Positions 1-64,000 of a stretch of DNA of 64,000 bases are shown here, one piece after another. A program made the position numbers and the translations under genes. Positions within the stretch are counted from its first letter, which is position 1. Every line of letters begins with the position of its first letter. The notes beneath the pieces were generated by a model. That model did not search any database. It was not told where the DNA came from and was given only the letters and a program-made list of their open reading frames with translations. The stretch covers positions 341,017 through 405,016 of IMG/VR virus record IMGVR_UViG_3300027899_000001. One strand, 5' to 3'.

Positions 1-896
1 TTGGGGTCAATTCCCATACTTTGATAATGTTTAATAACTTTTTCTGCAAAATGAAATGGATTTCCACTATCATGTCTTACACCATCAAAAAGCTTTGAGA
101 ATTTTTTTCCAAATGATTTAAAGAATGATTCTGTTGTAAATGTATCTGTAAGAGCAATTCCAAGATCACCTTGATAAACATTTGACCAGTTTTCAAGAGC
201 TAAAAAATTTGCTTGTTTAAATCCATATTTTGCAGCATGAAACATAAACCATTCATGTGCATGAGTTCCTATTGGAGTAAGATTAAACATATGAGCAAAG
301 TGTACATTAGAAGTTCCATTAAAATTATCTCTCATACTAAATGCTAAATCTTCTACAACTTCTTTTTGATTTTCATATGAATATCTTCTACGAGTTCCAA
401 ATTCAGAAATCTTAACTCCATGATTATTAAATAATGCAGCTTTTTTTAGATTATTTTGTTCTCTTTCTACTCTTGAATTTATTTTTTCTCCCGTCATTTT
501 AAAATACAATTCAGATATAAGAGCAAGAAGTGGAACTTCCCAAAGAATTGTACGATACCAGTAGCCTTCTACAGTTACTTGAAGTTCACTTCCATTTTGT
601 ATAACTCCAACTTCTGAAGGATTATATCTATATCCTGCCAAAAAATCAAAATACGCAGGATCGATATATTTACATTTAGTTTCAAAGAAGTGTTTTTCTG
701 CAGTCAAAAGTTTAAGAGAAGACATATGAGAAATTTGTAATCTTAGTTCTTCTGCAAATCCTTCTGGAAAATTTACTTTTGAACGAACTATTAATGCATA
801 TTTAACTTTTGCTCTTGGAAAAAGTTTTAACACTGCATTCATCATACTAAATTTATAAAGATCGTTATCGAGTATTGATGTAATTATAGGTTCCAT
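1..896 (-). CDS. pncB: Nicotinate phosphoribosyltransferase (runs off left edge of window)
   Basis: Manual translation from ATG at 896: MEPIITSILDNDLYKFSM...SEFGTRRRYS...GTSNVHFA...PIGTHAHEW...ALTDTF...DGVRHDSGNP, all NAPRTase motifs. Absent from ORF track because the stop is outside the window. Confidence 0.95.
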   Translation of the reverse strand, partial: MEPIITSILDNDLYKFSMMNAVLKLFPRAKVKYALIVRSKVNFPEGFAEELRLQISHMSSLKLLTAEKHFFETKCKYIDPAYFDFLAGYRYNPSEVGVIQNGSELQVTVEGYWYRTILWEVPLLALISELYFKMTGEKINSRVEREQNNLKKAALFNNHGVKISEFGTRRRYSYENQKEVVEDLAFSMRDNFNGTSNVHFAHMFNLTPIGTHAHEWFMFHAAKYGFKQANFLALENWSNVYQGDLGIALTDTFTTESFFKSFGKKFSKLFDGVRHDSGNPFHFAEKVIKHYQSMGIDP

Positions 897-897
897 T

Positions 898-1365
898 TTA
901 TATTTTTTTAGCATGAAAATAAGTGACTCCATCAATTTCTGTCATATCAAGAATTTTAAATTGATATGCACTAAATAATGCTGTTACAATTCTTGGTGTT
1001 AACGATCTATCAATTTTATTATCTAATAAATTAAATATAACATCTATAAGCTTTCCATATAATATATGAGTTTTTAAACTCAACATAGGTTTACTTGCTA
1101 TAAATTTTCCATATACATAAGTATTCTTTTTTAAAAGATTATTAAAATCTTTAATAGTATCGTCTAAATATTTAATTTCATTTAATTTTTTAAGATGAAC
1201 AAGCGTTTTAATTCCTTTTAGTTCATCTTTATCATAGAAATAAAAATGTTTTCCCGAAAGAAATAAAACTTTTTCATCTTTAACTTTTTTATGTTTTTGC
1301 ACATATGCATGCATAACATGATCATATGTTTCATCTTTATATTGAATATCATTAAAACTTTTCAT
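898..1365 (-). CDS. Hypothetical protein
   Basis: 155-aa ORF tightly packed in the operon. Confidence 0.7.
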   Translation of the reverse strand: MKSFNDIQYKDETYDHVMHAYVQKHKKVKDEKVLFLSGKHFYFYDKDELKGIKTLVHLKKLNEIKYLDDTIKDFNNLLKKNTYVYGKFIASKPMLSLKTHILYGKLIDVIFNLLDNKIDRSLTPRIVTALFSAYQFKILDMTEIDGVTYFHAKKI

Positions 1366-1367
1366 TA

Positions 1368-1733
1368 TTATCTTATTCTAAATGTATCAAAAAATGTTCT
1401 AAACGATAGTCTTTTTTTCAAAATTATTGTTTCAGATACGTATTGAGTATCATTTTCATAATATTTTGTTCCTTTAGGAATTATGAATTTAAATACAGTT
1501 AAGTAAGAATGAGCATCATCTGCCGCAATTTTAAAACTTTTATATGAATGATAGCCTATGTTAATAGAAACTTGATCATAATAAAAAGTAGCATCAAATT
1601 CTACTTTTTTATTTAAAAGATTTTTAGTATATTGAAAATCTGTAAACCAAGATATTCCTCTTCTAGTCATAGTTTTATAACAAACTATATCTTTTTTTGC
1701 TGTTTTAAGAACATTTTTTCCAGTAAAACACAT
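1368..1733 (-). CDS. Hypothetical phage protein
   Basis: 121-aa ORF; KKDIVCYK...GYHSY...FIIPKGTKYY pattern. Confidence 0.7.
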   Translation of the reverse strand: MCFTGKNVLKTAKKDIVCYKTMTRRGISWFTDFQYTKNLLNKKVEFDATFYYDQVSINIGYHSYKSFKIAADDAHSYLTVFKFIIPKGTKYYENDTQYVSETIILKKRLSFRTFFDTFRIR

Positions 1734-1744
1734 ATTTTTAATTT

Positions 1745-2649
1745 TTAAAAGATTAGACTTCCTTCATCATCCCAACGACAATATAATTTACTATTTTCTC
1801 TTAAGATAACATATTTAAGAGATTCGTTATTGCCTTTAGACATACAATCATCATCAATAACAACTGACATTCCATTTATAGAATAAACTTTTGCACCAAA
1901 CGGAAGAGTATAAAGAAATTCACCATTTCCCGCCTTTTTAGGAAACATTCTCTCAGTTCCTATATATGCATTTTCTCCTGTAATATATTTCTTAATAGCA
2001 CTTATAGTTTCGTCTTTACATGCATTTTCTTTAACCCATTCACCTTCGTCATTTATAATAAATCCATCTTTATCTAACTCATAATATATTTTTCTAAAAG
2101 TAACTTGATTTGCACCAAGAAATTTACATCTAGCTATAATTTCTTTTGGAGTATGATTATCATATTCTTTTAACATATTAAGACTTAAACGAATATTAAA
2201 TCCTCGTGATTTAAGTAAAGAAATTAATTCTGATAAGTTAAATTTTAATTTTTTAGAAACTCCAATTATATTTAAATTATTTTCATCAGAAAAAATATCA
2301 GCAACAGAAAGACTTATCGTATTTACTTGAAGTTTTTGTAATAATCAATATTATCATCATCTAATAATACTCCAGTAGTTTGTAACTCAACATTAGGAAA
2401 TGGATAATTTAAATCTTTAAATAAAACAGATAAAACTTTTAAGAAATTTGTATTTTGCAAAGCTTCTCCTGTTCCTGTAAGAATACAAGTATTTACTCCA
2501 TTCATTACAGCATACTTAATACGTTTTTCTATTTGAATATACATAAAAGTATCTTCATATGGAGAATCATGCATTCTACTTACACAAAATGGACATTTAT
2601 TTACACAACTTTTTGTAGGAACTACGATAGAAATTGTCTAAATGTTCAT
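1745..2649 (-). pseudogene. Radical SAM protein interrupted by TAG at codon 4 and a -1 frame break near 2332-2345
   Basis: ATG AAC ATT TAG ACA ATT... continues in frame to CVNKCPFC (CxxxCxxC), ILTGTGEAL and ELQTTG. The -1 frame then continues QKLQVNTISLS... into the listed 1745..2176 ORF. Confidence 0.8.
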
Positions 2650-2715
2650 ATATTAATTATTATTGTGTAAATATAATACTAATTTCTGAATTAAAAAAAT
2701 ATTTTGCTATTTATT

Positions 2716-3366
2716 TTAAATATTTCCTATAAAAGAAAGTGTAAGAGAATCTACATAATAAACTTTAGCTTGTGTAAAAGCTTCTATAGTTTCTGACAAA
2801 TCTGAATTTATTGATTTACACGCATCTTCAATAACATATGTATTAAAACCTTCCATTGCTGCATCTATTGCAGTTTCTTTCACACAATAATCTAGAGCTA
2901 AACCACATACGTAAACTTCAACTACATTTCTTTCATTAAGAAAATCTTGAAGTTTTTTAGGAGCATCTGGATTTATTATTTTTGATCTATCAAATGCACT
3001 ATAAACATGATTATTCCTTTCCATGCCTTTTTTAAAGATATAAAAATCTTTTTTGCATTTTGATAAATTCAGATCTGGATGAAATGAAGCACCTAATGTA
3101 TCTGCTACACAATGATCAGGCCAAAGAATATCTTTTTCTCCATTTTCTCTTACGTAACTATCGTAAACAGAAGCTCCGGGATGTTGTGAGGCGAAAGCAT
3201 CCATTTCTGGATCATGCCAATCTTGTGTAAATATAACTAAATCAAATCTTTCAAGGAGATCATTAACTACGGGTACAATTTTGTCTCCATCTGGTACTGC
3301 TAGTGATCCTCCAGGGCAAAAATCTCTTTGCAAATCGATCACTATTAATGCTTTTTTCTTTATCAT
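2716..3366 (-). CDS. pncA: Nicotinamidase/pyrazinamidase (isochorismatase family)
   Basis: IDLQRDFCPGGSLAV, TQDWH, WPDHCV, KG...YSAF, GLALDYCV motifs. Confidence 0.95.
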   Translation of the reverse strand: MIKKKALIVIDLQRDFCPGGSLAVPDGDKIVPVVNDLLERFDLVIFTQDWHDPEMDAFASQHPGASVYDSYVRENGEKDILWPDHCVADTLGASFHPDLNLSKCKKDFYIFKKGMERNNHVYSAFDRSKIINPDAPKKLQDFLNERNVVEVYVCGLALDYCVKETAIDAAMEGFNTYVIEDACKSINSDLSETIEAFTQAKVYYVDSLTLSFIGNI

Positions 3367-3367
3367 A

Positions 3368-3526
3368 TCATCTTATAGTTTGAATTTCATATTCATCATA
3401 TCCATCTCTTGATTCATCTGAATCTATACATACAATTTCTAATCCAAATGATTGTAAAGCGTCTGATATATTGTCTACAATTTCATCAGCTCTATCATCA
3501 TAATCTACTCTAAATTTTGATTTCAT
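3368..3526 (-). CDS. Small acidic hypothetical protein (52 aa)
   Basis: Manual translation MKSKFRVDYDDRADEIVDNISDAL...; fills the gap between nadE and pncA with overlapping stop/start. Confidence 0.6.
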   Translation of the reverse strand: MKSKFRVDYDDRADEIVDNISDALQSFGLEIVCIDSDESRDGYDEYEIQTIR

Positions 3527-4458
3527 AATTCTTCCTTTTTATTTTTAACATATCTATTGTATATACTATTTTCATTTTCTATTATATCGTGTCTATATAT
3601 ATTGACAGGATTATTTCTTTTGAATTGAGATTTTAAATGTCGTTGAATGACAGAGTGTTGACGCATTTTATTAATTTCATCCATATATACTGCATTAACA
3701 GTTGGTGAATGTTTTTCAATAAAGTCTAAATATTCTTTAAGTATTCTATCAACTTCTTTATAACCATCTCTAGAATTTCCTGTCCAGTCTGGCATTATTT
3801 GTCCAAGATCTCCAAGATTTGTAACTCCAAGGCCATCAGTTGCAAGTGCAGTTATCGTATTTATTATTGTACTTCCTGCTTCATAATTTCCAGCATATTC
3901 ATTCATAGTTAACCATTCTGCCATATCATATACTTCTGTTTTCCAAAGATTTTGTATCATACCATAATCACCTACATCACCATGAAGAGTCCAAAAACCA
4001 AGAAGAAATTCTGTATAATTATCAGTAGAAAGAACTATTCCACGATGATATGAAGCTAAATCATACAAATAAATCATACGCAGTCTTGCTTTAAGATTTC
4101 CATTACGTATACGACTTGATGAACCTTCAGGATTAGGCGCATGAAACAGCATATTAGATTCCATTTTGGAATACATAAAATTATATTCTTCTTCAACGCT
4201 ATGCTCTAAGAATTTTGTACAAAATACTTTTCCTGTTAATTTGGCTCTTTCTAATTCTTCTGGTTGATTTGAACTTACTGGCAAACTTCTTCCTATAAGT
4301 GGAATATTTAATTCATCACAAACTGGTCTAGCAAGTGCTGCGCAAAGACAACTATCTATTCCACCTGAAATCCCTATAATAAGAGACTTTATATTATTGT
4401 TTGTAATATACAGACTTAATTCTTTTCGAATATTCGATACTGCTATTTGATAATTCAT
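3523..4458 (-). CDS. nadE: NH3-dependent NAD+ synthetase
   Basis: GISGGIDS PP-loop, GNLKARLRM, TDNYTE...GFWTLHGD, LWKTEVY; no glutaminase domain. Confidence 0.93.
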   Translation of the reverse strand: MNYQIAVSNIRKELSLYITNNNIKSLIIGISGGIDSCLCAALARPVCDELNIPLIGRSLPVSSNQPEELERAKLTGKVFCTKFLEHSVEEEYNFMYSKMESNMLFHAPNPEGSSSRIRNGNLKARLRMIYLYDLASYHRGIVLSTDNYTEFLLGFWTLHGDVGDYGMIQNLWKTEVYDMAEWLTMNEYAGNYEAGSTIINTITALATDGLGVTNLGDLGQIMPDWTGNSRDGYKEVDRILKEYLDFIEKHSPTVNAVYMDEINKMRQHSVIQRHLKSQFKRNNPVNIYRHDIIENENSIYNRYVKNKKEEL

Positions 4459-4466
4459 ATTATTTT

Positions 4467-4700
4467 TTATTTACGTATTATCCAAAATAATAACCAAAGT
4501 ATAGTCGTGGGTATCCAAATTGCCCAAGTAAATATTGAAAATTTTTCACTATTTTTTGCCCAACATAAAAATGTTAAAATAGCAGAAGTAGCACTCATTA
4601 AAAATAATACACCTGGATAAATAGGGATAAAAAGATTTCCTACTATTAAAATTACAGTAGTAATTATTAAAGCCATTGTGAAATTTTCAAAAATTTTCAT
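4467..4700 (-). CDS. Small membrane protein
   Basis: Three hydrophobic segments. Confidence 0.6.
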   Translation of the reverse strand: MKIFENFTMALIITTVILIVGNLFIPIYPGVLFLMSATSAILTFLCWAKNSEKFSIFTWAIWIPTTILWLLFWIIRK

Positions 4701-4727
4701 ATTTATTTGTGTTTAATTATTAAAAAA

Positions 4728-5231
4728 TTATAAATCATTTTCTTTGTGTTTACACCAAGTTAGATATTCATCTTGATCTCTTATCCATTGTAATAATTCT
4801 GGATCAGTAACTTGTTCATGTTCTATTTTAGACCATAATTCGTTATCTCTTTCATTTTTATCATATTGATTAACGAAATATATTTTCTTAATTCCCGCTG
4901 CTATTATATTTTTCAAACATTCACTGCAAGGTTCAAGTATACAATAAAGTTCTGCTTCTTCAATAGCAATTCCATGTTTGGCTGCAAAATTAATAGCATT
5001 CATTTCAGCATGAACCTCATATTTTTTAGACCAATTATGATGGGCTTCTCTATCAGTTAGAAAATTATAATTAGGAAAATGATCACAACAATTTTCAAAT
5101 CCTTTAGGTGTCCCATTTATTCCCGTGGAAATAATTCTTCTATCATGAACAATAAGAGCTCCCACTTGTCTTGAGACACATTTAGATTCTTGTCCAAGTA
5201 AATATGCTGTTTTAAGAAAGAAATGTTTCAT
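4728..5231 (-). CDS. dCMP deaminase
   Basis: SKCVSRQVGA, HAEMNAI, EPCSEC zinc-binding motifs. Confidence 0.92.
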   Translation of the reverse strand: MKHFFLKTAYLLGQESKCVSRQVGALIVHDRRIISTGINGTPKGFENCCDHFPNYNFLTDREAHHNWSKKYEVHAEMNAINFAAKHGIAIEEAELYCILEPCSECLKNIIAAGIKKIYFVNQYDKNERDNELWSKIEHEQVTDPELLQWIRDQDEYLTWCKHKENDL

Positions 5232-5479
5232 TTGAATTCTGCTTCTAAATTTCTTAAATGTTCATTAGTATATTCGTATTCTATTTTATCTTCATAATCA
5301 TAAAGATATATTTTATCTTTACATACTTTTGTTATTTTACACTTAAAATTTTTCCAAGAATAACAATTATATAAATTATCTACAACTCCTGACCAATTAT
5401 ATTTTTTACCTTCAACTAGTTGAAAACCATCATGAGTTACAAATATCTTTTTGGGTTTTTTCTTAAATGGATTTTTCAT
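5228..5479 (-). CDS. Hypothetical protein
   Basis: 83-aa ORF with ATGA-type overlaps on both sides. Confidence 0.6.
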   Translation of the reverse strand: MKNPFKKKPKKIFVTHDGFQLVEGKKYNWSGVVDNLYNCYSWKNFKCKITKVCKDKIYLYDYEDKIEYEYTNEHLRNLEAEFK

Positions 5480-5679
5480 GGTCTTAAGCTTTTTTGTTCA
5501 TTTTCTTCTCCATCGCCATCCATTAAAGTAGCAATCATGTTAATAGATTCAAGAATAGATTGTCTTAACATTTTAATCCAAGTTTCATAATCCTCTACTT
5601 TTGTGATATTAGGACGAATTGTTACGTTTTTTAGATTTTCACAAACAGTTTTAAGCACTTTCTTTTCTAACTTTTCCAT
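5476..5679 (-). CDS. Hypothetical protein
   Basis: 67-aa ORF, first gene after a promoter motif. Confidence 0.6.
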   Translation of the reverse strand: MEKLEKKVLKTVCENLKNVTIRPNITKVEDYETWIKMLRQSILESINMIATLMDGDGEENEQKSLRP

Positions 5680-5765
5680 ATTGTTATTTGTTTATTATAA
5701 TGCTAATATATAAAAAATATGAATACGATGTGATTTTTTGTTGTTAATTTTTTGTTAAAAAAGCA

Positions 5766-5789
5766 AAAGGGAGAATTTCTTCTCCCTTT
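5766..5789 (-). terminator. Intrinsic terminator after Ro60 gene
   Basis: aaagggaga-N6-tctcccttt hairpin followed by a U-rich tail on the minus strand. Confidence 0.75.
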
Positions 5790-5797
5790 CTATTCTA

Positions 5798-7501
5798 TTA
5801 GATTTCAATCTTGTTGATTTCATCTATGATTACCTGTGGGTTTATTTCAACCTGAGGAATCTTTTCGTAGATGTCTTGACCGTAGCCGTAAAGACGGAAT
5901 ACTCTGTTTCCACCCTTTATAGGAGCAGTTGCTGCATATCCGCATACGTTGATGATGTATACGTATGGTGTTCCGAACTTCTTGCAGTATCCTGCATAAG
6001 AATTTTCTACATTGCTGTATCCATCCTGTTCGTCAGAGATGATAAGAATTCTATCGTACTGCTTGTTAGTTCTTTCAAACAACTTGAAGCAAGAACCGAA
6101 ATCTGTACCGTGACCGCAACATCCGTTGTAGGACATGAACTTCTGCTTTAACGTATTGATTGAATCGATTGGGTTCCAACCTACAATCTGTTCAGCAGTA
6201 GAAGCGAAATGGTATACATCTCCACCAACACCCTTTGCAAATGTTGCAGCTACAAGTGCAGCCTTGTCAGCTGGCTTCTTATTGATAGCCTTCTTAGGGT
6301 CACCATTAAGATAAATGCTGGAGTATCCACCTTTCATAGAACCTGATGTATCGAATACAACTGCTGTTCTACCTTCTGGAAGCAAGTTCTGAAGGTTTGG
6401 AATTGACAATTCATATGCTGTTGAAAGTGCCTTTGCAACCTTAGCCAACTGTGTTCCGTTGAATTCAAGTGTCATCACTTCAAGAGCAATGTCAATCTGG
6501 TGTGGCCATACAAGAGACTTACGGATGAATTCCTTTTCAACAAGTAAATCGCACGCCTTGTCAAGAAGAACAGTATCATTGGTCTTAAGAATGTTACGTA
6601 CGTTACGAAGTAATGCAAGGTACCCAATCTTCTTAGTTTCAATAAGTTCCTTGTAGTTTTCAGTCTTAGCTTCATTAAGTTCAACAGTTGCCTGTTCCTT
6701 AGTGATAGTTCCAGCCTTAACCTTTTCAGCTACAACCTTTCCTGCTTCAGTATTCTTATCTTCAACAGTGTTGAACTGCTTAAGAACGCCAAGAACAAGA
6801 GCCTTAAGAGTTGGAAGACCAACATTACCATTTTCAGGTGCATCTAAAAGATATTCATCCTTTTCGAACTTAGTACCCTTAACAGCCTTCAAGTATTCAG
6901 CTTCTGATACAAATACTGTTCCATTTATAGGTGTTTCATGTGGGTGCACTAAGTTAACGATGTCAACAAGGCTTACACCACGTGACTTCATCTGGTACTT
7001 AGCTAACTGATATGCATCTGCATGTTCAATTGCATCCTTGAATCCCTTCTTAATAGCGTTTGGAATTGGTGCTTCTACACCATTCTTAGCCTGGTAACAT
7101 GCAAGAATTTCTGCCATGTCATCAAGACGATAAACGATACCTCCACGATTTTCCTTACGGTCTCTCTTAGAGAAGAATCTCTTAGCGATTTCAGAACCTG
7201 CAAGGTGAGGGATTAATTCTACTGCACCGTAATGAGTAACAGAACGCTGTCCAAATACTGTACGTGCATAGATAAGTGCCTTAGCTGCGAATAATGCATT
7301 CTTCTGCGCAACTCTATTGATAACTTCACGGAATCTCTTTTCACGTTCAGTTTCCTTTTCGTAATAAGTATTATCTAAACCAGTAGATAAAATACCAATT
7401 AATTCATGTTCTGGCTTCTGTGTTAAACCAGTTCCACCCTGTAAAGTTACAGTTTCCTTAACTTCTGGGTTGCTTACTCTCTTTTCATTGTACTTTGACA
7501 T
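5798..7501 (-). CDS. rsr: Ro60-related TROVE + vWA RNA-binding protein
   Basis: TROVE features (YARTVFGQRSV, YQLAKY, LVDIVNLVHP, GYLALLRNVRNI) and vWA MIDAS DTSGSM, GTD, IISDEQ. Confidence 0.92.
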   Translation of the reverse strand: MSKYNEKRVSNPEVKETVTLQGGTGLTQKPEHELIGILSTGLDNTYYEKETEREKRFREVINRVAQKNALFAAKALIYARTVFGQRSVTHYGAVELIPHLAGSEIAKRFFSKRDRKENRGGIVYRLDDMAEILACYQAKNGVEAPIPNAIKKGFKDAIEHADAYQLAKYQMKSRGVSLVDIVNLVHPHETPINGTVFVSEAEYLKAVKGTKFEKDEYLLDAPENGNVGLPTLKALVLGVLKQFNTVEDKNTEAGKVVAEKVKAGTITKEQATVELNEAKTENYKELIETKKIGYLALLRNVRNILKTNDTVLLDKACDLLVEKEFIRKSLVWPHQIDIALEVMTLEFNGTQLAKVAKALSTAYELSIPNLQNLLPEGRTAVVFDTSGSMKGGYSSIYLNGDPKKAINKKPADKAALVAATFAKGVGGDVYHFASTAEQIVGWNPIDSINTLKQKFMSYNGCCGHGTDFGSCFKLFERTNKQYDRILIISDEQDGYSNVENSYAGYCKKFGTPYVYIINVCGYAATAPIKGGNRVFRLYGYGQDIYEKIPQVEINPQVIIDEINKIEI

Positions 7502-7545
7502 AGTGTACCTCCTTTTTTTACTATTAGTTTATACTAAAGAATTAA

Positions 7546-7776
7546 TTAACATATTACTATAAAATGTTTTCTGTTTTCATTATCTTCACACTTAACAGGC
7601 ATGAATCTTTTATCTTCATAATCTTCTCTTGCAACTTGCATCCAACCATTTTCGGTTCCTGCTGGATTGTCTCTATTTGCTACCTCAAGTATTTCTTCAT
7701 CAGTAGCGTCCCATTCTGCGCAAACTTGCATATAACATATGCCTATCATCGGCTGTGAAACTATTACTCTTTCCAT
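7546..7776 (-). CDS. Hypothetical protein, co-transcribed upstream of Ro60
   Basis: 76-aa ORF with MQVC...NPAGTENGW...C...H...C pattern. Confidence 0.7.
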   Translation of the reverse strand: MERVIVSQPMIGICYMQVCAEWDATDEEILEVANRDNPAGTENGWMQVAREDYEDKRFMPVKCEDNENRKHFIVIC

Positions 7777-7795
7777 ATTAAATTTTATTAAAAAT

Positions 7796-7834
7796 AAAAA
7801 AGCCTGAGTAATTTTTTACGATTTCTCAGGCTTT
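7796..7834 (-). terminator. Intrinsic terminator in the leader of the Ro60 operon
   Basis: AAAGCCUGAG...CUCAGGCUUU 10-bp stem followed by UUUAUUUUU on the minus strand. Confidence 0.8.
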
Positions 7835-7878
7835 GCAATATAATCATAAAGTTCAAGTTATGAGCTATGCAAATAAAA

Positions 7879-7955
7879 GTTGAGAAATCTGAGAAGAGTT
7901 TAAATTGAAAATTCTAATAAAGATCGTTCGATGTAACTCTTTCTCTTACTACAAT
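7879..7955 (-). ncRNA. Y-RNA-like element, copy 1 (Ro60 operon leader)
   Basis: UUGUAGUAA-GAGAAAGAGU-UACAUCG...ACUCUUCUC-AGA-UUUCUCAA; ends pair; conserved with three other copies. Confidence 0.65.
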
Positions 7956-8098
7956 CAATTATATTATTATATATAAAGTCAAAAACTCTTTGTTTTTAGA
8001 CTTAGTGTTAAAATTTTGTTAAAGATTTATTTATTAAAATTATAGTGTAAATATAATAAAAATTCTTGACAGAAAAAACTTTTTATGTTAAAATTTTG

Positions 8099-8692
8099 TT
8101 AAAATAATGAAATATTTTTGGTACGATGTAATAATCCATATATTATAAATGCATGACCCATCTTTTTATTTGGATCTGTAATAACATCCATAAGAGATTT
8201 ATTCATCTTAACATGATTGTATCCATCAAAATCTATCAAATAAATATCTCGTTTTTCAGTTTTATATAATTCTAAAAGTTGCTTATATGCTTCGCTTTGT
8301 AATAAAGCTCTTTTATAAATAGGAATGTAAATTTTAATTCTTGCTTGAATATATGATAATTTTTCTCCATCCCAATAACTATATAAAGGTTTTGCATCTC
8401 TACCCATAGGATATCTGTGAGCAAAATTATCATTCCATATTTTTTCAGCCCATTCAAAATATGCTGGAGAAGGATCGCCTTTTTCATCTACAAATTCTTT
8501 ATATACCTTTGATGCTTGCCAGGCGTTTTCTACATTCTTTGCATAATATCCTTTATACAAATGCCCGCCCGGAAGAACAAAAGGAGATAAACCTTGAGTC
8601 CAATTTCCTGAACCTGCTCTTGAAGTTGTATTAATTACTACTGCGCCCTCAGGTATCTCATACCTTTTAGCGTATGATTCTACGTATAACAT
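8099..8692 (-). CDS. Conserved hypothetical protein (DUF6939-like, possibly NADAR-related)
   Basis: TTSR...LSPF...NVENAWQASKVY...YIQARIKIYIPIY...GHA pattern; family assignment from memory. Confidence 0.55.
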   Translation of the reverse strand: MLYVESYAKRYEIPEGAVVINTTSRAGSGNWTQGLSPFVLPGGHLYKGYYAKNVENAWQASKVYKEFVDEKGDPSPAYFEWAEKIWNDNFAHRYPMGRDAKPLYSYWDGEKLSYIQARIKIYIPIYKRALLQSEAYKQLLELYKTEKRDIYLIDFDGYNHVKMNKSLMDVITDPNKKMGHAFIIYGLLHRTKNISLF

Positions 8693-8883
8693 AGTGTAAA
8701 TATAATAAAAAATTCTGAATTGAAAATATTTATGTGTTAAAATTTTGTTAAAATGATGAAACTAAACTTTATAGTTAATATATAAATTATATAACCTTGT
8801 ACTTGGGGGTTTAGTGTTTGAAAGAACATTCGAGTTGGAGAAATACCAACGAATAAATTCTCAAATATAAAATAACATAAGGA

Positions 8884-9753
8884 ATGAAAATAAATTACTC
8901 AACTCAAAGGGTAACTGTGCCCACTGTATACGTGACCAAAGGTCGCCAAAGAGTAAAACAGTATGATAACACAATCTATCTTAAAAATGGAGACGAATTC
9001 GAAATAGAATTATTCAATCCATTACAATCTAAAGTTTTAGCGAAAATTGAACTCAACGGAAAGTATCTTGGTGCTGGAATAGTTTTACGTCCAGGTGAAA
9101 GAATGTTTCTTGAAAGATACATCGAAGAGTCCAGAAAATTCATGTTTCAAACATATGAAGTTGATGGTGGTGATACTAATGTTCAAGAAGCTATTAAACT
9201 TAATGGAGTATTAGAGGTTAAATTTTATAAAGAAACTGCACCTTCACAACCATATTACAGAAGTTCTACTATAACTTACACAACCAATCCAAGTTGGACA
9301 GTAACACCTACTTATACACATTATAATACAACAATAGGATATTCTGGTGTAAAAAGTTCAAAAGGAGACATAGAAAATCCTGGTGTTGTTTTTGGTAATG
9401 CTACTACTTTATCATGTTCTGTGGATAATACAAAATCATATGTAGATAGTATGCCCATTGGAGGTGAAGGATTAGGATTTGCGGGATGCGCTGATTTTTC
9501 AAGAGACTTTGCTCCACAAGAACAAACAATAGAAACTGGAAGAGTAGAAAAAGGTTCAAAATCAGATCAAGAATTTTCTACAGATAATACGCAATTTGAT
9601 GTTTATTATAGTTGGAGAAGTGTTTGGAAAATTCTTCCAGAATCTCAAAAGCCACTTATGTCTGAAGACTTAAAAGTATTTTGTACAAATTGTGGAGCTA
9701 AAAGAAAAAAATCTTCTCATAAATTTTGCCCAAACTGTGGCAACCAATTTTAA
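8884..9753 (+). CDS. Hypothetical protein with C-terminal zinc ribbon
   Basis: 289 aa, ends CTNC...FCPNCG. Confidence 0.8.
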   Translation: MKINYSTQRVTVPTVYVTKGRQRVKQYDNTIYLKNGDEFEIELFNPLQSKVLAKIELNGKYLGAGIVLRPGERMFLERYIEESRKFMFQTYEVDGGDTNVQEAIKLNGVLEVKFYKETAPSQPYYRSSTITYTTNPSWTVTPTYTHYNTTIGYSGVKSSKGDIENPGVVFGNATTLSCSVDNTKSYVDSMPIGGEGLGFAGCADFSRDFAPQEQTIETGRVEKGSKSDQEFSTDNTQFDVYYSWRSVWKILPESQKPLMSEDLKVFCTNCGAKRKKSSHKFCPNCGNQF

Positions 9754-9787
9754 TTATTAACTAAACACAAGGTTATATAAAAAACTA

Positions 9788-9811
9788 AAGAGGACTTTAA
9801 GTCCTCTTTTT
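9788..9811. terminator. Bidirectional terminator between convergent genes
   Basis: aaagaggac-ttaa-like loop-gtcctcttt with A and T tracts on either side. Confidence 0.75.
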
Positions 9812-10137
9812 TATGAATATAATTCATCAATTTTATTTTGAATATTAGATTTTGGACATAATCCTACTTGATGCCAAATATTACCGCCATCCTTAAAAAA
9901 TATCAATGTGGGAATACTTCGTATACCAAATAATTTAGTAACTTCATGACTTTCATCTACGTTACATTTAACAACTTCTATTTTTTGGTTTTCTTCTGAA
10001 AGTTCTTCCATAATTGGACCTAATACTCTACAAGGTCCACACCATTCTGCCCAAAAATCAACTATTATAGATTTTCCCGAATCTATAAGAATTTCTTTAT
10101 AATTTTTATCAGTTATTTCTCTCATATTATAATTCAT
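9811..10137 (-). CDS. trxA: Thioredoxin
   Basis: VDFWAEWCGPC, IRSIPT. Confidence 0.95.
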   Translation of the reverse strand: MNYNMREITDKNYKEILIDSGKSIIVDFWAEWCGPCRVLGPIMEELSEENQKIEVVKCNVDESHEVTKLFGIRSIPTLIFFKDGGNIWHQVGLCPKSNIQNKIDELYS

Positions 10138-10312
10138 TTATTAAAATTTGTGCTGCTATTTCACAATCATATTCATTTTCATATACGTGTGTACTTGCTC
10201 CTTTAACTACTGTACCATCTAAAGATTTTACTACAAACTCAAAATCATTATAAATAGGATGACAATGTATCTCAATCATATACCCATTATATTCGTAGTT
10301 TTTATTTATCAT
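10127..10312 (-). CDS. Hypothetical protein, paralog of 10309..10509
   Basis: Both begin M.N....YNGY.I.I and end E..A...IN.L. Confidence 0.65.
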   Translation of the reverse strand: MINKNYEYNGYMIEIHCHPIYNDFEFVVKSLDGTVVKGASTHVYENEYDCEIAAQILINEL

Positions 10313-10509
10313 GATACTATCCAGCCATCTTTATTTGCGGTTAAACGATTTATATACAGTTTTGCATGTAATTCAGCTTCTGATGGATATGGAAAACTTG
10401 GTCCTGTTGGTGTAATTATTTTTCCATCTTTCATAATAGTATACTGATAAGCTGTATGCGTTTCATTAATACTAATAAGATATCCGTTATAAACAATGTT
10501 ATTTTCCAT
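10309..10509 (-). CDS. Hypothetical protein, paralog of 10127..10312
   Basis: Shared YNGY.I.I and EAELHAKLYINRL pattern. Confidence 0.65.
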   Translation of the reverse strand: MENNIVYNGYLISINETHTAYQYTIMKDGKIITPTGPSFPYPSEAELHAKLYINRLTANKDGWIVS

Positions 10510-10522
10510 AATTTATTTATTT

Positions 10523-10599
10523 TGGTTGTCCCGGCAAGGCTCGAACTTGAAGTCTTCAGAATCAAAATCTGACGTGTTAACCGATTACACCACGGGACA
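10523..10599 (-). tRNA. tRNA-Gln(UUG), CCA encoded
   Basis: Cloverleaf UGUCCCG/CGGGACA, anticodon arm UCAGA-UUUUGAU-UCUGA, T loop UUCGAGC. Confidence 0.9.
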
Positions 10600-11241
10600 A
10601 TTTATAAAATCTAATAATTTTTCTATTGTAAAATATTTCAATTCATAATATGGTATTCTATATATTCTCCATCCTTTAGATCTTAAAAAATTATCTTTTT
10701 TCATATCATGTTCAACCCTTTTTAATCCGTTAGTAAAATGAGGTTCTCCATCATATTCAATAGCAATTTTTTGATCAACAAAAGCAAAATCTATAAAATA
10801 AGGATAAATTGGATATTCATTTATAATTGAATATTTTTCATAAAAACTATTATCTTTAAGCATTTTATTTATTATGCTTTCTCCTTTACTCATCAATCTT
10901 TTATGTCTATTTGTAAAAGTTGAAATATTATTTTCATCAGATAAATAGTCAAAACGTTTTTGTCTTAAAATTTCTTTAGATTGTTCGTTATGATGTTTAT
11001 CCTTGAATGCGTTAGTTATGTTTCCTTCTTTATAATTTTGTTTTAATGTGTTTGATTGTTGTAAAATAGACGCATTATTATGTTTTGTTTTTCCTTTTGC
11101 CCAGTGTATTTTTTCACCAGTTTTCAATGTTTTTCCCGTATCATGTGCTTTACCTTCTTCTGTATGAGTCCTCCAAATATGGCCTTTAATTCCATATTTA
11201 TTATATTCTTTTTCGCAATAAGGACATTTCATACAATACAT
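10585..11241 (-). CDS. Free-standing endonuclease (C2H2 finger + DUF559/Vsr-like domain)
   Basis: CPYC...HIWRTH; YFIDFAF...IAIEYDGEPH...D..L...GWRIYRI. Confidence 0.85.
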   Translation of the reverse strand: MYCMKCPYCEKEYNKYGIKGHIWRTHTEEGKAHDTGKTLKTGEKIHWAKGKTKHNNASILQQSNTLKQNYKEGNITNAFKDKHHNEQSKEILRQKRFDYLSDENNISTFTNRHKRLMSKGESIINKMLKDNSFYEKYSIINEYPIYPYFIDFAFVDQKIAIEYDGEPHFTNGLKRVEHDMKKDNFLRSKGWRIYRIPYYELKYFTIEKLLDFINCPVV

Positions 11242-11247
11242 TTAATT

Positions 11248-11325
11248 TGGTAGCGGGGAAGGGAATCGAACCCCTGTAGTACGGGTTATGAGCCCGAGCT
11301 GGAACCGTCTCCAGTCCACCCCGCG
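11248..11325 (-). tRNA. tRNA-Met(CAU), initiator type, CCA encoded
   Basis: C1:A72 mismatch, GGG/CCC anticodon stem, loop CUCAUAA. Confidence 0.92.
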
Positions 11326-11331
11326 ATATTT

Positions 11332-11538
11332 CTAAAAAGTTTTAATGTCTAGAGGATTGCTTAAATCAAGATGATCCTCTTTAACAATATAAGTTCTTCC
11401 AATCGATTTTTGTGAAAAATAACTCTCAAGTAATTCTCCTAATCTAAGATTTGTGTATTGATTTGGATTACTTTCTTTAGATAAAAGAATTTTCACTGCA
11501 TCTGATCTGTGAATTTCAAAAAAAGTATTTTCTGACAT
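11332..11538 (-). CDS. Hypothetical protein
   Basis: 68-aa ORF after a TATATAA promoter; ends in TAG just before tRNA-Met. Confidence 0.6.
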   Translation of the reverse strand: MSENTFFEIHRSDAVKILLSKESNPNQYTNLRLGELLESYFSQKSIGRTYIVKEDHLDLSNPLDIKTF

Positions 11539-11587
11539 ATTTTTAAGTATTTATATTTTATATATCAAAAATTCTAAAAGTTTTGAG

Positions 11588-11875
11588 TTAATTATAGGTA
11601 ACATTTATCGATTTCATAACCAATTTAGCAAGTTTTTTAGGCTTTTGTTTAGGATAACGTAAATACCATTGCGCACCATTTCTTCCATGAAATGAACCAT
11701 AAATTCCATAAAACATTACTTCTTTTATATAACGATTCATTGAATTATAGGTATAATCGCCGATAACTTTAGTTAAAGGAAATATTTTTCCTTTACGTTT
11801 TTCTGATTTCCAAATCTTAAGAATTTTCTTAATTTTTGTTTTTACTTGCTCCTGTGTATATGTTTTATGTCTCAT
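11588..11875 (-). CDS. Hypothetical basic protein
   Basis: 95-aa ORF. Confidence 0.6.
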   Translation of the reverse strand: MRHKTYTQEQVKTKIKKILKIWKSEKRKGKIFPLTKVIGDYTYNSMNRYIKEVMFYGIYGSFHGRNGAQWYLRYPKQKPKKLAKLVMKSINVTYN

Positions 11876-11885
11876 GATTTTATAA

Positions 11886-12293
11886 TTATTTTCTATCGCC
11901 TTTTAATTTCTGATCTATATCTAAAGGATTTCCAGTATCATGTTGCATACCTTTACCTTGATAAATTGAAAATTCTGCATCTTCACATTGACTAACATAA
12001 CTCATCCAATATCCCCAGTCTGAATATGCATCTGTTTCCCATATTTCAATATCTCCTGCATGAACAGTATAAGTTGTATGCATTCCAATTCCAAGTGTAC
12101 GTTCACCAAGAAAGTCTTCTACTCTATAGTCATAAACATCTACAATTATAGCTCCTGGAAAATCATTGTAAATAGTAATTGTACCTGTATGATTTTCTTC
12201 ACATGGTTCTTTATCTCCACAAGAAAAAATTCCAATAATAGCAATCATAAATAATGATGCTATAAATAATTTAAAAAAGTTTGATCGTTTCAT
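11886..12293 (-). CDS. Putative lipoprotein
   Basis: Signal peptide with lipobox IFSC followed by acidic residues. Confidence 0.7.
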   Translation of the reverse strand: MKRSNFFKLFIASLFMIAIIGIFSCGDKEPCEENHTGTITIYNDFPGAIIVDVYDYRVEDFLGERTLGIGMHTTYTVHAGDIEIWETDAYSDWGYWMSYVSQCEDAEFSIYQGKGMQHDTGNPLDIDQKLKGDRK

Positions 12294-12312
12294 TTGTTAT
12301 CATATTTAATTA

Positions 12313-12813
12313 TTAATAATTTTTGAATAAAGGAATTCCTAATGTTAATTCACCTGTCCATACTCCAGTATATTCATTCCATCCATATCCTATTCCTGCT
12401 TTAAAATATACTCTATTACCGTTATATTTTGAACCTACCATAACTATAGTTACTGGCTCTGTTCCTCCATAACCATAACTATCTTCATATTGATAACCAT
12501 CAGATGCTACACCCACTGATAAATAAAAAGTATAAATATCAGTTGGAGGTCCACTATATAAAGAAGCAGCAAATCCAAAAGAATTTATATTTTCTCCAGT
12601 CATAGGCATTGTAGTTGGCATCCAACCTCCTGTTAGTCCAAATAATCCTGATTGAAAGTCTGCGCCAACCACTCCATCAAGCCAAGAATATCCTCCGTGA
12701 ATACTTAAAGCATATGGTGTATGAGTTGTTAAATCATTTGTTTGTTGCGCATTTAATGTTGATGAAATGAATACAGACATCATCAAGCAAAAAACAAAAA
12801 GAAATTTTTTCAT
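12313..12813 (-). CDS. Putative outer-membrane beta-barrel protein
   Basis: Cleavable signal peptide (..LNA/QQ), alternating Gly/aromatic beta strands, C-terminal LTLGIPLF. Confidence 0.65.
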   Translation of the reverse strand: MKKFLFVFCLMMSVFISSTLNAQQTNDLTTHTPYALSIHGGYSWLDGVVGADFQSGLFGLTGGWMPTTMPMTGENINSFGFAASLYSGPPTDIYTFYLSVGVASDGYQYEDSYGYGGTEPVTIVMVGSKYNGNRVYFKAGIGYGWNEYTGVWTGELTLGIPLFKNY

Positions 12814-12910
12814 GTGTATAAATGTTTAGTTAATAAAAAATTTATATTTATATATATGTTAAAAGTTTTATATTTTGATGTAAACAAAATGATATTTGAT
12901 GTAAAATTTG

Positions 12911-12983
12911 TCCCTCTAGAGAGATTCGAACTCTCGACACGCGGGATTAGAAGCCGCTGGTCTGACCACTGACCTATAGAGGG
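12911..12983 (-). tRNA. tRNA with anticodon CUA (amber suppressor)
   Basis: 73-nt canonical cloverleaf CCCUCUA UA GGUC AGUGGUCA GACC A GCGGC UUCUAAU CCCGC GUGUC GAGAG UUCGAAU CUCUC UAGAGGG A; standard numbering puts CUA at 34-36; C31:C39 mismatch. Confidence 0.8.
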
Positions 12984-13011
12984 TAAAAGAGGGCATTTAA
13001 CCCTCATTGTT

Positions 13012-13338
13012 TTATTCTTTTTTTGTATGAAATTCTATACATTTATTTATTGCGTTTGGATATTGATTAAGAGGGTGATTTTCTTCAGGGTAATGATTTT
13101 CAATCTGTGAGAATTTTTTTCCTCTCATTAATCCATATGCTGCATATTTAATTCTTAATTCTAATCCGCCTACGTAAGATTTCCATGCGGCGTCTTTAGG
13201 TTCTATAATTCTTTCACCTTTTAAATGAACAGTCTTTCTTTGATTTTTCATAGCTCTTTGTAATGCTGCGCTTTGTTTAATATCTTTTTTTAAAGATTCG
13301 ATTGCGACTTTATCGATTGTTTTTTCTATTGTTTCCAT
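13012..13338 (-). CDS. Hypothetical protein in amber module
   Basis: 108 aa, YAAYGLMRGKKFSQIE segment; lies between the amber leader peptide and the CUA tRNA. Confidence 0.8.
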   Translation of the reverse strand: METIEKTIDKVAIESLKKDIKQSAALQRAMKNQRKTVHLKGERIIEPKDAAWKSYVGGLELRIKYAAYGLMRGKKFSQIENHYPEENHPLNQYPNAINKCIEFHTKKE

Positions 13339-13417
13339 AATGATTATTTTATTTTAGTTATTAAATTAATTGATCAAGGACATAATGTCTTTGAGATTGT
13401 CTTCGATAACCTAATCA

Positions 13418-13444
13418 TTAGGGAGATCTAATCTAGTGTGTCAT
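13418..13444 (-). promoter_or_regulatory. Putative leader peptide M-T-H-(TAG)-I-R-S-P-stop
   Basis: ATG ACA CAC TAG ATT AGA TCT CCC TAA TGA with A-rich start context (ttaaaactATG). Confidence 0.55.
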
Positions 13445-13507
13445 AGTTTTAAGTTTTAATTTAGTTTAAATCTAATAAAAATTTTTGATATAATTTTATT
13501 GTATATA

Positions 13508-13858
13508 TTAAAGTTTTGTTAATGTTTCTTCTTTTAAAGCTAATGGTAAATTGGATGTTAATTTATGAGATCTTTCTCCAGGTTCAATAGCGATCGCAGT
13601 TAATTGATTTCCAATATCTGGTTCAAGAAACGTTGTATACTTTAAATCGTAAAATTTAATTTTTTCTAAAAGGTGTTTAAGTTGTTGTTCATTTTCAACA
13701 GATAAGAATATCAAATACTTAGAATTAGTATTCCATTCCTTTGCGATTTCTGGATGTTCATGTTGAAATTCAATTGCAGCATGTGCGGCTTGAACTGCCT
13801 GATAACCCGGAGTTAAATCTCTACGGGTAATAACAATTAATTTGTGTATCTATTTCAT
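13508..13858 (-). CDS. pth2: Peptidyl-tRNA hydrolase type 2-like protein with in-frame TAG at codon 3
   Basis: MK*IHKLIVITRRDLTPGYQAVQAAHAAIEF...W...LIFLSVENEQQL...FLEPDIGNQLTAIAIEP...SNLPLA; the ORF track caught only the last 68 aa. Confidence 0.8.
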
Positions 13859-13859
13859 T

Positions 13860-13937
13860 TTATTTACTATTTTTTTTATAACTTACATAAAGTATAAGTA
13901 ATACTACTATTGATATAATTATGATAATTGTTCCCAT
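13860..13937 (-). CDS. 25-aa single-pass membrane peptide
   Basis: MGTIIIIISIVVLLILYVSYKKNSK; stop 1 nt before the pth2 ATG. Confidence 0.45.
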   Translation of the reverse strand: MGTIIIIISIVVLLILYVSYKKNSK

Positions 13938-13951
13938 ATTTTATTATATAT

Positions 13952-14065
13952 TTAAATTGAAAAAAGTTTCATAATTAATATAACTAACATAATTCCTATC
14001 ATACTCCAAAAAACTACTTTATAGGAATAAGATTTGTCTCTATTGTAATAATCTTCACTTTTCAT
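13952..14065 (-). CDS. 37-aa membrane peptide
   Basis: MKSEDYYNRDKSYSYKVVFWSMIGIMLVILIMKLFSI; ATGA overlap with upstream gene. Confidence 0.5.
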   Translation of the reverse strand: MKSEDYYNRDKSYSYKVVFWSMIGIMLVILIMKLFSI

Positions 14066-14379
14066 TTGTATTCTTCTCCAGATATATCTACTAGTGCTTT
14101 AGGAATAAAAATTTCATCTTGTCCTTCATACCATTCATTTGGCCAATTATCAATATCTAATATTGGTCTTTTAAATGCTTTTTTAATTTCTTTTCTAACC
14201 CATTTTAAATCTTTAATAGAAGTATGTTCAACCATTAAACTCTTATCTGAATAACTTGTTGGAACATCGTTTTTATCATAATAAACTTCTGATATGGAAA
14301 AATATCTTTCTTTTCCTTTTGCATATCTTCCAGTTATTACTCTAAAATTCCAATGATGTTGAGGTTTATATTTTTTCAT
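14062..14379 (-). CDS. Hypothetical phage protein
   Basis: WNFRV...FSISEVYYD...KAFKRPIL pattern. Confidence 0.7.
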   Translation of the reverse strand: MKKYKPQHHWNFRVITGRYAKGKERYFSISEVYYDKNDVPTSYSDKSLMVEHTSIKDLKWVRKEIKKAFKRPILDIDNWPNEWYEGQDEIFIPKALVDISGEEYK

Positions 14380-14402
14380 GATGTTGAGGTTTATATTTTT
14401 TC
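14353..14402. repeat. 25-bp perfect tandem duplication
   Basis: atgatgttgaggtttatattttttc x2, spanning the start of the 14062..14379 gene. Confidence 0.9.
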
Positions 14403-14403
14403 A

Positions 14404-14580
14404 TTAAAAATCATCTTCTAAATAATATACAAAATCATAAATATCTGCTACCATAGTTTCTTGTAAACATACATCGCAAGTATCTTCCCAAAATGATGCT
14501 ACACCTGCTAAAGTTTTGCCTTGTTTTTTAGCGCACTTTTCGCAAATTTGGACAATCATTTTTCTATCATTCTTTGACAT
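14404..14580 (-). CDS. Small Cys-rich hypothetical protein
   Basis: CEKC...CDVC; start reassigned to MSKNDRK. Confidence 0.55.
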   Translation of the reverse strand: MSKNDRKMIVQICEKCAKKQGKTLAGVASFWEDTCDVCLQETMVADIYDFVYYLEDDF

Positions 14581-14851
14581 CTTCTTCCTTTTTGACATCT
14601 TCTTCTTTTTTAGTATTTTCAATTATTTTTGGTCCTCTTCCTGTCATAACACCAAGAACTATTACCGCAACGATATCTAAAAATACTGTTAATCCTTGTA
14701 CATCATTAATTGTACCTCCGGCAGATCCTACACTAAGTCCAATTAAAAAACCCACAAATAATGCAGCGCCTAAAGGAATTAAAGCATACCATCTCCAACC
14801 TTTACGCCAAGCTAAAATAGTTAGAACTATTTGAAGAATAAATAAAATCAT
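14567..14851 (-). CDS. Small membrane protein
   Basis: Three hydrophobic segments, KKEEDV repeated tail. Confidence 0.7.
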   Translation of the reverse strand: MILFILQIVLTILAWRKGWRWYALIPLGAALFVGFLIGLSVGSAGGTINDVQGLTVFLDIVAVIVLGVMTGRGPKIIENTKKEEDVKKEEDVKE

Positions 14852-14884
14852 AATTTTATTTTATTAAATGAATACTAAAAATTG

Positions 14885-14966
14885 TGGCCAAAAAGGGACT
14901 CGAACCCTTACGTCTTTCAACACATGCTTTTGAGGCATACGCGTCTACCAATTTCGCCATCTGGCC
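14885..14966 (-). tRNA. tRNA-Leu(CAA)
   Basis: GGCCAGA/UUUGGCC acceptor, loop CUCAAAA, long variable arm, A73. Confidence 0.9.
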
Positions 14967-15265
14967 AGGCTAGCCTCCGCCGATCTTTCATCAGTTTCTT
15001 TTGTTAAACCTTTTCTCCAATTTCTTTTTCCTACAAATCCGTCTATAGCTGGTTTTCCTTCTCTATGAATTAAACAGTGTAAAAAATGTGAATTTAAACT
15101 TTGATGATTATTGAATTCTTTTTCACATTCGCATCTATATAAATTTTCATTAATTTTATATTTTGATGGTTGTTTTTCTTTTTTAACATAGATTTTACAA
15201 AAAGTTTTATGCCCATTTATTCCTTGAGAACTTTCAAATTCTCTTCCACATTCACACTTATACAT
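14945..15265 (-). pseudogene. Truncated zinc-finger endonuclease remnant
   Basis: Two YKCECG.EF...HC repeats and WRKGLTKETDER, no nuclease domain; frame runs into tRNA-Leu. Confidence 0.6.
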
Positions 15266-15318
15266 TTTTAATTTATATATTCATAAACAAATTTGGGAGA
15301 GTCAATGATTATTCTATG

Positions 15319-15406
15319 TGCTCTTGAAGGGGATCGAACCCTCAATCCTTTTTAAGGCATTAATTTTTGAGACTAACGTGTATTTCCTATTTTCCACCAC
15401 AAGAGC
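15319..15406 (-). tRNA. tRNA-Leu(CAA), second copy
   Basis: GCUCUUG/CAAGAGC acceptor, UUAGU-CUCAAAA-AUUAA, long variable arm. Confidence 0.85.
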
Positions 15407-15421
15407 AAAATTTATTTTTTG

Positions 15422-15495
15422 TACTGCGTGCGGAGCTCGAATCCGCGAATTCAGGATTGAAAGTCCTGTGTGTTAACCAACTTCACCAACGCAGC
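15422..15495 (-). tRNA. tRNA-Glu(UUC)
   Basis: CAGGA-CUUUCAA-UCCUG anticodon arm, full cloverleaf. Confidence 0.88.
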
Positions 15496-15504
15496 ATATT
15501 TAAT

Positions 15505-15615
15505 TTCAGAAATTCTGAGAATCGAGAATCACCGTGAAACTTTTGTCTATCACAAGGATGCCAACCCACCCTTCAACTGTTTTAACGCCGAGTTGGGGTC
15601 GCTTTATCAGTTGCA
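15505..15615 (-). ncRNA. Unidentified structured RNA with pseudoknot potential
   Basis: GC-rich island; CAACUG/CAGUUG stem, loop CCAACUC complementary to downstream GGGUUGG, two further hairpins. Confidence 0.45.
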
Positions 15616-15627
15616 TTTAATAACTTA

Positions 15628-15757
15628 AAAAAATCGTTACAAGGAATCAAACCCTGTTATTTCTTCGCTGAGTCCATACTATAGCTAGGATTATTCATTT
15701 ACTTCATAGATTTCACTACCTCTTGGTTTTTAAGCGAATCGAGGATAACGATTTTTT
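15628..15757 (-). ncRNA. tRNA-like structured RNA (acceptor stem + T arm, expanded core)
   Basis: AUCGUUA/UAACGAU stem stacked on CAGGG-UUUGAUU-CCUUG; internal CCUC/GAGG hairpin whose loop UUCGCU can pair with AGCGAA. Confidence 0.5.
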
Positions 15758-15772
15758 ATTTTTTCAAAGAAC

Positions 15773-16003
15773 TTATAATAATCTTTTATCTTTTTTATAT
15801 TTTTTAAATTCTACGTCTGTATCTATTGTTGTATCTAATTTATCTTTGTATTCTTTCATTAACCATTTTGCAAATCCCAATTTTAATTTAGTAGTTTCAA
15901 GATCATCAATAGTAAATAACATATTATATTGTATTGAATAATCTGCTCTATCTATTAAACTATCCAATTGATCTGTTATAACTTTTGATACTGATCCTGT
16001 CAT
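15773..16003 (-). CDS. Hypothetical protein
   Basis: 76-aa ORF; C-terminus resembles 16013..16213. Confidence 0.6.
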   Translation of the reverse strand: MTGSVSKVITDQLDSLIDRADYSIQYNMLFTIDDLETTKLKLGFAKWLMKEYKDKLDTTIDTDVEFKKYKKDKRLL

Positions 16004-16012
16004 ATTATATTT

Positions 16013-16213
16013 TTATCTATTTAAAAATTTATTCCAAATTTCATCTGCATCAATTTCTTTATTTAAATTTCCTTTAAGCTCTAAAATAAGAAATTTTACG
16101 AAATTAATATCTTTATTCATAATAGCCACATCTTTTGTATTCATTGATAATACTTCTTGAACATCAGATAAATGACTCATTGCTATTAAAGACGCTGTTG
16201 TTTTCATTATCAT
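16013..16213 (-). CDS. Hypothetical protein
   Basis: 66-aa ORF, SHLSDVQE...INFVKFLI. Confidence 0.65.
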   Translation of the reverse strand: MIMKTTASLIAMSHLSDVQEVLSMNTKDVAIMNKDINFVKFLILELKGNLNKEIDADEIWNKFLNR

Positions 16214-16272
16214 TTTTTATTTTATAGTGTAAATATAATAAAAAGATTTGACAGAAAAAAATATTTAAGCAA

Positions 16273-16578
16273 CTATTTTTCAGTTTCTACAAAATTTTCA
16301 TCTATAAAATTTGATAACTTTTTTGCTTCTGTTGGAGTTAATAAAATTTCATCTAAATGCATTTTACCTGTTTTCATATAGTGCCACATTACTTTCAATT
16401 TATCCCAAAATCTCGGTTTTTCTGAATAATTTCCATAACTAAACATTGCTAAAGTAAATTCTTGTCTTACTCTAGTTGTTTTAGATATCGTATCGTCAAA
16501 GTATTCTGTTTCACTTTGTACTACTAATAAATGTGCTCCACATTCACATTCAATTATGGTTTTCTTTGTTTCTTCCAT
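16273..16578 (-). CDS. Hypothetical protein
   Basis: 101-aa ORF with CECGAH. Confidence 0.7.
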   Translation of the reverse strand: MEETKKTIIECECGAHLLVVQSETEYFDDTISKTTRVRQEFTLAMFSYGNYSEKPRFWDKLKVMWHYMKTGKMHLDEILLTPTEAKKLSNFIDENFVETEK

Positions 16579-16808
16579 TATTGTTCTATTTTATATAAAT
16601 TATTATTAAATTCAAAATGATCTCCACAACAATTCTGAGATCCATCATCGTTTTCTAGTTCGCAAAATTGTTGTGTAGAACTTATAAACTTATGAATACA
16701 ATAATCACATTTAAATTCATGATTTTTAAAATCTACACAGTATTTTGAACATAAATGTTTATCATGTTCATATATGCAAGTCGTACAGTTTTTAGCAATA
16801 GTAATCAT
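16578..16808 (-). CDS. Cys-rich hypothetical protein
   Basis: Start reassigned to MITIAKNC because the listed start lies inside tRNA-Tyr. Confidence 0.6.
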   Translation of the reverse strand: MITIAKNCTTCIYEHDKHLCSKYCVDFKNHEFKCDYCIHKFISSTQQFCELENDDGSQNCCGDHFEFNNNLYKIEQ

Positions 16809-16823
16809 AATTTTAAATATTTG

Positions 16824-16904
16824 TGCCGCCGGAGGGACTCGAACCCCCAAGCCTTTCGGGTCTGATCTACAGTCAGGTGAGCCAACCAATTGCTCAACGT
16901 CGGC
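16824..16904 (-). tRNA. tRNA-Tyr(GUA)
   Basis: Loop CUGUAGA, long variable arm, A73. Confidence 0.88.
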
Positions 16905-16944
16905 GTTTGGCTGTCTTTCCAGCCTGTCATTATCAATTCGTGAA

Positions 16945-17136
16945 TTATATTAATTTAACATTAATTGCATTCAATCCTTTTGGTCCTTCTTTTAAATCGA
17001 ATTCGACTTTGTCGTTTTCGTTAATAGTATCTACACATCCTGTTACGTGTACAAAATACTCTTTAGAATCTCTGTTGTCTTTGATAAATCCAAATCCTTT
17101 AACTGAGTTAAAAAATTTTACTGTTCCTTCATTCAT
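16945..17136 (-). CDS. csp: Cold-shock protein
   Basis: GTVKFFN..KGFGFI, FVHV, GPKGLNAINV. Confidence 0.95.
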   Translation of the reverse strand: MNEGTVKFFNSVKGFGFIKDNRDSKEYFVHVTGCVDTINENDKVEFDLKEGPKGLNAINVKLI

Positions 17137-17184
17137 ATTATTAATTTATTTTAATTAGCATAGACACTATGTCTATGTTTACTT

Positions 17185-17550
17185 TTAACCATGTTCCATT
17201 TGTGAGTCATATTCAATTGCTTCAATAACTGAAACTGTTATATCTTTTATATCATCTATTTCTTTTATTTCCTTTTCCCAAAAGTGATTTGATATAAGTC
17301 TAGAATCTAATTCTTCATAGTTTACAATTTCTGTATATCCTGCTCCATAACCACTTCTTTTATTATATTCTGCTCTTTGGCTTATCCAATCATTTAGGGC
17401 GTCAATAAACATATCTCTTTTCATTTTTATTAAACAAAATTTATCGTCAGAATAATATCCATAATTACCTGGTAGCCATACATAATCTTCATCTGCTAAA
17501 ACTATTGTTAAACCATCAAAATTAAATGTTACTAATTCTTTTTCTTTCAT
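17185..17550 (-). CDS. Hypothetical protein
   Basis: 121-aa ORF. Confidence 0.65.
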   Translation of the reverse strand: MKEKELVTFNFDGLTIVLADEDYVWLPGNYGYYSDDKFCLIKMKRDMFIDALNDWISQRAEYNKRSGYGAGYTEIVNYEELDSRLISNHFWEKEIKEIDDIKDITVSVIEAIEYDSQMEHG

Positions 17551-18350
17551 GATATTAATTTTTTAAATTCTTCTATTTGTTTATATAATTTTTCTTTATT
17601 AATTTCATTTATAGGGTTAACCCATTTTATTCTAATAACTTTCCACTCATGCTGTAATAAAAAATCATCTTTTATTTTATCTTTTTCTTTTCGTTCTTCA
17701 TGTTGTTTTCCATCTATTTCTAAAGCTATTTTTTTATCTACAAATGCAAAATCAATCCACCATCTATTAACTTTATAGTCTCTATGCCATCCAGTTATAT
17801 TTTCATTTTCAAATAAAGATATAAAGTATTTTTCAGGATATGATGGCGCATTATCTTTTCTAGATTTCCATCCTATAAAAGTTCCGTTTGCAATTCTTTC
17901 GTGTGCTTTATCAGAAATCTTTTTCTTAGCAGATTCACTACAACCATGGTGTTTTCTTGCACATTCTCTAGAACAATATATTCGCCTTTTATATCTTGTT
18001 TTATATTCTTTTTTACATTCAGGACATATTTTTTGAATATATTCTAATGATAATATATCAGTTTCATGCTGTTTATACCTTAGAGTTTTTCCTATTTTTT
18101 CTTTAGTTTCTTTACTTAATATACGTTTTTTATTGTTGAAAGAATTTGAACAGCTTTTAGAACAAAAAGTACTATAGCGATGTTTATAATCAAAACCAAC
18201 ATTACAATTTTTACATTTTTTAGGAGCTTTATTATATTCAGCTATTCTTTTTTGTTTTAATAATGATAGTTTTTCTCTTCCTTTTTTAAATGCATTTCTT
18301 GCATTTTCTTGATGTTTTAATGAACCTTGATAATTTTTATCTTTAGACAT
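17547..18350 (-). CDS. Free-standing endonuclease (Cys-rich N-terminus + DUF559/Vsr-like domain)
   Basis: CKNC..FCSKSC, CPEC..YCSREC; SYPEKYF, WIDFAF...LEIDGKQH. Confidence 0.85.
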   Translation of the reverse strand: MSKDKNYQGSLKHQENARNAFKKGREKLSLLKQKRIAEYNKAPKKCKNCNVGFDYKHRYSTFCSKSCSNSFNNKKRILSKETKEKIGKTLRYKQHETDILSLEYIQKICPECKKEYKTRYKRRIYCSRECARKHHGCSESAKKKISDKAHERIANGTFIGWKSRKDNAPSYPEKYFISLFENENITGWHRDYKVNRWWIDFAFVDKKIALEIDGKQHEERKEKDKIKDDFLLQHEWKVIRIKWVNPINEINKEKLYKQIEEFKKLIS

Positions 18351-18410
18351 ATTGTTTTTATATTATATATCTAAAAATTAGTCGAGTTTTAATTATTCGA
18401 ACAAAAAATG

Positions 18411-18490
18411 TAGGGTGAACGGGATTCGAACCCGCGTAAAAACTCCTGATCCCAAATCAGGCGAGATAAACCTGGCTCCTCTACCACCCT
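18411..18490 (-). tRNA. tRNA-Pro(UGG)
   Basis: CCUGA-UUUGGGA-UCAGG anticodon arm. Confidence 0.88.
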
Positions 18491-18498
18491 ATTTATTG

Positions 18499-18582
18499 TG
18501 CTCTCTGTCGGACTCGAACCGACATCCATTTAAGGACAGCTTCTTAGGCTGATGCGTCTTATTCCAGTTGCGCCAAGAGAGC
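18499..18582 (-). tRNA. tRNA-Leu(AAG)
   Basis: CAGC-CUAAGAA-GCUG arm; body nearly identical to tRNA-Leu(UAG) at 18678. Confidence 0.85.
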
Positions 18583-18588
18583 ATTTTG

Positions 18589-18673
18589 TGCCTCTGAAGG
18601 GAGTCGAACCCTCATGGTCTTTCGACCCACGGATTTTAAGTCCGTTGCGTACTACCAATTTCGCCACAGAGGC
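18589..18673 (-). tRNA. tRNA-Leu(UAA)
   Basis: ACGGA-CUUAAAA-UCCGU, long variable arm. Confidence 0.92.
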
Positions 18674-18677
18674 ATTG

Positions 18678-18761
18678 TGCTCTCTGTCGGACTCGAACCG
18701 ACATCCAACTAAGGCGTGCTCCTAAGGCACGTGCGTCTTAATCCAGTTGCGCCAAGAGAGC
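18678..18761 (-). tRNA. tRNA-Leu(UAG)
   Basis: CGUGC-CUUAGGA-GCACG. Confidence 0.9.
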
Positions 18762-18791
18762 AAAAATCAACATGTCAAAGACCTAAAATTG

Positions 18792-18864
18792 TGGAGCAAA
18801 TTGTATCGAAACAATACCTTATGTTCTTCAGACATACGTGACACACCTATTACACCATTGCTCC
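18792..18864 (-). tRNA. tRNA-Phe(GAA), atypical T arm
   Basis: UAUGU-CUGAAGA-ACAUA; T arm AUUGU-UUCGAU-ACAAU lacks G53:C61. Confidence 0.75.
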
Positions 18865-18867
18865 ATT

Positions 18868-18918
18868 TATGGCTGGTGATTTGAATCCCATTTAATCGTT
18901 CTACCTTAACGAACCATA
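18868..18918 (-). ncRNA. Mini tRNA-like element lacking an anticodon arm
   Basis: UAUGGUU/AGCCAUA stem, D-like hairpin CGUU-AAGGUAG-AACG, T-like UUCAAAU loop. Confidence 0.45.
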
Positions 18919-18929
18919 TTTTTTATTTG

Positions 18930-19010
18930 CTGCCCTGAGTGGATTCGAACCACTATCCCAAGTTTCAAAGACTCAGATAATTAACTTTCGCACCTTTATA
19001 CGACAGGGCA
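18930..19010 (-). tRNA. tRNA-Gln(UUG) with enlarged D loop
   Basis: U1:A72, G73, loop CUUUGAA; D region contains extra GCGAAAGU. Confidence 0.8.
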
Positions 19011-19012
19011 AT

Positions 19013-19086
19013 AAACTGAGAAATTCGGTTAGAGCATTTTTTCTAATTTCCAGGTTTCGAAGTATCTCTTTACCTTACTACAGTTT
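19013..19086 (-). ncRNA. Y-RNA-like element, copy 2
   Basis: AAACUGUAGUAA-GGUAAAGAGA-UACUUCG...GCUCUAACC-GAA-UUUCUCAGUUU; fills the spacer between two tRNA-Gln genes. Confidence 0.65.
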
Positions 19087-19087
19087 G

Positions 19088-19162
19088 CTGTTCTACCTGG
19101 ATTCGAACCAGGATGGACCTGGCTTCAGAGGCCAGCGCGATATCCAGTTACGCTATAGAACA
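19088..19162 (-). tRNA. tRNA-Gln(CUG)
   Basis: CUGGC-CUCUGAA-GCCAG, U1:A72, G73. Confidence 0.9.
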
Positions 19163-19166
19163 ATTT

Positions 19167-19248
19167 AAGTTGAGAAATGTGGAGTGAGTGTCTTTTTTAT
19201 TAGATTTGCATGTCTTTTACGAAGTAACTCATTTCCTTACTACAACTT
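19167..19248 (-). ncRNA. Y-RNA-like element, copy 3
   Basis: AAGUUGUAGUAA-GGAAAUGAGU-UACUUCG...ACUCACUCC-ACA-UUUCUCAACUU. Confidence 0.65.
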
Positions 19249-19905
19249 TATATTAAATATTTTTTCATAATTTTGAATATCTGATAAAAATATCATTTCA
19301 ATATTATTATAATTACTCAAAATATATCTCATTTTCTTTTTATCTTCTTCTTCATATCTTCCTTTAACTTCAAAGAACTTTTTTAAATTTGGACACCAAA
19401 AATCTGGATAATATGTGTGAATTTCCCCGAATTCATTTGTCCAAGATAAACCATCAGAAAAAGGCTTTATCCAATCTTTATCTATAATATTTAAAATAAC
19501 TGCGAAACGTTTTTCATAGGTTCCTTGTACTTTTATCTTTGTTCCATCAGGTTTTATAATTTCATACCATTTACATTTTCCGCCAGTTATCCATCCTTTA
19601 TTATTTATAGATATTTTTCTTTTTGTTTCTAAATCTCTTGGACCATTTTTTCTTCCTTTCAATTTAGAAGGTCTTCCTTTTTTAGTATCCCAAACTCTAT
19701 TTTCAGAATGAATAGCCCAAATATGAAATTTTACGCCTCTAGGATTATCATATTCTTTTTCACATATTGGACATTTATGAAAACCATTAGGTTGTTTATA
19801 AATATTAACTTTATTTTGTCTATTACCACATTTTTCATAATGTTTCTTAAAATTTGATAAACTTATTTCTTTATTACATTTATCACAAATTCTTTTATTT
19901 ACCAT
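19240..19905 (-). CDS. Free-standing endonuclease (zinc fingers + TnsA-like PD-(D/E)XK)
   Basis: CDKC..H...C, CPIC..H...H; QGTYE, YYPDF...FEVKG. Confidence 0.85.
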   Translation of the reverse strand: MVNKRICDKCNKEISLSNFKKHYEKCGNRQNKVNIYKQPNGFHKCPICEKEYDNPRGVKFHIWAIHSENRVWDTKKGRPSKLKGRKNGPRDLETKRKISINNKGWITGGKCKWYEIIKPDGTKIKVQGTYEKRFAVILNIIDKDWIKPFSDGLSWTNEFGEIHTYYPDFWCPNLKKFFEVKGRYEEEDKKKMRYILSNYNNIEMIFLSDIQNYEKIFNIKL

Positions 19906-19951
19906 ATTTTTATTTTATATATTCATATAGTAATTCTTTAATTTACTACTT

Positions 19952-20000
19952 AATGTAACACTTGTTCATTACTACATTGCTGAGAAAGCCGAAAAGTGTG
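19952..20000 (-). ncRNA. Circularly permuted Y-RNA-like element, copy 4
   Basis: ACACUUUUC-GGC-UUUCUCA GCAA UGUAGUAAU-GAACAAGUGU-UACAUU: the two conserved strands in reversed order joined by a GNRA loop. Confidence 0.6.
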
Positions 20001-20029
20001 TAATTAGCTTTTAACTTTTCCCCCATTTG

Positions 20030-20112
20030 AGACCGAGAAGGGATTCGAACCCTTGTGAGCTTTCGCTAATGGTTTTGCAGACCATCCTTTTCAACCACTC
20101 AAGCACTCAGTC
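20030..20112 (-). tRNA. tRNA-Cys(GCA) with long variable arm
   Basis: AUGGU-CUGCAAA-ACCAU, U73, variable arm AGC-GAAA-GCU. Confidence 0.85.
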
Positions 20113-20145
20113 AAATTTTATTCCAATATTTCAAATAACTTATAA

Positions 20146-20181
20146 TGCAAATATAATACTAATTTCTGAATTAAAAAAATA
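20146..20181 (-). promoter_or_regulatory. Bacteroidota sigma-A-type promoter (TAnnTTTG) upstream of tRNA array; representative of about 16 similar sites
   Basis: Minus-strand TTTTTTTAATTCAGAAATTAGTATTATATTTGCA; near-identical motifs at about 2667, 8045, 8694, 16227, 20228, 26715, 32798, 35664, 36946, 38563, 41096, 42163 (minus) and 42385, 43402 (plus), nearly all just upstream of a gene start. Confidence 0.7.
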
Positions 20182-20298
20182 TTTTTGCATTTATTTTCTA
20201 TTTTTTTTACTTATCTTAAAAATTGTATACAAATATAAACAATAATCTTGATATAAAAAAATAATTTAACACTTATTTTAAAGAACTATATAAACAAA

Positions 20299-20323
20299 GA
20301 ACCCTCCGTATTTTGGAGGGTTC
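20299..20323 (-). terminator. Terminator of putative attenuator upstream of tRNA array
   Basis: GAACCCUCC-AAAAUAC-GGAGGGUUC followed by UUUGUUUAU. Confidence 0.75.
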
Positions 20324-20351
20324 AGAAAGGAGTATATAATAAATGATATTA

Positions 20352-20462
20352 TTACCTACGCTTAACTATTCCCTCCGTTTTAACAAAATAACATAACGGT
20401 AGCTGCTCGCTAACTTGTGGGAGTTGTTGTGAAAAAGAAGAATATGTAGGTTTCAATATCAT
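20352..20462 (-). promoter_or_regulatory. Putative 36-aa leader peptide
   Basis: MILKPTYSSFSQQLPQVSEQLPLCYFVKTEGIVKRR*; contains ACGGAGGG duplicating the terminator 3' strand. Confidence 0.5.
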
Positions 20463-20554
20463 CACTTAATATTTCTTAATTTTAATATATATCAATGTAT
20501 ATTTGTAAATTATATATACTGAATGCAAAAAGTTTTAAAAAAATGAAAAATAAT

Positions 20555-20776
20555 TTAATCATTAAAAATTTTAACCAAATATAATGCTTCTTGTCTTTGT
20601 AAAAGTTCTTCATTTAATCTATCATGCAGATCTTCTATATTTACTAAACCATTCTTTTTGGCTGCTTTAACGTAATTATTTATTAGAACCTTACAATTAG
20701 TTATCTGATCTTCATTTTGACAAGAATTTATAATTCCTAATATTTTTTTAACTGGTACAGAATTTTTATTTTTCAT
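20555..20776 (-). CDS. Hypothetical protein
   Basis: 73-aa ORF. Confidence 0.65.
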   Translation of the reverse strand: MKNKNSVPVKKILGIINSCQNEDQITNCKVLINNYVKAAKKNGLVNIEDLHDRLNEELLQRQEALYLVKIFND

Positions 20777-20793
20777 GGCATTATATAATTTTT

Positions 20794-21192
20794 TTATTTC
20801 ATTGTTATCTTATACGTGTGACTATCATCTAAAGAATACGGAGTTCCTCTTCTAGTATAAACACGAACTTCATAAATTCTATCAGACATATTTACACTAC
20901 TAAAGTCTAATTTTATTTTAACTACTTCTATAGAAATATTTTTAGCCCATTTATATGTGTTAAAATTAAAAAAATCACCCGTTATTATTTTTCCTAATAA
21001 TTTTTGTTTAAATAATTTGCGTAATTGAGCACGTCTTTTTTTAATTATAGTACTAATGTCTTTTTGTACATTTGTATAATATATTTCATTTTGATCTCTT
21101 AAAATAAAATTCTCTTTGTATCCTATACCCATATCTTTTACTGGATCGGAATCTTCAACAAATTTTTCATTTATATGTTCTTTAACTATCAT
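20794..21192 (-). CDS. EKF-SDP-MGIG leader family protein
   Basis: N-terminus MIVKEHINEKFVEDSDPVKDMGIG shared with five other ORFs. Confidence 0.8.
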   Translation of the reverse strand: MIVKEHINEKFVEDSDPVKDMGIGYKENFILRDQNEIYYTNVQKDISTIIKKRRAQLRKLFKQKLLGKIITGDFFNFNTYKWAKNISIEVVKIKLDFSSVNMSDRIYEVRVYTRRGTPYSLDDSHTYKITMK

Positions 21193-21195
21193 AAT

Positions 21196-21602
21196 TTAAA
21201 TCATTCTTAATGTATACATATTTTTGTAGTCTTCTAAAACAAAAGAATTTCCATCTTCATCATATACGCGAACTTCAGAAAGAGTATCACACCCATATCC
21301 ATCATGAAAACTTACTCTTATTCTAACTACATTTACAGTTTTATTTTTTAGTGGTCTATAATAATCTCCTTTTTTAACTAAAAAAGTTCCTGTCATTTCT
21401 TTACCAACTAGTTTTTCTTTTAATTCTTTACGTAAAGTTTTTCTATATTTTTCTACTATCTTTTGAAATTGTTGATATGTGTATGAACCATATTCTTTTT
21501 TTGTTTAGAAAAATCATATTCTTCCTTATGACCTATACCCATTTGACGAATAGGATCACCTTCTTCTTTAAACTTTTCAAATATATGTTCTTTAACTATC
21601 AT
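21196..21602 (-). pseudogene. EKF-SDP-MGIG leader family protein split by a -1 frame break at A_AAA_AAG (21495-21501)
   Basis: MIVKEHIFEKFKEEGDPIRQMGIG... frame ends at TAG; the -1 frame joins the 21196..21396 ORF and restores similarity to both paralogous neighbours. Confidence 0.75.
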
Positions 21603-21889
21603 GCGGGTATTCTCCAATGTGTTTTTAAAAATTCTTCTTCAGTATTAAAAGTTGTTATATCAATATTTTTTGTTATTATAAAATTATACCATAATTGTTC
21701 CCATTGATCAACATTTTGTAATTTTCCTGCTTTGTGTCTTTTCATTAGATCTTTTACATAATTCCAATTATTTATAATTTCTAAAACAGTTTCATTATGA
21801 ATTATATATTCAGGCACGGACTGTTGAGCTTGCATATTTTGTTGTCCTGGTCCAAAGAACGCTTGAAAAAAATGTGGTGGTTGTTGCAT
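21599..21889 (-). CDS. Hypothetical protein, Gln-rich N-terminus
   Basis: 96-aa ORF. Confidence 0.6.
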   Translation of the reverse strand: MQQPPHFFQAFFGPGQQNMQAQQSVPEYIIHNETVLEIINNWNYVKDLMKRHKAGKLQNVDQWEQLWYNFIITKNIDITTFNTEEEFLKTHWRIPA

Positions 21890-21896
21890 ATTTATT

Positions 21897-22289
21897 TTAT
21901 TTAGCTGTTATTACATATTCTTGTTCACCCCAACTAGAGGTATTCATATTATATTTTCTTCCTTTATTTGATGTTACTATTAATTCTCTTACATATCCAT
22001 AATCTAAATCTACTACAACTTCAACACTTTTTATTAATAATGATCTTGTCATTTCTTTATATTCTGTAAAAAAATCACCCGTCACAATTTTTCCAACAAA
22101 TTTTTCACTCAGTTCTTTTTGTAATGAACTTTCCATTATTTTTAAAAGTTTTCTTTTTTCTTTATTAAATTTTTTCGCGTGAGTTGTACATAACACTTCC
22201 ATATCAATTTTTTCTTTGTATCCTATACCCATATCGTGTATAGGATCAGATTGTTCCTGAAATTTTTCAAATATGAAGTGAGCTTTCAT
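21897..22289 (-). CDS. EKF-SDP-MGIG leader family protein
   Basis: MKAHFIFEKFQEQSDPIHDMGIG; body similar to 20794..21192 (GKI.TGDFF). Confidence 0.8.
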   Translation of the reverse strand: MKAHFIFEKFQEQSDPIHDMGIGYKEKIDMEVLCTTHAKKFNKEKRKLLKIMESSLQKELSEKFVGKIVTGDFFTEYKEMTRSLLIKSVEVVVDLDYGYVRELIVTSNKGRKYNMNTSSWGEQEYVITAK

Positions 22290-22294
22290 TTAGA

Positions 22295-23071
22295 TTATTT
22301 TATTTTGAATAATTTTCTAAATAATCCTCGTGATGCTTTATGAGCATCTGCTTTTGCTGATAGATTTTCAGGATTTGAATCAGCATCAATAGCAGTCCAA
22401 ACTTCCCACTGAAATCCCCATTCAGCAAAAGGAAAATAAGTATATCCTTGATCGCCCCATTCTGCTGTCCATGAATTTCTAATAATAAATTTATCTTTAA
22501 GATATCCAGCAACACAAACTGCATGTCCACCTAACATTTCTTGACCAGTAAAATCTGGTTTCCAAAAATCCATTTTATCTGAATTAAATACTGGAAATGC
22601 AATATAACAAGGTCCATTAGCAAATAAAGCTTTTTTAAGTGAATCTACTGTATTGATTTGAGCATATCCTTGAATTTTATATTTAGCTGCTTTAAATTTT
22701 AATTCTGGCGTAATAGCTTTAAATTGTCCATAAGGATAATCTTTTTCTGTAACAATTCCAATCTTATATAAAATATCCATTGTATCTCTTGGTGTCATTC
22801 CAGAAGATTCTTGATTTGATCTTAAATTATATACAAATTGAGGTGATAAATATTCTCTAAGTTCAACATCTGTTAATTCTTCCCATTCTTTAAGTGCTGC
22901 TGCAGTTTGTGCAGAGCATGTACCTTGCTGACCTTGATCTCTTACTGGTCTCATTTGAGGTCTCAAATCCCATATTTCTGGAAGAACTACTCTGTTAGGA
23001 TATATTGATTCTAACATAAAGTCCCTTTTATCTACGGGAGATTTTTCAAGATTAAATAAATACTTTTGCAT
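22295..23071 (-). CDS. Papain-like C1 family cysteine peptidase
   Basis: DQGQQGTCSA, LSPQFVY, GGHAV, IIRNSW...WGDQGY catalytic motifs. Confidence 0.92.
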   Translation of the reverse strand: MQKYLFNLEKSPVDKRDFMLESIYPNRVVLPEIWDLRPQMRPVRDQGQQGTCSAQTAAALKEWEELTDVELREYLSPQFVYNLRSNQESSGMTPRDTMDILYKIGIVTEKDYPYGQFKAITPELKFKAAKYKIQGYAQINTVDSLKKALFANGPCYIAFPVFNSDKMDFWKPDFTGQEMLGGHAVCVAGYLKDKFIIRNSWTAEWGDQGYTYFPFAEWGFQWEVWTAIDADSNPENLSAKADAHKASRGLFRKLFKIK

Positions 23072-23080
23072 ATTATTAAA

Positions 23081-23602
23081 TTATTTTAATTTATCTACTA
23101 CACTTTTTATTTTTTCTGCGCTTTTTATAATGTGATCTAATGTATCTAAAAAATATTGATTAACTGGAGTATACTTATTACGAAAATCTACTGATGATCT
23201 TTTGTCTCCTGGCATAATTTCTTTATCTTGCCATATATTATATACTGGTTCAAAATATATTTTTATTGTTCTATATGAATATGAACTTGGAATGCCTGCA
23301 CCTGTCACTCTATATAATGCCGTAATTATATCTGGAAATTTTACATCATCTTCATACCATAATTGATTAGCGCCTTGTTTTACACAAAATTTAATAAGAT
23401 TTATTCTTTCAAATGTATTTTCTGCATAATGAGTTACTCCGATTACTAATATATCATTATATGTTGATTGAGAAGTAATTTCTTCTCTAGAGTATTCCGG
23501 AAATTTTTTTAATATTTGAGCAAGTGGACCAATACCCATGTCTTTAATAGGATCTGATTCTTCAGAGAATTTTTCATTAAGATATTCACGTACACGGTCC
23601 AT
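23081..23602 (-). CDS. EKF-SDP-MGIG leader family protein
   Basis: MDRVREYLNEKFSEESDPIKDMGIG with unrelated body. Confidence 0.8.
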   Translation of the reverse strand: MDRVREYLNEKFSEESDPIKDMGIGPLAQILKKFPEYSREEITSQSTYNDILVIGVTHYAENTFERINLIKFCVKQGANQLWYEDDVKFPDIITALYRVTGAGIPSSYSYRTIKIYFEPVYNIWQDKEIMPGDKRSSVDFRNKYTPVNQYFLDTLDHIIKSAEKIKSVVDKLK

Positions 23603-23643
23603 GAAGAGATTTTTTATTATATATTCATAGTCCAGAACAGCAA

Positions 23644-23671
23644 AAAACCCTTAGAATCATCTAAGGGTTTT
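23644..23671. terminator. Intrinsic terminator
   Basis: aaaacccttaga-atca-tctaagggtttt. Confidence 0.8.
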
Positions 23672-23690
23672 ATTTTTGAGATAAGGAATA

Positions 23691-23768
23691 CTATTTCTTA
23701 TCAGGTTTTGGTGTCTCTGAATTGCTTGGAAGCATCTTAGTAAGATCTTCAGGCTTCATTCCAATGAA
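23691..23768 (-). pseudogene. Orphaned alternative 3' end of the flotillin gene
   Basis: Translates FIGMKPEDLTKMLPSNSETPKPDKK* versus flotillin end FIGVKPEDAIAMLKPKTEVDKK*. Confidence 0.75.
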
Positions 23769-23832
23769 TTAAAAAAATTTAATGCATTAAGTACCTCAAA
23801 AAATTAAATTTTCATTAATATATAAAATAAAG

Positions 23833-24537
23833 ATGAACTACCAAAAAATTTATGAATCTATAATTCAAAAAGCTAAATCTGAAAATAGAGTAAAACACAA
23901 AGAAGTATATTATGAAAATCATCATATTATGCCTAAATGTTTAGGTGGAAATAACGATATATCAAATTTAATTTTATTAACGGCAAAAGAACATTTTATA
24001 TGTCATAAATTATTAACATATATTTATCCAACGAATAGAAAAATAATATGTGCTTTACATATGATGACATATTCTTGTAATGAAAATTCTATTAAATCTT
24101 CAAGAGATTATAAATTTGTAAAAGAGCTTTTATCAGATAATAGTAAAGGAAAAAAACATCCTATGTTTGGAAAACATCATTCAGAAGATGCAATAAATAA
24201 AATGAAAAAACCACATAAAAAATATTCGAAAGATTATATGTTAAGCTTAAAAGAAATTCGTAAAGGAGAAAAAAATCCTATGTATGGCAAAAAACAAACT
24301 AAAGAATCAAATGAAAAAAATTCTCAATCTCATATAGGAAAAAAACATACAACAGAAAGTAAGAAAAAAATGTCTATAACTCGTATATCAAAACATTTTA
24401 AACATACAGAACAAACAAAAAAGAAACAAGGAGAATGGCAAAAAGGAAAAACATATATAGAACTATATGGAGAAGAAAAGGCATCACAAATGAAAGAAAA
24501 ACAAAGACTTGCTAAATTACAAAAAAATAGGAAGTAA
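23833..24537 (+). CDS. HNH homing endonuclease with NUMOD3 repeats
   Basis: ENHHIMPKCLGG.N...NLILLTAKEHFICHKLL; HPMFGKHHSE, NPMYGKKQT. Confidence 0.9.
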   Translation: MNYQKIYESIIQKAKSENRVKHKEVYYENHHIMPKCLGGNNDISNLILLTAKEHFICHKLLTYIYPTNRKIICALHMMTYSCNENSIKSSRDYKFVKELLSDNSKGKKHPMFGKHHSEDAINKMKKPHKKYSKDYMLSLKEIRKGEKNPMYGKKQTKESNEKNSQSHIGKKHTTESKKKMSITRISKHFKHTEQTKKKQGEWQKGKTYIELYGEEKASQMKEKQRLAKLQKNRK

Positions 24538-24566
24538 TTACTTCCTATTTTTAAATAAATTTAATT

Positions 24567-26126
24567 TTATTTTTTATCTACTTCTGTTTTTGGTTTAAGC
24601 ATAGCTATTGCGTCTTCTGGTTTTACTCCTATAAAATTTAATAAAGATGTCATATCGAAACCTGTTCCTTTTAAACCTTCAAACATTTTAGTAAGTACTT
24701 CTACTGGTATAGTTCCAAATTTTGATGTAGCAGAACCTCCTTCTTTTCCAGATCCAAAATCTACTATTTTAATATCTTTAACATTTCCGAGATGTGATGT
24801 ACTTGCTGCCATAACTCCTGCAAATTCTTTTATAACATTTGGTCCAAGAGTTTGAAGAGCTGACAAAACTTCTAAAAAACGGCCAGTTTGATCAAGTTTT
24901 GCATAAGCTTCAGCTTTTTCCAATGTACCTTTAGCTTCTGCAGAAAGTTTAGCATAAATTGCATTACCTTCAGCCTGTCCTTTTTTCGTAATAATAGCAG
25001 CTTCACCCTCAGCTTCTGCATTCTTTTTCAACACAATTGCCTTAGCTTCACCTTCTGCTTTAATACGCTGTGCTTCTCTTTGTCCTTCAGCTTCAAGAAT
25101 ATAAGCCTGTTTTGCCGCATCTGCATTAATGATTTTCTGTTGTTTTTGAGCTTCAGCTGGAACAATCATTTCAGCTTCATATTGTTTCTGAGTTTTAAGA
25201 GCTCTTTGTTCTTGAACAGCAATATTAGCCTTTTCTGCTGCAGCTTCTGTAGCTGCTCTTGCTTCTACTACATTTTTCATTGCCTGTGCTTGAGATAAAG
25301 GACCAGCCTGATTTGCAATTTCATTCTGTCTATCAGTTTCAGCCTTCATTTCAGCCTTCCTTACATTCATACTTCTATTAGCTTCTGCAATCTTCATTTC
25401 ATTCTGGTTTGCAGCTTCAACTGCTAGTCTATTAGCATCAGTTGTTTTGATTGTAGAATCTCTCAAAGCTTCTGCAGTACCAATTTCTGCGTCTCTCTTG
25501 ATTTCAGCAGTTCTTTTCTTACCAAGGTTAATAATATAACCATCTTTATCAGTTACATTCTGAATGTTAAGAGAATCTACAGTAATACCAAGTTTCTTAA
25601 AATCTTCTGATGCATCTTCAAGAACAGCCTGATTAAGTTTTTGCTTGTCACCGATTAATTCTTCAATAGTCATTTTACCTACTACAGAACGAAGGTGACC
25701 TTCAAGATTTTGAAAAATAATTTTATCAACTTCATCATCATCTTTTCCAAGGAATCTTTCAACTGCGATTTCCAATAGTGCTTTATCACTTGAGAATTTA
25801 GTATTAGCTACGCCTTCTACGGTTGTCATAACTCCGTTTTTATTAGGTGCATTATCCACCTTTATGTTAATTACTCGGTTAGACAAATCCATCATCTGTA
25901 CTTCTTCCAAAAAAGGAAGCTTAAATACACCGCCACCTGTGATAAGACGATATCCTTTCGTGCCACCGCCCGCGGCTTTATTTTTTCTACCATAAAGAAC
26001 AGCAGCTTTATTAGGAGCGATTCGAATATAGTTTTTTACTAGTATGGCTATTAATCCTACTAAAACTATAATGGAAACAAGCGTGATAGCTGCAACAACT
26101 AACATTGATTTTGCTTCTGGGTTCAT
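24567..26126 (-). CDS. Flotillin / SPFH (band 7) family protein
   Basis: N-terminal TM, SPFH domain (LEGHLRSVVGKMTIEE), AEA-rich coiled coil. Confidence 0.92.
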   Translation of the reverse strand: MNPEAKSMLVVAAITLVSIIVLVGLIAILVKNYIRIAPNKAAVLYGRKNKAAGGGTKGYRLITGGGVFKLPFLEEVQMMDLSNRVINIKVDNAPNKNGVMTTVEGVANTKFSSDKALLEIAVERFLGKDDDEVDKIIFQNLEGHLRSVVGKMTIEELIGDKQKLNQAVLEDASEDFKKLGITVDSLNIQNVTDKDGYIINLGKKRTAEIKRDAEIGTAEALRDSTIKTTDANRLAVEAANQNEMKIAEANRSMNVRKAEMKAETDRQNEIANQAGPLSQAQAMKNVVEARAATEAAAEKANIAVQEQRALKTQKQYEAEMIVPAEAQKQQKIINADAAKQAYILEAEGQREAQRIKAEGEAKAIVLKKNAEAEGEAAIITKKGQAEGNAIYAKLSAEAKGTLEKAEAYAKLDQTGRFLEVLSALQTLGPNVIKEFAGVMAASTSHLGNVKDIKIVDFGSGKEGGSATSKFGTIPVEVLTKMFEGLKGTGFDMTSLLNFIGVKPEDAIAMLKPKTEVDKK

Positions 26127-26158
26127 TTGTTTATTTGTATTTAGTTAATATAAGAAAT

Positions 26159-26683
26159 TTAGATTTTTTCAACGATAAGTAAACCTTCTTGTGCTTCAAT
26201 AACTTTAACAGTTTGGCTTTTTCTTAAAGGCTTGTCACTTTTATCTTTACATGTATAATATAAATTATCTACATAAATTTCACCAAGACCTTGATCGCCT
26301 GAAGCAATTGTTATAGTTCCTGATTTTCCTACAAGATTTTTTGCATCTTTCACTTCTCCTGCCTGTTGACTATAAAAGGCTTTAATTATTAGAAAAGCAA
26401 AAAACATCATTACAAATCCTATTAAAAATCCCAAGAATAGTTGTCCGCCTATACTCCAATTAAGAAGAGTTTTAGCACATATACCAGCTACTCCAAATCC
26501 TGCTAGAAAAGCAGAAATAGTACGAATAGAAAATAGACCAGGAGAATCTGTGTCTGTATCTGCATGTCCATCAAAATCGTGATGGAAATCAAAATGTGTA
26601 TCAAAATCGTGGTCTATGCCACCGAAGATTGCTAGAGAAAATACTACCAATCCTACAATAAGAAATACTAAATAAAGTGTCAT
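26159..26683 (-). CDS. NfeD-like flotillin partner (YuaF type)
   Basis: TM helices, His/Asp-rich loop, FLAGFG..G, C-terminal OB-fold LVGKSGTI...GEI...LIVEK. Confidence 0.85.
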   Translation of the reverse strand: MTLYLVFLIVGLVVFSLAIFGGIDHDFDTHFDFHHDFDGHADTDTDSPGLFSIRTISAFLAGFGVAGICAKTLLNWSIGGQLFLGFLIGFVMMFFAFLIIKAFYSQQAGEVKDAKNLVGKSGTITIASGDQGLGEIYVDNLYYTCKDKSDKPLRKSQTVKVIEAQEGLLIVEKI

Positions 26684-26772
26684 TTTTCGTTTGTTTTTAA
26701 TTATTAAATGTTATGTAAATATAAACATTATTCTTGATGTGAAATAATAGTTTTTGTTAATGTTATGTTAAT

Positions 26773-27372
26773 TTATTTAGTTATTTTTTCTTCAACTGTC
26801 ATTGATAACATATCTGCGCAATGTATAAGTCTTACTAATGGATGATCTATAGCTGTATTGTATGCGTAATTCTGAGGAGAATTTGCAAAGTTAACACTCA
26901 TTTCAGTAGCACCCATATGCCATCTTATTGCCATTGCTTCTGCATCTGTAAGTTTCATATATTTTGAAATTAAATGTACGCTTTTTTCTCCATGTCCATA
27001 CGGAAACTTATCTTCTACAACATAAGCAAGATATTTTTCCCATTTATCTTCTGTATTTTTTCTAAATTTTTCTTGTTGTTTATAATAATTTGTTTTACAA
27101 ACATCATGAAATAATGCAGAAATGATAACAGATTCTTTAAGATATTCTAAATCTGGTTTATTACTAATAATAAAATTAAAATTATGAAGTGCAAATTTAA
27201 GCACTAACATAGTATGGTCAAGTAAACCTCCTTCATAGTTTCCATGAAATTTTGTAGAAGCAGGAGCTGTATAAAAATCGGTATCTGTTTGTAACCAATT
27301 TAACAATTCAGTTATTCCCGGTCTTGTAATAAAGGATACTGCTTGATTAAATCCTTCTCTTGATGGTGTCAT
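26773..27372 (-). CDS. HD-domain phosphohydrolase
   Basis: FYTAPASTKFHG...GGLLDH, LFHDVCK, GHGEKSV, AIRWHMG, AD. Confidence 0.9.
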   Translation of the reverse strand: MTPSREGFNQAVSFITRPGITELLNWLQTDTDFYTAPASTKFHGNYEGGLLDHTMLVLKFALHNFNFIISNKPDLEYLKESVIISALFHDVCKTNYYKQQEKFRKNTEDKWEKYLAYVVEDKFPYGHGEKSVHLISKYMKLTDAEAMAIRWHMGATEMSVNFANSPQNYAYNTAIDHPLVRLIHCADMLSMTVEEKITK

Positions 27373-27374
27373 TT

Positions 27375-28046
27375 TTATTTTTGTTTAAATGTTATTAATA
27401 ATTCTTTGTTTTCTATTGAGAAATATGATAAAAGTTCTGTATTTGTTAAATTAAATGTTTCTTGATACATTTTTATATAAGATTGTTGATCTATTGTTTC
27501 TATGATGAATCTTAATTGTTGTTCATAATATAATGAAGTTGCATATCTGTCTCCATATATATTTTCAAATCCATTATCTTGAATTAAATTATCAACATTT
27601 TTCTTTACTAAATATTCGGTTCTTAATAATTGCAAGTAAGGTTCTATAGATTCATTTACATCATTATATGTGCATCTAACTTCTCCATTATCAAATGTGC
27701 CAACATTAAAAATAGATTTAGTATATAACGCCTTGCCCTTTGTTCCTAAATGCGATTCTGCGATTCCTTGTGCTAATACTAATCTAATATCTACTTTATA
27801 TTGTTCACATTTTCGAACTAAAAAATTTACATTAATTTTTGAATCGGGCGCTATATTATCAACCACTTTTTTAACTTCTGTAACTAAATGTTCATGTATC
27901 TGTTGTCTTACAAGTATAGGAAAAACCGTTTGATTTTTACTATAATTTTCTTGTGTGGTCATCGGCGATGAAAAAGTTTTATAATTCGGATTACCAACAT
28001 TTAAGAAAAAAAGTATTATAATTATTATTAAAGTTTTAAAAATCAT
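27375..28046 (-). CDS. Glucosaminidase/lysozyme-like cell wall hydrolase with N-terminal signal
   Basis: LVLAQGIAESHLGT, IFNVG, RYATSLYYE. Confidence 0.75.
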   Translation of the reverse strand: MIFKTLIIIIILFFLNVGNPNYKTFSSPMTTQENYSKNQTVFPILVRQQIHEHLVTEVKKVVDNIAPDSKINVNFLVRKCEQYKVDIRLVLAQGIAESHLGTKGKALYTKSIFNVGTFDNGEVRCTYNDVNESIEPYLQLLRTEYLVKKNVDNLIQDNGFENIYGDRYATSLYYEQQLRFIIETIDQQSYIKMYQETFNLTNTELLSYFSIENKELLITFKQK

Positions 28047-28068
28047 TCATTAAATTTATGTTTGTTTA

Positions 28069-28596
28069 TCACTCAGTAAAGAGTGATATACTTCCAACAT
28101 GATGCTCAAAGTCATCATCTTGAGAAGGTTTAATCGGAGTAATAACCATTACTTCCACATCATGTTCACCATATATTTCATTTATATATCTTTGTGACGT
28201 CGTTAATTTTCCATCTTCTTCAATATGTTTAAGTATCATATAGGCTTTATCTTTAATATGGCCATCAATTAATTTAAGTGCATTGAAAGATAACTCTTCT
28301 TCCTCTTCAACTATTCTAGCTATGCAATTAAGTAATCTGCTTTTTATTAAAATATATTTTCCATAAGGAAGTCCCAAAGAATAATTAAGAACATCTTTTG
28401 AAAAAACGCCACCCTTGCCTCTTCCCCAAGCTTTAAAAAATGTTCCAGTTACATGATCAGGAAGAACCACAGTATGATGGCCTTCAAATAAAGTAACAAT
28501 ATAATTATCTATAACATTTGGAGTAATTTGATCAATAGTAACATCAGTAATTACATCACTTACTTCTTCTCCTGTTTGTATTTTATCTTTCATCAT
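28069..28596 (-). CDS. Hypothetical protein
   Basis: 175-aa ORF. Confidence 0.65.
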   Translation of the reverse strand: MMKDKIQTGEEVSDVITDVTIDQITPNVIDNYIVTLFEGHHTVVLPDHVTGTFFKAWGRGKGGVFSKDVLNYSLGLPYGKYILIKSRLLNCIARIVEEEEELSFNALKLIDGHIKDKAYMILKHIEEDGKLTTSQRYINEIYGEHDVEVMVITPIKPSQDDDFEHHVGSISLFTE

Positions 28597-28799
28597 TTTA
28601 TTTTTATTAGTTTATATGCCATTATTTCTATTAATTCTTTAGCGGTAATAAATTGTTTATCTTCTATTAATTTTTTTACAGTTCCAGACCAAGTACTTGG
28701 ATCAACTATCATATCAGGTTCAGTAAGATATTCATATACCTTTACAAGATTGCCTTCTGTATATTTTTGTACAAGTATTTTTACTCTGGGCTCTTTCAT
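28593..28799 (-). CDS. Hypothetical protein
   Basis: 68-aa ORF with overlapping start/stop. Confidence 0.6.
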   Translation of the reverse strand: MKEPRVKILVQKYTEGNLVKVYEYLTEPDMIVDPSTWSGTVKKLIEDKQFITAKELIEIMAYKLIKIK

Positions 28800-28985
28800 A
28801 AGTTTATTTCTTCTTGTGTTTCAATAACTATAAGCCAATCTATTGTATTATTTCTTCCTGCTACTCTAGCTGGAGTTATGCTTATAACTTTTCCATTTTT
28901 ACCCATTGAATTATTAATGTCCTCTAATTCCTTCATTGTTAAAGATTCATTTTGAGAGGTACATAAGTATACAATTTTTTGCATA

Positions 28986-29180
28986 TTATTCTGATTTACA
29001 AAGTTTATAAGTTTCGTCAAAACACATTTGAAGAGCTAAATTTACATTTTTTCTGGACATGTATCTATAAGTTTCTTCACAACTTCCTTCTACTTGAACA
29101 TCAAAGTTTTCAAAGTTTTCTTTACAAAATACATTTACTTTTTCAACCACTTGTTTATATATTTCTTCTCTTTCCATCAC
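28986..29180 (-). CDS. Hypothetical protein
   Basis: 64-aa ORF with ATGA-type overlap. Confidence 0.55.
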   Translation of the reverse strand: MMEREEIYKQVVEKVNVFCKENFENFDVQVEGSCEETYRYMSRKNVNLALQMCFDETYKLCKSE

Positions 29181-29596
29181 TTTTGATTTATAACTTTTTC
29201 AAATTCTTTTAATTCTTTAATCATTTCATCTGGATAAAATGTAAGAGCATCTCTTACTGTTTTAGGATCTAATTCAAATGCTTTACAATATTCTTTTATT
29301 AAATCATTACTTATATTAAGCTTTTTTTCTTTAACTTCTGCTACTTTTTTAACGCCTTTAGTATATATCCATTTAGGAAGATATCCTTTATAAGTTTTTC
29401 TTAAATATAAATGCCAAAAATCAATAACTGCTTCTTGATTTATTTTATTATGTTGTAAAGCATTTGCTTGAAGAGGATGTTGAATTGCAAATCTTCTATT
29501 ACACATGAAAAAGTGTTTTCTTTTCTCACCAACAGAGAGGTTTAGATATTCACGAGGATTTGTGAAGATAATATCAATAAAAGGAAATAATTCCAT
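29177..29596 (-). CDS. Possible clamp-loader small subunit (T4 gp62-like)
   Basis: FMCNRRFA...AN..., KW..K..., LIKEY pattern and size; replication neighbourhood. Confidence 0.45.
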   Translation of the reverse strand: MELFPFIDIIFTNPREYLNLSVGEKRKHFFMCNRRFAIQHPLQANALQHNKINQEAVIDFWHLYLRKTYKGYLPKWIYTKGVKKVAEVKEKKLNISNDLIKEYCKAFELDPKTVRDALTFYPDEMIKELKEFEKVINQK

Positions 29597-29706
29597 AGTT
29601 TATTAAGTTTTTATTCTAGAGACAGGATTTCCTAGAGAGTTAAAGGTATTAATTATATGGTAGCTAAGAAAAAAGTTTTGCATTTTTTGTTAAAATTTTG
29701 TTAATG

Positions 29707-30087
29707 TTATTTCCAAGGTAAGTTTGTTACAGGGAATAACGTAGTGCCATTTTGAGGTGGTGGAGATTGATATTGTTCATTTTGTGTTATAGCTGGAGGT
29801 GGTTGAGAATTCTTAGTTTTATTATAAGGATTTTTTTCACCCACAGAATCATAATTATAAGTTCTTGTTAAATCTTCTTTAGTAATTATCATAGGTTTTA
29901 CTTCTCTAACTATAAATAATGAGGGTTTATTTTGTATATACTGAACAAACTGCCATTTTCCAGTTTTTTCAACAGTTTCAATAATAGAAGAAAGTAAAAT
30001 TTTCATGTCTGAATAATTTTGTCCTTCAAGTTGAAGAGTTTCAGGAATTAATTTTTGTAATTCTGAAATTGTAACTACGTGTGTCAT
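29707..30087 (-). CDS. Hypothetical protein with Pro/Gln-rich tail
   Basis: 126-aa ORF. Confidence 0.65.
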   Translation of the reverse strand: MTHVVTISELQKLIPETLQLEGQNYSDMKILLSSIIETVEKTGKWQFVQYIQNKPSLFIVREVKPMIITKEDLTRTYNYDSVGEKNPYNKTKNSQPPPAITQNEQYQSPPPQNGTTLFPVTNLPWK

Positions 30088-30106
30088 TTGTTTATGATTT
30101 TAATTA

Positions 30107-31279
30107 TTAAAATAATGCTGTTCCAGATATTCTATCAATTTGTTTGAATATAGATGCTTCATTTTCATTTTTCTTTTCACTAATATATCTAGTTCCTTCA
30201 AGAAGATCTTTCATATTTAAGCTGCTATAATTAACTCGAGGTTTATCAAGTTCTTTTTGTTTAACTTCATTAAATTTATTAATGATTTCTTCTGGAAATA
30301 CATCAGGACTTAACACAACAAGTTTAATTTGTCGTCTAAGTCTATCATCAATTTTGAAGGTGGGCTTAGTTTTAGATACAGCTTTTATTAATTTCATTAC
30401 ATCATTTCTTCTTTCCCATAAAGTATCATGATCCATAAGTTCATCTGATTCTATTTTGATGCCTTCATATATCTTTTCAAATTTAGAATTTGTTATTCTA
30501 ACTTCAACATCTTTTTCATTTAACCAAGTATGTATTGCAGGAATATTATCTCCATCATCTCCACAGAAAATTTTACGAAGCATAATCATTCTTCCATTGA
30601 CAACTTCCATCTTAGTTTTTTCTGCATTTATGATTTTTCTAAAATCTTCTTTATCTACATTTATAGTTCCTTTAAGATTCATGAAATCTACTGCATCTGC
30701 AGTGTTTATCCAATCTTCAAAATGTTGAGGAACATAGAGTTTACGAGAAGAATTTTTTCCTTGCATAAAAGGATTATATACAGTTGTATAAGCTATTTTT
30801 CCTGACTCATATGGCCAAAAACTTACTAACTGTCTCATATCTTCATCACCAGATACGATTATTGCATGTTGATGTTGTTTATGTTGTATTTCATCTGCCC
30901 AAAGAGTTAATAAATCGTCAGATTCGGCTGTAGAAATTCCAGAAACTGTTATTCCGTTATTTTCAGCTATTTTACAAAATTCTTCTAATGCTGAATAAAT
31001 ATTATTCCAGTTTATATTTGTAGATTTTATTCTCTGCGCTTTATAACCATCATTTTCTTCTATTTTTATTTCTTTTCTCCATGAACGATCATCTTTAGTA
31101 AAAATTACTCTAGAAGGGTTGATTAAACGAATTATAGAAGATATATCTATTGATATTTTTCTAATAAGTTGATCTATTTCATTTTGAGAATCAAATGTCA
31201 TTGTTTTAGATCCATACCCAGATATAATAAAAAGACTTCTATATACTAAATTGTTTAAATCAAATAATAAGTTAATCAT
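30107..31279 (-). CDS. 5'-3' exonuclease / T4 RNase H-like flap nuclease
   Basis: LFDLNN..YR, D.RSWRK...YKAQR, ESDD, SGDEDMRQL, GDDGDNIP. Confidence 0.9.
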   Translation of the reverse strand: MINLLFDLNNLVYRSLFIISGYGSKTMTFDSQNEIDQLIRKISIDISSIIRLINPSRVIFTKDDRSWRKEIKIEENDGYKAQRIKSTNINWNNIYSALEEFCKIAENNGITVSGISTAESDDLLTLWADEIQHKQHQHAIIVSGDEDMRQLVSFWPYESGKIAYTTVYNPFMQGKNSSRKLYVPQHFEDWINTADAVDFMNLKGTINVDKEDFRKIINAEKTKMEVVNGRMIMLRKIFCGDDGDNIPAIHTWLNEKDVEVRITNSKFEKIYEGIKIESDELMDHDTLWERRNDVMKLIKAVSKTKPTFKIDDRLRRQIKLVVLSPDVFPEEIINKFNEVKQKELDKPRVNYSSLNMKDLLEGTRYISEKKNENEASIFKQIDRISGTALF

Positions 31280-31283
31280 ATGT

Positions 31284-31985
31284 TTATTTTTTAAATTTAC
31301 AATTGTTAAAATGATATCTTGTCATATTTGGACCCTTTCCAATTAATCCACAATGCGGACATATTTTTTTAATATGTTCATGGTGTTTTCCTATTTGTGC
31401 TGCACTCATTTTTTGTTTTGATTTTTCTGTATGTTTTAATCCTATACGCGAATTAGACATATTATCCTTTATTTGTTTTGATTTTTTTATTCCATAAAAT
31501 TCTTCATACGTTTTTCCTTTGCGTTTTTTATTATATTTTTTTAACCCCCAAGTATGATAATTTTTACCAAATGCTCCATTGTTAGATCCCTGTAGTTTTT
31601 TTCCATTTTTAAACATTCCGTTATGTTTACCAGAACTTTTAATACTTAATTTTTCTTTAGTTTCATAAGACAATGATTTATTTGATCTTAATGATCTTGC
31701 TAATTCATAATCTCTAGCAGAAATATATTTTTTATTTTTATTTACACAAGTCATCATATGAAATGCATATATAATTTTGGTATTTTCGGAATGAATATAA
31801 CACAATAATTTATGACATACATAATGTTCTCTTGCTGTTAATAAAATTTTATTTTCTTTATCATCAGTGCCTCCTATACATTTAGGAATTATATGATGAT
31901 TTTCATAATATTTTCCATTTTCTTTTAATCTATTTTCTAATTTTGCTTTGTTAATTATAGACTCATAAATTTTTTGATAATTCAT
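31284..31985 (-). CDS. HNH homing endonuclease with NUMOD3 repeats
   Basis: ENHHIIPKCIGG...LTAREHYVCHKLL; paralog of 23833..24537; C-terminal CPHC..RYHFNNC. Confidence 0.9.
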   Translation of the reverse strand: MNYQKIYESIINKAKLENRLKENGKYYENHHIIPKCIGGTDDKENKILLTAREHYVCHKLLCYIHSENTKIIYAFHMMTCVNKNKKYISARDYELARSLRSNKSLSYETKEKLSIKSSGKHNGMFKNGKKLQGSNNGAFGKNYHTWGLKKYNKKRKGKTYEEFYGIKKSKQIKDNMSNSRIGLKHTEKSKQKMSAAQIGKHHEHIKKICPHCGLIGKGPNMTRYHFNNCKFKK

Positions 31986-32148
31986 TTTCCTGGATAAATT
32001 TAGTTTCAGGAAGAATATATAAAAATTTTCTTTTATTCATTTTTTTATATTTAATAATTCCGCCGCGTCTCCAATTGTTTAATGTTTGGCGATGAATCTT
32101 AAATATATTTAAAATTTCCCTTTGCGAATATAATTTTTGTTCTTCCAT
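31963..32148 (-). CDS. Small MerR-type helix-turn-helix protein
   Basis: IFKIHRQTLNNWRRGGII, resembling the HTH of IS607 serine transposases; start reassigned to MEEQK. Confidence 0.65.
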   Translation of the reverse strand: MEEQKLYSQREILNIFKIHRQTLNNWRRGGIIKYKKMNKRKFLYILPETKFIQENELSKNL

Positions 32149-32323
32149 ATATTTTATATATTCATGAAATTTATACAAGTTTTTACATCTATGTTAAATT
32201 TATGTTAATTTTTTATATTACCAGTTTTCCAAAAATATTTTATATTTTGTCTTTGTTCTATTGTAAGTGTTTTACCCTTCATAAATTTTATAGAATGTTC
32301 AATATCATCTTTAGTTATTTTTG

Positions 32324-32794
32324 TCATGTATTGAGTTTTTTAATTATTTCTTCACGTTTTCCTGTTTGTTTTATTCCTTCATAAAATCTTGTGCATATTA
32401 CAAATCTTTTTTCTGGAAGCCAAAGAGATAAATCTAAATCATCTACTGCAGTCCAATGAAGAGGTTTTATTCTATTCACATGCTCAAGTATTTCTTCTGA
32501 TCTATATTTTTCCAGTAATTGCATTGTTCTTCCTTTAAGAGATACTGTAACATCTATGGGAGCTTTTTTAACTCCCATCATTTCGACAAATATTTCTTGT
32601 AAAGAAGTCAACGAATAATGATCTTTCCAATCACTTGATAGTATAATATCTGTATCAGTCTCATCTATTATTTCATTCAATACTCTTACTGCTTTTTTAT
32701 TTACTCTATGAACATATCCCCACTTTGTAAGTTTTGGATGTATTTCACTTCCCAATGACAATACACCATCAATATCTAAGTATAGAAATTTCAT
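32324..32794 (-). CDS. HAD-superfamily protein (Swiss Army Knife RNA-repair-like HAD)
   Basis: LYLDIDGVL, IILSSDWK, R..EI, AVDD. Confidence 0.8.
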   Translation of the reverse strand: MKFLYLDIDGVLSLGSEIHPKLTKWGYVHRVNKKAVRVLNEIIDETDTDIILSSDWKDHYSLTSLQEIFVEMMGVKKAPIDVTVSLKGRTMQLLEKYRSEEILEHVNRIKPLHWTAVDDLDLSLWLPEKRFVICTRFYEGIKQTGKREEIIKKLNT

Positions 32795-33242
32795 AATGTA
32801 AATATAATAAAAAATTATGATATTAGAATATAATAGGAGTTAATATTTTGTTAAATTGTAAGATCAATTACTTCTATGTATTCTATTAAAACGCCATGAC
32901 GACTAGTGCCAGAACCAGAACAACTCATAGCATAGTGTACACTTGTTATATTAACTTTAGGATTTTCTTCGATCCATTCATTTATCTCGTTTTCCAACCC
33001 ATCTGATTCGTAATGTTCAAATACTTTTACTTTCATCGTTTTTATGTTTAGTTAATAAATAATCAGAAGTTGAATACATTAAAATCATTGCTCCAACTGC
33101 TAATGTAATTATAGGAACAAAGATTAAATTATGAGGAAATTTATTGTTTCCTATGAAGTATGAAAGTGTTAAAAATAAAAATATTTTTAATTCGCACATC
33201 CAAAAGTATCTCCAATTAATCTTTTGTAAAAACTTTTTCATC

Positions 33243-34199
33243 TTAATAATTTATTATAATTTGTATCTTCATTACACATGCTAATAAAGTAATAAGAGGA
33301 TCTATAACCATATTTCGTTGAGCTTGAAATTCTGCTACTGCAATTATGATCATAGGAATTTTATCTATTTTTGAAGAATGTGTTTTTCTTAAATACTCAA
33401 TAAAATCTAAACCTAAAGCTGATAATGCTTCATCTATTTTAGAAGCATAATTCTCAACTATAAATTTATAATTATCTGCTGGTTTATCTGCTTTTCCTAA
33501 ACATATCTTATATAAATCTTCAAAACTAAAATCAATGTTAAAATTCTTTTCATTAAGTTCTGTAATCTGTTGAAGATGAAAACTTTGAAGTTTATTCATA
33601 AGTCTTCTCATATCTGGAAAATCATTACGAACAAATTTATCAAGAATTTGATCTGTATATGTTATTTTTGCTGCATTCAAAATCAATGTTACTCGTTTCT
33701 TATATTCTTCTATAAGAAATTCTTCTTCCTTATTATCTATTGCATCATAAGAAATACAATTAAAACGGGATTTTATAGGATCTGGAACCTTTGTAAGATT
33801 ATTACAAGATGCAATAAATCTTGCAATACTTGCATATTTTTCCATTGAAGCTTTGAATGCTCCAAAAAATTCTGGCGTTGCTCCATCAATCTCATCAAGA
33901 ATTACACATTTAAGTTTTTCCTTTCCTCCTTCAAGAGATATAGTTGAACAAAAATTTGGAATTTTTTCTCTTAACACTTCGATACCTCTTTCAGAAGATG
34001 CATTTATATACAAAGTTGTATATGGTTGAGCTAAGATAAATAATGTGCTTGTTTTTCCAGTTCCTGCACTTCCATAAAGTAAAAGATTTTGAACAAGCCC
34101 CTGAGATAATTCTGCTTTTATTCTTTTTGGTGCTATTAAAGTTGCTAATTCTTTTGGACGAAATTTTTCTGTGAACAATTCTTTAGCGGTATTACTCAT
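33243..34199 (-). CDS. Clamp-loader AAA+ subunit (T4 gp44 / RFC-like)
   Basis: FTEKFRP, GSAGTGKT, INASSERGI, ILDEID, SRF, PDMR. Confidence 0.93.
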   Translation of the reverse strand: MSNTAKELFTEKFRPKELATLIAPKRIKAELSQGLVQNLLLYGSAGTGKTSTLFILAQPYTTLYINASSERGIEVLREKIPNFCSTISLEGGKEKLKCVILDEIDGATPEFFGAFKASMEKYASIARFIASCNNLTKVPDPIKSRFNCISYDAIDNKEEEFLIEEYKKRVTLILNAAKITYTDQILDKFVRNDFPDMRRLMNKLQSFHLQQITELNEKNFNIDFSFEDLYKICLGKADKPADNYKFIVENYASKIDEALSALGLDFIEYLRKTHSSKIDKIPMIIIAVAEFQAQRNMVIDPLITLLACVMKIQIIINY

Positions 34200-34256
34200 A
34201 TATCGTTTTTGTTTTGTATGTATAAAATAGAACGCAGTTTTTTAAAAATGTGTTAA

Positions 34257-34433
34257 TTAACACTGAACATTAATTTCTGTTCCATCATCTAATCTTATAG
34301 TAGCGAGACAATTTTCATCCATAAATATAAGTGTTCCTTCAAGAACTTCTTGTTTAATGTTTAACCATTGAACTCTTTCGCCCACATTTGATAAATAATC
34401 AAGAAAGGGAATTCTTTTTTGTGTCTTTGTCAT
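34257..34433 (-). CDS. Hypothetical protein (58 aa)
   Basis: Manual translation MTKTQKRIPFLDYLSNVGERVQW...IRLDDGTEINVQC. Confidence 0.55.
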   Translation of the reverse strand: MTKTQKRIPFLDYLSNVGERVQWLNIKQEVLEGTLIFMDENCLATIRLDDGTEINVQC

Positions 34434-34437
34434 GATG

Positions 34438-35034
34438 TTACTGTTTTTTATATAAAATATTAAATTTTTCTAATGCCATTTTAATTCTCTTATCATGTTC
34501 AAACGCCCATTCATATTTATCAATATCTTCAACCGGAATCCAATGCACCATATCTACTTCTTCACTGATAAATTGTTCAATATCTCTTGGAAGTAATTTT
34601 TGTGCAAGCGTAAAATCAAAAGCTAAACAATAATTTAATGCTATATTTTGACGGCATTCTTTAGATTCTGTTTCAACATAAAAAGGTTCTTTATTATTTG
34701 TAAATGCAAGATATTTTGAATAATCTTCAATAAGAAATGAGGTTTCTTCATATAGCTCTCTTCGTACTGCATCCCAGCCATTTTCATTCCAGTCTATGTA
34801 TCCTCCTGGAGCTACCCATTTTCCAGGTTCGTCTCTTATTATTTCAGATCTTTTTTCTCCAAGAACATGCACGCCATCACTAAATTCACCAAATACTATC
34901 GCTACTACTGCAACTGAACGAGATTCCCAAACTTCTCTTTTCTTAAAGAATTTTGAAAGTATCCAATAAATCCATTTTGGAAAAATAAAAACAAAATGGC
35001 AAGAGTTTAATTTATTAGTAAATATCGGTATCAT
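34438..35034 (-). CDS. Nudix hydrolase
   Basis: PGGYIDWNENGWDAVRRELYEETS Nudix box; WAFEH. Confidence 0.9.
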   Translation of the reverse strand: MIPIFTNKLNSCHFVFIFPKWIYWILSKFFKKREVWESRSVAVVAIVFGEFSDGVHVLGEKRSEIIRDEPGKWVAPGGYIDWNENGWDAVRRELYEETSFLIEDYSKYLAFTNNKEPFYVETESKECRQNIALNYCLAFDFTLAQKLLPRDIEQFISEEVDMVHWIPVEDIDKYEWAFEHDKRIKMALEKFNILYKKQ

Positions 35035-35327
35035 TTTTTATTTTTTATATTTTTTATCATTTCTATAAGATTTTCAGCCATGCCTGTTGATTTATCTTTA
35101 CACCCTAATAAATCTTCATACATTCCTAAAAAATCTTCTTCAGATACAGAATTAACTATTACACATTGATATTCTATTCCATATTTTTTTCTACAGTAAG
35201 TATCGAGTTTTGCTTTGGCATGCATTTTAGACATACAATTTTTTATTACCATTTCTTTACCGAAAAAATTTTGAAGTTTGCAATGAACTTCATACTTAAG
35301 TCGATAGGATTTACTATATTCAGCCAT
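35031..35327 (-). CDS. Hypothetical protein
   Basis: 98-aa ORF. Confidence 0.6.
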   Translation of the reverse strand: MAEYSKSYRLKYEVHCKLQNFFGKEMVIKNCMSKMHAKAKLDTYCRKKYGIEYQCVIVNSVSEEDFLGMYEDLLGCKDKSTGMAENLIEMIKNIKNKK

Positions 35328-35329
35328 GA

Positions 35330-35650
35330 CTAAAGTTTATTAATGATATCTAATATGTCATTATATGCTGTAATTTTTCCACGAATAAAATTACGTAAAA
35401 GCTTGTAATCAGGATCAAGTTCTTCATATTCTTTTTCCATTTCATTTTCACGTGTTACTATTTCTTCAACTAGCTTTCCTACAACTTTATCATTTTTAAT
35501 ATCTGAATAAGATTTATCAAATACTATTTTATCTGCAATTGCATCTGCAACAAATTGAGGATTAAAATGACTTGATGCATCAAGTTGTCCTGCCAATGAA
35601 TTTTGAAGAAGAGTTACAATAATTTCTTTTGCCCTTGCGTTATTTTCCAT
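35330..35650 (-). CDS. Hypothetical protein
   Basis: 106-aa ORF ending in TAG just before the next gene. Confidence 0.65.
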   Translation of the reverse strand: MENNARAKEIIVTLLQNSLAGQLDASSHFNPQFVADAIADKIVFDKSYSDIKNDKVVGKLVEEIVTRENEMEKEYEELDPDYKLLRNFIRGKITAYNDILDIINKL

Positions 35651-35701
35651 GATTTTTTATTTATGTAAATATAATCAAAATACTTGATATAAAAAAATAT
35701 A

Positions 35702-35932
35702 TTACCAAGATATTGTTGTTTCCACTGAATTTCCTTTTGACCATACTTCAATATTAAAACCATCTTTTACAAGCCAATCTTTTGTAATCTTAAAAAGATG
35801 TTCATTTATTTCTAATTCAAATTGGCCTTCTCTTACTTTTCTTTCAATATAAGATTTAATACGAGTGTATTGTTCTTGGCCCAATTCTGTACCCCATCCT
35901 TCTGCTTTTTCTCTTGCTTCTTGTGCGTTCAT
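35702..35932 (-). CDS. Hypothetical phage protein
   Basis: MNAQEARE...L..DGF...ISW pattern. Confidence 0.65.
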   Translation of the reverse strand: MNAQEAREKAEGWGTELGQEQYTRIKSYIERKVREGQFELEINEHLFKITKDWLVKDGFNIEVWSKGNSVETTISW

Positions 35933-35933
35933 A

Positions 35934-36200
35934 TTATTTACATTTTTTAATTGTATCGCCTACATTAAATGTTTGACTTATAGCATTTGCAAATGCTGAA
36001 GTGCATACAAAAGATTTAAATGTTCCATCGGCATCTTTTAAAACAAAAGAACCCCATTTTCCCGTTGAATCTTTTGTAGATTCAGCAAACATAATAACAG
36101 GGCATTTCATTCTAGCAAGTACTTGTTCTGGAAAATCTTGTCCACATGAATTTAACATAAATGTTAATAACACTATTAAAATAAAACCTTTAATTTTCAT
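35934..36200 (-). CDS. Putative lipoprotein
   Basis: Lipobox LNSC; ends VGDTI. Confidence 0.6.
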   Translation of the reverse strand: MKIKGFILIVLLTFMLNSCGQDFPEQVLARMKCPVIMFAESTKDSTGKWGSFVLKDADGTFKSFVCTSAFANAISQTFNVGDTIKKCK

Positions 36201-36454
36201 ATTGATTTATTATTTAATTTATCTTCTTTAATCGTAGTTTTTGCAGAATTAACTAGTAGCCATAAACCATCTATAGCCATAGCTAAAGAACATCCTGTAC
36301 AAAATAATGCTACTATCCATACCATCCACCCCGGAGTATTTACATCTATTAAACTTCTTACTACTATGCCCCCAATAACTCCCATTGAAATTGCACCTAA
36401 AATAAGAAACCACCAATAAAATTTAATTCGTTTTCCTGTTATTTCTGTTCTCAT
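36197..36454 (-). CDS. Membrane protein
   Basis: Two TM segments. Confidence 0.65.
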   Translation of the reverse strand: MRTEITGKRIKFYWWFLILGAISMGVIGGIVVRSLIDVNTPGWMVWIVALFCTGCSLAMAIDGLWLLVNSAKTTIKEDKLNNKSI

Positions 36455-36747
36455 TATTTAAGTATTTTAATTTGTTTTGCTAAAAACCATTTTCCACCTT
36501 GACTTGCGGGTCTATTAAATTCTGTGTAATCTTTCATTTCAACTTGTAACCAGACTCTACCTTTATTGCTTAAATGTGGTGCATCTGGATGCTCTGTACA
36601 ATGCCAAAAAGGACGTACCTTATATCCCTTTGTTGGATAAGATTTTGCATCTAACCATACATTTGCTTGTAATTTTTCACTTTTATTTATGAAAAGAGAT
36701 GTAATTTCTCCTGATTTAAGTTGTCTAAATAACTTATATACTATCAT
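36454..36747 (-). CDS. Conserved hypothetical phage protein
   Basis: YKLFR...LFIN...RPFWHC..PDAPHL...QGGKWFLA. Confidence 0.75.
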   Translation of the reverse strand: MIVYKLFRQLKSGEITSLFINKSEKLQANVWLDAKSYPTKGYKVRPFWHCTEHPDAPHLSNKGRVWLQVEMKDYTEFNRPASQGGKWFLAKQIKILK

Positions 36748-37056
36748 TTCTTTAAATCGTTATCAAGTTTATTTAATATTTCCACTCTTGCATTTTCTAT
36801 TTTATACATAATTAAAGCACCAATAGATCCCATAAAAAAGGAATCAGTTGGATGAATAATAGTAAATATCATTAAAATAATTACTAAAGATAAGTAAAAT
36901 AAACTGTAGTCTTTTGTTTTCATGTTATGTATTTTTATTTTGAAAGTTAAATATAATATAAATTCTTGATAAATAAAAATATTTAATGAATATTTTTTTC
37001 AAAAAATTAAAACAACTTATATTATTTTTTATATAAAATTTATATAATGATTAATC

Positions 37057-37860
37057 ATGAAAGATTTTAGAAAAACAGAAAATGGATTTTTTATTTGTGA
37101 AGAATGTGGGATAATAACTAAAAGAAAATCTGGGTTAAGTAAACATATTAATATTCATCATATTAATGTAAAAACATATTTTGATAAATGGATAAAAGAT
37201 ATCGATGATGATAAATGTAAAATATGTAAAAAAGAAACTAAATATCTTAACATAAAAACTGGATATAAAAATACTTGTTGTAAAAAATGCGAAAATTTAT
37301 ATAAACATAATAGAACAAAAGAAGAGTGTATTAAAAAATATGGAGTAGAACACCCTTTGCAAGATATATCTATAAATGAAAAACAAAAACAATCAATGAT
37401 AAATGTTTGGGGTGTAAGTAATCCTGGCCAATCAAATGAATTAAAATTAAAAAAGAAAAAAACTTTTGTATTAAGATATAAGTGTGAAAATCCTTTACAA
37501 ATTAAAACAATATTTTATAAAACTCAAATATCTGGATATAATTGTAAATTATTCAAAAATACTACTATTTATTATAGAGGCTCATATGAATTAGATTTTT
37601 TAGAAAAATATTATGACATATACCCCGATATTGAAAACGGTCCATCTATTAAATATAAAATCGGTGTAAAAAATAAAATATATTATCCGGACTTTTTTAT
37701 TCCGTCATTAAATCTTATAATTGAATGTAAAAATTCGTATTTAGCTAAAAAAGATAAAAAACTTATAAAGATTAAAGAAAATGCATGTATTGAAAACGGT
37801 TTTAATTATTGTATTATAATAAATAAACAATATGAAAATTTAAGATGGCTCAAGAATTAA
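37057..37860 (+). CDS. Free-standing endonuclease (zinc fingers, KYGV repeats, PD-(D/E)XK)
   Basis: CEEC..HINIHH; KKYGVEHPLQ; RGSYELDF, YYPDFFI...IIECKN. Confidence 0.85.
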   Translation: MKDFRKTENGFFICEECGIITKRKSGLSKHINIHHINVKTYFDKWIKDIDDDKCKICKKETKYLNIKTGYKNTCCKKCENLYKHNRTKEECIKKYGVEHPLQDISINEKQKQSMINVWGVSNPGQSNELKLKKKKTFVLRYKCENPLQIKTIFYKTQISGYNCKLFKNTTIYYRGSYELDFLEKYYDIYPDIENGPSIKYKIGVKNKIYYPDFFIPSLNLIIECKNSYLAKKDKKLIKIKENACIENGFNYCIIINKQYENLRWLKN

Positions 37861-38541
37861 TCCTATTCCTGAAATATTTTTTATATTTAATTTTATTTTA
37901 TTTTCTTTAAATGTCTTTCGTAAATAAGATAAATAAACATCACAAGATCTACCAGCAAAATAATCATTTGGTTTTCTCCAAACTTTTTCAAGTATAACTT
38001 CTTTTCTTACAACTTGTCCGTAATTTATTGCTAATACTTCAAGTATACTACCTTCTTTAGGAGAAAGCTCTTTAACTTCTTTTCCGTTATAAGAAAGAAT
38101 TCTACGAGTTGGATCATAAACACATTTTGCAAATTCAATTTTATCATGCATTTTAACTGTAAGTTTCTGAAGAACTTCAAATGTTTTTGTGTATGAAAGA
38201 ATATTATGTACAACTGATTTGACAAATACATTATATGCAGCATCTCCTTCAAATTTCATGGGTTCATTCACATAAATATCAGCAGGAACAGTAAAAGTTA
38301 ATTCATTTACAATAATTCCTATGATAGGAGTATATGGCGTACTTTTTTTAATAAAACCTACAGCCTTTTTGAAAAATAGAGTATCGTTTGATAAAATATA
38401 AGCTTCTGCACTGCCTTGCTCAATTTGTTCAAATAAAACATGTTCCATTTTTGCCCCAATTATTTCGTGGCCAGATTCTTTTGCGAATCTTATAAACATA
38501 TTTAACAAATCAGTGTTTTCTGTATTCACTACAATTTTCAT
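37840..38541 (-). CDS. OmpR/PhoB-family winged-helix regulator (RprY-like) with degenerate receiver domain
   Basis: LSPKEGSIL..L...G.VV.KE.IL.KVW...DYFAGRSCDVYLSYLRK...KNISGIG; N-terminal domain appears to lack the canonical acidic pocket. Confidence 0.85.
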   Translation of the reverse strand: MKIVVNTENTDLLNMFIRFAKESGHEIIGAKMEHVLFEQIEQGSAEAYILSNDTLFFKKAVGFIKKSTPYTPIIGIIVNELTFTVPADIYVNEPMKFEGDAAYNVFVKSVVHNILSYTKTFEVLQKLTVKMHDKIEFAKCVYDPTRRILSYNGKEVKELSPKEGSILEVLAINYGQVVRKEVILEKVWRKPNDYFAGRSCDVYLSYLRKTFKENKIKLNIKNISGIGLILEPS

Positions 38542-38601
38542 ATGTATTTTGTTAATTTATAATGCAAATATAAACAAAATCTTTGAATTAAAAAAATATT
38601 T

Positions 38602-38641
38602 GTTAAAAATTAATTAAGATTTAATGTTAATGTTTTGTTAA
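38602..38641. promoter_or_regulatory. Double GTTAA-N6-GTTAA direct-repeat box upstream of the regulator gene; representative of 11 sites
   Basis: (G/A)TTAA half-sites at 38602/38613 and 38626/38637, 11-bp period. Confidence 0.6.
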
Positions 38642-38853
38642 TGTTCTTTTATGTAATGAGAAATTACACTTACAAGTGCATCAGATTCTTCTTGAGTAAA
38701 TTCTCCATTTTTTACGGCTTCTGTCATTCTTTTTTTCACATCTCTAAGATATAAAAAATCGCTTAATTTTTCAAATATGAATATTAATATACATAATCCG
38801 GTAATAGACATTGTGATAATAAATAAAATGTTATTCATTGTTATAATATTAAA

Positions 38854-39636
38854 TTAAAATCCTAAGTGTTTTCTACGAACATATTCAAGATCATATGAAG
38901 TTGTTGTTAATGGAAATTCTGGATTATTAAAAGGATAATGCCATGGCCACATAGTCCTCCAATGTACTCCCCATTTTTTAGTAAGATATTCAAAATTTAT
39001 AATATTTACTTCATTTATTCTATTCCATAAAGCTTCATCACATCTTTTCGTTTGAGCTCCTGTTTTATAATAATCTGTTCCTCCGCCATGATAATATACA
39101 TGATCAAGCCCCATTACTCTTTTTATTGGATTATGTTTAAGTCTCATTATATAATCAGCATCTTCTCCATATGCAGGATATAAATTTTCATCAAATAATC
39201 CATATTTTTGAACGACCCAATCTTTTATAAGAAAAAGTTCCCAAGATCCAACTTCAGGAAAATCTCCAGGAGAACTATGAACTATACCTACTTCAGGATC
39301 ACTTGCTTTTTCCATCATTTCATCTAAAAATCCCGGTGTAAATTCAATATCATGATTACAAATTATCCAATAAGGAGCATTCATAAAACATTTTATTATT
39401 AAATTCCATGCGCCAGAACATCCTACATTTGCGGGCATATGCGTAACAATTATATTTTTAATATAAGGATGTGGAATTTTTGCAATATTATCAAGTTCTT
39501 CAATTAATTGACCACGACCGTTATTATCAAATATTACTAGTGTATCAGTAGGATAATCAACACTATCGATTAATTTTTGTATCCAATGTGGTCCATTAAC
39601 TATGGCAGTTCCTATTACAGGAATAGATGTATTCAT
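38854..39636 (-). CDS. Glycosyltransferase family 2
   Basis: IFDNNG, NVGCSGAWN, ICNHDI, GLFDENLYPAYGEDADY. Confidence 0.88.
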   Translation of the reverse strand: MNTSIPVIGTAIVNGPHWIQKLIDSVDYPTDTLVIFDNNGRGQLIEELDNIAKIPHPYIKNIIVTHMPANVGCSGAWNLIIKCFMNAPYWIICNHDIEFTPGFLDEMMEKASDPEVGIVHSSPGDFPEVGSWELFLIKDWVVQKYGLFDENLYPAYGEDADYIMRLKHNPIKRVMGLDHVYYHGGGTDYYKTGAQTKRCDEALWNRINEVNIINFEYLTKKWGVHWRTMWPWHYPFNNPEFPLTTTSYDLEYVRRKHLGF

Positions 39637-39647
39637 AAATTAATTTA

Positions 39648-40421
39648 TTAAAAACCTAAATATTTTTGTCTCATAAAATAAATGTCAAATGAATATGTAG
39701 TTAATTGCATTCTTGGATCATTGAAAGGTGTTTGATATGGATTAGTTTCCCAGTCATATCCCCATTTTCTATCAATGTAATTAAGATTTAGACTATTTAC
39801 ATATTTTAATTTTTCTGATAAAGAAGGATCACTTTTTTTAGTATTTTCGCCTGTTTTATAATAATCAGTGCTTAATCCGTGATAATAAGGCTTACTTAAT
39901 TTATATATAGCTTTTAATGGATATATTTTTAATCTTATAGCATAATCTAAATCTTCACAATAAGCAGGATACAAATTTTCATCAAATAAGCCTCTATATT
40001 GAATACTCCAATCTCTGATTAAAAATAAGTCATAACTTCCATCTCCAGTATCACCCGGTTTTCCAAAAATTATACCTACATCTAAATGTTTATTTGCGGT
40101 TTCTACCATTTCTTCTAAAAGTCCTGATGAAAATGATATATCATGATTACAAAAAATCCAGTAAGGAGCATTCATATAACATTTTATAGTTAAATTCCAT
40201 GATGCTGCTAAACCTATATTAGCAGGCATATGTGTTACTGTAATTTTTTTAATAAACTTATGAGTCATTTTTTTCATATTATCTAACTCTTCGTCTATTT
40301 CTCCTCTGCCATTGTTATTAATAATGACAAGATTATCTACTGGATAATCTATGCTTGCAATTAAACGATATAACCAATATGGATCATTAACTATTGCAGT
40401 GCTTATTACTGGTATTGACAT
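39648..40421 (-). CDS. Glycosyltransferase family 2, tandem paralog
   Basis: Same motifs as 38854..39636 with high similarity. Confidence 0.88.
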   Translation of the reverse strand: MSIPVISTAIVNDPYWLYRLIASIDYPVDNLVIINNNGRGEIDEELDNMKKMTHKFIKKITVTHMPANIGLAASWNLTIKCYMNAPYWIFCNHDISFSSGLLEEMVETANKHLDVGIIFGKPGDTGDGSYDLFLIRDWSIQYRGLFDENLYPAYCEDLDYAIRLKIYPLKAIYKLSKPYYHGLSTDYYKTGENTKKSDPSLSEKLKYVNSLNLNYIDRKWGYDWETNPYQTPFNDPRMQLTTYSFDIYFMRQKYLGF

Positions 40422-40468
40422 AATTAAAAAAATTAGTGAATTATAATATATATAATCACTAAAAAATA

Positions 40469-40514
40469 GAAGTTTCCGGCGGGGTAGGTCTATATCATGT
40501 ATGCCGGAAACTTC
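40469..40514 (-). terminator. Strong hairpin, probable terminator
   Basis: gaagtttccggc...gccggaaacttc 12-bp stem, 22-nt loop, followed by UAUUUUUU on the minus strand. Confidence 0.55.
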
Positions 40515-40975
40515 TGAAAAATATTATATTACTTTGAAAAGAAAAAGAGAAAAAGATAATAAACAAATTCCTAATAAAGTTAGATAACCTATTCGTATAG
40601 GTCTTTTGAAATCTGCCCACTCTTTTGATAACTTTTTCATTACAATATAATAGCTTATGCCTACTATTGTTAAGAGTACTACTAAATTTAGTAATTGAGG
40701 CAAAATGCTTCTTAAAAAGTCCATAATTTTAATTATTAAAGTTAGCGAATTTTACGAATAAGAATGTGTTTAGAAAGAACCATATATACGTTACAAGATT
40801 CAGTGATGTTGTAAACATGAAGTTCATTTTTAACTTTATCAATTCCTTTAATTTGTACAAGGTCATTAGCGTGAGTAATATAAACTCCGTCTTTTTTCAA
40901 TTCGTCTACTGGAAGAGATGGGTCTTTAAGTATTGGTTTCATATTGTAAATATTAAATTAAAACTTCAAATTATT

Positions 40976-41059
40976 TGCTCCAATATATAGATTCGAACTA
41001 TAAGCCTTTTCAGGTTCCTGGCCTCTATTTGGGCTCTCATCCAAATGAGTAAAGGAGTA
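40976..41059 (-). ncRNA. Degenerate tRNA-like element
   Basis: D arm CUCA-UUUGGA-UGAG, T arm UAUAG-UUCGAAU-CUAUA, partial acceptor stem, no canonical anticodon loop; has an upstream promoter motif. Confidence 0.5.
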
Positions 41060-41390
41060 TATTTTTAATTTTAAAGAACTGTTGTATTAATTATAGTGTA
41101 AATATAATACAAATATTTGATACAAAAAAATATTTTTCCATTTATTTTAACAAAATCTTAATTATTTTTCTACAGCCATTAAAAGTTCAAGATCTTTAAA
41201 AACTGCTTCTACTATTTTTATTTTATCTTTATAAGCTGAAATATGAGCATCCATTACAGTTGTTAAATAATCTGCGCCTGTTTGTTTTTTAAGTTTTTCT
41301 ATTTCAGCAATAGCATTTTCATATACAGTTATTAAACTTGTATATTTCTCAATGATTCTTTCGTACTCTTCTTTTTGTGTCATGATATTT

Positions 41391-42152
41391 TTATTTTAAT
41401 CGATTAAAAAATAATTCTGGTTTAAGTATTTCTTCTACAGTTGGAGGTTTATTATGAGCTAATATTTGTATTCCTTTTTTGAGCCCATATTTATCTAAAA
41501 AATCTCGTAAAAAATAATAAGAATAAACATATTTATTATTCACTTCATTATTTTTATCTAATAAATCTTCTATAGTTTGAGGAATTTGAATTTTATCTAA
41601 TGGTGAACATTCCTTTAAATGATACACAACATATTCGCACGTACCTTCTTCTATAAAATCTGCACTAAATTGAGAATTATAGGTTGAAACTGTTCTTAAT
41701 ATTTGATATTCTGGAGAAACTGATAAACTATCATTTTTCATCAGTATTGTTAGCTGATGAAAATATACGTGTGTTAATTCATGAAATACAACTGCTTTAA
41801 CACTTCTTTCTCTATATGAAGTTAGCATTTTTCGAAATTTAGATAAATCTTTATATTCATAACAAAGATATTTTTCTCTATTGGTTATAGCTATATCATT
41901 AGGAGGATAAAATTCGCCTAAATTATCTTCAGGAGAATCACCCAAGTCATCGGTATAAAGATTAACATCATATAATGTATCTATTTTATATTCATATTCT
42001 TTAATAAGACTTTCATTATTATCTTCAATATATTTTGTTATTCCATATCTTGAAGGTGCATGAAGATTATTATACATAATATCCTTTTGAAAAGGAGATA
42101 TCATAATAAGCCATAAAATAAAAATACCTACAAGATTATTGATACTATTCAT
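41391..42152 (-). CDS. Putative secreted zinc metallopeptidase
   Basis: N-terminal hydrophobic segment; VFHELTH and FIEEG gluzincin-like motifs. Confidence 0.7.
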   Translation of the reverse strand: MNSINNLVGIFILWLIMISPFQKDIMYNNLHAPSRYGITKYIEDNNESLIKEYEYKIDTLYDVNLYTDDLGDSPEDNLGEFYPPNDIAITNREKYLCYEYKDLSKFRKMLTSYRERSVKAVVFHELTHVYFHQLTILMKNDSLSVSPEYQILRTVSTYNSQFSADFIEEGTCEYVVYHLKECSPLDKIQIPQTIEDLLDKNNEVNNKYVYSYYFLRDFLDKYGLKKGIQILAHNKPPTVEEILKPELFFNRLK

Positions 42153-42469
42153 ATATATTTTTTACAAATATAAACCAAATTCTTGAATAAAAAAAATATT
42201 TTTATATTTATTTTAGTAACTATACCATTTTAATATACGTGTCGCGCGAGGGTTTTTATGATTCAGTCTAGAGTATCTGCATTCCTAGAGGGCTTTAGTC
42301 TTCAGTTATATGCAGTCAGTGAAAATAGTTTCGCACCAAAATTAATGTTCTGTTAAAAATAATTTAAAAATAAATGCATAAATATTTTTTTATTACATTA
42401 ATATTGTTTATATTTGTTCTCAACATAAATATATAAAGTAATGAATGCAATACTAAACAAATAAACAAG

Positions 42470-42991
42470 ATGGAAGTAATTAACAAATTAATATTCAAAA
42501 AGGCTTCAGGGGAAGTCGTTGATAATGTAGAAAAATATGTTAAGGATTGGACTAAAGAAAATCCTTATGGAAAAATTATTGTTGGATGTGATAGTCAAGT
42601 ACATGGACGCAGAATCAAATATTCAATAATTATTTGTATGCATTTTATTGACAGAATGCAGGTTGGTCACGGATGTCACTTATTAATATGTGATATTTGG
42701 GAAAAACGAATGAATAAATCTCAAGTTGATGAAATGCCATCTAAACTTTGGAAAGAAGCTGAATTTGCATTACAGACTGCAGAATTGGTAAATGGAACAG
42801 ATGAATACTTCAAAAATCATATAGAAGTTCATTTGGATTTTAATTCAATTGCTGAATCTAATTCACATCAAAATCTATCCAATAGAATGTATGCATCTGG
42901 TATAGGATTGCTAAGTGGATATGGATATAAGGTTTTTGGAAAGCCTTTCGCAAAAATTTCCTCAAACTGTGCAGACCATTTCTGCAGATAA
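42470..42991 (+). CDS. RNase H-like YkuK (DUF458) family protein
   Basis: IIVGCDSQ, KLWKEAE, IEVHLDFN, KPFA..S..ADH. Confidence 0.85.
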   Translation: MEVINKLIFKKASGEVVDNVEKYVKDWTKENPYGKIIVGCDSQVHGRRIKYSIIICMHFIDRMQVGHGCHLLICDIWEKRMNKSQVDEMPSKLWKEAEFALQTAELVNGTDEYFKNHIEVHLDFNSIAESNSHQNLSNRMYASGIGLLSGYGYKVFGKPFAKISSNCADHFCR

Positions 42992-43058
42992 TTCAAAAGC
43001 CCGTATTTCTCGGGCCTTTTTTAATTTTAATATAGATGAATAAATATAATAAAAGGCC

Positions 43059-43397
43059 ATGAAAAAACTTCTTATTATTTTATTATTATCTTTAAGTTTA
43101 ATATCTTGCAGTAAATATTATACAATGGTTATCTATGATAGAACGTATCCTGCGGCAGATTCTGAAATAGCATATGCAGATTTATATCAACATTTGAAAT
43201 CATATAATATGGAATCTATTCCACTTGATAAATGGATTTATAATGACATGCAACATGATACTATTCATATTACTCAAAAAATGGCAGCAAAAGAAATAGG
43301 TAAAAAAGATAATGTATTATTTGTATTTACAGAATTTAAGTATCCAAAATCTTCATATTATAAATTTGTTATAAGATATACAGGAAAAAAGTACTAA
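43059..43397 (+). CDS. Putative lipoprotein
   Basis: MKKLLIILLLSLSLISC lipobox. Confidence 0.7.
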   Translation: MKKLLIILLLSLSLISCSKYYTMVIYDRTYPAADSEIAYADLYQHLKSYNMESIPLDKWIYNDMQHDTIHITQKMAAKEIGKKDNVLFVFTEFKYPKSSYYKFVIRYTGKKY

Positions 43398-43437
43398 ATT
43401 ATTTTTTTATATCAAGTATTTTGTTTATATTTGTATA

Positions 43438-43902
43438 ATGAAAATCTTAATCACAGGAAGAAGAAATTTTAATAAAATGATGGAATACAATGGTATCACT
43501 GATGCTAATGTAGAACAACATGATGATACTATGTTTATTTCAATCGTAAGTCCCGTAGAACCAGATTTATCTAAAAAAGATAATTCAGATTCCTATTTCA
43601 AAGAATGCCATTCAAATGTAAAAGTAATGTCTTTTGGAGATTATATGGATAGTGAAGCTAAAAGCAATCCTAATGTATTCACAAAAGAACAGGCTAAGGA
43701 ACTTTATGAGTTTATTATTAAAAATAAAGATAAGAAAATGGCCATTTTGCACTGTGGCGCTGGAATTTCAAGAAGTGGAGCAATCGGCACTTTCTTATTT
43801 GAAAATTTTGGTGATGGCAATTACGAAGAATTCAAAAGAAAAAATCCTCAAATTTGTCCTAATCCAAGAGTTCTTAGATTACTTAATGAATGTAAGAAAT
43901 GA
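43438..43902 (+). CDS. Cys-based (tyrosine/dual-specificity) phosphatase
   Basis: HCGAGISRS (CX5R), PNPRV. Confidence 0.88.
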   Translation: MKILITGRRNFNKMMEYNGITDANVEQHDDTMFISIVSPVEPDLSKKDNSDSYFKECHSNVKVMSFGDYMDSEAKSNPNVFTKEQAKELYEFIIKNKDKKMAILHCGAGISRSGAIGTFLFENFGDGNYEEFKRKNPQICPNPRVLRLLNECKK

Positions 43903-44654
43903 TATTAACAGAAGATCAATTACTGATGTTAAATAAATGTGTAGCTCAGGGGCCTATAGATAAGGCCTCTGTAGTTATATTTGGCAATGAGTTTGGAACT
44001 GCTGGTGGAGAAGGTGATACTGAAAGATGTGTTAATAGATTTATGCATGAATTTGCCACAAGAAAATTATTACAAATAGGTGAAGGATTTTCAACAATAG
44101 AAATAGACTCGCCACCTGTAAACTCAACTTTTCTTCAGTTCATTTCAAGATTTATGTTAGCACGTAAATATAAAGATGAAAGATTTTTCGGTGAGTTGTC
44201 AGAAGAAGGAAAAGTAGTTCTTAATAAGTATATAATGTATGACCTTTATAGAAAAGATAGTGCTATAATAAATCTCAGACCACTACCGCGTCACACAGAA
44301 AGGCATTGGGACTACTCTAATATAGATGAAAAGGAATATAATAGGCAATACAATTTTAGCCTTAAGAAGCCTTTGAATGACAAGTATAAAGAGATAAGAT
44401 TGACAGCTATGAAAGAAGCTTTTCAATTAGCCAAGAATGCTTTGATATTAGGATCAGGCGATAAAGATAATAAAAAGAAATTTTTTGAAACGATATATCC
44501 TGATATTAAATTTGAAGAATACATATTACTTGGAAATGTAAAGATATACGTATCAGAATTTCCTAAAATAATTCTTTCAAATTACTATGATCATAGAAGT
44601 GGTGTAGGATTAAATGGATTGAAAGAAATCTATAGATTTGTTAATACCCTTTAG
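43899..44654 (+). CDS. Hypothetical protein (possible UDG-like fold)
   Basis: 251 aa; G.....VIFGNEFG and NLRPLP pattern. Confidence 0.6.
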   Translation: MILTEDQLLMLNKCVAQGPIDKASVVIFGNEFGTAGGEGDTERCVNRFMHEFATRKLLQIGEGFSTIEIDSPPVNSTFLQFISRFMLARKYKDERFFGELSEEGKVVLNKYIMYDLYRKDSAIINLRPLPRHTERHWDYSNIDEKEYNRQYNFSLKKPLNDKYKEIRLTAMKEAFQLAKNALILGSGDKDNKKKFFETIYPDIKFEEYILLGNVKIYVSEFPKIILSNYYDHRSGVGLNGLKEIYRFVNTL

Positions 44655-45177
44655 GTCTAGTATGAATATCACTTATACAATCGCAAACATCTAAAATATC
44701 GTCTCTTGTAAATTCACCAGGATTTTGTGCGCAATAAATTACTCCACTAAGACTGACATGACCTGGCATCTTTTTTCTTGGAGGATGTACTATTTCTGGA
44801 AAATATTTTAATGATGATATTTTATTGTCTTGAAAAGAAAAATATCCATATATTTCTCTTGGACATCCTTTTAATGATGTCATATCATTACCCATTATAT
44901 TAAATTCACCATCTATCACTCCAAATTTTATATAATAGGGGAAATTTCCTAAATGCTGATTACGTAAATCTACACTACCATATACATCTATAGTTCCATC
45001 TATATTGAATGTATATTGATTTTCTGTGAAACCGTGTCTTTCAAAAAATGCAGTATTTTTACCTATGTATTTATCTAACCATCTTTTTTGAATAGTTTTT
45101 AATCCAATTCCTAAATCATGAATTGGATCGCTTTCTTCTGAAAACCTTTCAGTAATATATTCTCGTACTAATTTCAA
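44641..45177 (-). CDS. EKF-SDP-MGIG leader family protein with LRR-like body
   Basis: TTG start overlapping the upstream TGA; KLVREYITERFSEESDPIHDLGIG; MTSLKGCP and ISSLKYFP repeats. Confidence 0.75.
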   Translation of the reverse strand: MKLVREYITERFSEESDPIHDLGIGLKTIQKRWLDKYIGKNTAFFERHGFTENQYTFNIDGTIDVYGSVDLRNQHLGNFPYYIKFGVIDGEFNIMGNDMTSLKGCPREIYGYFSFQDNKISSLKYFPEIVHPPRKKMPGHVSLSGVIYCAQNPGEFTRDDILDVCDCISDIHTRPKGY

Positions 45178-45611
45178 GTTTTTTCTATAATTTTGAAGTA
45201 TTCTGCCCAAGTAGAATACTTTTCGTCGCTATATAATATCGCTAATCCTAAATAATTTTTTTCTAAATTATAGCCTTTTTTTATTTCTTTTTTACAATAA
45301 TTAAAAAACTCATTATCTCCAAAAAATGCTATATATAATTCTAGTGATTTAGAATGTTTTTTACTTTTAACAACTACTCCTTTTATATCTTCTTTTGCCC
45401 ACGGAAGGAAATTTTTTCCAAGAGTATCAGATGGTGAAAAATACATTTTTTTAAGATTTGAGGGTGTATCTGCATTATAAAAATCTTTTTTAACTTTTAT
45501 TGTATCTCCCCTTTTAATATTGCCGAATCCCATCGTTCCTATACCCATATCAGCAATAGGGTCGCTTTCTTCTGTAAATTTCTCGTTAATATTTTCTCGT
45601 ACTATGCGCAT
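45174..45611 (-). CDS. EKF-SDP-MGIG leader family protein
   Basis: MRIVRENINEKFTEESDPIADMGIG. Confidence 0.8.
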   Translation of the reverse strand: MRIVRENINEKFTEESDPIADMGIGTMGFGNIKRGDTIKVKKDFYNADTPSNLKKMYFSPSDTLGKNFLPWAKEDIKGVVVKSKKHSKSLELYIAFFGDNEFFNYCKKEIKKGYNLEKNYLGLAILYSDEKYSTWAEYFKIIEKT

Positions 45612-45673
45612 CTTCTTTTTTATTTTATTTATTCCAGATTAGAATGAATAAATAAATAAAATAAATCGCGAAT

Positions 45674-48600
45674 ATGCAATTTTCAAATTTCTCTAGATTA
45701 GATGAAGGATTAGCAATCACATTATATAACACGGTTCCTATTGAAAATGTAGGAACTCTTAAGTATTTTACAGATAATTCGCAAGGTACTTTTACAAAAA
45801 AAGAATTTTGTTGGTCATTTAATAATGAGTATTGGTCTGCATGGGAAACACTTACTCAAAATGGTATATCTTCAATAAACACATATGGCAATTATTATTT
45901 ATTTGTAAAAATTAGATATACATTAAGTTCTGCTGGTTCGGGAACAGTTAGCACATTTAATCTTAATTATCTTAATGGAAGTGCAACTTCTACATCTCCT
46001 GCATATTTTCACGGTGATATTGAATCACGAGATACATCTGCAGTTATTATTCATGATATTATACAATCGTTTGATGTAATTCCAATTGTTGATGCATGCA
46101 CATTAAGTGGATATGTAGGTAATTATTATTTAGATAGATCACACCATAAAGGTCAACAGCCTATTACTTCTATTACGGGATTACAAAGCGCTTTGAATAC
46201 TATAACAACTACTCAGGGAATACAAGGTATTCAGGGAATAATAGGAACTCAAGGAATTGAAGGGTTACAGGGAATTCAGGGTATTCAAGGAATAGGAACA
46301 CCTGGAACTCAAGGTTCTCAAGGAACTCAGGGAACACAAGGAACTCAGGGAGCACAAGGCGCTCAAGGAACTCAGGGAACACAAGGAACTCAGGGAAGAC
46401 AAGGTATTCAGGGTTCTCAGGGGACCCAAGGAACTCAAGGAACACAGGGTACTCAAGGAACTCAAGGTGCTCAAGGAATACAGGGAACACAAGGAACACA
46501 AGGTACTCAGGGAATTCAAGGAACACAAGGAACACAAGGGACTCAGGGAACACAAGGCACTCAAGGAATTCAAGGAATTCAAGGAATTCAAGGAATGTAC
46601 GGAATTCAAGGAATACAAGGAATATCTTTTAGCGATGCATCTTTATCACTTTATGTTCCTTATACTGGAGCAACTCAAGATTTATCATTAAATAATCATT
46701 CTATAAAATCAATCGATGCAATTATATTTAATCAAAATATAACTATGCCTCGTCAAAATGGACAATTATTTTATGATACATCAAATTATACTCTTGGACT
46801 TCATACAGCTGATGATGTAACACTTCAACTTGGTCAAGAACAAGTAATGGTAGTACATAATGATACAGGAAACACTATTTATAATGGTGAAGTAGTTTAT
46901 ATTACAGGCACATATAATGTTGATATTCCTAATGTTGATTTAGCTAAAGCTGATATATTCAGTACCGCTGCTGCTATTGGTGTTGCAACACAAAATATTA
47001 ATCCAGGAGCAATAGGATTAATAACAACTAATGGCATTGTACATGATGTAAGTACTGGAGGATATACACCAGGACAATTTTTATATTTATCAGATATAAG
47101 TGCTGGAGGTCTTACGCCAACAGCCGTTATATCACCGAGTATATGGGTAAGAGTTGCTAAAGTTATACAAGCAAGTGATACTGCTGGTTCTATATTAGTT
47201 TATGTACAAATAGGAAGATCAATTACAACATTATATGATGTTGGAATAATTAATCCTCAATTAGATGAAACTCTAAAATGGAATGGAAGCAGATGGATAA
47301 ATTCTACAGGATCTACTGTATCTGCAGGTGCAGGTGTAATTTATTTTTTATCTGATGAAATTTCTGATATATCTACATATGAATCTGCATCTCACGTTCC
47401 TTCTGCTAATCCTGAAGTAATAGAATATAAAGTAATTAATTCTAGTACGCATTTAGTAATTGATAATTATGCATCAGAACCTAGTAGTGGTTTAGGAATA
47501 TCTTTAATAGATGGAGGAATATGGGAATTTAATACATTTGCATCTGTTGCAGATTCATTATCAGCAACATCAGAAATAAAAACATTTGTATATAAAAGAG
47601 ATTATTTAGGCGTTGAAACTTCTTTATTTAGTGTAACAACTGGAGATATAAATTCAGAAACTGTAATGCTTTATACGACTACAAGTGTACAGCCATCATT
47701 TGTAGTTAACTCAAGTGATAGACTTATATTTAGATATGAAGCATGGACTGATTCTTCTATTGATGTTTCAATTAATCTTTATCATTGTGGAAATACTAAT
47801 TATACTCATATACATACACCACTTGCAACACGTCATAATGATTTGGCAGGATTACAGGGGGGATTACCTGATCAATTTTTTCATGTTAATAGAGCACAAC
47901 TTACTGTAATAGAAAATACCTCTGGAGTTAATACAGGAAATCAAGATCTTAGCCCTTATGCTGTTACAGTAAATGTTAATTCATCAATAAACGATGTTAG
48001 ATCAACTTATATACCAGATTCATCTTTGGGCAATGAATCATTTTATTATGATGTATCTAATTATTTACAATCAAGTGCGGGTTCAGGCGTAGGTATTGTT
48101 GGAAAATGGAAATACGAAAATATAATATCTGATGCTGATCCCGGAACAGGATATTTTAGATTAAATAATGCAGATCCTTCATTAGCAACATATGCATATA
48201 TAAATAATTTTAATTTAGGTGGTGCAGATGTAAAAAATATATTATTAAAACTTAAAGTTGGTGACAATTTTTATGTTCAAAAATTACCAGATTCTGCTGA
48301 ATATGCTACATATGTATTAACTGCTGATGCTTCAAGTGCAACAAGTTATATAAAATTAGCTGTTAATTCTATTAATTCATCAGGCTCATCTTTTAGTGAT
48401 AAAAAGGAATTTGGTTTTATATTTTTATTTACAAGTTCGACAGTAGGAGCTCAAGGGATTCAAGGTGTACAAGGAACTCAAGGAACACAGGGTACTCAAG
48501 GGACTCAAGGAACTCAAGGTGTTCAAGGGACTCAGGGAACTCAGGGAATTCAAGGTACAGATGGAATTCAAGGTATTCAAGGTACTCAAGGAACACAAGG

Positions 48601-49561
48601 AACACAGGGAACTCAAGGAATTCAAGGTATAGATGGAATTCAAGGTATTCAAGGTACTCAAGGGATTCAAGGTGCCCAAGGAACTCAAGGCGCTCAAGGT
48701 ATAGATGGAATTCAAGGTGTTCAAGGTACTCAAGGAACACAGGGAACTCAAGGTACTCAAGGAACACAGGGAACTCAAGGAATTCAAGGTATAGATGGAA
48801 TTCAAGGTATTCAAGGTACTCAAGGGACGCAAGGTGTCCAAGGAACACAGGGAACTCAAGGAACACAAGGTGCTCAAGGAACGCAAGGAACGCAGGGAAT
48901 TCAAGGAGTTCAAGGAGTTCAAGGAGTTCAAGGAGTTCAGGGAAGACAAGGAACTCAGGGTACACAAGGAACTCAAGGTGTTCAAGGAAGACAAGGAATT
49001 CAAGGAATACAAGGATTAGATGGATTATATGCTGCTCAAGGAGTTCAAGGTACTCAAGGAATTCAAGGTCCTTCAGATGGTGCACAAGGTACTCAAGGAA
49101 TTCAAGGAATTCAAGGTATTCAAGGTGTTCAAGGTGTTCAAGGTGTTCAAGGTGTTCAAGGAAGACAAGGAACTCAAGGAACTCAAGGAAGACAAGGAGC
49201 TACATCAGATGCACGTGTTAAAAAGAATGTTCGTCCATACGTTGATGGTATTAATATAATAGACCAAATAGAACCTGTTATATATCAATGGAATGGTTTA
49301 TTTGGAACTCCAACAGATGATAAAGATGTTGTAGGAGTAATTGGAAATGACCTTGAAAGAATACTTCCTACTGCAGTTTATAGAATTAAAGGAAAATTAG
49401 TTGAAGATGGTGTTGAATCTGAAGTAGTTCAAATTGATTATCAACCAGTTATTTTAGCTCTAGTAAATGCAGTAAAAGAATTAAGTAAAAAAGTATATAA
49501 TCTTGAAAAAGAAATGAGACTTTCAAAAGGAGCTCAAGGTGTACAGGATTTATTAAAATAA
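45674..49561 (+). CDS. Collagen-like tail fibre with C-terminal intramolecular chaperone (peptidase S74-like)
   Basis: Two (G-X-Q)n tracts; SDARVKKNV...P.IYQWN...GVIG.DLE.ILP.AV...LVNAVKEL chaperone signature. Confidence 0.88.
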   Translation: MQFSNFSRLDEGLAITLYNTVPIENVGTLKYFTDNSQGTFTKKEFCWSFNNEYWSAWETLTQNGISSINTYGNYYLFVKIRYTLSSAGSGTVSTFNLNYLNGSATSTSPAYFHGDIESRDTSAVIIHDIIQSFDVIPIVDACTLSGYVGNYYLDRSHHKGQQPITSITGLQSALNTITTTQGIQGIQGIIGTQGIEGLQGIQGIQGIGTPGTQGSQGTQGTQGTQGAQGAQGTQGTQGTQGRQGIQGSQGTQGTQGTQGTQGTQGAQGIQGTQGTQGTQGIQGTQGTQGTQGTQGTQGIQGIQGIQGMYGIQGIQGISFSDASLSLYVPYTGATQDLSLNNHSIKSIDAIIFNQNITMPRQNGQLFYDTSNYTLGLHTADDVTLQLGQEQVMVVHNDTGNTIYNGEVVYITGTYNVDIPNVDLAKADIFSTAAAIGVATQNINPGAIGLITTNGIVHDVSTGGYTPGQFLYLSDISAGGLTPTAVISPSIWVRVAKVIQASDTAGSILVYVQIGRSITTLYDVGIINPQLDETLKWNGSRWINSTGSTVSAGAGVIYFLSDEISDISTYESASHVPSANPEVIEYKVINSSTHLVIDNYASEPSSGLGISLIDGGIWEFNTFASVADSLSATSEIKTFVYKRDYLGVETSLFSVTTGDINSETVMLYTTTSVQPSFVVNSSDRLIFRYEAWTDSSIDVSINLYHCGNTNYTHIHTPLATRHNDLAGLQGGLPDQFFHVNRAQLTVIENTSGVNTGNQDLSPYAVTVNVNSSINDVRSTYIPDSSLGNESFYYDVSNYLQSSAGSGVGIVGKWKYENIISDADPGTGYFRLNNADPSLATYAYINNFNLGGADVKNILLKLKVGDNFYVQKLPDSAEYATYVLTADASSATSYIKLAVNSINSSGSSFSDKKEFGFIFLFTSSTVGAQGIQGVQGTQGTQGTQGTQGTQGVQGTQGTQGIQGTDGIQGIQGTQGTQGTQGTQGIQGIDGIQGIQGTQGIQGAQGTQGAQGIDGIQGVQGTQGTQGTQGTQGTQGTQGIQGIDGIQGIQGTQGTQGVQGTQGTQGTQGAQGTQGTQGIQGVQGVQGVQGVQGRQGTQGTQGTQGVQGRQGIQGIQGLDGLYAAQGVQGTQGIQGPSDGAQGTQGIQGIQGIQGVQGVQGVQGVQGRQGTQGTQGRQGATSDARVKKNVRPYVDGINIIDQIEPVIYQWNGLFGTPTDDKDVVGVIGNDLERILPTAVYRIKGKLVEDGVESEVVQIDYQPVILALVNAVKELSKKVYNLEKEMRLSKGAQGVQDLLK

Positions 49562-49570
49562 ATAAAAACT

Positions 49571-49846
49571 ATGAAATTATTCGGAAAAGAAATTGGAAGA
49601 GATAAACTATTACATTTTGTTTCAGGATTTATTCTTGGAATATTAGGAATATGCATAACATTAATATTTACTTCAAAAATAATTTTATTAACTTTTTTTG
49701 GTATAGCTCTTCCAACATTTGTAGGAATATTAAAAGAGTTACGTGATAGTTATGGAGCAGGACAAGTAGAAATGCTAGATGCTGCATTTACTATATTTGG
49801 AGGTATGTTAGCGACCATATTGATTTTATTATTTATTTTATTATAA
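49571..49846 (+). CDS. Small membrane protein (DKLLHF motif)
   Basis: DKLLHF...GILKELRD...D...T..GG with TM segments. Confidence 0.7.
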   Translation: MKLFGKEIGRDKLLHFVSGFILGILGICITLIFTSKIILLTFFGIALPTFVGILKELRDSYGAGQVEMLDAAFTIFGGMLATILILLFILL

Positions 49847-49902
49847 GAAATTTTAATATCATGCGAGAGAAAATATAAATATTGATAAATATAATAAAAA
49901 CT

Positions 49903-50334
49903 ATGTGTTTATTTAGAAGCAGTTCAAGTTCACAAGGAGCACAAGGTCGTCAAGGTGCGCAGGGCACACAAGGTATACAAGGAATTCAAGGTATTAAAGG
50001 TGCTCAGGGAATTTCGGGAATTTCAGGAACTACTGGCTTACAAGGTATTCAAGGATCGATTGGAGACGGTGTTACAAAATTATACGTTGACGGTTCATTG
50101 AATTCAAGAGATGCTTCAATAAATAGTATTTTTAATATCATAAATAATAAACTTGATGCAACTTCTATATTTTATACAAAAATACAATCAGATTCTTTAT
50201 ATTATAAAATAGTTGCAAAGCCACTTAGTTCAACTTCTCCGGGACTTGTTGGATATATAGCTTTTGATTCAAGTTATTTATATGCATGCGTATCAACAAA
50301 TAAGTGGACAAGAACAGTAATGTCTGCTTGGTAA
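49903..50334 (+). CDS. Short collagen-like virion protein
   Basis: G-X-Q tract; C-terminal P.SS.SPG..G.IAFD..YLY.C...NKW.R fibre-type domain; start reassigned to ATG 49903. Confidence 0.75.
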   Translation: MCLFRSSSSSQGAQGRQGAQGTQGIQGIQGIKGAQGISGISGTTGLQGIQGSIGDGVTKLYVDGSLNSRDASINSIFNIINNKLDATSIFYTKIQSDSLYYKIVAKPLSSTSPGLVGYIAFDSSYLYACVSTNKWTRTVMSAW

Positions 50335-50381
50335 AATAAAATAAATTCAAAAGTTATACTTTTAAGGACGAGACAATCTAT

Positions 50382-53300
50382 ATGAAATCAATAATACTAA
50401 GATATTTAGGAAAGATATTAAGATTTGCCAATAAAGTTTTTAGAGTTCCTCATTATAATCTTGTTTTAGAATTTGTAACTAATGCTGGAATTGGTCAGAC
50501 ATTTGATGCATCAATAGGAGTAATACCAGACATTATTCTTAAATGGGATTTGGGTGATGCATCAACAGTTTTTGCAAATTCTGTAAATCATAATTATACG
50601 TATAATGGAAATAAAACTGTCAAAGTATATTCAGACAATGTAAATGATATCACTGCTATAATACAACGTGTAGGGGGTACTAGTGGTACATTTATAACAG
50701 GAACTTTAGATATATCCGCACTTACTAATTTAAATTCTTTATTTATATATGAAGCAAGTTTGAATAAAATACTTAATCCAGTTTCATCGCAAGTATTTAG
50801 ATATTATAGTATATTGGATTCTGGTTTAACTGGAACTTTAGATGTTTCAGGACTTACAGGATTAGGTGGAGATTTTGAAGTTTATAATAATCCAAATCTT
50901 ACACAGATACTTAATCCAGATTCATCTCAAGTATTTACGTCTTATTATGCATATGATTGTAATTTGACTGGAATTTTAGATATTTCAGGACTTACCGGAT
51001 TAGGTGGAGATTTTGAAGTTTATAATAATCCAAATCTTACACAGATACTTAATCCGGATTCGTCTCAAGTATTTGAATATTATTTTGCATATGATTGTAA
51101 TTTAACTAGAACATTAGATTTAAGAGGACTTATAGGATTAGGTGGACAGTTTGATGTTGCGCCAAGTCCGAATCTTATTGAAATACTTAATCCAGATTCA
51201 TCTCAATTATTTACAGGATATTATGCATATGATTGTAGTCTTAATGGAACTTTAGACTTAAGAGGACTTACAGGATTAGGTGGAGATTTTCAAGTTAATA
51301 ATAATCCAAATCTTACACACATACTTAATCCAGATTCATCTCAAGTATTTGTTGGTTATTATGCATATCAATGTAATTTAACAGATACTTTGGATCTTCG
51401 AGGACTTACAGGATTGGGCGGATATTTTGGTGTTGATAATAATCCAAATCTTACACAGATACTTAATCCAAATTCATCTCAAGTATTTTATTGGTATATG
51501 GCATATGATTGTGATTTAACTGGAACTTTAGATGTATCAGGACTTACAGGATTAAGTGGAGATTTTCAAGTTAATAATAATCCAAATCTTACACAAATAT
51601 TTAATCCAACTTCTTCTCAAATATTTAATACTTATTATGCATATGATTGCAGTCTTAATGGAACTTTAGATGTTTCGGGACTTACGGGATTGTGTGGACG
51701 ATTTCACGTTTACAATAATCGTAATTTAACTCAAATACTTAATCCAGATTCATCTCAAGTATTTACACGATATTGGGCATATCAGTGTAACTTAACTGGA
51801 ACTTTAGATTTACGAGGACTTACAGGATTAGGTGGAGATTTTGAAGTTTTTGATAATCCAAATCTTACGCAGATACTTAATCCGGATTCATCTCAATTAT
51901 TTACGTGGTATGTAGCATGCAATTGTAACCTAACTGGAACTCTAGATGTATCGTCTTTAAGTGGTTTAGGTGGTTGGTATCATAGATTTGATATTCATAA
52001 TAATCCAAATTTAACATCTATATTATTGCCTACAGCAAGTTTAGAATTTGTATATTTTCATGCTTATGATTGTTCTTTAGATTTATTTACAGTTAATGAT
52101 ATATTTGCTAAATTAAATACATGGTATAGCAGTAACACTCCAACGTATTCATTGTATGTAAATCTAAGCGGCGGCAAAAACATGCCGCCTACAGGAAGCT
52201 ATTCTAATTCTGATATAGTTAGCTTATATTCTATATTTGCGGGTGCTGGACAGACTCTTGAAATAATTATAAATCAAGAAGAATTTATAACTAAGTGGAA
52301 GACAGACAATGATGGCTCAACAAACTCGACATCTATAGGTATTCCAACTACAGGTTCGGGATATGACTGCAGTATCTTTTGGGGTGATGGCAGTATAGGT
52401 AGTTATACTGGGTCACCCGAATTAATAACTCATGATTATGGAGAAGCTAGTACATACACAGTTAAAATCTCGGGAACATTTCCAAGGATATTCTTTAATT
52501 ATGAAAATGACTGTCTGAAGTTAGTGGAATTAGTAAACTGGGGTGTAGGTGAGTGGGACTCAATGGAAGCAGCATTTGCTGGATGCGAGAACATGGTCGC
52601 AACTTACGTAGATGTGCCAAGAACATCGAGCGTAACTAATATGGTAGCGATGTTTGATAGTTGTTATTTATTTAATGGAAAAGTAGATTTTGATACATCT
52701 AATGTAACAAATATGGATGGCATTCTTTCTTCATGTTATCTATTTAATCAATCAGTATCAAAATTTAATACATTAAATGTAACAAATATGTTTATGATGT
52801 TTAATTATTGTTTTGCATTTAATCAATTAGTTTCAAATTTTGACACATCTAATGTAACTAATATGGCAGCGATGTTTAATAGTTGTTATTTATTTAATCA
52901 ATCTGTTTCCAATTTTGATACATCAAAAGTAACACGCATGGATTATATGTTTGCTTATTGTTTTGCATTTAATCAATTAGTTTCAAATTTTGACACATCT
53001 AATGTAACAAATATGGATGGCATTCTTTCTTCATGTTATCTATTTAATCAATCTGTTTCCAATTTTGATACATCAAAAGTAACACGCATGGATTATATGT
53101 TTGCTGGTTGTTATGTATTTAATCAATCACTTGTTAATTTTGATACATCGAAAGTAATAGATATGCAATATATGTTTTATGATGCTTCTTCATTTAATCA
53201 ATCATTGGCTACTTTCAATGTTCAAGATGTGTCTTACATGGATGATATGCTCAATGGCGCTAATGCATGGTCCACACCTAACTATGACTCTACACTTATT

Positions 53301-56300
53301 GCTTGGGCAGGTGAAACAAGTACTTATACTGATAATTTTGAATCGTATGCAGTAGACACATCACTTGCAGGAAATAGCAGATGGTTTGAATTGGATAATT
53401 GGTTATCTCCTATGATTAGAGATGTTAGTTCTAATAAAGTAATATCATTTGAAGAAGATTGGCGCATTTCAGGTATAGATGTATCATCTAAAGATATTGC
53501 TGTTAGCTTTAAGTTTATATCAACATACACAGAAGAAACTACATATTTTATGATTTCTATATTTGGTAATATTGAATATACATCTGCAGGGATATGGTTA
53601 GTTTGGGCAAATGATGGTGTGTATGTTTATTTTAGAATGTTCGGAGAGTCAGCAGCATATGGACAGTTATTAAGAACTATTCCATATAATAATGGTGATA
53701 TTGTAACTATCACTAAAAATGGTAGTTATGTTAATTTTTATTGTAATGGCGTAATTGATTCTTCTTTTGGTCAACATAGCCTGCATCCTGAGTGGGGAGA
53801 TAAAGGAGAATACATTATATCTAACATAGATACTAGTAATGGAGTAATATGGATTGAAGGAACAGAAAATGCTGGGCATAGTTTTCAAGTTGATGATTTT
53901 TCTATAATTGCAACAAATCTTCAACCCAATGTTAACTTTCATGCTGGAGATGCTATGTATACTTGGGGAGCTCCAACAGTTTCAAGAGGAATTTTGACAA
54001 GCCCTCCTAACAATTGGACAATTACAGATGGTGGTCAATTACCAATTTTTCAATTTGTGACTAATGCATCAACTGATATATTTGACCCATCTATTGGAGT
54101 TTCTGCAGGAACTTTAGTATGGGATTTAGATGATGCATCTTCAGCCGTAGTTGCAAATAGTTTAGAACATACATATACAAGTGCAGGAAATAAAACCGTG
54201 ACAATATATGCAGGAAGTGTTAGTGAGTATAGCAGTATTACTTCCATAGAAATAAATACAGATAATATAGTAGGAGTTTTAGATATTTCATCATTTTATA
54301 ATTTAGGAAGTTGGTTTACTGCTAGTCGTAATTCACTTCTTACACATATACTTAATCCAGATTCATCTCAGGTATTTGATATAGGATATGCTGCATATGG
54401 TTGTGATTTAACGGGAACTTTAGATGTATCAGGACTTACAGGATTAGGTGGATATTTTGATGTTGATAGTAATTCAAATCTAACTCAGATACTTAATCCC
54501 TTTTCATCACAAGTGTTTACATATTATTATGCGTATAGTTGTGATTTAACTGGAACTTTAGATTTACAAGGACTTACAGGATTAGGCGGAGAGTTTCAAG
54601 TTTTTAATAATTCAAATTTAACTTCTATACTTAATCCAGATTCATCTCAAATATTTGATGGATATTCAGCAAGAGATTGTAGTTTAGCCGGAACTTTAGA
54701 CTTAAGAAGTTTAACAAATTTAGGTGGACTTACTCAATGGATTGAATTCGAAAAGAATTCTAATCTTACACAGATACTTTTTCCGAATTCGCCTCAACCT
54801 ATTAAAGAAGGATTAAGTGCTTGGAATTGTAATCTAACTGGAACACTAGACATATCAGGACTTACGGGATTAGGTGGATGGTTTTCTGTTAGTTCTAATC
54901 CAAATCTAACTCAGATACTTAATCCAGTTTCATTTCAAATCTTCACCTGGTATTCTGCACGTAATTGTAATTTAACTGGAACATTAGATTTAACAGGACT
55001 TACGGGATTAGGAGGAGTTTTTCACGCTGATAGTAATTCAAATCTTACACAAATACTTAACCCCGATTCATCTCAAATATTTAATACTTATTTTGCATAT
55101 AATTGTAATTTAACTGGAACTTTAGATGTATCAGGACTTACAGGATTAAGTGGAGATTTTCAAGTTAATAATAATCCAAATCTTACACAAATACTTAATC
55201 CAGATTCATCTCAAGTATTTATATATTATTATGCATATAATTGTAGCTTATCAGGAACTTTAGATGTATCTGGACTTACAAGTTTAGGCGGAGAATTTGA
55301 TGTCTATAATAATCCAAATCTTATACAGATATTATTTCCAGATTCATCTCAAGTATTTACAGATTTTGCATTAAGTTCTAATAATCTAACTGGAACCTTA
55401 GATTTAACAGGGCTTACAGGTTTTTGTAAATGGTTTTATGCGCATAATAATCCAAATCTTATACAAATACTTAATCCAGATTCATCACAAATATTTGAAA
55501 TTTATTGGGCACATGATTGTAATTTAACAGGAATATTAGATGTTTCATCACTTACTGGATTAGGGGGAGATTTTAAAATTTATAACAATTCAAATCTTAC
55601 TTCAATATTATTACCAACAATAAATCAAGAATTTACAACATTTAATGCTAATAACTGTGCTCTAGATGCATCTGCTGTCGATGATATTTTATATAAACTT
55701 GATACTTGGTATTCTAGTAATCCGCCAACAACTACTTTAACACTTAATCTTGCTGATGGTAATAACATGTCACCTACAGATGGAAGTTCTAATGCAAATC
55801 TGATTCACTTACAATCTGTGTTTACAAGTGCTGGAAAAACTTTAAATGCAAGTATAAACGATTATATATTTAAGCTTGTAACAGATGCTTCATCAAGAGC
55901 ATTTGACCCAACAATAACTACTTCTGCTGGAACTCTTCACTGGGATTTAGGAGATGGTTATATAATAGATTCAAATAATTTTAGTTATAATTATACATTA
56001 CCTGGAAATAAAACTGTTAAAGTGTATAAAGGAACAACTAACGGAAGATCTGGTATTACACAAATAATACTTGACGAGGATAATTTAATTGGAACTTTAG
56101 ATTTAAGAGGACTTACAAAATTACAGGGATATTTTACTGTTGCTTATAATTCAAATCTCACACGGATACTTAATCCAGTTTCATCAGAAGTATTTACTAC
56201 TTATCATGCGTATTTTTCTAATTTAACTGGAACGTTGGATGTTTCAGGACTTACAGGATTAGGAGGATATTTTAATGTTGGAATTAACCCAAATCTTACA

Positions 56301-57254
56301 CAGATACTTAATCCAGTTTCATCTCAATTATTTAATGAATATTATGTATATTCATCTAATTTAACTGGAACGTTAGATTTACGAGGACTTACGGGATTAG
56401 GTAAAGAATTTGCTGTTGGTAATAATCCAAATCTTACACAAATACTTAATCCAGATTCATCACAAGTATTTACAGGTTATGCTGCGCAGGCGTGTAATTT
56501 AACTGATACTTTAGATTTAAGAGGACTTACGGGATTGGGAGGGCGTTTCAGTATTAGTACTAATCCTAATCTTACTCAAATACTTAATCCAGATTCATCT
56601 CAAGTATTTATTACTTATATAGCATATGGTTGTAATTTAACTGGAACTTTAGATGTAACAGGACTTACAGGATTAGGTGGAGAGTTTAAAGTATATAATA
56701 ATCCAAATCTTACACAAATACTTAATCCAGATTCATCTCAAGTATTTACTGGTTATGATGTAGATGCTTGTAATCTAACTGGAACCTTAGATTTAAGAGG
56801 ACTTACAGGATTAGGTGGATACTTTGATGCTACTAATAATCCAAATCTTACTCAAATACTCAATCCCGTTTCATCTCAAACATATGAATATGGTTATTAT
56901 GCTTATGATTGTAATTTAACAGGTATTTTAGATGTTTCAGGACTTACTGGATTAGGCAGAGATTTTCAAGTTTATAACAATTCAAATCTAACATCGATAT
57001 TATTACCTACTATAAATCAAGAATTTAGTCAATTTCATGCTTACGATTGTTCTTTAGATTCATTCACAGTTAACGATGTATTTGCAAAATTTGATACTTG
57101 GTATTCTAGCAATCCGCCAACGCAAAGTTTACAAATTTATTTGAAAGGTGGAAATAATGCATCTCCAACAGACGGATCTTCTAACACAAATATCGTTCAT
57201 TTAGAATCTATATTTAGTGGAGCTGGAAAAACATTTACTTATAATATCAACTGA
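50382..57254 (+). CDS. Giant LRR-like repeat protein with PKD-like and BspA/DUF285 repeats, probable virion adhesin
   Basis: Three arrays of about 44-aa repeats CNLTGTLD..GLTGLGG.F.V.NNPNLTQILNPDSSQVF..Y.AY; WDLGD PKD-like modules; FDTSNVTNM..MF..C..FNQ repeats. Confidence 0.85.
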   Translation: MKSIILRYLGKILRFANKVFRVPHYNLVLEFVTNAGIGQTFDASIGVIPDIILKWDLGDASTVFANSVNHNYTYNGNKTVKVYSDNVNDITAIIQRVGGTSGTFITGTLDISALTNLNSLFIYEASLNKILNPVSSQVFRYYSILDSGLTGTLDVSGLTGLGGDFEVYNNPNLTQILNPDSSQVFTSYYAYDCNLTGILDISGLTGLGGDFEVYNNPNLTQILNPDSSQVFEYYFAYDCNLTRTLDLRGLIGLGGQFDVAPSPNLIEILNPDSSQLFTGYYAYDCSLNGTLDLRGLTGLGGDFQVNNNPNLTHILNPDSSQVFVGYYAYQCNLTDTLDLRGLTGLGGYFGVDNNPNLTQILNPNSSQVFYWYMAYDCDLTGTLDVSGLTGLSGDFQVNNNPNLTQIFNPTSSQIFNTYYAYDCSLNGTLDVSGLTGLCGRFHVYNNRNLTQILNPDSSQVFTRYWAYQCNLTGTLDLRGLTGLGGDFEVFDNPNLTQILNPDSSQLFTWYVACNCNLTGTLDVSSLSGLGGWYHRFDIHNNPNLTSILLPTASLEFVYFHAYDCSLDLFTVNDIFAKLNTWYSSNTPTYSLYVNLSGGKNMPPTGSYSNSDIVSLYSIFAGAGQTLEIIINQEEFITKWKTDNDGSTNSTSIGIPTTGSGYDCSIFWGDGSIGSYTGSPELITHDYGEASTYTVKISGTFPRIFFNYENDCLKLVELVNWGVGEWDSMEAAFAGCENMVATYVDVPRTSSVTNMVAMFDSCYLFNGKVDFDTSNVTNMDGILSSCYLFNQSVSKFNTLNVTNMFMMFNYCFAFNQLVSNFDTSNVTNMAAMFNSCYLFNQSVSNFDTSKVTRMDYMFAYCFAFNQLVSNFDTSNVTNMDGILSSCYLFNQSVSNFDTSKVTRMDYMFAGCYVFNQSLVNFDTSKVIDMQYMFYDASSFNQSLATFNVQDVSYMDDMLNGANAWSTPNYDSTLIAWAGETSTYTDNFESYAVDTSLAGNSRWFELDNWLSPMIRDVSSNKVISFEEDWRISGIDVSSKDIAVSFKFISTYTEETTYFMISIFGNIEYTSAGIWLVWANDGVYVYFRMFGESAAYGQLLRTIPYNNGDIVTITKNGSYVNFYCNGVIDSSFGQHSLHPEWGDKGEYIISNIDTSNGVIWIEGTENAGHSFQVDDFSIIATNLQPNVNFHAGDAMYTWGAPTVSRGILTSPPNNWTITDGGQLPIFQFVTNASTDIFDPSIGVSAGTLVWDLDDASSAVVANSLEHTYTSAGNKTVTIYAGSVSEYSSITSIEINTDNIVGVLDISSFYNLGSWFTASRNSLLTHILNPDSSQVFDIGYAAYGCDLTGTLDVSGLTGLGGYFDVDSNSNLTQILNPFSSQVFTYYYAYSCDLTGTLDLQGLTGLGGEFQVFNNSNLTSILNPDSSQIFDGYSARDCSLAGTLDLRSLTNLGGLTQWIEFEKNSNLTQILFPNSPQPIKEGLSAWNCNLTGTLDISGLTGLGGWFSVSSNPNLTQILNPVSFQIFTWYSARNCNLTGTLDLTGLTGLGGVFHADSNSNLTQILNPDSSQIFNTYFAYNCNLTGTLDVSGLTGLSGDFQVNNNPNLTQILNPDSSQVFIYYYAYNCSLSGTLDVSGLTSLGGEFDVYNNPNLIQILFPDSSQVFTDFALSSNNLTGTLDLTGLTGFCKWFYAHNNPNLIQILNPDSSQIFEIYWAHDCNLTGILDVSSLTGLGGDFKIYNNSNLTSILLPTINQEFTTFNANNCALDASAVDDILYKLDTWYSSNPPTTTLTLNLADGNNMSPTDGSSNANLIHLQSVFTSAGKTLNASINDYIFKLVTDASSRAFDPTITTSAGTLHWDLGDGYIIDSNNFSYNYTLPGNKTVKVYKGTTNGRSGITQIILDEDNLIGTLDLRGLTKLQGYFTVAYNSNLTRILNPVSSEVFTTYHAYFSNLTGTLDVSGLTGLGGYFNVGINPNLTQILNPVSSQLFNEYYVYSSNLTGTLDLRGLTGLGKEFAVGNNPNLTQILNPDSSQVFTGYAAQACNLTDTLDLRGLTGLGGRFSISTNPNLTQILNPDSSQVFITYIAYGCNLTGTLDVTGLTGLGGEFKVYNNPNLTQILNPDSSQVFTGYDVDACNLTGTLDLRGLTGLGGYFDATNNPNLTQILNPVSSQTYEYGYYAYDCNLTGILDVSGLTGLGRDFQVYNNSNLTSILLPTINQEFSQFHAYDCSLDSFTVNDVFAKFDTWYSSNPPTQSLQIYLKGGNNASPTDGSSNTNIVHLESIFSGAGKTFTYNIN

Positions 57255-57325
57255 CATCAATCAACCAAATAAAAAGAAATATATAAAATAAATTAAAGTA
57301 ATTTTTTCTATAACTTAAGTAACTT

Positions 57326-58633
57326 TCATTCAAATTGATAACACAGAATCTTACTTTTTATAGAGTCCATCTGAAAAACTTTAAAAAGAGAACTTTCTTC
57401 TAAAGAAACTCGATACTTCAGTTTCGAGTTTTTTGTGTGCTTAAACAGTTCTGTCCAGTCTTTAACTTCTTTGCCCAATTGTTTCTTCCATAGATTATTG
57501 AGTAAAGTTTTGATAGAAAATTCTGGATAAAATTGTTTATTTTTTAAAATTATGACGTTAAATCCTCTTCTTGCTATCTCAAGTGACGCATTAATTGGAT
57601 CAAAATAACTATATTGTGTATTGCCAATTATTGATGTGTACATCGGATTCACTTTAAAAACTTTCATTCCTAAGTTAGTTACACGCTTTGTCAAGTTCTT
57701 AATGAAATAGTCTCTTTTCCATAAGTTTTTAGTGAGTCTGTTAAGTATATGACTTTTATCTAAATTGGCTTTGGCGAGGTTCTTAAGATCCTCAACAAAG
57801 ACGAAACGACATTTGAATTGTTTTGCAAGTAAACTTATATGTTTAGCTGCTAATATAGTTTCATGCTTGAGCTTGTTATTAAGATATTTAAAACGTTTAC
57901 TGTCAGAACTGTTATTTTCATTTAAAATTTTATCAATTAATAACTTAAAGTCAAAACACTGAGTATGCAATATCATCTCATTCTCTTTAATAGAAATTCC
58001 TATATAATTAGGATTTAAATCAATACCCATGTAAACTTGTTGGTTTAATTCTACTTTTTCTTTGAGTTCTTCATAAGTAAAATAAACATAAGATTCATTT
58101 AGCCTTACACCTACAGTCAAATCATTAGAACTTGACATTTGTTCAATAAACTGAAGTTTTTGACGATAGTTCTTTTTCATTGGTTGAAGATCAAGACTTA
58201 AATGTTTAGTTCTATTAATTTTAAAAACAAGTTTATTTTCAGAAAGCATTCTTAGATCAAAACTTCTATTACCTCTTTGAAGTTTTTCTCCTTGAGCATT
58301 GATTGATAGTAACCGTTTCTTTTTAATTTCTTCTTTAGATATTTGGTTTTTAATTCGTTGAGCAAAAACTTTTGTACCACCAAAAATAACTTTTTTGTCT
58401 TTGTTCTTTTTCAATACTGCTAAACCTTCTAAGATTGCACATTGTGTTAACCAACAGCCTAAATCTTGAACGTTGTTAAGATTTTTAAGCTCAACTCTAA
58501 TGTTCTTTTGTGAAAACCCCTCTTTGGCTCTATTATAAGCAGATTTAACGATAGAAGAATATTGATGTCTTAAATCATTAATTATTTTAGAATTCTCTTC
58601 AGAAGTTTTATATGGAACTTTAATAGTTATCAA
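57326..58633 (-). mobile_element. tnpB: Solo TnpB-family RuvC nuclease gene (IS200/IS605 or IS607 derived)
   Basis: RuvC motifs MGIDLNP, VFVEDL, VNPMYTS...DPINASLEIARRG; opposite strand to flanking structural genes; no transposase adjacent. Confidence 0.85.
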
Positions 58634-58834
58634 TTTAAACTTGGGCTGTATCTTCTTTATTTATATATTCGTTTTCTTCTTGAAATTTAATATAATATCT
58701 TTATCTTTAGTTAATTCTTATTGGATGTATTTTTCTTTATTTACCAGATAAAACGTATGTAATGAAAATATTTTTAATAAAGAGTCTATAACGGCTCTTT
58801 TATTTTGAATAAATAAATAAAATTAATATATTTC

Positions 58835-61800
58835 ATGCAATACGTATTTAATGATCGACGTACATTTATTACTACTATAGAATTTCGAAATACGGTTCCT
58901 ATCTTAAATATAGAAAGGCTCCGTTCGTTTCGTGAAGAGGGTGTTACAGGAAATTTTACTAAAAAAGAATTTCGCTGGTCTTTTGATAACGTTTCTTGGC
59001 AGCCTTGGCAAACACTTACTCAAGCGAATTTATGTGCTATTAATTTTTTAGATCAAAATTATTTCTATCTTCATATTAAATATACTCGTGCTACTGTTAT
59101 TTCTGGAAACATAAATTCTTTTTATATTACTTATGATTCTCGACAAATAACTCCGCCATCGCCTCTTGATGCATCAATTATAGATGCAGATCTTTTACAA
59201 GGAGAAGATGGTGCTTATTATCTTAATTTACATAATCATTATGGCGGATTATCTGCGGGTACTTTGGATGTTCATAATATAGGTTCTGGTATAGGAGTAT
59301 GGAGTAATACAGTATTTGATCCTTCAATTACTAATATCTATTTAAGAAGTATTACTGGAGAAGGCGCAGCAGAAGTTAATTTACAAGGAAATAATATTGT
59401 TGTTAGTATAAATGCTTCTTTTGGCGGAGAAGTAAATGTAGGAAGAAATGAAGGATCTGGAGATGTAAGTATTTATTTAGGAAAAGAACTTTCAGATCTT
59501 CTTTTTAGAACATTTAAGGGTAGTGATCGTATTATAGTTTCTTATTTTGATCCAAGTACAATTCAACTAGATGCATCATTAGGTGATTTAGTTTCTTATT
59601 CATATATAGATGGTTCTTTATTAGAACGTGATATATCAATAGGTAACATTTATAATAATGGAGTTATCGCCGGCATATATCTCCGCGAATCTTCAATAGG
59701 AACGGGATTTACGTGGACAAATGGCTATCTTGATGTTAGTGGAGGAGGCGATGTCACTAAAGTATACGTAGACGGTTCTTTGAGTGCACGAGATATATCG
59801 ATAGCCTATATTGTAAGTAACTATATACCTAATGCTTCTTTAAGCTCAGATTTTCAGTGGATTGATGGTTCTTTGTTTATATCGACCAGTGCTCAGGGAA
59901 TTCAAGGAACACAGGGAACTTCAGGAATTCAAGGAACACAGGGAACTTCAGGAATTCAAGGAACACAGGGTATTGATGGCTCTCAAGGTGCTCAAGGAAT
60001 TCAGGGTATTCAAGGAATAGGAACACCTGGAACTCAAGGAACTCAAGGAACTCAAGGTGCTCAAGGAATTCAGGGTATTCAAGGAATAGGAACACCTGGA
60101 ACTCAAGGAACTCAAGGAACTCAAGGTGCTCAAGGAATTCAGGGTATTCAAGGAATAGGAACACCTGGAACTCAAGGAACTCAAGGAACTCAAGGAACTC
60201 AAGGTGCTCAAGGAATTCAGGGTATTCAAGGAATACAGGGTATTGATGGCTCTCAAGGTTCTCAAGGAATTCAAGGTATTCAAGGAATAGGAACACCCGG
60301 AACTCAAGGAACTCAAGGTATAATTGGAACTCAAGGTGCTCAGGGAATAATTGGTTCTCAAGGAACACAAGGTGCTCAAGGTATAACTGGAACTCAAGGA
60401 ACACAAGGTATAACTGGATCTCAAGGTACACAAGGAATTCAAGGTATTCAAGGAACTCAGGGAACTCAAGGAACACAAGGAGCGCAAGGATATCAAGGAA
60501 CTCAAGGAACACAAGGAGCGCAAGGATATCAAGGAACTCAAGGTATAACTGGATCTCAAGGAATTCAAGGTATAACTGGATCTCAGGGAACTCAAGGTGC
60601 TCAGGGAACTCAAGGTGCTCAGGGAATTCAAGGAATTCAAGGAATACAGGGAATTCAAGGAATACAGGGAACACAAGGTGCTCAAGGTATAACTGGAATA
60701 CAAGGAACACAAGGTGTTCAAGGAATACAGGGAACACAAGGTGCTCAAGGTATAACTGGAATACAAGGAACACAAGGTGTTCAAGGAATAGATGGTACTC
60801 AAGGTATTCAAGGTATTCAAGGAATAATAGGAACTGGATCTCAAGGTACACAAGGAATTCAAGGTACAATTGGAGAAACTGGCGCAGCAGGAACGGGTTT
60901 ATATAACAGAGGAAATTGGGAACCTTCAACATATTATCAAGGAGATTATACATTTTATGAAGCTTCTACTGGAAGTTCTGTAATTTCTATGTGGATTATT
61001 AATATTGATACTTCTTCATATAATTCTTTTGTAGAACCTTATATTGATTCTTCTGTTTGGATAGAATTTACAGCTCCTCAAGGTGCTCAAGGAACTCAAG
61101 GAACTCAAGGTGCTACTGGTTCTCAAGGAATACAAGGAATTTCAGGTATTCAAGGCATAGATGGATTACAAGGTGTTCAAGGAACTCAAGGAATACAAGG
61201 AATACAAGGTGCCATTGGTTCTCAAGGCATTCAAGGTCAACAAGGAATTCAAGGAACTCAGGGAATACAAGGTGCTCAAGGCATTCAAGGAACTCAGGGA
61301 ACCCAAGGAATTCAAGGAACACAGGGAACACAAGGAACTCAGGGAATACAAGGTGCTCAAGGCATTCAAGGAACTCAGGGAACCCAAGGAACTCAGGGAA
61401 CCCAAGGAATTCAAGGAACACAGGGAACACAAGGAACTCAAGGAACTCAAGGAATACAAGGAACTCAAGGAACTCAAGGAATACAAGGAACTCAGGGAAC
61501 ACAAGGAACACAAGGAACTCAAGGAACACAAGGTGCTCAAGGCATTCAAGGAACTCAAGGAACACAAGGAACTCAAGGCATTCAAGGAACTCAGGGAACA
61601 CAAGGAACTCAAGGAACGCAAGGAACTCAAGGAATTCAAGGAATAACAGGCTTGCTTAATGATGTTTCTATTAACGCAATTTATACATATGATGATAGAA
61701 GATGGATAGATATAAATCGCACAGGTTTTATAAATGAAGATTTAGTTAGTGTTGGATTTGACCCGTCAACTTATGTAGTTACTTTACAACCTGTTGGAGG

Positions 61801-64000
61801 TCCAACATGGACTTTTATGAAAGCTGGTATAGAATATACTGTAACTGGCGATGTTTCTGTTCTTGTAGGAAACCCTCCTCCTAAAGGAATAAATTATATT
61901 GTTATAGATAATATAAATGGAACATTATCTTGTTCACAAATAGGTTGGTCTTTATTAGATTCAACTCTTCCCGTATGTACACTTTTATGGGATTCTTCTA
62001 ATTCTCCAACATATCAATTTGCAGAAGAACGACATCAATCTTTAATGGATAGAAGAACTCATGCGTATCTTCATTTTACAATAGGAACAAGATTTATGAG
62101 TGGTGGAGTTCTTTCAGGACCAACAGTTGGTCCTGCGAATACAAACGTAGCAAATACATTTGGTATTAGTGTAACAAGTATTGCAGATGAAGATATGTTT
62201 GAAAATCTTCCAGCTTTAACAAGACCAGATGGAAGTTCAAATGCGTATACAATTTTTTATAGAACAAACGCATCAACATGGTCATGGATAGATTCATCAG
62301 TACCTTATTTATGGGGGGCAAATAATAGAATCTTATATGATAATGGTGTAGGAGTAATGACTGACGCTCCAAATACAAATAATAGATGGTATAATTATTA
62401 TGTTTTATTTACAAATTTATCAGGAAGAGCAAGATATAGTTTAATTTCGGGACGAAATGTCTTTACATCATTAACACTTGCACAAGCTGAAGATCCAAGA
62501 AATTTTGACATGACAGGATTTCCTATAGTAGAAAGTGTTATTGGATATCAGTTTTCTTGGCAATATGTAAATACTAATACAAATTTAGGAAAAGTTTATT
62601 TAGCAGCAACACCTGTAAAAATTAATGCTGCAACGATAACAGCAGTAGGTTCAGCTTTGGGCGCTCAGGGTGCTCAAGGAATTCAGGGAATAGATGGTGC
62701 TCAAGGTATTCAAGGTATAACTGGTATTCAAGGTGCTCAAGGAATTCAGGGAATAGATGGTGCTCAAGGTATTCAAGGTATAACTGGTATTCAGGGAACA
62801 CAAGGAATTCAAGGAACACAAGGAACTCAGGGAACACAAGGTGCTCAAGGAATTCAAGGAACACAAGGTCAACAAGGCATTCAAGGTCAACAAGGCATTC
62901 AAGGTCAACAAGGAATCCAAGGAACTCAGGGAACACAAGGTGCTCAAGGAATCCAAGGCCAACAAGGCATTCAAGGCCAACAAGGCATTCAAGGTCAACA
63001 AGGAATCCAAGGAACTCAGGGAACACAAGGAACTCAGGGAACACAAGGTGCTCAAGGCATTCAAGGTCAACAAGGAATCCAAGGAACACAAGGAACTCAG
63101 GGAACACAAGGAACTCAGGGAACACAAGGTGCTCAAGGAATCCAAGGTCAACAAGGCATTCAAGGTCAACAAGGCATTCAAGGTCAACAAGGAATCCAAG
63201 GAACACAAGGAACTCAGGGAACACAAGGAACTCAGGGAACACAAGGTGCTCAAGGCATTCAAGGAATTCAGGGAACACAAGGAACTCAAGGAACACAAGG
63301 TGCTCAAGGAATTCAAGGTCAACAAGGTATTCAAGGTCAACAAGGTATTCAAGGTCAACAAGGCATTCAAGGAACTCAGGGAACACAAGGTGCTCAAGGA
63401 ATTCAAGGAACACAAGGTCAACAAGGCATTCAAGGCATTCAAGGTCAACAAGGCATTCAAGGTCAACAAGGCATTCAAGGTCAACAAGGCATTCAAGGTC
63501 AACAAGGAATCCAAGGAACTCAGGGAACACAAGGTGCTCAAGGCATTCAAGGAACTCAGGGAACACAAGGAACTCAGGGAACTCAGGGAACACAAGGTGC
63601 TCAAGGAATTCAAAGTCAACAAGGAATCCAAGGAACTCAGGGAACTCAGGGAACACAAGGTGCTCAAGGAATTCAAGGTCAACAAGGAATTCAAGGAACT
63701 CAGGGAACTCAAGGAACACAAGGTGCTCAAGGAATTCAAGGTCAACAAGGAATTCAAGGTCAACAAGGAATCCAAGGAACTCAGGGAACACAAGGAACTC
63801 AGGGAACACAAGGTGCTCAAGGCATTCAAGGTCAACAAGGCATTCAAGGTCAACAAGGCATTCAAGGTCAACAAGGCATTCAAGGTCAACAAGGAATCCA
63901 GGGAACTCAGGGAACACAAGGTGCTCAAGGAATCCAAGGCCAACAAGGCATTCAAGGCCAACAAGGCATTCAAGGTCAACAAGGAATCCAAGGAACTCAG
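58835..64000 (+). CDS. Very large collagen-like fibre protein (over 1700 aa, runs off right edge)
   Basis: ATG 58835; N-terminus paralogous to 45674 gene (NTVPI.N...FTKKEF.WSF.N..W..W.TLTQ); G-X-Q tracts at about 59890-60880, 61080-61650 and 62660-64000 are all in the same frame as the ATG. Confidence 0.88.

What the first reader, a model, noticed from the sequence alone, without database searches (positions are those of the whole stretch)
1..4458. Phage-encoded deamidating NAD+ salvage route (PncA, PncB, NadE)
Seen: pncA, pncB and nadE are clustered. Established: the described phage NAD reconstitution pathways NARP1 (Adps, Namat) and NARP2 (Nampt, Nmnat) rebuild NAD+ destroyed by SIR2/TIR defences without deamidation. 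Inference: this Preiss-Handler-type set could be a different route from nicotinamide back to NAD+. The adenylyltransferase step (NadD/NadM/NadR) is not in the window and may be off the left edge or supplied by the host.
Basis: partly seen in the sequence, partly recalled or inferred. Interest (0 to 1): 0.6.

Follow-up and report, generated by a model that had tools for sequence, protein, structure and literature searches.

The report
Jumbo phage NAD+ salvage genes, nadD missing
A 405-kb freshwater jumbo phage carries intact genes for three of the four textbook steps that turn nicotinamide back into NAD+ (PncA, PncB, NadE) but has no recognisable gene for the middle adenylyl-transfer step, so it is a new, incomplete example of the NAD+-making gene clusters already catalogued in jumbo phages.

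Summary
On the minus strand lie pncB (window 1-935, running 279 nt past the left edge; 404 aa), pncA (2716-3366) and nadE (3523-4458). All three have intact catalytic motifs and strong family or structure matches. The window is the last 64 kb of a complete 405,016-bp phage genome with terminal repeats. The same trio recurs in several other viral contig lineages, so the clustering is not chance.

The missing adenylyltransferase is not off the left edge. No NadD, NadM or NadR is detectable anywhere in the genome. The closest relative has a true nadD in a syntenic slot that is about 450 bp and empty here. The only candidate is a divergent, phage-specific HxGH nucleotidyltransferase domain 170 kb away, of undetermined substrate.

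Most likely the phage runs the Nam->NA->NaMN and NaAD->NAD+ steps itself and uses host NadD in between. The purpose would be to hold up NAD+ for its own NAD+-dependent ligase and perhaps against NADase defences.

Preiss-Handler clusters in jumbo phages, and the counter-defence idea, were already published in silico (Li et al. 2024). Nothing has been tested experimentally. Verdict: a new member of a known kind, of moderate to low interest.

The parts
1..935 (-). pncB, nicotinate phosphoribosyltransferase (404 aa). The gene continues 279 nt beyond the left window edge (genome 340737-341951).
   Evidence: TIGR01514 427 bits and NF003704 470 bits, both above cut-off. PF17767 and PF04095 both match. 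PDB 2im5 E=6e-109, with GTHAHEW aligned to GTHPHEW. The full ORF is seen.
898..1365 (-). ORF155, unknown function. Conserved next to pncB in the closest relative G002.
   Evidence: No Pfam, NCBIfam or PHROG family. Homolog in L004. Atlas relatives are Bacteroidota hypotheticals with a loose class I methyltransferase-like fold. No HxGH motif.
1368..1733 (-). ORF121, unknown function (phrog_13450). Conserved in G002.
1745..2344 (-). Radical SAM gene, C-terminal segment (includes ORF143).
   Evidence: tblastn with the intact 313-aa homolog L006:8455-9396 (PF04055 38.8 bits) gives 54% identity over residues 120-313 in frame -1.
2333..2337 (.). T5/A5 homopolymer where the radical SAM reading frame shifts.
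   Evidence: The two homologous segments meet here in different frames. A second assembly of the run covers w1-2694 with 0 differences and 0 gaps.
2323..2649 (-). Radical SAM gene, N-terminal segment with the CxxxCxxC motif (CVNKCPFC). It has an in-frame TAG at codon 4 (w2638-2640).
   Evidence: 61% identity to L006 residues 6-97 in frame -2. The sequence is read. There is a weak PF04055 hit for ORF83.
2665..2698 (-). 34-nt promoter-like repeat between pncA and the radical SAM gene.
   Evidence: It recurs with 0-5 mismatches at w8694, w20145 and genome 336565, 325645 and 323293, all in the same orientation. Contig breaks in the second assembly fall here. Promoter function is inferred.
2716..3366 (-). 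pncA, nicotinamidase (216 aa).
   Evidence: PF00857 92 bits. NF008623 157 bits, under its 174-bit cut-off. The top PDB hits are nicotinamidases, 2wt9 E=1e-44. D11/K113/C161 and D49/H51/H85 are present.
3368..3526 (-). ORF52, small acidic protein of unknown function between nadE and pncA.
   Evidence: No family hit. Present in the identical contig L003.
3523..4458 (-). nadE, single-domain (NH3-dependent type) NAD+ synthetase (311 aa).
   Evidence: PF02540 122 bits. TIGR00552 110 bits, above its 63.7-bit cut-off. AF2 pLDDT 85.6. Foldseek gives 1xng and 3fiu at TM 0.82 by target over about 290 columns. SGGIDS at 31-36. More than 6,000 homologs of about 290 aa.
4467..4700 (-). ORF77, small hydrophobic (membrane) protein directly upstream of nadE.
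   Evidence: Sequence. No family.
4728..5231 (-). dCMP/cytidine deaminase. A neighbour that is also adjacent to the NAD genes in L004 and L006.
   Evidence: PF00383 79 bits. Synteny.
34438..35034 (-). NUDIX hydrolase of unresolved subfamily. It may be linked to ADP-ribose or NAD metabolism.
   Evidence: PF00293 52.5 bits. Only weak NCBIfam hits to RppH, NrtR and NadM-Nudix.
40943..41390 (.). Syntenic slot where the closest relative G002 carries nadD. It is empty here.
   Evidence: G002 nadD (6010-6492; TIGR00482 122 bits, above its 112-bit cut-off) lies between genes that map to w40742-40942 and w41391-42152. There is no nadD remnant by tblastn.

Best explanation
This is an auxiliary NAD+ salvage module of a jumbo phage whose host is probably a Bacteroidota bacterium.

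The phage makes three canonical enzymes:
- PncA deamidates nicotinamide to nicotinate.
- PncB condenses nicotinate with PRPP, using ATP, to give nicotinate mononucleotide (NaMN).
- NadE amidates nicotinate adenine dinucleotide (NaAD) to NAD+, using ATP and ammonia.

The intermediate step, NaMN + ATP -> NaAD, is not encoded in recognisable form. The host's NadD, which is essential and near-universal in bacteria, most likely performs it. PRPP is also host-supplied.

The net effect is to pull nicotinamide and nicotinate into NAD+ faster during infection. That would sustain the phage's own NAD+-dependent DNA ligase and buffer the pool when NAD+ is cleaved to nicotinamide.

Shown here: the gene identities, their intact motifs, the absence of nadD, the recurrence of the cluster, and the presence of a phage NAD+-dependent ligase. 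Inferred: enzyme activity, use of host NadD, and the physiological purpose.
For: - Enzyme identities and catalytic motifs.
- Complete phage genome.
- The trio recurs in several viral lineages.
- No CTP_transf_like/NadD/NadM/NadR in the genome. The Pfam search rang in 14 of 14 control genomes. A profile built from relatives' NadD proteins found nothing either, nor did tblastn.
- Relatives carry a true NadD or NadR near pncB. The syntenic nadD slot is empty here.
- A second near-complete jumbo phage, G019 (96% complete), has PncB and NadE but no NadD.
- The phage encodes an NAD+-dependent ligase N-terminal module, TIGR00575 196 bits.
- The closest cellular PncB relatives are almost all Bacteroidota.
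Against: - There are no expression or activity data. The only public run that holds the sequence is DNA, from the probable source sample.
- PncA scores below the NCBIfam equivalog cut-off.
- An incomplete pathway could mean a module in decay. The radical SAM gene inside the cluster carries a frameshift and an in-frame TAG. pncB in the closest relative has an in-frame TAA.
- The host is unknown, so its NadD and its PRPP supply are assumed from general knowledge.
- A divergent phage HxGH nucleotidyltransferase exists and could make the host unnecessary.
Confidence: 0.6

Rival explanations
1. Dedicated counter-defence. The module was selected mainly to rebuild NAD+ from the nicotinamide released by SIR2, TIR or SEFIR NADase defences. 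It would be a deamidating analogue of NARP2.
For: PncA makes nicotinamide, the product of NADase defences, the entry substrate. Phages are shown to counter such defences with NARP1, NARP2 and NARP3. Li et al. propose the same role for jumbo-phage NAD+ synthesis.
Against: Nothing here links the cluster to defence. Its neighbours are housekeeping or auxiliary genes: a dCMP deaminase, a Ro60/TROVE protein, tRNAs and a homing endonuclease. The route costs more ATP and more steps than NARP2, and it depends on a host enzyme and on host PRPP. The phage has its own NAD+ consumer, a ligase, which explains a supply role without invoking defence. The idea is untested in the literature I could search.
Confidence: 0.3
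2. Phage-autonomous pathway. The N-terminal 205 residues of the 634-aa protein at genome 167659-169563(-) form a phage-specific HxGH nucleotidyltransferase, and this domain performs the NaMN (or NMN) adenylyl transfer. No host enzyme would be needed.
For: Both signature motifs are intact: GSFKPMHIGH at residues 24-33 and ISGTILR at 169-175. They are conserved in a family of mostly standalone proteins of about 210 aa. The AF2 model has pLDDT 90. Foldseek hits include archaeal NMNAT and bacterial NadD at E of about 5e-6. One source names a homolog NMN adenylyltransferase. It is the only motif-intact candidate in the genome.
Against: Phosphopantetheine adenylyltransferases match equally well or better. 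All NCBIfam scores are far below cut-off. The gene lies about 170 kb from the NAD cluster, in the replication module next to gp32, in this phage and in a relative. It was not found in five pncB-carrying relatives.
Confidence: 0.15
3. Francisella-type order of steps. The phage NadE amidates NaMN directly to NMN, acting as an NMN synthetase. An NMN-specific adenylyltransferase, from the host or the phage, then makes NAD+ and bypasses NadD.
For: The top sequence hit among solved structures is 3fiu, which the fold library titles 'NMN synthetase from Francisella tularensis'. It ties for best fold match at TM 0.82 by target. Several pncB-carrying relatives encode NadR-type, NMN-specific enzymes rather than NadD.
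Against: The margin over ordinary NaAD-specific NadEs is negligible: 62 against 59 bits, and equal TM. The closest relatives with the same NadE clade carry a true NadD (G002 and L006), which fits the classical order. Specificity cannot be read from these data.
Confidence: 0.1
4. Decaying remnant. After nadD was lost, the module no longer contributes to NAD+ synthesis and is drifting.
For: nadD is absent. The radical SAM gene has two lesions. pncB has a nonsense codon in the closest relative.
Against: pncA, pncB and nadE are full length with every catalytic motif intact. A nadD-less PncB plus NadE set is also kept in an independent 429-kb phage.
Confidence: 0.1

Closest known systems
'NAD-jumbo phages' with Preiss-Handler gene clusters (Li et al. 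2024, Microbiome, PMC11662467), e.g. Kuafu_71 pncB-nadD-nadE
   Same: A jumbo phage over 200 kb. Clustered pncB and nadE. Probable Bacteroidota host. It encodes NAD+-consuming enzymes such as an NAD+-dependent ligase. The same proposed roles apply: supply and counter-defence.
   Different: This cluster includes pncA, so it starts from nicotinamide. The genome lacks nadD, so it does not meet that paper's definition of a complete pathway. A radical SAM gene is embedded in the cluster. The sample is freshwater, not gut.
Bacterial four-step nicotinamide salvage (pyridine nucleotide cycle: PncA-PncB-NadD-NadE)
   Same: The same enzyme families and the same predicted chemistry for steps 1, 2 and 4. 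PncB is 54-61% identical to Bacteroidota enzymes.
   Different: The genes are encoded by a virus. Step 3 (NadD) is missing.
NARP2 (Nampt + Nmnat; e.g. the NadV/NatV type of phage KVP40)
   Same: It would start from nicotinamide and PRPP and end in NAD+.
   Different: NARP2 is a non-deamidating two-step route through NMN. Neither Nampt nor Nmnat is present here. NARP2 has experimental support and this module has none.
NARP1 (Adps + Namat) and NARP3 (PnuC + NadR)
   Same: All are phage-encoded ways to raise NAD+.
   Different: They use different substrates (ADP-ribose for NARP1, nicotinamide riboside for NARP3) and different protein families. The genome has no PRPS-like gene, no PnuC and no NadR.
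Francisella tularensis NadE/NadM route (NaMN -> NMN -> NAD+)
   Same: The phage NadE is as close to the F. tularensis NMN synthetase (3fiu) as to ordinary NadEs.
   Different: There is no evidence for NaMN specificity. No NadM is present.

Membership tests
PncB (nicotinate phosphoribosyltransferase, TIGR01514 / PRK05321 type) | Full-length match above the curated equivalog or subfamily cut-offs, with the N-terminal and catalytic domains both present | tested here: met
   TIGR01514 427 bits (cut-off 269.6). NF003704 470 bits (cut-off 379). PF17767 and PF04095 both match.
PncB (nicotinate phosphoribosyltransferase, TIGR01514 / PRK05321 type) | Conserved active-site His motif (GTxxHEW), by comparison with a solved NAPRTase | tested here: met
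   GTHAHEW aligns with GTHPHEW of 2im5. The role of this His as the phospho-acceptor is from my own knowledge.
PncA (nicotinamidase/pyrazinamidase) | Isochorismatase fold with the Asp-Lys-Cys triad and the Asp/His/His metal site | tested here: met
   PF00857 92 bits. D11/K113/C161 and D49/H51/H85 align with the nicotinamidases 2wt9, 1ilw and 3pl1.
PncA (nicotinamidase/pyrazinamidase) | Score above the NCBIfam equivalog cut-off (NF008623) | tested here: not met
   157 bits against a cut-off of 174. It is still by far the best model, and every top solved relative is a nicotinamidase.
NadE (NH3-dependent NAD+ synthetase) | PP-loop ATP pyrophosphatase domain (SGGxDS) scoring above the nadE domain cut-off, with no glutaminase domain | tested here: met
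   SGGIDS at 31-36. TIGR00552 110 bits (cut-off 63.7). PF02540 is the only domain in 311 aa.
NadE (NH3-dependent NAD+ synthetase) | Complete NadE fold, including the C-terminal half that sequence models do not cover | tested here: met
   The AF2 model (pLDDT 85.6) aligns over about 290-300 columns with 1xng, 3fiu, 5wp0 and 1nsy, at TM up to 0.82 by target.
NadE (NH3-dependent NAD+ synthetase) | Substrate is NaAD rather than NaMN | not testable with these tools
   NaAD-specific and NaMN-specific solved enzymes match equally well.
Complete Preiss-Handler pathway / 'NAD-jumbo phage' sensu Li et al. 2024 | All steps encoded: PncB, NadD (or another NaMN adenylyltransferase) and NadE | tested here: not met
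   PncB and NadE are present. No NadD, NadM or NadR is found in the complete genome. The controls rang in 14 of 14 genomes.
NARP1 | Adps (PRPP-synthetase-like) plus Namat | tested here: not met
   PF13793 has no match in the genome. PF04095 finds only PncB.
NARP2 | Nampt plus Nmnat | tested here: not met
   The only NAPRTase-family gene is PncB. There is no CTP_transf_like Nmnat.
NARP3 | PnuC transporter plus bifunctional NadR | tested here: not met
   PF04973 has no match. There is no NadR-type NMNAT.
NMN/NaMN adenylyltransferase (candidate: N-terminal domain of the 634-aa protein, genome 168949-169563) | HxGH and ISxTxxR motifs on a Rossmann-like nucleotidyltransferase fold | tested here: met
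   Motifs. Fold.
NMN/NaMN adenylyltransferase (candidate: N-terminal domain of the 634-aa protein, genome 168949-169563) | Specific assignment to NadD, NadM or NadR rather than PPAT or another HxGH transferase | tested here: inconclusive
   PPAT, archaeal NMNAT and NadD score alike. All NCBIfam scores are far under cut-off.

The most novel reading that the evidence does not exclude
The phage completes nicotinamide-to-NAD+ salvage without any canonical NadD, NadM or NadR. It would do so through the phage-specific HxGH nucleotidyltransferase family found here (the N-terminal domain of the 634-aa protein; mostly standalone proteins of about 210 aa in related phages), possibly combined with a NadE that accepts NaMN. 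That would be a self-contained deamidating NAD+ reconstitution pathway, a fourth NARP-like route, built around a previously unassigned adenylyltransferase family.
Probability: 0.12. Interest if true: 0.6.

Novelty: new member of a known kind. Interest (0 to 1): 0.35.

Why it matters
NAD+ is a central battleground between bacteria and phages, and three phage NAD+ reconstitution pathways have experimental support. A deamidating PncA-PncB-(NadD)-NadE route has been catalogued in jumbo phages but never tested.

This genome is complete, so it gives a clean case in which the phage keeps the flanking steps and drops the middle one. That shows these modules can be hybrid phage-host pathways. It also means that surveys which score only complete pathways undercount them. 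Finally, the case points to a testable candidate for a non-canonical adenylyltransferase.

None of this changes current understanding unless the enzymes are shown to act during infection.

Tried and rejected
- **Phage GenBank records.** Megablast of window 1-8000 found no match.
- **Left edge.** The 15 kb left of the window holds no adenylyltransferase. It holds only unknown ORFs and a GIY-YIG/NUMOD homing endonuclease.
- **ORF274, downstream of pncB.** It hit the 634-aa protein, but only through a shared 27-residue module, not the nucleotidyltransferase domain.
- **The 616-aa ORF at genome 155040-156890.** It is homologous to a relative's protein that has a bona fide CTP_transf_like domain. 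Here the motif is degenerate (FEPFTVAQ in place of FQPFTLGH), so I dropped it as a candidate.
- **The 'NadM-like' gene of the 429-kb relative G019.** It is a CoaD/PPAT by NCBIfam.
- **Small ORFs in the cluster (155, 121, 52, 77 and 70 aa).** None has an HxGH motif or an informative family.
- **Assembly error at the A5 run in the radical SAM gene.** A second assembly agrees. It comes from the same run, which is probably the source sample, so this is not independent proof.
- **TAG recoding by the phage tRNA(CUA).** TAG ends 32 of 355 long ORFs, and read-through extensions after TAG are no longer than after TAA or TGA. I named no alternative genetic code.
- **A Y RNA next to the Ro60/TROVE gene.** None was found at the gathering threshold or at E<=1.
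- **Supplementary tables of Li et al. 2024.** They are not held, so I could not count how many of their phages carry pncA.

Full report
**What the window is.** The 64-kb window is the last part (341017-405016) of a single virus record of 405,016 bp. The record has direct terminal repeats and is rated 100% complete. I found an 80-bp exact terminal repeat and no N. The standard bacterial code gives 88% coding density. TAG, TGA and TAA all behave as stops. Phage character is supported by gp32, a collagen-repeat tail fibre with an endosialidase-chaperone domain, a GIY-YIG/NUMOD homing endonuclease and a 14-gene tRNA array. The only public run that holds the sequence is a freshwater metagenome, probably the source sample.

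**The observation.** On the minus strand, in the direction of transcription, the genes run as follows:
- a Ro60/TROVE protein (5798-7501) and small ORFs
- a dCMP deaminase (4728-5231)
- ORF77, a small membrane protein (4467-4700)
- nadE (3523-4458)
- ORF52 (3368-3526)
- pncA (2716-3366)
- a 34-nt promoter-like repeat (2665-2698)
- a split radical SAM gene (1745-2649)
- ORF121 (1368-1733) and ORF155 (898-1365)
- pncB (935 down to 279 nt beyond the window edge)
- ORF70

PncB passes two NCBIfam nicotinate phosphoribosyltransferase models over its full length. It matches the solved NAPRTase 2im5 at E=6e-109, with the GTHAHEW motif conserved.

PncA belongs to the isochorismatase family. Its best NCBIfam model is nicotinamidase, at 157 bits against a cut-off of 174. 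All of its top solved relatives are nicotinamidases. The Asp-Lys-Cys triad and the Asp/His/His metal site are present.

NadE passes the nadE domain model, but sequence models align only residues 1-187. I therefore folded it with 32 homologs, giving pLDDT 85.6. The whole chain superposes on NH3-dependent NAD+ synthetases. Its clade of about 290 aa has more than 6,000 relatives.

**Not chance.** A scan of viral contigs with PncB returned 20 loci. NadE, PncA and PncB lie together in L004, L006, L019 and the L014-L018/L022 group. PncB-NadD-NadE clusters occur in L009, L010 and L013. PncB lies near a NadR-type gene in L005, L006, L007 and L012 (NadR and NadD identities). Three NAD genes recurring together across PncB identities of 49-74% shows functional linkage.

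**The missing step.** The CTP_transf_like family (NadD, NadM, the NadR N-domain) rang in all 14 control genomes but not in this phage at E<=1e-3. At E<=10 the only hit was 34 profile positions inside a 634-aa ORF 170 kb away. A profile built from the relatives' NadD proteins found nothing else, and neither did tblastn. The 15 kb left of the window has no such gene.

The closest relative, G002, is collinear with the window. It has a true NadD, TIGR00482 at 122 bits against a 112-bit cut-off. That nadD lies between genes that map to w40742-40942 and w41391-42152. Here the slot is about 450 bp and holds no remnant.

A second near-complete jumbo phage, G019 (429 kb, 96%), has PncB and NadE but no PncA and no NadD. 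Its CTP_transf_like hits are a CoaD/PPAT and a ligase-like protein. So keeping the flanking steps without nadD is not unique to this genome. PRPP synthetase and PnuC are also absent.

**The one candidate.** The 634-aa protein (genome 167659-169563, minus strand) starts with a domain of about 205 residues. This domain carries GSFKPMHIGH and ISGTILR, the two signature motifs of HxGH adenylyltransferases. It belongs to a conserved family of mostly standalone proteins of about 210 aa at 46-59% identity. Atlas neighbours are all viral.

The AF2 model has pLDDT 90. It matches phosphopantetheine adenylyltransferases, archaeal NMNAT and bacterial NadD about equally well (E of 4e-6 to 1e-4, TM 0.5-0.57 by query). 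Sequence hits are equally split.

Its context is the replication module beside gp32, both here and in a relative. It was not found in five pncB-carrying relatives. It could be the missing enzyme, but nothing assigns its substrate.

**How it most likely works.** Known chemistry of the families gives this route: PncA converts Nam to NA; PncB converts NA, PRPP and ATP to NaMN; host NadD converts NaMN and ATP to NaAD; phage NadE converts NaAD, ATP and NH3 to NAD+. NadD is essential in nearly all bacteria (my own knowledge), so relying on the host is feasible.

The phage has at least one NAD+ consumer, a short NAD+-dependent DNA ligase. It also has a NUDIX hydrolase of unresolved type in the window. 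The closest cellular PncB proteins, and the atlas relatives of ORF155, are overwhelmingly Bacteroidota. That points to a Bacteroidota host or donor.

The 34-nt repeat upstream of the radical SAM gene recurs at six sites in the same orientation. This suggests two transcription units, nadE-ORF52-pncA and rSAM-ORF121-ORF155-pncB. Promoter function is inferred.

**Rivals.**
- Dedicated counter-defence is plausible, because PncA makes the NADase product nicotinamide the entry point. Nothing here supports it directly.
- A phage-autonomous pathway through the HxGH domain remains open.
- A Francisella-type order, with NadE acting as an NMN synthetase, also remains open. 3fiu is the top sequence hit and ties for the best fold match, but the margins are negligible.
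- Decay is suggested by lesions in neighbouring or orthologous genes. Against it, all three enzymes here are intact.

**Comparison with the literature.** NARP1 and NARP2 (bioRxiv 10.1101/2024.02.11.579819) and NARP3 (PMC13464706) do not mention PncA, PncB or NadE.

Li et al. 2024 (PMC11662467) report that 174 of 668 gut jumbo phages encode complete salvage or Preiss-Handler pathways. [quoted passage not shown]

I found no experimental test of a deamidating phage route. The present case is therefore a new member of a known kind. Its particulars are that pncA is present, nadD is absent from a complete genome, a radical SAM gene is embedded in the cluster, and the sample is freshwater.

**The radical SAM gene.** ORF83 and ORF143 are two pieces of one gene. 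Its intact 313-aa homolog lies between pncA and pncB in L006 and passes PF04055. A homolog of the ORF143 part also lies just upstream of pncB in L011. Here the frame shifts at an A5 run (w2333-2337), and codon 4 is TAG. A second assembly of the run reproduces the region exactly. No defined radical SAM subfamily or solved relative was found. Its recurrent position inside NAD clusters is unexplained.

**Verdict.** The concept is not novel, and interest is moderate to low (0.35). The most novel reading still open is a non-canonical adenylyltransferase that completes a phage-autonomous deamidating route (probability about 0.12).

Noticed in passing
Whole genome. In the window: about 20794-21192, 21897-22289, 23081-23602, 44641-45210 and 45174-45611 (window = genome minus 341016). 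Also L001:12438-13262 and L001:12100-12441.: 66 copies of a near-invariant module of about 27 residues, (I/L)V(R/K)EHINEKFxEESDPIxD(M/L)GIG, occur in 47 ORFs. Most sit at residues 15-17 of the ORF. Some repeat every 115-130 residues within one ORF. Conservation is at the protein level (60% amino-acid identity, 67% nucleotide identity), not as recent DNA repeats. The related phage locus L034 has 3 copies. Function is unknown; it could be a leader, a targeting peptide or a paralog-family marker.
   Followed up: partly
window 1745-2649 (-): A radical SAM gene (CVNKCPFC motif) lies inside the NAD cluster. It is broken by an in-frame TAG at codon 4 and by a frameshift at an A5 run. An intact 313-aa homolog sits between pncA and pncB in L006, and another homolog sits next to pncB in L011. 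No subfamily could be assigned. Why a radical SAM enzyme travels with NAD salvage genes is unexplained.
   Followed up: partly
window 10523-20112 (-), especially 12910-12983: An array of 14 tRNA genes includes one with a CUA anticodon, an amber suppressor that ARAGORN labels 'Pyl'. TAG nevertheless behaves as an ordinary stop genome-wide. The suppressor is not clearly derived from the phage's tRNA-Gln genes.
   Followed up: partly
window 5798-7501 (-): A Ro60/TROVE-domain protein (567 aa) lies just upstream of the NAD cluster. It is 77% identical in the closest relative. No Y RNA or other partner RNA was detected nearby with Rfam, even at E<=1.
   Followed up: partly
L024:3659-5563 (-), i.e. 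genome 167659-169563, outside the window: A 634-aa fusion protein. It has an N-terminal phage-specific HxGH nucleotidyltransferase domain, then the 27-residue module, then a C-terminal part with a Pol-beta-NTase-like GSx(n)DxD stretch. The next gene gives weak Pol-beta palm/NTP_transf_2 hits, and gp32 follows. In the related phage L034 the N-terminal domain is a separate gene.
   Followed up: partly
window 2665-2698, 8694-8727 and 20145-20178; genome 336565, 325645 and 323293: A 34-nt AT-rich element (minus strand TTTTTTAATTCAGAAATTAGTATTATATTTACAC) is repeated at six sites in one orientation. Those I checked lie upstream of minus-strand genes or a tRNA. It is probably a phage promoter and loosely resembles the Bacteroidota -33/-7 type.
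   Followed up: partly
L004:10457-10459 (closest relative, G002): pncB of the closest relative is interrupted by an in-frame TAA where this phage has Leu. It is either a pseudogene or a sequencing error. Either way, the module varies between close relatives.
   Followed up: no
L037:1267-2418 (-), i.e. genome 129111-130262, outside the window: A short (383 aa) NAD+-dependent DNA ligase that covers only the N-terminal 378 of the 652 LigA model positions. The next ORF has a zinc-ribbon-like hit. The ligase may be split or minimal.
   Followed up: no
L001:13943-14518 (+), just left of the window: A GIY-YIG/NUMOD3 homing endonuclease (SegE-like) lies on the opposite strand immediately downstream of pncB. 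It could be a driver of local gene gain and loss.
   Followed up: no
window 22295-23071, 24567-26126, 45674-49561, 50382-57254 and 58835-64000: Other notable genes: a papain-family cysteine protease, an SPFH/flotillin-like protein, a 1295-aa collagen-repeat tail fibre, and two giant ORFs (2290 aa and at least 1722 aa). The last 4 kb has raised GC (0.41) and a strong AT skew.
   Followed up: no

What the first reader, a model, noticed from the sequence alone, without database searches (positions are those of the whole stretch)
5743..42356. Regulon of 11-bp-period GTTAA direct repeats matching the phage RprY/OmpR-type regulator
Seen: (G/A)TTAA pairs exactly 11 bp apart at 5743/5754, 8007/8018, 8087/8098, 8736/8747, 26756/26767, 29689/29700, 32193/32204, 32839/32850, 38602/38613 plus 38626/38637, 42341/42352, and inverted at 41147/41158. 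Each lies just upstream of a promoter motif, and the doubled site precedes the regulator gene itself. Established: OmpR/PhoB wHTH domains bind 11-bp-spaced direct repeats. Inference: the phage regulator, whose receiver domain seems to lack the phospho-acceptor Asp, is a phosphorylation-independent activator or a mimic of a host regulator. Targets would include the Ro60, flotillin and dCMP deaminase/NAD units.
Basis: partly seen in the sequence, partly recalled or inferred. Interest (0 to 1): 0.65.

Follow-up and report, generated by a model that had tools for sequence, protein, structure and literature searches.

The report
Phage RprY-like regulator and its boxes
A 405-kb freshwater jumbo phage carries about two dozen sharply defined TTAAC-N6-TTAAC boxes at a fixed distance upstream of its promoters, and it encodes a kinase-less response-regulator look-alike, related to the Bacteroidota regulator RprY, that most likely binds them.

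Summary
GTTAA-N6-GTTAA (TTAACA-N5-TTAACA on the gene strand) occurs 9 times exactly in the window against 0.46 expected. It occurs 26 times in the complete 405-kb phage genome, 21 of them in the 8% that is intergenic (0.28 expected from AT-matched shuffles).

The 3' half-site ends 28-33 nt before a -10/-7-like box in three different promoter types. Box-bearing host-type promoters have a significantly weaker -33 region. Sites are conserved in front of orthologous genes in related phages. The box is the most conserved element upstream of the regulator gene in 12 relatives.

The 233-aa protein folds as a full OmpR/PhoB response regulator. It has Ser at the phospho-acceptor position, there is no kinase in the phage, and it is predicted to form a dimer through its beta5-alpha5 face. 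Its best family match is RprY.

Independently, 11 of 14 bacterial rprX-rprY-like operons carry GTTAA-N5/6-GTTAA 27-28 nt upstream of their TAnnTTTG box. This ties the RprY-type recognition helix to this half-site.

Binding itself is untested. The best reading is a phosphorylation-independent, RprY-derived activator with an autoregulated phage regulon. The closest described analogue is H. pylori HP1043.

The parts
37840..38541 (-). Gene for the 233-aa pseudo-receiver plus winged-helix regulator (RprY-like DNA-binding domain)
   Evidence: Pfam Trans_reg_C at residues 157-227. AF2 pLDDT 89.6 with full-length matches to KdpE, PhoP, PmrA and HP1043. Best NCBIfam match is RprY. It is the only Trans_reg_C gene in the genome.
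38626..38641 (-). Distal exact box (TTAACAAAACATTAAC) of the regulator's own promoter
   Evidence: TTAAC and TTAA are invariant in the alignment of 12 relatives' upstream regions.
38602..38617 (-). Proximal imperfect box (TTAATTAATTTTTAAC), 8 nt after the distal box and 29 nt before the -7 box
   Evidence: The same two-site layout is seen in L002 and L003 and, with degenerate proximal sites, in L005 and L007.
38564..38572 (-). Host-type -7 box TATATTTGC of the regulator promoter (matches TAnnTTTG)
   Evidence: This promoter keeps a good core (20.6 bits).
5743..5758 (-). Exact box. A TATATATTA box lies 30 nt downstream (5704-5712). The unit holds small ORFs and dCMP deaminase (4728-5231).
   Evidence: A terminator-like hairpin lies just upstream of the box.
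8007..8022 (-). Exact box. A TATATAATA box lies 31-33 nt downstream. The unit holds ORF 7546-7776 and the TROVE/Ro60-like gene 5798-7501.
8087..8102 (-). Exact box. A type A box TATATTTAC lies 31 nt downstream (8047-8055), in tandem with the 8007 unit.
8736..8751 (-). Exact box. A type A box lies 31 nt downstream (8696-8704). The ATG of gene 8099-8692 (DUF6939) follows 3 nt after the box.
13507..13522 (-). One-mismatch box (TTAACAAAACTTTAAT) before a TAGATTTAA box and gene 13012-13338
26756..26771 (-). Exact box. A type A box lies 32 nt downstream (26715-26723). The unit holds NfeD-like 26159-26683 and SPFH/flotillin-like 24567-26126.
29689..29704 (-). Exact box before a type C core (GAAAC, then CCATATAA at 29653-29660) and gene 29177-29596
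   Evidence: Orthologues in G002 and G003 also carry a box.
32193..32208 (-). Exact box. A type B box GAATATATAAAAT lies 29 nt downstream. The unit holds ORF 31963-32148 and HNH/NUMOD3 31284-31985.
32839..32854 (-). Exact box. A type A box lies 32 nt downstream (32798-32806). The gene 32324-32794 encodes a HAD-family protein.
41147..41162 (+). One-mismatch box in inverted orientation, 40 nt upstream of a minus-strand type A box (41098-41106)
   Evidence: The same 39-40 nt geometry holds at three further inverted sites elsewhere in the genome; a fourth lies at 37 nt.
42341..42356 (-). One-mismatch box 28 nt upstream of a type C core (CATATAAC at 42305-42312) leading to gene 41391-42152. It also lies 52 nt from the plus-strand type A promoter of the RNaseH-like gene 42470-42991.

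Best explanation
The boxes are binding sites for the phage's own 233-aa protein.

This protein descends from the Bacteroidota RprY branch of OmpR/PhoB response regulators. It has kept the RprY-type recognition helix but lost the phosphorylation site and has no kinase. It probably forms a constitutive dimer through the beta5-alpha5 face of its pseudo-receiver. The two winged helices then sit head to tail on two (T)GTTAA half-sites one helical turn apart.

The gene has a good host-type (TAnnTTTG) promoter plus a doubled box, so it would be made early and feed back on itself.

Bound about 45-60 bp upstream of the start, it would help RNA polymerase at about 20-25 promoters whose own upstream element is weak. 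It would do so whichever sigma reads the core: the host type, the TATATAAAAT late-like type, or the GAAAC/CCATATAA ECF-like type. Its role would resemble that of T4 MotA.

Targets include its own gene, Ro60/TROVE, NfeD-flotillin, dCMP deaminase, HAD, Hsp20, a gp32-like SSB, DNA ligase, a PolB piece and short hairpin-forming transcripts.

What is shown: the motif, its statistics, its geometry, its conservation, the protein's fold, its missing residues, and the RprY-box link in bacteria. What is inferred: binding, activation, timing, and the Bacteroidota host.
For: Motif:
- Strong enrichment and a sharp 11-bp period.
- 21 of 26 sites are intergenic.
- Fixed 28-33 nt distance to the -10/-7-like box in three core types.
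- Type A promoters with a direct box have a weak -33 region: mean 4.9 against 22.7 bits, p = 0.0009.

Conservation:
- TTAAC repeats are the top repeated 5-mer pair in four of five related phages and a close second in the fifth.
- If a G000 gene has a box, its orthologue has one in 9 of 24 cases. If it has none, the figure is 1 of 110.
- An exact box lies within 150 nt upstream of the regulator gene in 12 of 17 relatives. It is the invariant island of that region.

Protein:
- It is the only OmpR-type gene in the genome.
- The fold matches full-length response regulators.
- Ser51 and Glu93 replace the Asp and Lys. No kinase is present.
- Homodimer prediction: score 0.54 against a best control of 0.00. 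That mark was reached by 20 of 30 proteins solved as pairs of one chain and by 1 of 23 solved as single chains. The runs share at least 74% of contacts, and the partner's pLDDT is at least 82. The interface covers residues 77-125, which is beta4 through alpha5.
- The recognition helix GRSMDVY(I/V)T(Y/H)LR is invariant across the family, as is the half-site.

Link to RprY:
- The best NCBIfam match is RprY.
- Bacterial RprY-like proteins share YF..RSMDVY..LRK.
- 11 of 14 bacterial rprXY-like operons carry GTTAA-N5/6-GTTAA 27-28 nt before TAnnTTTG, against 0.044 expected. The same 10/11-bp alternation is seen among the phages.

Architecture matches validated family sites:
- PmrA: CTTAAG and xTTAAT half-sites separated by 5 bp, bound head to tail (PMC3973317).
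- HP1043: TTTAAG-N5-TTTAAG, 11 bp centre to centre, an atypical phosphorylation-independent regulator (PMC5253667).
Against: - No binding, expression or transcript-start data exist. Only one DNA run holds the phage and no RNA run does.
- Half-site and recognition helix never vary, so there is no covariation test.
- Relatives G001 and G002 use mainly a 10-bp variant (TTAACATTTTTTAAC) on almost every promoter of one gene cluster. That looks more like a class-wide promoter element.
- The box occupies the position of an UP element.
- Box orientation in the phage (mostly TTAAC towards the gene, 31-32 nt) differs from that in bacterial rprXY promoters (GTTAA towards the gene, 27-28 nt).
- P. gingivalis RprY is reported as a repressor (PMC6032018).
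- The host's own RprY could be the binder.
- The match to the RprY model covers the DNA-binding domain only: 47.8 bits against a cut-off of 370.
Confidence: 0.7

Rival explanations
1. The boxes are read mainly by the host's own phosphorylated RprY or another host OmpR-type regulator. Phage genes would then be coupled to a host stress signal. The phage protein would be a competitor, a decoy, or a modulator of the host RprY regulon rather than the main activator.
For: Bacterial rprXY-like promoters carry the same half-site and the same 10/11-bp periods. Exact boxes precede three orthologous gene pairs in two Bacteroidota genomes. Known precedent, from my own knowledge: cyanophage pho boxes are read by host PhoB.
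Against: The phage encodes its own protein with the matching helix. A conserved, doubled box sits at that very gene in 12 of 17 relatives. In 301 sampled Bacteroidota genomes, none holds more than 15 exact boxes. In the rows tallied, the counts equal the reversed-pattern control. The host is unknown.
Confidence: 0.15
2. The repeat is a core or UP-like promoter element contacted directly by RNA polymerase, for example by the two alpha C-terminal domains. No dedicated transcription factor is involved.
For: The position is about -44 to -59, with two sub-sites one turn apart and an A/T-rich spacer. The box occurs with three different core types, so it is sigma-independent. In G001 it is present on 13 consecutive promoters of one cluster. 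Box-bearing promoters have weak -33 regions, which an UP element would also compensate.
Against: The motif is discrete, with an invariant C/G in a 29%-GC genome. Exact sites are about 70-fold enriched, while one-mismatch sites are at background genome-wide. It works in both orientations at distinct fixed distances. There is no general enrichment in 301 Bacteroidota genomes. The same repeat sits specifically at the promoters of genes for RprY-type regulators in bacteria and phages.
Confidence: 0.1
3. Another phage DNA-binding protein recognises the boxes, and the association with the winged-helix gene is coincidental. Candidates include one of the C2H2/DUF7487 proteins, a sigma factor, or an unrecognised factor.
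For: Jumbo phages usually encode several transcription factors (PMC7824862). The phage has an ECF-like sigma and an r2-only sigma-like ORF. Most of its roughly 466 ORFs were not scanned.
Against: Direct hexamer repeats at 10-11 bp are the hallmark of OmpR/PhoB head-to-tail dimers (PMC3973317, PMC5253667). The box is too far upstream for sigma region 4. The independent bacterial RprY association would be unexplained.
Confidence: 0.05

Closest known systems
HP1043 (HsrA) of Helicobacter pylori, an atypical orphan OmpR/PhoB regulator
   Same: Both have a degenerate receiver, work without phosphorylation and have no kinase. HP1043 is a dimer in its solved structure; the phage protein is only predicted to be one. 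HP1043 binds two hexamer direct repeats (TTTAAG) with a 5-bp spacer, 11 bp centre to centre, upstream of the -10 box and acts positively. The site at its own promoter is in the opposite orientation (PMC5253667). The phage protein also matches the HP1043 structure 2hqr by fold.
   Different: The phage protein is virus-encoded. Its half-site is TTAAC(A), not TTTAAG. Its boxes lie further upstream and do not replace the -35 region. It serves three core promoter types. Its receiver lacks helix alpha4 in the model. Sequence kinship is to RprY, not to HP1043.
RprY of Bacteroidota (NCBIfam NF051850)
   Same: RprY is the best family match. The two share the recognition helix YF..RSMDVY..LRK. The same GTTAA direct repeat at 10-11 bp sits at the regulator's own promoter. 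Both use TAnnTTTG-type core promoters.
   Different: The score is 47.8 bits against a cut-off of 370, and only the DNA-binding domain aligns. There is no Asp, no Lys, no rprX partner and no Pfam Response_reg signal. The preferred box orientation and distance differ. P. gingivalis RprY is described as a repressor (PMC6032018). No RprY consensus was found in the two RprY papers read, so the bacterial box is my inference.
PmrA box of enterobacteria
   Same: Both have hexamers with a TTAA core separated by 5 bp. The PmrA box is bound head to tail by two winged helices, whose receivers dimerise on alpha4-beta5-alpha5 (PMC3973317, PMC4660055).
   Different: PmrA needs phosphorylation by PmrB. Its flanking bases differ (CTTAAG/xTTAAT). 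It is a cellular regulon.
T4 MotA and middle promoters (from my own knowledge)
   Same: Both are early phage-encoded activators that recognise a short box upstream of a subset of promoters. These include promoters of replication genes: here a gp32-like SSB, a ligase and a PolB piece.
   Different: MotA is a different fold. It binds at -30 and needs AsiA-remodelled sigma70. Here the box is at about -50 and is independent of the sigma type.

Membership tests
OmpR/PhoB-family response regulators | C-terminal winged helix-turn-helix (Pfam Trans_reg_C) | tested here: met
   48.4 bits against a cut-off of 26.2, residues 157-227. PDB sequence matches to ArlR, PhoP, PhoB and KdpE DNA-binding domains.
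OmpR/PhoB-family response regulators | N-terminal CheY-like receiver fold | tested here: met
   The AF2 model (pLDDT 89.6) has strands beta1-beta5 and helices. Full-length Foldseek alignments of about 240 columns match KdpE, PrrA, PhoP, PmrA and HP1043. There is no Pfam Response_reg signal in the phage genome even at E = 10.
OmpR/PhoB-family response regulators | Phospho-acceptor Asp at the end of beta3, plus the acidic pair, Thr/Ser and Lys | tested here: not met
   In the alignment with RprY-like proteins, Ser51 falls at the Asp, Glu93 at the Lys and E8-N9 at the DD pair. Across 36 family members the acceptor column holds S, D, E, Q and other residues.
OmpR/PhoB-family response regulators | Cognate histidine kinase | tested here: not met
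   No HisKA domain in the complete phage genome. The single HATPase_c protein also has Toprim and an intein piece, so it is a topoisomerase. A host kinase cannot be excluded.
OmpR/PhoB-family response regulators | Dimer on the alpha4-beta5-alpha5 face | tested here: inconclusive
   This is a prediction only. Score 0.54 against a best control of 0.00. The mark was reached by 20 of 30 proteins solved as homodimers and 1 of 23 solved as single chains. Interface residues 77-125. Similar solved complexes exist, so the pass may reflect likeness.
OmpR/PhoB-family response regulators | Binds tandem direct repeats about one helical turn apart | not testable with these tools
   Only the DNA side is seen: a sharp 11-bp (10-bp in relatives) direct repeat at promoters.
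RprY (NCBIfam NF051850, equivalog) | Score above the curated cut-off over the full length | tested here: not met
   47.8 bits against 370, residues 132-228 only. The protein is not an RprY equivalog, but RprY is its nearest named family.
RprY (NCBIfam NF051850, equivalog) | RprY-type recognition helix and a GTTAA repeat at its own promoter | tested here: met
   The box is at the phage gene and at 11 of 14 bacterial rprXY-like operons. That this box defines RprY is my inference, not a published criterion.
Atypical phosphorylation-independent OmpR/PhoB regulators (HP1043, ChxR type) | Degenerate receiver, orphan status, activity without phosphorylation | tested here: inconclusive
   The degenerate receiver and orphan status are met. 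Activity without phosphorylation cannot be tested here.
UP element (rival) | A/T-tract consensus at -40 to -60 without invariant G/C, read by alpha-CTD | tested here: not met
   The position fits. The most informative position, however, is an invariant C in each half-site, and sites are all-or-none.

The most novel reading that the evidence does not exclude
A clade of freshwater jumbo phages captured the DNA-binding half of the Bacteroidota stress regulator RprY and fused it to a dead receiver that dimerises on its own. The phages use it as a sigma-agnostic master activator for a conserved phage regulon that includes Ro60, flotillin, replication genes and small hairpin RNAs. Because the host's rprXY promoter and RprY targets carry the same GTTAA box, the same protein would also take over the host RprY regulon during infection. 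As a by-product, this predicts the so far undescribed RprY operator of Bacteroidota: GTTAA-N5/6-GTTAA, 27-28 nt upstream of TAnnTTTG.
Probability: 0.3. Interest if true: 0.75.

Novelty: new variant of a known kind. Interest (0 to 1): 0.62.

Why it matters
Transcription programmes of uncultivated jumbo phages are almost unknown. This locus offers a readable regulatory code: one box, one candidate protein, about 25 targets, conserved over phages only 42-65% identical in that protein.

It can be tested directly with a single purified 233-aa protein.

It would be an example of a virus turning a two-component response regulator into a signal-independent activator.

It also points to the operator of RprY, a widespread Bacteroidota regulator. 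No consensus site was found in the two RprY papers read.

Tried and rejected
- **Cultured relatives.** Megablast of 20 kb against cultured phages found nothing. tblastn of the regulator against cultured phages gave only two weak hits, so no studied relative exists.
- **Close bacterial homologues.** Pattern search gave a best hit of 29% identity in a Bacteroidetes MAG. The kinship with RprY became visible only through NCBIfam and targeted genome searches.
- **RNA evidence.** One freshwater DNA run holds the phage and no RNA run does, so no transcript starts are available.
- **Covariation between recognition helix and half-site.** Neither varies. The 10-bp against 11-bp preference does not track any clear change in the DNA-binding domain.
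- **A second paralogue for the 10-bp variant.** Each of G001-G004 has a single Trans_reg_C gene.
- **Co-occurrence test (boxes without the gene).** Further relatives found through the prohead protease are fragments of 135 kb or less, so absence cannot be judged.
- **Host-wide box scan.** In 301 Bacteroidota genomes there is no general enrichment: 71 matches against 71 control matches in the first 50 rows by my own tally, and at most 15 per genome.
- **Rfam.** Nothing was found on the type C transcripts and only tRNAs in the window.
- **A plus-strand sigma70-like reading.** TTGACA-N17-TAAAAT lies within the 8087 site. I rejected it because it would point antisense into minus-strand genes and is not conserved at other sites.
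- **Site at 34241.** This two-deviation site has no core box at the right distance. I treat it as chance.
- **RprY literature.** No published RprY consensus was found in the two RprY papers read.

Full report
**Where the window lies.** The window is the last 64 kb of a single 405,016-bp virus record. The record has direct terminal repeats, is rated complete, and has 29% G+C. The only public run holding it is a freshwater metagenome, and no RNA run holds it. It has no close relative among cultured phages. Genes in window 1-42 kb run almost all on the minus strand. Structural genes, such as a collagen-like tail fibre and a 2290-aa protein, follow on the plus strand.

**The observation.**
- Exact GTTAA-N6-GTTAA occurs 9 times in the window, all on the plus strand, against 0.46 expected. 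The sites at 38602, 41147 and 42341 have one mismatch.
- In the whole genome, period 11 gives 26 sites, while periods 5-29 otherwise give 0-8.
- The unit is really TTAACA plus an A-rich 5-nt spacer. TTAACA-N5-TTAACA occurs 22 times against 0.3 under an order-3 Markov model. One-mismatch versions are at background genome-wide, so the motif is all-or-none.
- 21 of the 26 sites lie in the 8.2% of the genome that is intergenic.
- Among all 5-mer pairs at non-coding periods, TTAAC ranks first in this genome.

**Anatomy.** Read on the gene strand, the box is TTAAC-N6-TTAAC pointing towards the gene. It sits between the upstream gene's stop, terminator or tRNA and the next start codon. Its 3' end lies at a fixed distance from a -10/-7-like box in three different core promoter types:
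- Type A has a long conserved core ending in TATATTTAC/G. This fits the Bacteroidota TAnnTTTG -7 consensus (the consensus is from my own knowledge). There are 33 candidates in the genome, and the box lies 31-32 nt upstream.
- Type B is GAATATATAAAATAAA. It is the commonest upstream word, found in about 70 of 189 upstream regions, and resembles the T4 late promoter. The box lies 29-30 nt upstream.
- Type C is GAAAC-N14/15-CCATATAA, followed by a short hairpin-forming transcript. The box lies 28 nt upstream.

Five sites are inverted: four lie 39-40 nt upstream of type A cores and one lies at 37 nt. The 39-40 nt distance is about one helical turn beyond the 27-28 nt seen in bacteria. Only about a quarter of type A promoters and a tenth of type B promoters carry a box, so it is an overlay rather than a core element.

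Type A promoters with a direct box match the 30 nt between box and -7 element significantly worse than box-less ones do. The means are 4.9 and 22.7 bits (Mann-Whitney p = 0.0009, n = 6 and 17). This is the usual mark of activator-dependent promoters. The regulator's own promoter keeps a good core (20.6 bits).

**Targets.**
- In the window: the regulator gene itself (doubled box); a TROVE/Ro60-like gene (two tandem boxed promoters); NfeD plus SPFH/flotillin; the dCMP deaminase unit; HAD; DUF6939; the HNH/NUMOD3 unit; two type C units; and several small ORFs.
- Elsewhere in the genome: a gp32-like SSB, an NAD-dependent DNA ligase, a PolB piece, Hsp20, an ankyrin protein, a GT25 glycosyltransferase, the prohead protease gene and a DUF7487 protein.

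**The protein.** Window 37840-38541 (minus strand) encodes 233 aa with a Trans_reg_C domain.
- It is the only such gene in the genome.
- Its family has 88 full-length or partial relatives, all from metagenomes.
- With that alignment, AlphaFold2 gives pLDDT 89.6. The model has five strands of a receiver-like domain (alpha4 missing), a long alpha5 helix (residues 96-128) and the winged helix.
- Foldseek aligns the whole length to KdpE, PrrA, PhoP, CosR, RpaA, PmrA, GlnR, RitR and the atypical HP1043.
- Pfam Response_reg is not detectable.
- Aligned with bacterial RprY-like regulators, Ser51 falls at the phospho-acceptor Asp, Glu93 at the conserved Lys and E8-N9 at the acidic pair. In the family the acceptor column varies (S, D, E, Q and others).
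- The phage has no HisKA domain. Its one HATPase_c protein is a topoisomerase with Toprim and an intein piece.
- A homodimer is predicted. The score is 0.54 against a best control of 0.00. That mark was reached by 20 of 30 proteins solved as pairs of one chain and 1 of 23 solved as single chains. The runs share at least 74% of contacts, and the partner's pLDDT is at least 82. The symmetric interface covers residues 77-125, the beta4-beta5-alpha5 face used by active OmpR/PhoB dimers. This supports but does not show a constitutive dimer.

**Relatives.** Nineteen IMG/VR loci encode the protein at 42-65% identity (100% for a fragment of the same phage).
- An exact box lies within 150 nt upstream of the gene in 12 of 17 of these loci.
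- In an alignment of 12 such upstream regions, the invariant columns are TTAAC, TTAA(C) and the -7 box.
- The two-site layout at this promoter recurs in L002 and L003 and, with degenerate proximal sites, in L005 and L007. It consists of an exact distal box, an 8-nt gap and a degenerate proximal box.
- I fetched four large related records, G001-G004. TTAAC repeats are the top pair in three of them and a close second in G002. Period 11 dominates in G003 and G004, period 10 (TTAACATTTTTTAAC) in G002, and both occur in G001.
- Each has one Trans_reg_C gene.
- The recognition helix GRSMDVY(I/V)T(Y/H)LR is constant.
- Boxes are kept at orthologous genes. If the G000 gene has one, so does the orthologue in 9 of 24 pairs. 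If not, the figure is 1 of 110.
- Type C units carry the 11-bp box in every phage where they were seen, including G001 and G002.

**The link to RprY.** The protein's best NCBIfam match is RprY. The match covers the DNA-binding domain only and scores 47.8 bits against a cut-off of 370. The next best matches are VanR-F/M and Bacteroidota PhoB.
- Bacteroidota genomes encode RprY-like regulators about 40% identical to the phage DNA-binding domain. They share the unusual helix YF..RSMDVY..LRK.
- I located the promoters of 14 bacterial rprX-rprY-like operons from a sample of the phylum. Eleven carry an exact GTTAA-N5/6-GTTAA against 0.044 expected. The repeat always lies 27-28 nt upstream of a TAnnTTTG box, which ends 1-6 nt before the kinase start codon.
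- These eleven fall into about seven distinct sequence contexts. Both 10-bp and 11-bp periods occur, as among the phages.
- The two RprY papers I read give no consensus. P. gingivalis RprY binds the nqrA promoter and is described as a repressor (PMC6032018).
- So the same type of DNA-binding domain is found next to the same direct repeat in two independent sets, phages and bacteria. It also supports a Bacteroidota host, together with the TAnnTTTG cores.

**Comparison with known systems.** The box architecture equals that of validated OmpR/PhoB sites. The PmrA box has CTTAAG and xTTAAT half-sites 5 bp apart, bound head to tail (PMC3973317). The site of HP1043, an atypical, phosphorylation-independent orphan regulator, is TTTAAG-N5-TTTAAG, 11 bp centre to centre, positively acting and inverted at its own promoter (PMC5253667). 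Jumbo phages commonly encode their own HTH or wHTH factors (PMC7824862). I found no described phage pseudo-response regulator with a defined regulon in the literature searches run here.

**Rivals.**
- Host RprY may be the binder. This cannot be excluded and may be true in addition to the phage protein.
- The box may be an UP-like element read by RNA polymerase. The position fits, and the cluster-wide use in G001 fits. The invariant C, the all-or-none nature, the two orientations, the lack of enrichment in 301 Bacteroidota genomes and the specific tie to RprY-type genes argue against it.
- Another phage factor may bind the box. Sigma factors can be set aside because the box lies too far upstream and goes with three core types. 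The phage does encode an ECF-like sigma and an r2-only sigma-like ORF, which plausibly read types C and B.

**Verdict.** In mechanism it is a new variant of a known kind, an atypical OmpR/PhoB regulator with direct-repeat boxes. It is virus-encoded, RprY-derived and apparently sigma-agnostic.

Noticed in passing
window 12910-12983 (-), within the tRNA array at 10523-20112: The array holds 14 tRNA genes. One has anticodon CTA (reads TAG; ARAGORN labels it Pyl), so it is a possible amber suppressor and a hint of stop-codon recoding.
   Followed up: no
window 29600-29704 and 42200-42356; also G000 176161-176300, G001 131807-132100 and 244440-244560, G002 36700-36828, G004 2800-2931 and 83050-83185: A third promoter type, GAAAC-N14/15-(C)CATATAA, is always preceded by an 11-bp TTAAC box 28 nt upstream. 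It is followed by a short hairpin-forming transcript. A 35-nt stretch is duplicated at window ~42265-42305 and G000 ~176213. TGAAAC-N15/16-CATA resembles ECF-sigma promoters. There is no Rfam match.
   Followed up: partly
G000 57428-58060 (-) and 67213-67563 (-), outside the window: The phage encodes an ECF-like sigma factor (Sigma70_r2 + r4_2, 210 aa). It also has a 116-aa ORF with only a weak region-2 match, possibly a gp55-like late sigma.
   Followed up: partly
L136-L151, L129-L135 (Bacteroidota genomes G005-G232): 11 of 14 rprX-rprY-like operons have GTTAA-N5/6-GTTAA 27-28 nt upstream of a TAnnTTTG box, which ends 1-6 nt before the kinase start codon. This is a candidate RprY operator, and the transcripts would be nearly leaderless.
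   Followed up: yes
L138, L143, L144, L146 (RprY-like genes with no ordinary-sized rprX-type kinase gene directly upstream; L138 follows a 988-aa kinase-like ORF): A conserved single element TT(T)AACAAAA(A/T)AT lies about 85-95 nt upstream of the start codon.
   Followed up: no
L103-L122 (genomes G224 and G168): Exact TTAACA-N5-TTAACA boxes precede three orthologous gene pairs in two Bacteroidota genomes. One pair has the phage-like 31-32 nt distance to a TAnnTTTG box. Another G224 box lies upstream of an rpsF-like gene, though not at the phage-like distance.
   Followed up: partly
G001 302251-322379 (-), G002 6124-86527: In the more distant relatives a 10-bp variant (TTAACATTTTTTAAC) precedes nearly every promoter of a terminal gene cluster. 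In G001 there are 13 consecutive units of about 60 conserved nt.
   Followed up: partly
G000 113534-115267 (-): A topoisomerase II-like protein (HATPase_c + Toprim) ends in an intein-splicing fragment.
   Followed up: no
window 37057-37860 (+) and G000 108266-109228 (-): These are DUF7487 proteins. The window copy has an added C2H2 zinc finger and a weak TnsA-like endonuclease match. It converges on the regulator gene and overlaps its 3' end by 21 nt. The other copy is itself preceded by a TTAAC box.
   Followed up: no
window 45674-49561 (+): A 1295-aa tail-fibre protein has seven stretches of collagen triple-helix repeat and an endosialidase-chaperone domain. Its 9-bp coding period dominates naive repeat scans of the genome.
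   Followed up: no

What the first reader, a model, noticed from the sequence alone, without database searches (positions are those of the whole stretch)
7796..7990. Y-like element positioned as a Ro60-sensing attenuator of its own operon
Seen: on the minus strand a TATATAA promoter motif (about 7967-7975) is followed immediately by Y-like copy 1, then a strong intrinsic terminator (7834-7796), then the 76-aa ORF and Ro60. The conserved 3' strand of the element (GAUUUCUCA, 7889-7881) is perfectly complementary to the 5' arm of the terminator (UGAGAAAUC, 7828-7820). Inference: free Ro60 binds and stabilises the Y fold so the terminator forms. When Ro60 is titrated away, the 9-bp antiterminator allows readthrough. 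This would be autogenous control through a Y-RNA mimic.
Basis: partly seen in the sequence, partly recalled or inferred. Interest (0 to 1): 0.8.

Follow-up and report, generated by a model that had tools for sequence, protein, structure and literature searches.

The report
Y-RNA gene doubling as Ro60 attenuator
In a 405-kb uncultured phage, a small Y-type RNA gene just upstream of the phage's Ro60 gene ends in a terminator that can be blocked by part of the Y RNA, an arrangement kept with compensating base changes in about 28 of 31 related phage loci, so it looks like a switch that balances Y RNA against Ro60.

Summary
On the minus strand, a conserved promoter motif is followed by a Y-type RNA module (7958-7876), a spacer hairpin and an intrinsic terminator (7831-7796). 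Then come a 76-aa ORF and a TROVE/Ro60 gene. GAUUUCUCA (7889-7881) is exactly complementary to UGAGAAAUC (7828-7820).

The pairing is not chance. About 28 of 31 related phage loci keep it, with compensatory changes at four or more positions. It is specific to the terminator that follows the Ro60-linked Y copy. It extends into the terminator loop and into an unpaired toehold of the Y fold.

Folding of nascent transcripts predicts the antiterminator helix at P about 0.8 before the terminator's 3' arm appears. The full-length RNA prefers the Y fold plus terminator.

The element belongs to a phage Y-RNA family. Some of its paralogues carry a YrlA-style tRNA-like insert.

What is not shown: that Ro60 is the ligand, or which way it would push the switch. 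A second Ro60-specific leader hairpin, next to the ribosome-binding site, repeats the core of the Y closing helix.

Verdict: a real, conserved attenuator-like switch. Ro60 sensing is plausible but inferred.

The parts
8048..8102 (-). Upstream promoter module P1: TTAACA-N5-TTAACA, about 30 nt, then TATATTTA. This resembles the Bacteroidota -7 element TAnnTTTG.
   Evidence: The same composite motif occurs only at 8751-8697, 8102-8048 and 26771-26716, against 0 expected. The TTAACAAAATTTTAACA repeat occurs 15 times against 4.0 expected.
7960..8022 (-). Second promoter-like module directly before the Y RNA: TTAACAAAATTTTAACA (8022-8006), then TTTTTGAC, then TTATATATAAT (7976-7966).
   Evidence: Read directly. 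The same arrangement lies directly before the Y module in L006, L009 and L041. Promoter function is inferred from conservation only.
7876..7958 (-). Y-type RNA module (copy 1). Closing-helix 5' strand at 7957-7946: UUG, bulged U, AG, U.U mismatch, AA. Inner stem. Conserved GUUACAUCGAA. Closing-helix 3' strand at 7887-7877.
   Evidence: Covariance model R1: 61.2 bits, E 3.5e-11. Across 38 modules 86% of cells are paired and the closing helix is 90.5% paired, with compensatory changes.
7881..7889 (-). Region 2: GAUUUCUCA. It is the 3' strand of the Y closing helix plus two unpaired toehold bases, and serves as the antiterminator strand.
7832..7873 (-). Spacer hairpin (UUUGCA...UGCAAA) between the Y module and the terminator. 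In the antiterminated fold it is enclosed by the 2:3 helix.
   Evidence: Predicted folds. The UUUGCA/UGCAAA ends recur in L004, L005, L010, L036, L043, L064, L065 and L067.
7796..7831 (-). Intrinsic terminator: stem 7831-7821 / 7812-7802, loop, T-run 7801-7796. Region 3 (UGAGAAAUC, 7828-7820) covers the upper 5' arm and the first loop base.
   Evidence: The terminator helix is 87% paired, with 6 of 7 pairs covarying across 21 loci.
7546..7776 (-). 76-aa ORF of unknown function between the terminator and Ro60.
   Evidence: No Pfam or PHROG hit. Relatives carry either this family or a different 64-75-aa family at this place.
7518..7543 (-). Ro60-specific leader hairpin AAUUCUU-[UAGU AUAA ACUA]-A-U-AGUAA, ending 5 nt before the Shine-Dalgarno GGAGG (7512-7508). 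It repeats the core of the Y closing helix: bulged U, A-U, G-C, U.U, A-U.
   Evidence: Present in 33 of 38 distinct Ro60 leaders. The stem covaries: 6.1 bp against 4.1 +/- 0.23 when halves are swapped. There are 30 instances at Ro60 starts against 3 elsewhere in 688 kb.
5798..7501 (-). Ro60 (TROVE-domain) gene, 567 aa.
5765..5790 (-). Terminator closing the unit after Ro60.

Best explanation
The stretch 7958-7796 is a short Y-RNA gene whose intrinsic terminator also acts as a conditional attenuator for the genes downstream (the 76-aa ORF and Ro60).

Proposed mechanism:
1. Transcription starts at the conserved promoter motifs just upstream.
2. The Y module folds. Its 3' strand, region 2 (GAUUUCUCA), first closes the conserved bulged helix with the 5' strand, region 1.
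3. About 55 nt later the terminator's 5' arm, region 3 (UGAGAAAUC), emerges. It is a perfect complement of region 2.
4. Starting from two unpaired toehold bases, region 3 displaces region 1 and forms a 9-bp antiterminator around the spacer hairpin. The terminator's 3' arm (region 4) then cannot pair in time, and RNA polymerase reads through into the ORF and Ro60.
5. If a protein holds the Y closing helix shut, region 3 stays free, the terminator forms, and the product is a roughly 160-nt Y RNA.

The most likely protein is the phage Ro60, because the closing helix is the part shared by all Y modules of this family. That would give negative feedback which matches Ro60 synthesis to the pool of unbound Y RNA.

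Shown here: the anatomy, the conservation and covariation of the alternative helix, its restriction to the Ro60-linked copy, and its predicted dominance in the nascent transcript.
Inferred: that readthrough is regulated, that Ro60 is the ligand, and the direction of its effect.

My sub-probabilities:
- A functional terminator/antiterminator switch: about 0.7.
- Ro60 as effector with this polarity: about 0.4.
For: Anatomy, confirmed by reading and folding.

Linkage to Ro60:
- All 22 units of this type lie upstream of a same-strand Ro60 gene, 39-1496 nt away.
- In L006, L027 and L075 the terminator is only 39-61 nt from the start codon.

Specificity of the complementarity:
- Own terminator arm -9.6 kcal/mol against -3.4 +/- 2.4 for 1114 other terminator-like arms.
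- Ro60-linked copies -9.4 against -5.8 for Y copies in tRNA arrays, Mann-Whitney p 1.9e-5.

Covariation:
- Own against swapped partners: 0 of 20000 permutations as low.
- Fixed-column helix 82.8% paired; pair 90-157 is U-A in 13 loci and C-G in 4.
- In the register table, column 85 is A-U 4, G-C 5, U-A 1; column 84 is G-C 3, A-U 3, C-G 1; column 92 is A-U 10, G-C 1.
- Column 90 also covaries with its Y-helix partner, A-U 17 and G-C 4.

Held-out loci, found later with the covariance model:
- 6 of 8 keep the pairing.
- L139 has a perfect 9 bp, ACGUUUCUC/GAGAAACGU, with new compensations. L134 has 7 bp.

The pairing runs past the terminator stem into its loop. In the window it is perfect where the terminator itself has an A.A mismatch. 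Selection therefore acts on the 2:3 helix itself.

Folding:
- In transcripts cut before the terminator's 3' arm, the mean probability that region 2 pairs with region 3 is 0.81 (above 0.5 in 19 of 20 loci), and the closing helix is at 0.015.
- In full-length RNA, 2:3 pairing is at 0.002 and the closing helix at 0.55.
- The terminated state is on average 7.5 kcal/mol more stable. The direct-path barrier from the antiterminated state has a median of 11.1 kcal/mol, and 14.2 in the window.

No recognisable promoter lies between 7796 and 7501.

The closing helix is the most conserved part of all 38 modules. It resembles in kind the bulged helix that Ro60 binds in animal Y RNAs (PMC12135203, PMC4201824).
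Against: - There is no experimental evidence. Ro60 binding to this RNA is an analogy.
- In bacterial YrlA RNAs the proposed Ro60 motif is GNCGAAN0-1G on the 5' strand (PMC4201824). The nearest thing here (UUACAUCGAACG) lies in the apical part, not in the closing helix.
- Xenopus Ro60 contacts mainly the 5' strand and separates the helix (PMC4201824, PMC12135203). That would favour the antiterminator rather than block it, giving the opposite polarity.
- Three loci lack the complementarity: L008, L080 and L089. L089 is the closest relative of the window phage.
- The compensatory events are few, and some are clade-level, such as the four CCC/GGG loci.
- Up to 1.5 kb of other genes, including homing endonucleases, can lie between the terminator and Ro60.
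- Ro60 has its own conserved leader hairpin. An unrecognised phage promoter or a processing site could therefore uncouple it.
- The barrier estimate is a heuristic upper bound, and the truncated-fold test assumes equilibrium.
Confidence: 0.5

Rival explanations
1. A fixed-ratio leaky terminator. The competing 2:3 helix simply lowers termination efficiency to a constant fraction. One promoter then makes many Y RNAs and a few Ro60 mRNAs, and nothing is sensed.
For: Everything that supports the alternative helix fits this equally well. No ligand-binding evidence exists.
Against: A weak terminator would give partial readthrough without keeping a covarying helix, a toehold and an enclosing spacer hairpin. 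The competitor strand is exactly the 3' strand of the most conserved, presumably protein-bound, helix of the Y family.
Confidence: 0.22
2. A real switch with another effector or the opposite polarity. For example, Ro60 binds the 5' strand and opens the closing helix, promoting readthrough (positive feedback). Or another phage or host factor, or polymerase pausing, sets the outcome.
For: Ro60 is reported to contact mainly the 5' strand of Y RNA and to separate the helix (PMC4201824, PMC12135203). The YrlA-type CGAA-like motif here lies outside the closing helix.
Against: The antiterminator is predicted to form spontaneously in the nascent RNA. A factor is therefore needed to prevent it, not to promote it. 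No other candidate is consistently encoded in the unit, because the small ORFs differ between loci.
Confidence: 0.15
3. An ordinary stand-alone Y-RNA gene with an ordinary terminator. The complementarity is a by-product, for example a terminator hairpin that descends from or mimics the Y closing helix. Ro60 is transcribed independently.
For: The terminator's 3' arm (AUUACUCA) resembles the Y 3' strand (AUUUCUCA). Ro60 has its own conserved leader element. Three loci lack the complementarity. Known phage and bacterial Y RNA genes commonly lie upstream of Ro60 with no reported attenuation (PMC4201824, PMC12135203).
Against: The complementarity extends into the terminator loop and into unpaired Y positions, and is better than the terminator's own pairing there. 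The terminator lacks the bulged U and the U.U mismatch that a mimic should keep. In three loci only 39-61 nt separate the terminator from the Ro60 start, leaving no room for a promoter of the known types. Lineage-specific covariation is also against it.
Confidence: 0.1

Closest known systems
Bacterial and phage Y RNAs bound by Ro60/Rsr: YrlA, YrlB, D. radiodurans Yrn1/2, Thermus phage phiLo Yrl1/Yrl2 (PMC4201824, PMC12135203)
   Same: - It is encoded just upstream of a Ro60 orthologue on the same strand.
- Its stem is formed by the 5' and 3' ends and contains a conserved bulged helix.
- Several copies occur per genome.
- Some paralogues in related phages carry a T-arm, closed acceptor-like stem and D-arm insert in the YrlA order.
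- It has a UCGAA-like motif on the 5' side.
   Different: - The conserved sequences differ: UGUAGUAAG...GUUACUUCG...AUUUCUCA.
- No Rfam family matches.
- The copy at 7958-7876 has no tRNA-like domain, so it is YrlB-like.
- No terminator/antiterminator arrangement has been described for any Y RNA in the papers I could search.
Protein-dependent transcription attenuation in which a gene product binds its own leader. Examples are the Bacillus ribosomal-protein leaders for L20 and L10, PyrR and TRAP (from my own knowledge, not checked here).
   Same: A promoter-proximal leader with an intrinsic terminator and a mutually exclusive antiterminator. The binding site for the product overlaps one strand of the alternative helix. 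The feedback is negative.
   Different: Here the leader is not merely a mimic of the protein's RNA partner. It is a member of that RNA family, and the terminated transcript would itself be the partner. The effector has not been demonstrated.
Attenuator- or riboswitch-derived small RNAs with a second life in trans. Examples are Listeria SreA/SreB and rnTrpL (from my own knowledge).
   Same: Premature termination yields a stable, functional small RNA, while readthrough yields the mRNA.
   Different: Those sense metabolites or translation. This one would sense the occupancy of an RNA-binding protein.

Membership tests
Y RNA (Ro60-associated non-coding RNA) | Encoded next to a Ro60/TROVE gene | tested here: met
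   The window copy lies 375 nt upstream of the Ro60 start. All 22 terminated units are upstream of a same-strand Ro60 gene. The further loci agree.
Y RNA (Ro60-associated non-coding RNA) | Long stem formed by the 5' and 3' ends, containing a conserved bulged helix | tested here: met
   The closing helix is 90.5-98% paired, with an invariant bulged U, a U.U mismatch and compensatory changes.
Y RNA (Ro60-associated non-coding RNA) | Ro60-contact motif: GGUCCGA in animals, GNCGAAN0-1G in YrlA/YrlB (PMC4201824) | tested here: inconclusive
   UCG is invariant within GUUACUUCG. The window copy reads AUCGAACG, which fits NCGAANG but not the first G. In addition, the motif lies apical to the inner stem.
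Y RNA (Ro60-associated non-coding RNA) | Physical binding to Ro60 | not testable with these tools
   Needs a gel-shift assay or co-immunoprecipitation.
YrlA subfamily | tRNA-like domain (T-arm, closed acceptor-like stem, D-arm) inside the Y stem | tested here: not met
   The copy at 7958-7876 has only a short apical stem-loop. Paralogues with the same closing stem in related phages (L014, L048, L012, L100) do have it. The family is therefore YrlA-related, but this copy is not a YrlA.
Rfam Y_RNA or any other Rfam family | Match to a curated covariance model | tested here: not met
   No hit at E <= 10 in 5000-10000. No hit at gathering score in the window. No hit at E <= 0.1 in loci that hold the tRNA-like versions.
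Transcription attenuator (terminator/antiterminator leader) | Intrinsic terminator between a promoter and the regulated gene, with no intervening promoter | tested here: inconclusive
   The terminator is real. None of the phage's recognisable promoter modules, and no sigma-70-like site, lies on the minus strand between 7796 and 7501. Unknown phage promoter types cannot be excluded.
Transcription attenuator (terminator/antiterminator leader) | Conserved helix mutually exclusive with the terminator, supported by covariation | tested here: met
Transcription attenuator (terminator/antiterminator leader) | The alternative helix forms first during transcription | tested here: met
   This is an equilibrium proxy only. 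P(2:3) averages 0.81 in transcripts truncated before the 3' arm. The barrier to the terminated state has a median of about 11 kcal/mol.
Transcription attenuator (terminator/antiterminator leader) | Readthrough responds to a ligand | not testable with these tools
   Needs in vitro transcription or reporter assays.
Ro60 / TROVE protein (for the downstream gene) | TROVE domain and full-length similarity to Ro60 proteins | tested here: met
   Pfam TROVE E 4.7e-9. PHROG 850 over residues 12-563, E 2e-28. Thermus phage Ro60 structures 9KOP/9L5Y, E 5e-14.

The most novel reading that the evidence does not exclude
The phage uses its own Y RNA as a sensor of free Ro60 at two levels.

- Co-transcriptionally, Ro60 clamps the Y closing helix, and transcription then terminates before the Ro60 gene. 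Each transcription event therefore yields either a Y RNA or a Ro60 mRNA, according to whether free Ro60 is present.
- At translation, a circularly permuted copy of the same bulged helix sits 5 nt upstream of the Ro60 Shine-Dalgarno sequence and acts as an operator.

This would be the first autoregulatory circuit described for any Ro60, and a natural device that balances the two parts of a ribonucleoprotein.
Probability: 0.3. Interest if true: 0.85.

Novelty: new variant of a known kind. Interest (0 to 1): 0.7.

Why it matters
How cells and viruses keep Ro60 and its Y RNAs in step is not known, and neither is what phage Ro60 particles are for. This locus gives a concrete and cheap experiment. 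A roughly 500-bp template, one purified protein and a handful of compensatory mutants would show whether Ro60 controls its own synthesis by reading the fold of its partner RNA. It also defines a new, sizeable family of phage Y RNAs with three forms: short copies, tRNA-array copies and tRNA-like copies. That family has a clearly delimited conserved helix, which is the obvious candidate for the Ro60 binding site.

Tried and rejected
- Rfam, at gathering and permissive thresholds, on the window and on loci with the tRNA-like versions: only tRNAs and noise.
- BLAST of the region against GenBank phages: only weak matches within the DUF6939 gene upstream of the Y unit (query positions 161-671) to huge uncultured phages, and no annotation.
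- RNAalifold on the MAFFT alignment of Ro60 leaders gave no structure, because the variable hairpin was misaligned. I replaced it with anchored pair counting. My first anchoring regex there was off by one base and gave zero pairs.
- My first automatic register anchoring of the terminator arm picked the wrong GAG in several loci. It was only partly fixed, where the GAGAGAC loci L004, L013 and L064 are still shown in the wrong register. Their true pairing is 7-8 bp including one G.U.
- The fixed-column count undercounts positions 84-85, because MAFFT placed gaps differently in different loci.
- The scan of bacterial and archaeal genomes for the 5' motif returned 81 stretches. Only 6 are real modules by the covariance model, mostly on short contigs that look like mis-binned phage, so no host could be assigned.
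- Idea rejected: the terminator hairpin as a Ro60-site mimic. It lacks the bulged U and the U.U mismatch, and the complementarity runs into the loop.
- Idea rejected: a 1:4 pairing (AGUAA/UUACU) completing a four-strand alternative. It is not conserved in L005 or L010.
- Idea rejected: RNase III processing of the 2:3 helix. At 7-9 bp it is too short.
- The Ro60 leader hairpin is unlikely to be a promoter, because its stem covaries as RNA.

Full report
WHAT IS THERE

All coordinates are on the minus strand.

The window matches, at 100% over the Ro60 locus, a 405,016-bp uncultured phage contig. It is AT-rich and has 14 tRNA genes on the same strand. Downstream of a DUF6939 gene (8692-8099) the order is as follows.
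- A promoter module, TTAACA-N5-TTAACA-N30-TATATTTA, at 8102-8048. This module recurs only three times in the window, against none expected.
- A second TTAACA repeat (8022-8006), then TTATATATAAT (7976-7966).
- The Y-like module (7958-7876).
- A spacer hairpin (7873-7832).
- A terminator: stem 7831-7802 and T-run 7801-7796.
- A 76-aa ORF (7776-7546).
- A conserved hairpin next to a GGAGG ribosome-binding site (7543-7508).
- A 567-aa TROVE/Ro60 gene (7501-5798).
- A terminator (5790-5765).

The 9-mer GATTTCTCA occurs only twice in 64 kb: once in the Y 3' strand and once, as the reverse complement, in the terminator's 5' arm.

IS THE ELEMENT A Y RNA?

The window holds exactly three copies: 7958-7876, 19249-19166 and 19087-19012. 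The last two flank a tRNA-Gln gene inside the tRNA array.

A pattern scan of viral contigs, plus scans for Ro60 relatives, gave dozens more. All share these features.
- A closing helix made by the two ends: 5' UUG, bulged U, AG, U.U mismatch, AA, paired with 3' UUUCUCAA.
- An inner stem.
- An invariant GUUACUUCG.

On 38 modules the structure is 86% paired. The closing helix is 90.5% paired, with compensatory changes, for example A-U in 34 and G-C in 4 at one pair.

The modules occur in three settings.
- Type A: a short module followed by a spacer and a terminator, upstream of Ro60.
- Type B: a short module inside a tRNA array.
- Type C: the same closing stem enclosing a T-arm, a 7-8-bp stem closed by a loop, and a D-arm, in that order.

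The type C order is the architecture described for bacterial YrlA RNAs (PMC4201824). Phage Y-like RNAs upstream of a phage Ro60 gene are also known from Thermus phage phiLo (PMC12135203).

No Rfam model recognises any of these modules. The YrlA motif GNCGAAN0-1G is only partly matched.

I therefore file the element as a member of a new phage branch of Y RNAs, of the short YrlB-like form. Binding to Ro60 is untested.

IS THE COMPLEMENTARITY MORE THAN CHANCE?

Every one of the 22 terminated units lies upstream of a same-strand Ro60 gene. The distance is 39-1496 nt, and in three loci only 39-61 nt separate the terminator from the start codon.

Specificity:
- The Y 3' strand pairs with its own terminator 5' arm at -9.6 kcal/mol on average.
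- For 1114 other terminator-like arms from the same contigs the figure is -3.4 +/- 2.4.
- For whatever lies downstream of the Y copies in tRNA arrays it is -5.8, Mann-Whitney p 1.9e-5.

Swapping partners among loci weakens the pairing in every one of 20000 permutations. Relatedness inflates that figure, so I also looked for separate compensatory events.

Compensatory events, written as Y 3' strand / terminator arm:
- UUUCUC/GAGAAA against UUUCCC/GGGAAA. The partner in the Y closing helix also changes, from A to G.
- AUUUC/GAAAU against GUUUC/GAAAC against UUUUC/GAAGA.
- GGUUUC/GAAACC.
- CUCG/CGAG.

Loci found only afterwards with the covariance model serve as a held-out set.
- 6 of 8 keep the pairing.
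- Of the two new units from mis-binned MAG contigs, L139 has a perfect 9 bp, ACGUUUCUC/GAGAAACGU, with yet other compensations. L134 has 7 bp.
- L008, L080 and L089 are exceptions.

Two details argue that selection acts on this helix itself and that it is not a side effect of hairpin similarity.
- It runs 1-4 nt into the terminator loop.
- In the window it is perfect where the terminator stem has an A.A mismatch.

It also uses positions 84-85 of the alignment. These are unpaired in the Y fold and would serve as a toehold for strand invasion.

HOW IT MOST LIKELY WORKS

I folded each unit twice.
- Cut just before the terminator's 3' arm, the ensemble is dominated by the 2:3 helix. The mean probability is 0.81, and it is above 0.5 in 19 of 20 loci. 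The Y closing helix is open (0.015), while the inner stem and the spacer hairpin stay intact.
- At full length the equilibrium flips to the Y fold plus terminator, with 2:3 at 0.002.

The terminated state is more stable by 7.5 kcal/mol on average. The heuristic direct-path barrier from the antiterminated state has a median of about 11 kcal/mol, and 14.2 in the window. By a rough Arrhenius estimate of mine that means seconds, which is long against the time a polymerase spends on a U-tract.

The default outcome should therefore be readthrough. Anything that keeps the closing helix shut should give termination.

That helix is the family's most conserved feature. It is also the counterpart of the bulged helix bound by Ro60 in animal Y RNAs, so Ro60 is the natural candidate.

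It makes biological sense as a balancing device. With free Ro60 present, each round of transcription yields a Y RNA. With Ro60 all bound, transcription continues into the Ro60 gene.

WHAT WEAKENS IT

- Nothing here shows binding.
- Published work says Ro60 contacts mainly the 5' strand and pries the helix apart. That could reverse the polarity.
- The switch might set a fixed ratio with no sensing at all.
- Unknown phage promoters cannot be excluded.
- Other genes, including GIY-YIG homing endonucleases, can lie between the terminator and Ro60 in relatives.
- The closest relative (L089) lacks the pairing.

A SECOND ELEMENT

Directly upstream of the Ro60 ribosome-binding site lies AAUUCUU-[hairpin]-A-U-AGUAA.
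- It is present in 33 of 38 distinct Ro60 leaders.
- Its stem covaries: 6.1 bp against 4.1 +/- 0.23 when halves are swapped.
- It is found essentially nowhere else in 688 kb: 30 instances at Ro60 starts against 3 elsewhere, and 2 of those 3 are Ro60-related.

Drawn as a stem-loop, it reproduces the core of the Y closing helix: a helix, a bulged U, then A-U, G-C, U.U, A-U. The difference is that the 'outer' side is closed by a loop. This is my reading of the sequences. It is a candidate translational operator or processing site.

One point against a strict mimic: in the clade whose Y helix has G-C at the first pair, the leader keeps A-U.

COMPARISON AND NOVELTY

Y RNA genes beside Ro60 genes are known, in phages too. 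Leaders that sense their own gene product through terminator/antiterminator alternatives are also known; the ribosomal-protein leaders, PyrR and TRAP come from my own knowledge.

I found no report of a Y RNA acting as an attenuator, or of Ro60 autoregulation.

The case is therefore a new variant of a known kind, with unusually good comparative support for a finding made by eye in one sequence.

Noticed in passing
window 7518-7543 (-), and the Ro60 leaders in L003-L009 and L061-L089: A Ro60-specific leader hairpin, AAUUCUU-[covarying stem]-AUAGUAA, ends 5 nt before the Shine-Dalgarno sequence. It repeats the bulged-U core of the Y closing helix in circularly permuted form. It is a candidate translational operator or processing site.
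   Followed up: partly
window 19249-19166 and 19087-19012 (-): Two further Y modules flank tRNA-Gln(CUG) inside the tRNA array. They would be released by tRNA processing rather than by a terminator. They lack the downstream complementarity.
   Followed up: yes
window about 19008-18925 and 18915-18865 (-): Two tRNA-like sequences that neither ARAGORN nor Rfam calls. One has an acceptor stem and a GGTTCGAATCC T-arm but an odd anticodon region. The other is a short molecule with acceptor, D and T arms and no anticodon arm.
   Followed up: no
L014:372-516 (-), L048:6320-6466 (+), L012 about 6705-6867 (-), L100: Related phages carry Y modules with an inserted tRNA-like domain (T-arm, closed acceptor-like stem, D-arm), as in bacterial YrlA. 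No Rfam family detects them.
   Followed up: partly
window 12910-12983 (-): A tRNA with anticodon CTA, which ARAGORN labels Pyl. That is an amber-suppressor type and hints at stop-codon reassignment in this phage.
   Followed up: no
window 8751-8697, 8102-8048, 26771-26716 (-), plus looser copies: A recurrent promoter-like module: a TTAACA direct repeat 11 bp apart, followed about 30 nt later by TATATTTA. In relatives the last element reads TATATTTG, the Bacteroidota -7 consensus, which hints at a Bacteroidota host.
   Followed up: partly
L003 2201-3000; L004, L007, L009, L013, L043 upstream of Ro60: GIY-YIG homing-endonuclease genes are inserted between the Y/terminator unit and Ro60 in several relatives. 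L003 also carries a duplicated leader hairpin with a truncated Ro60 start.
   Followed up: no
L005 2735-2950, L023 about 600-800, L045, L088 (just upstream of the Ro60 leader hairpin): A GC-rich stretch of about 200-270 nt with a conserved 3' end (AAGAGTAAAG..ACGTGAGGG..GGAT). It is absent from the window and has no Rfam match, and may be another structured RNA.
   Followed up: partly
type-A loci, just after the terminator (e.g. L005 2520-2735, L007, L010, L013, L072): A conserved 64-75-aa ORF family (..IVLSTIE..GKD..FWK..YH.DEVT..GK.WYEY.VKFDG..) follows the terminator in most relatives. The window, L003, L085 and L089 instead have the unrelated 'MKRV.IT.PMIGICYM' type of ORF. Neither has a Pfam or PHROG match.
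   Followed up: partly
window 46200-50000 (+), inside the 1298-aa ORF 45665-49558: Long runs of 9-nt periodic repeats in a Gly/Gln/Thr-rich giant ORF. These may be collagen-like repeats of a fibre protein.
   Followed up: no
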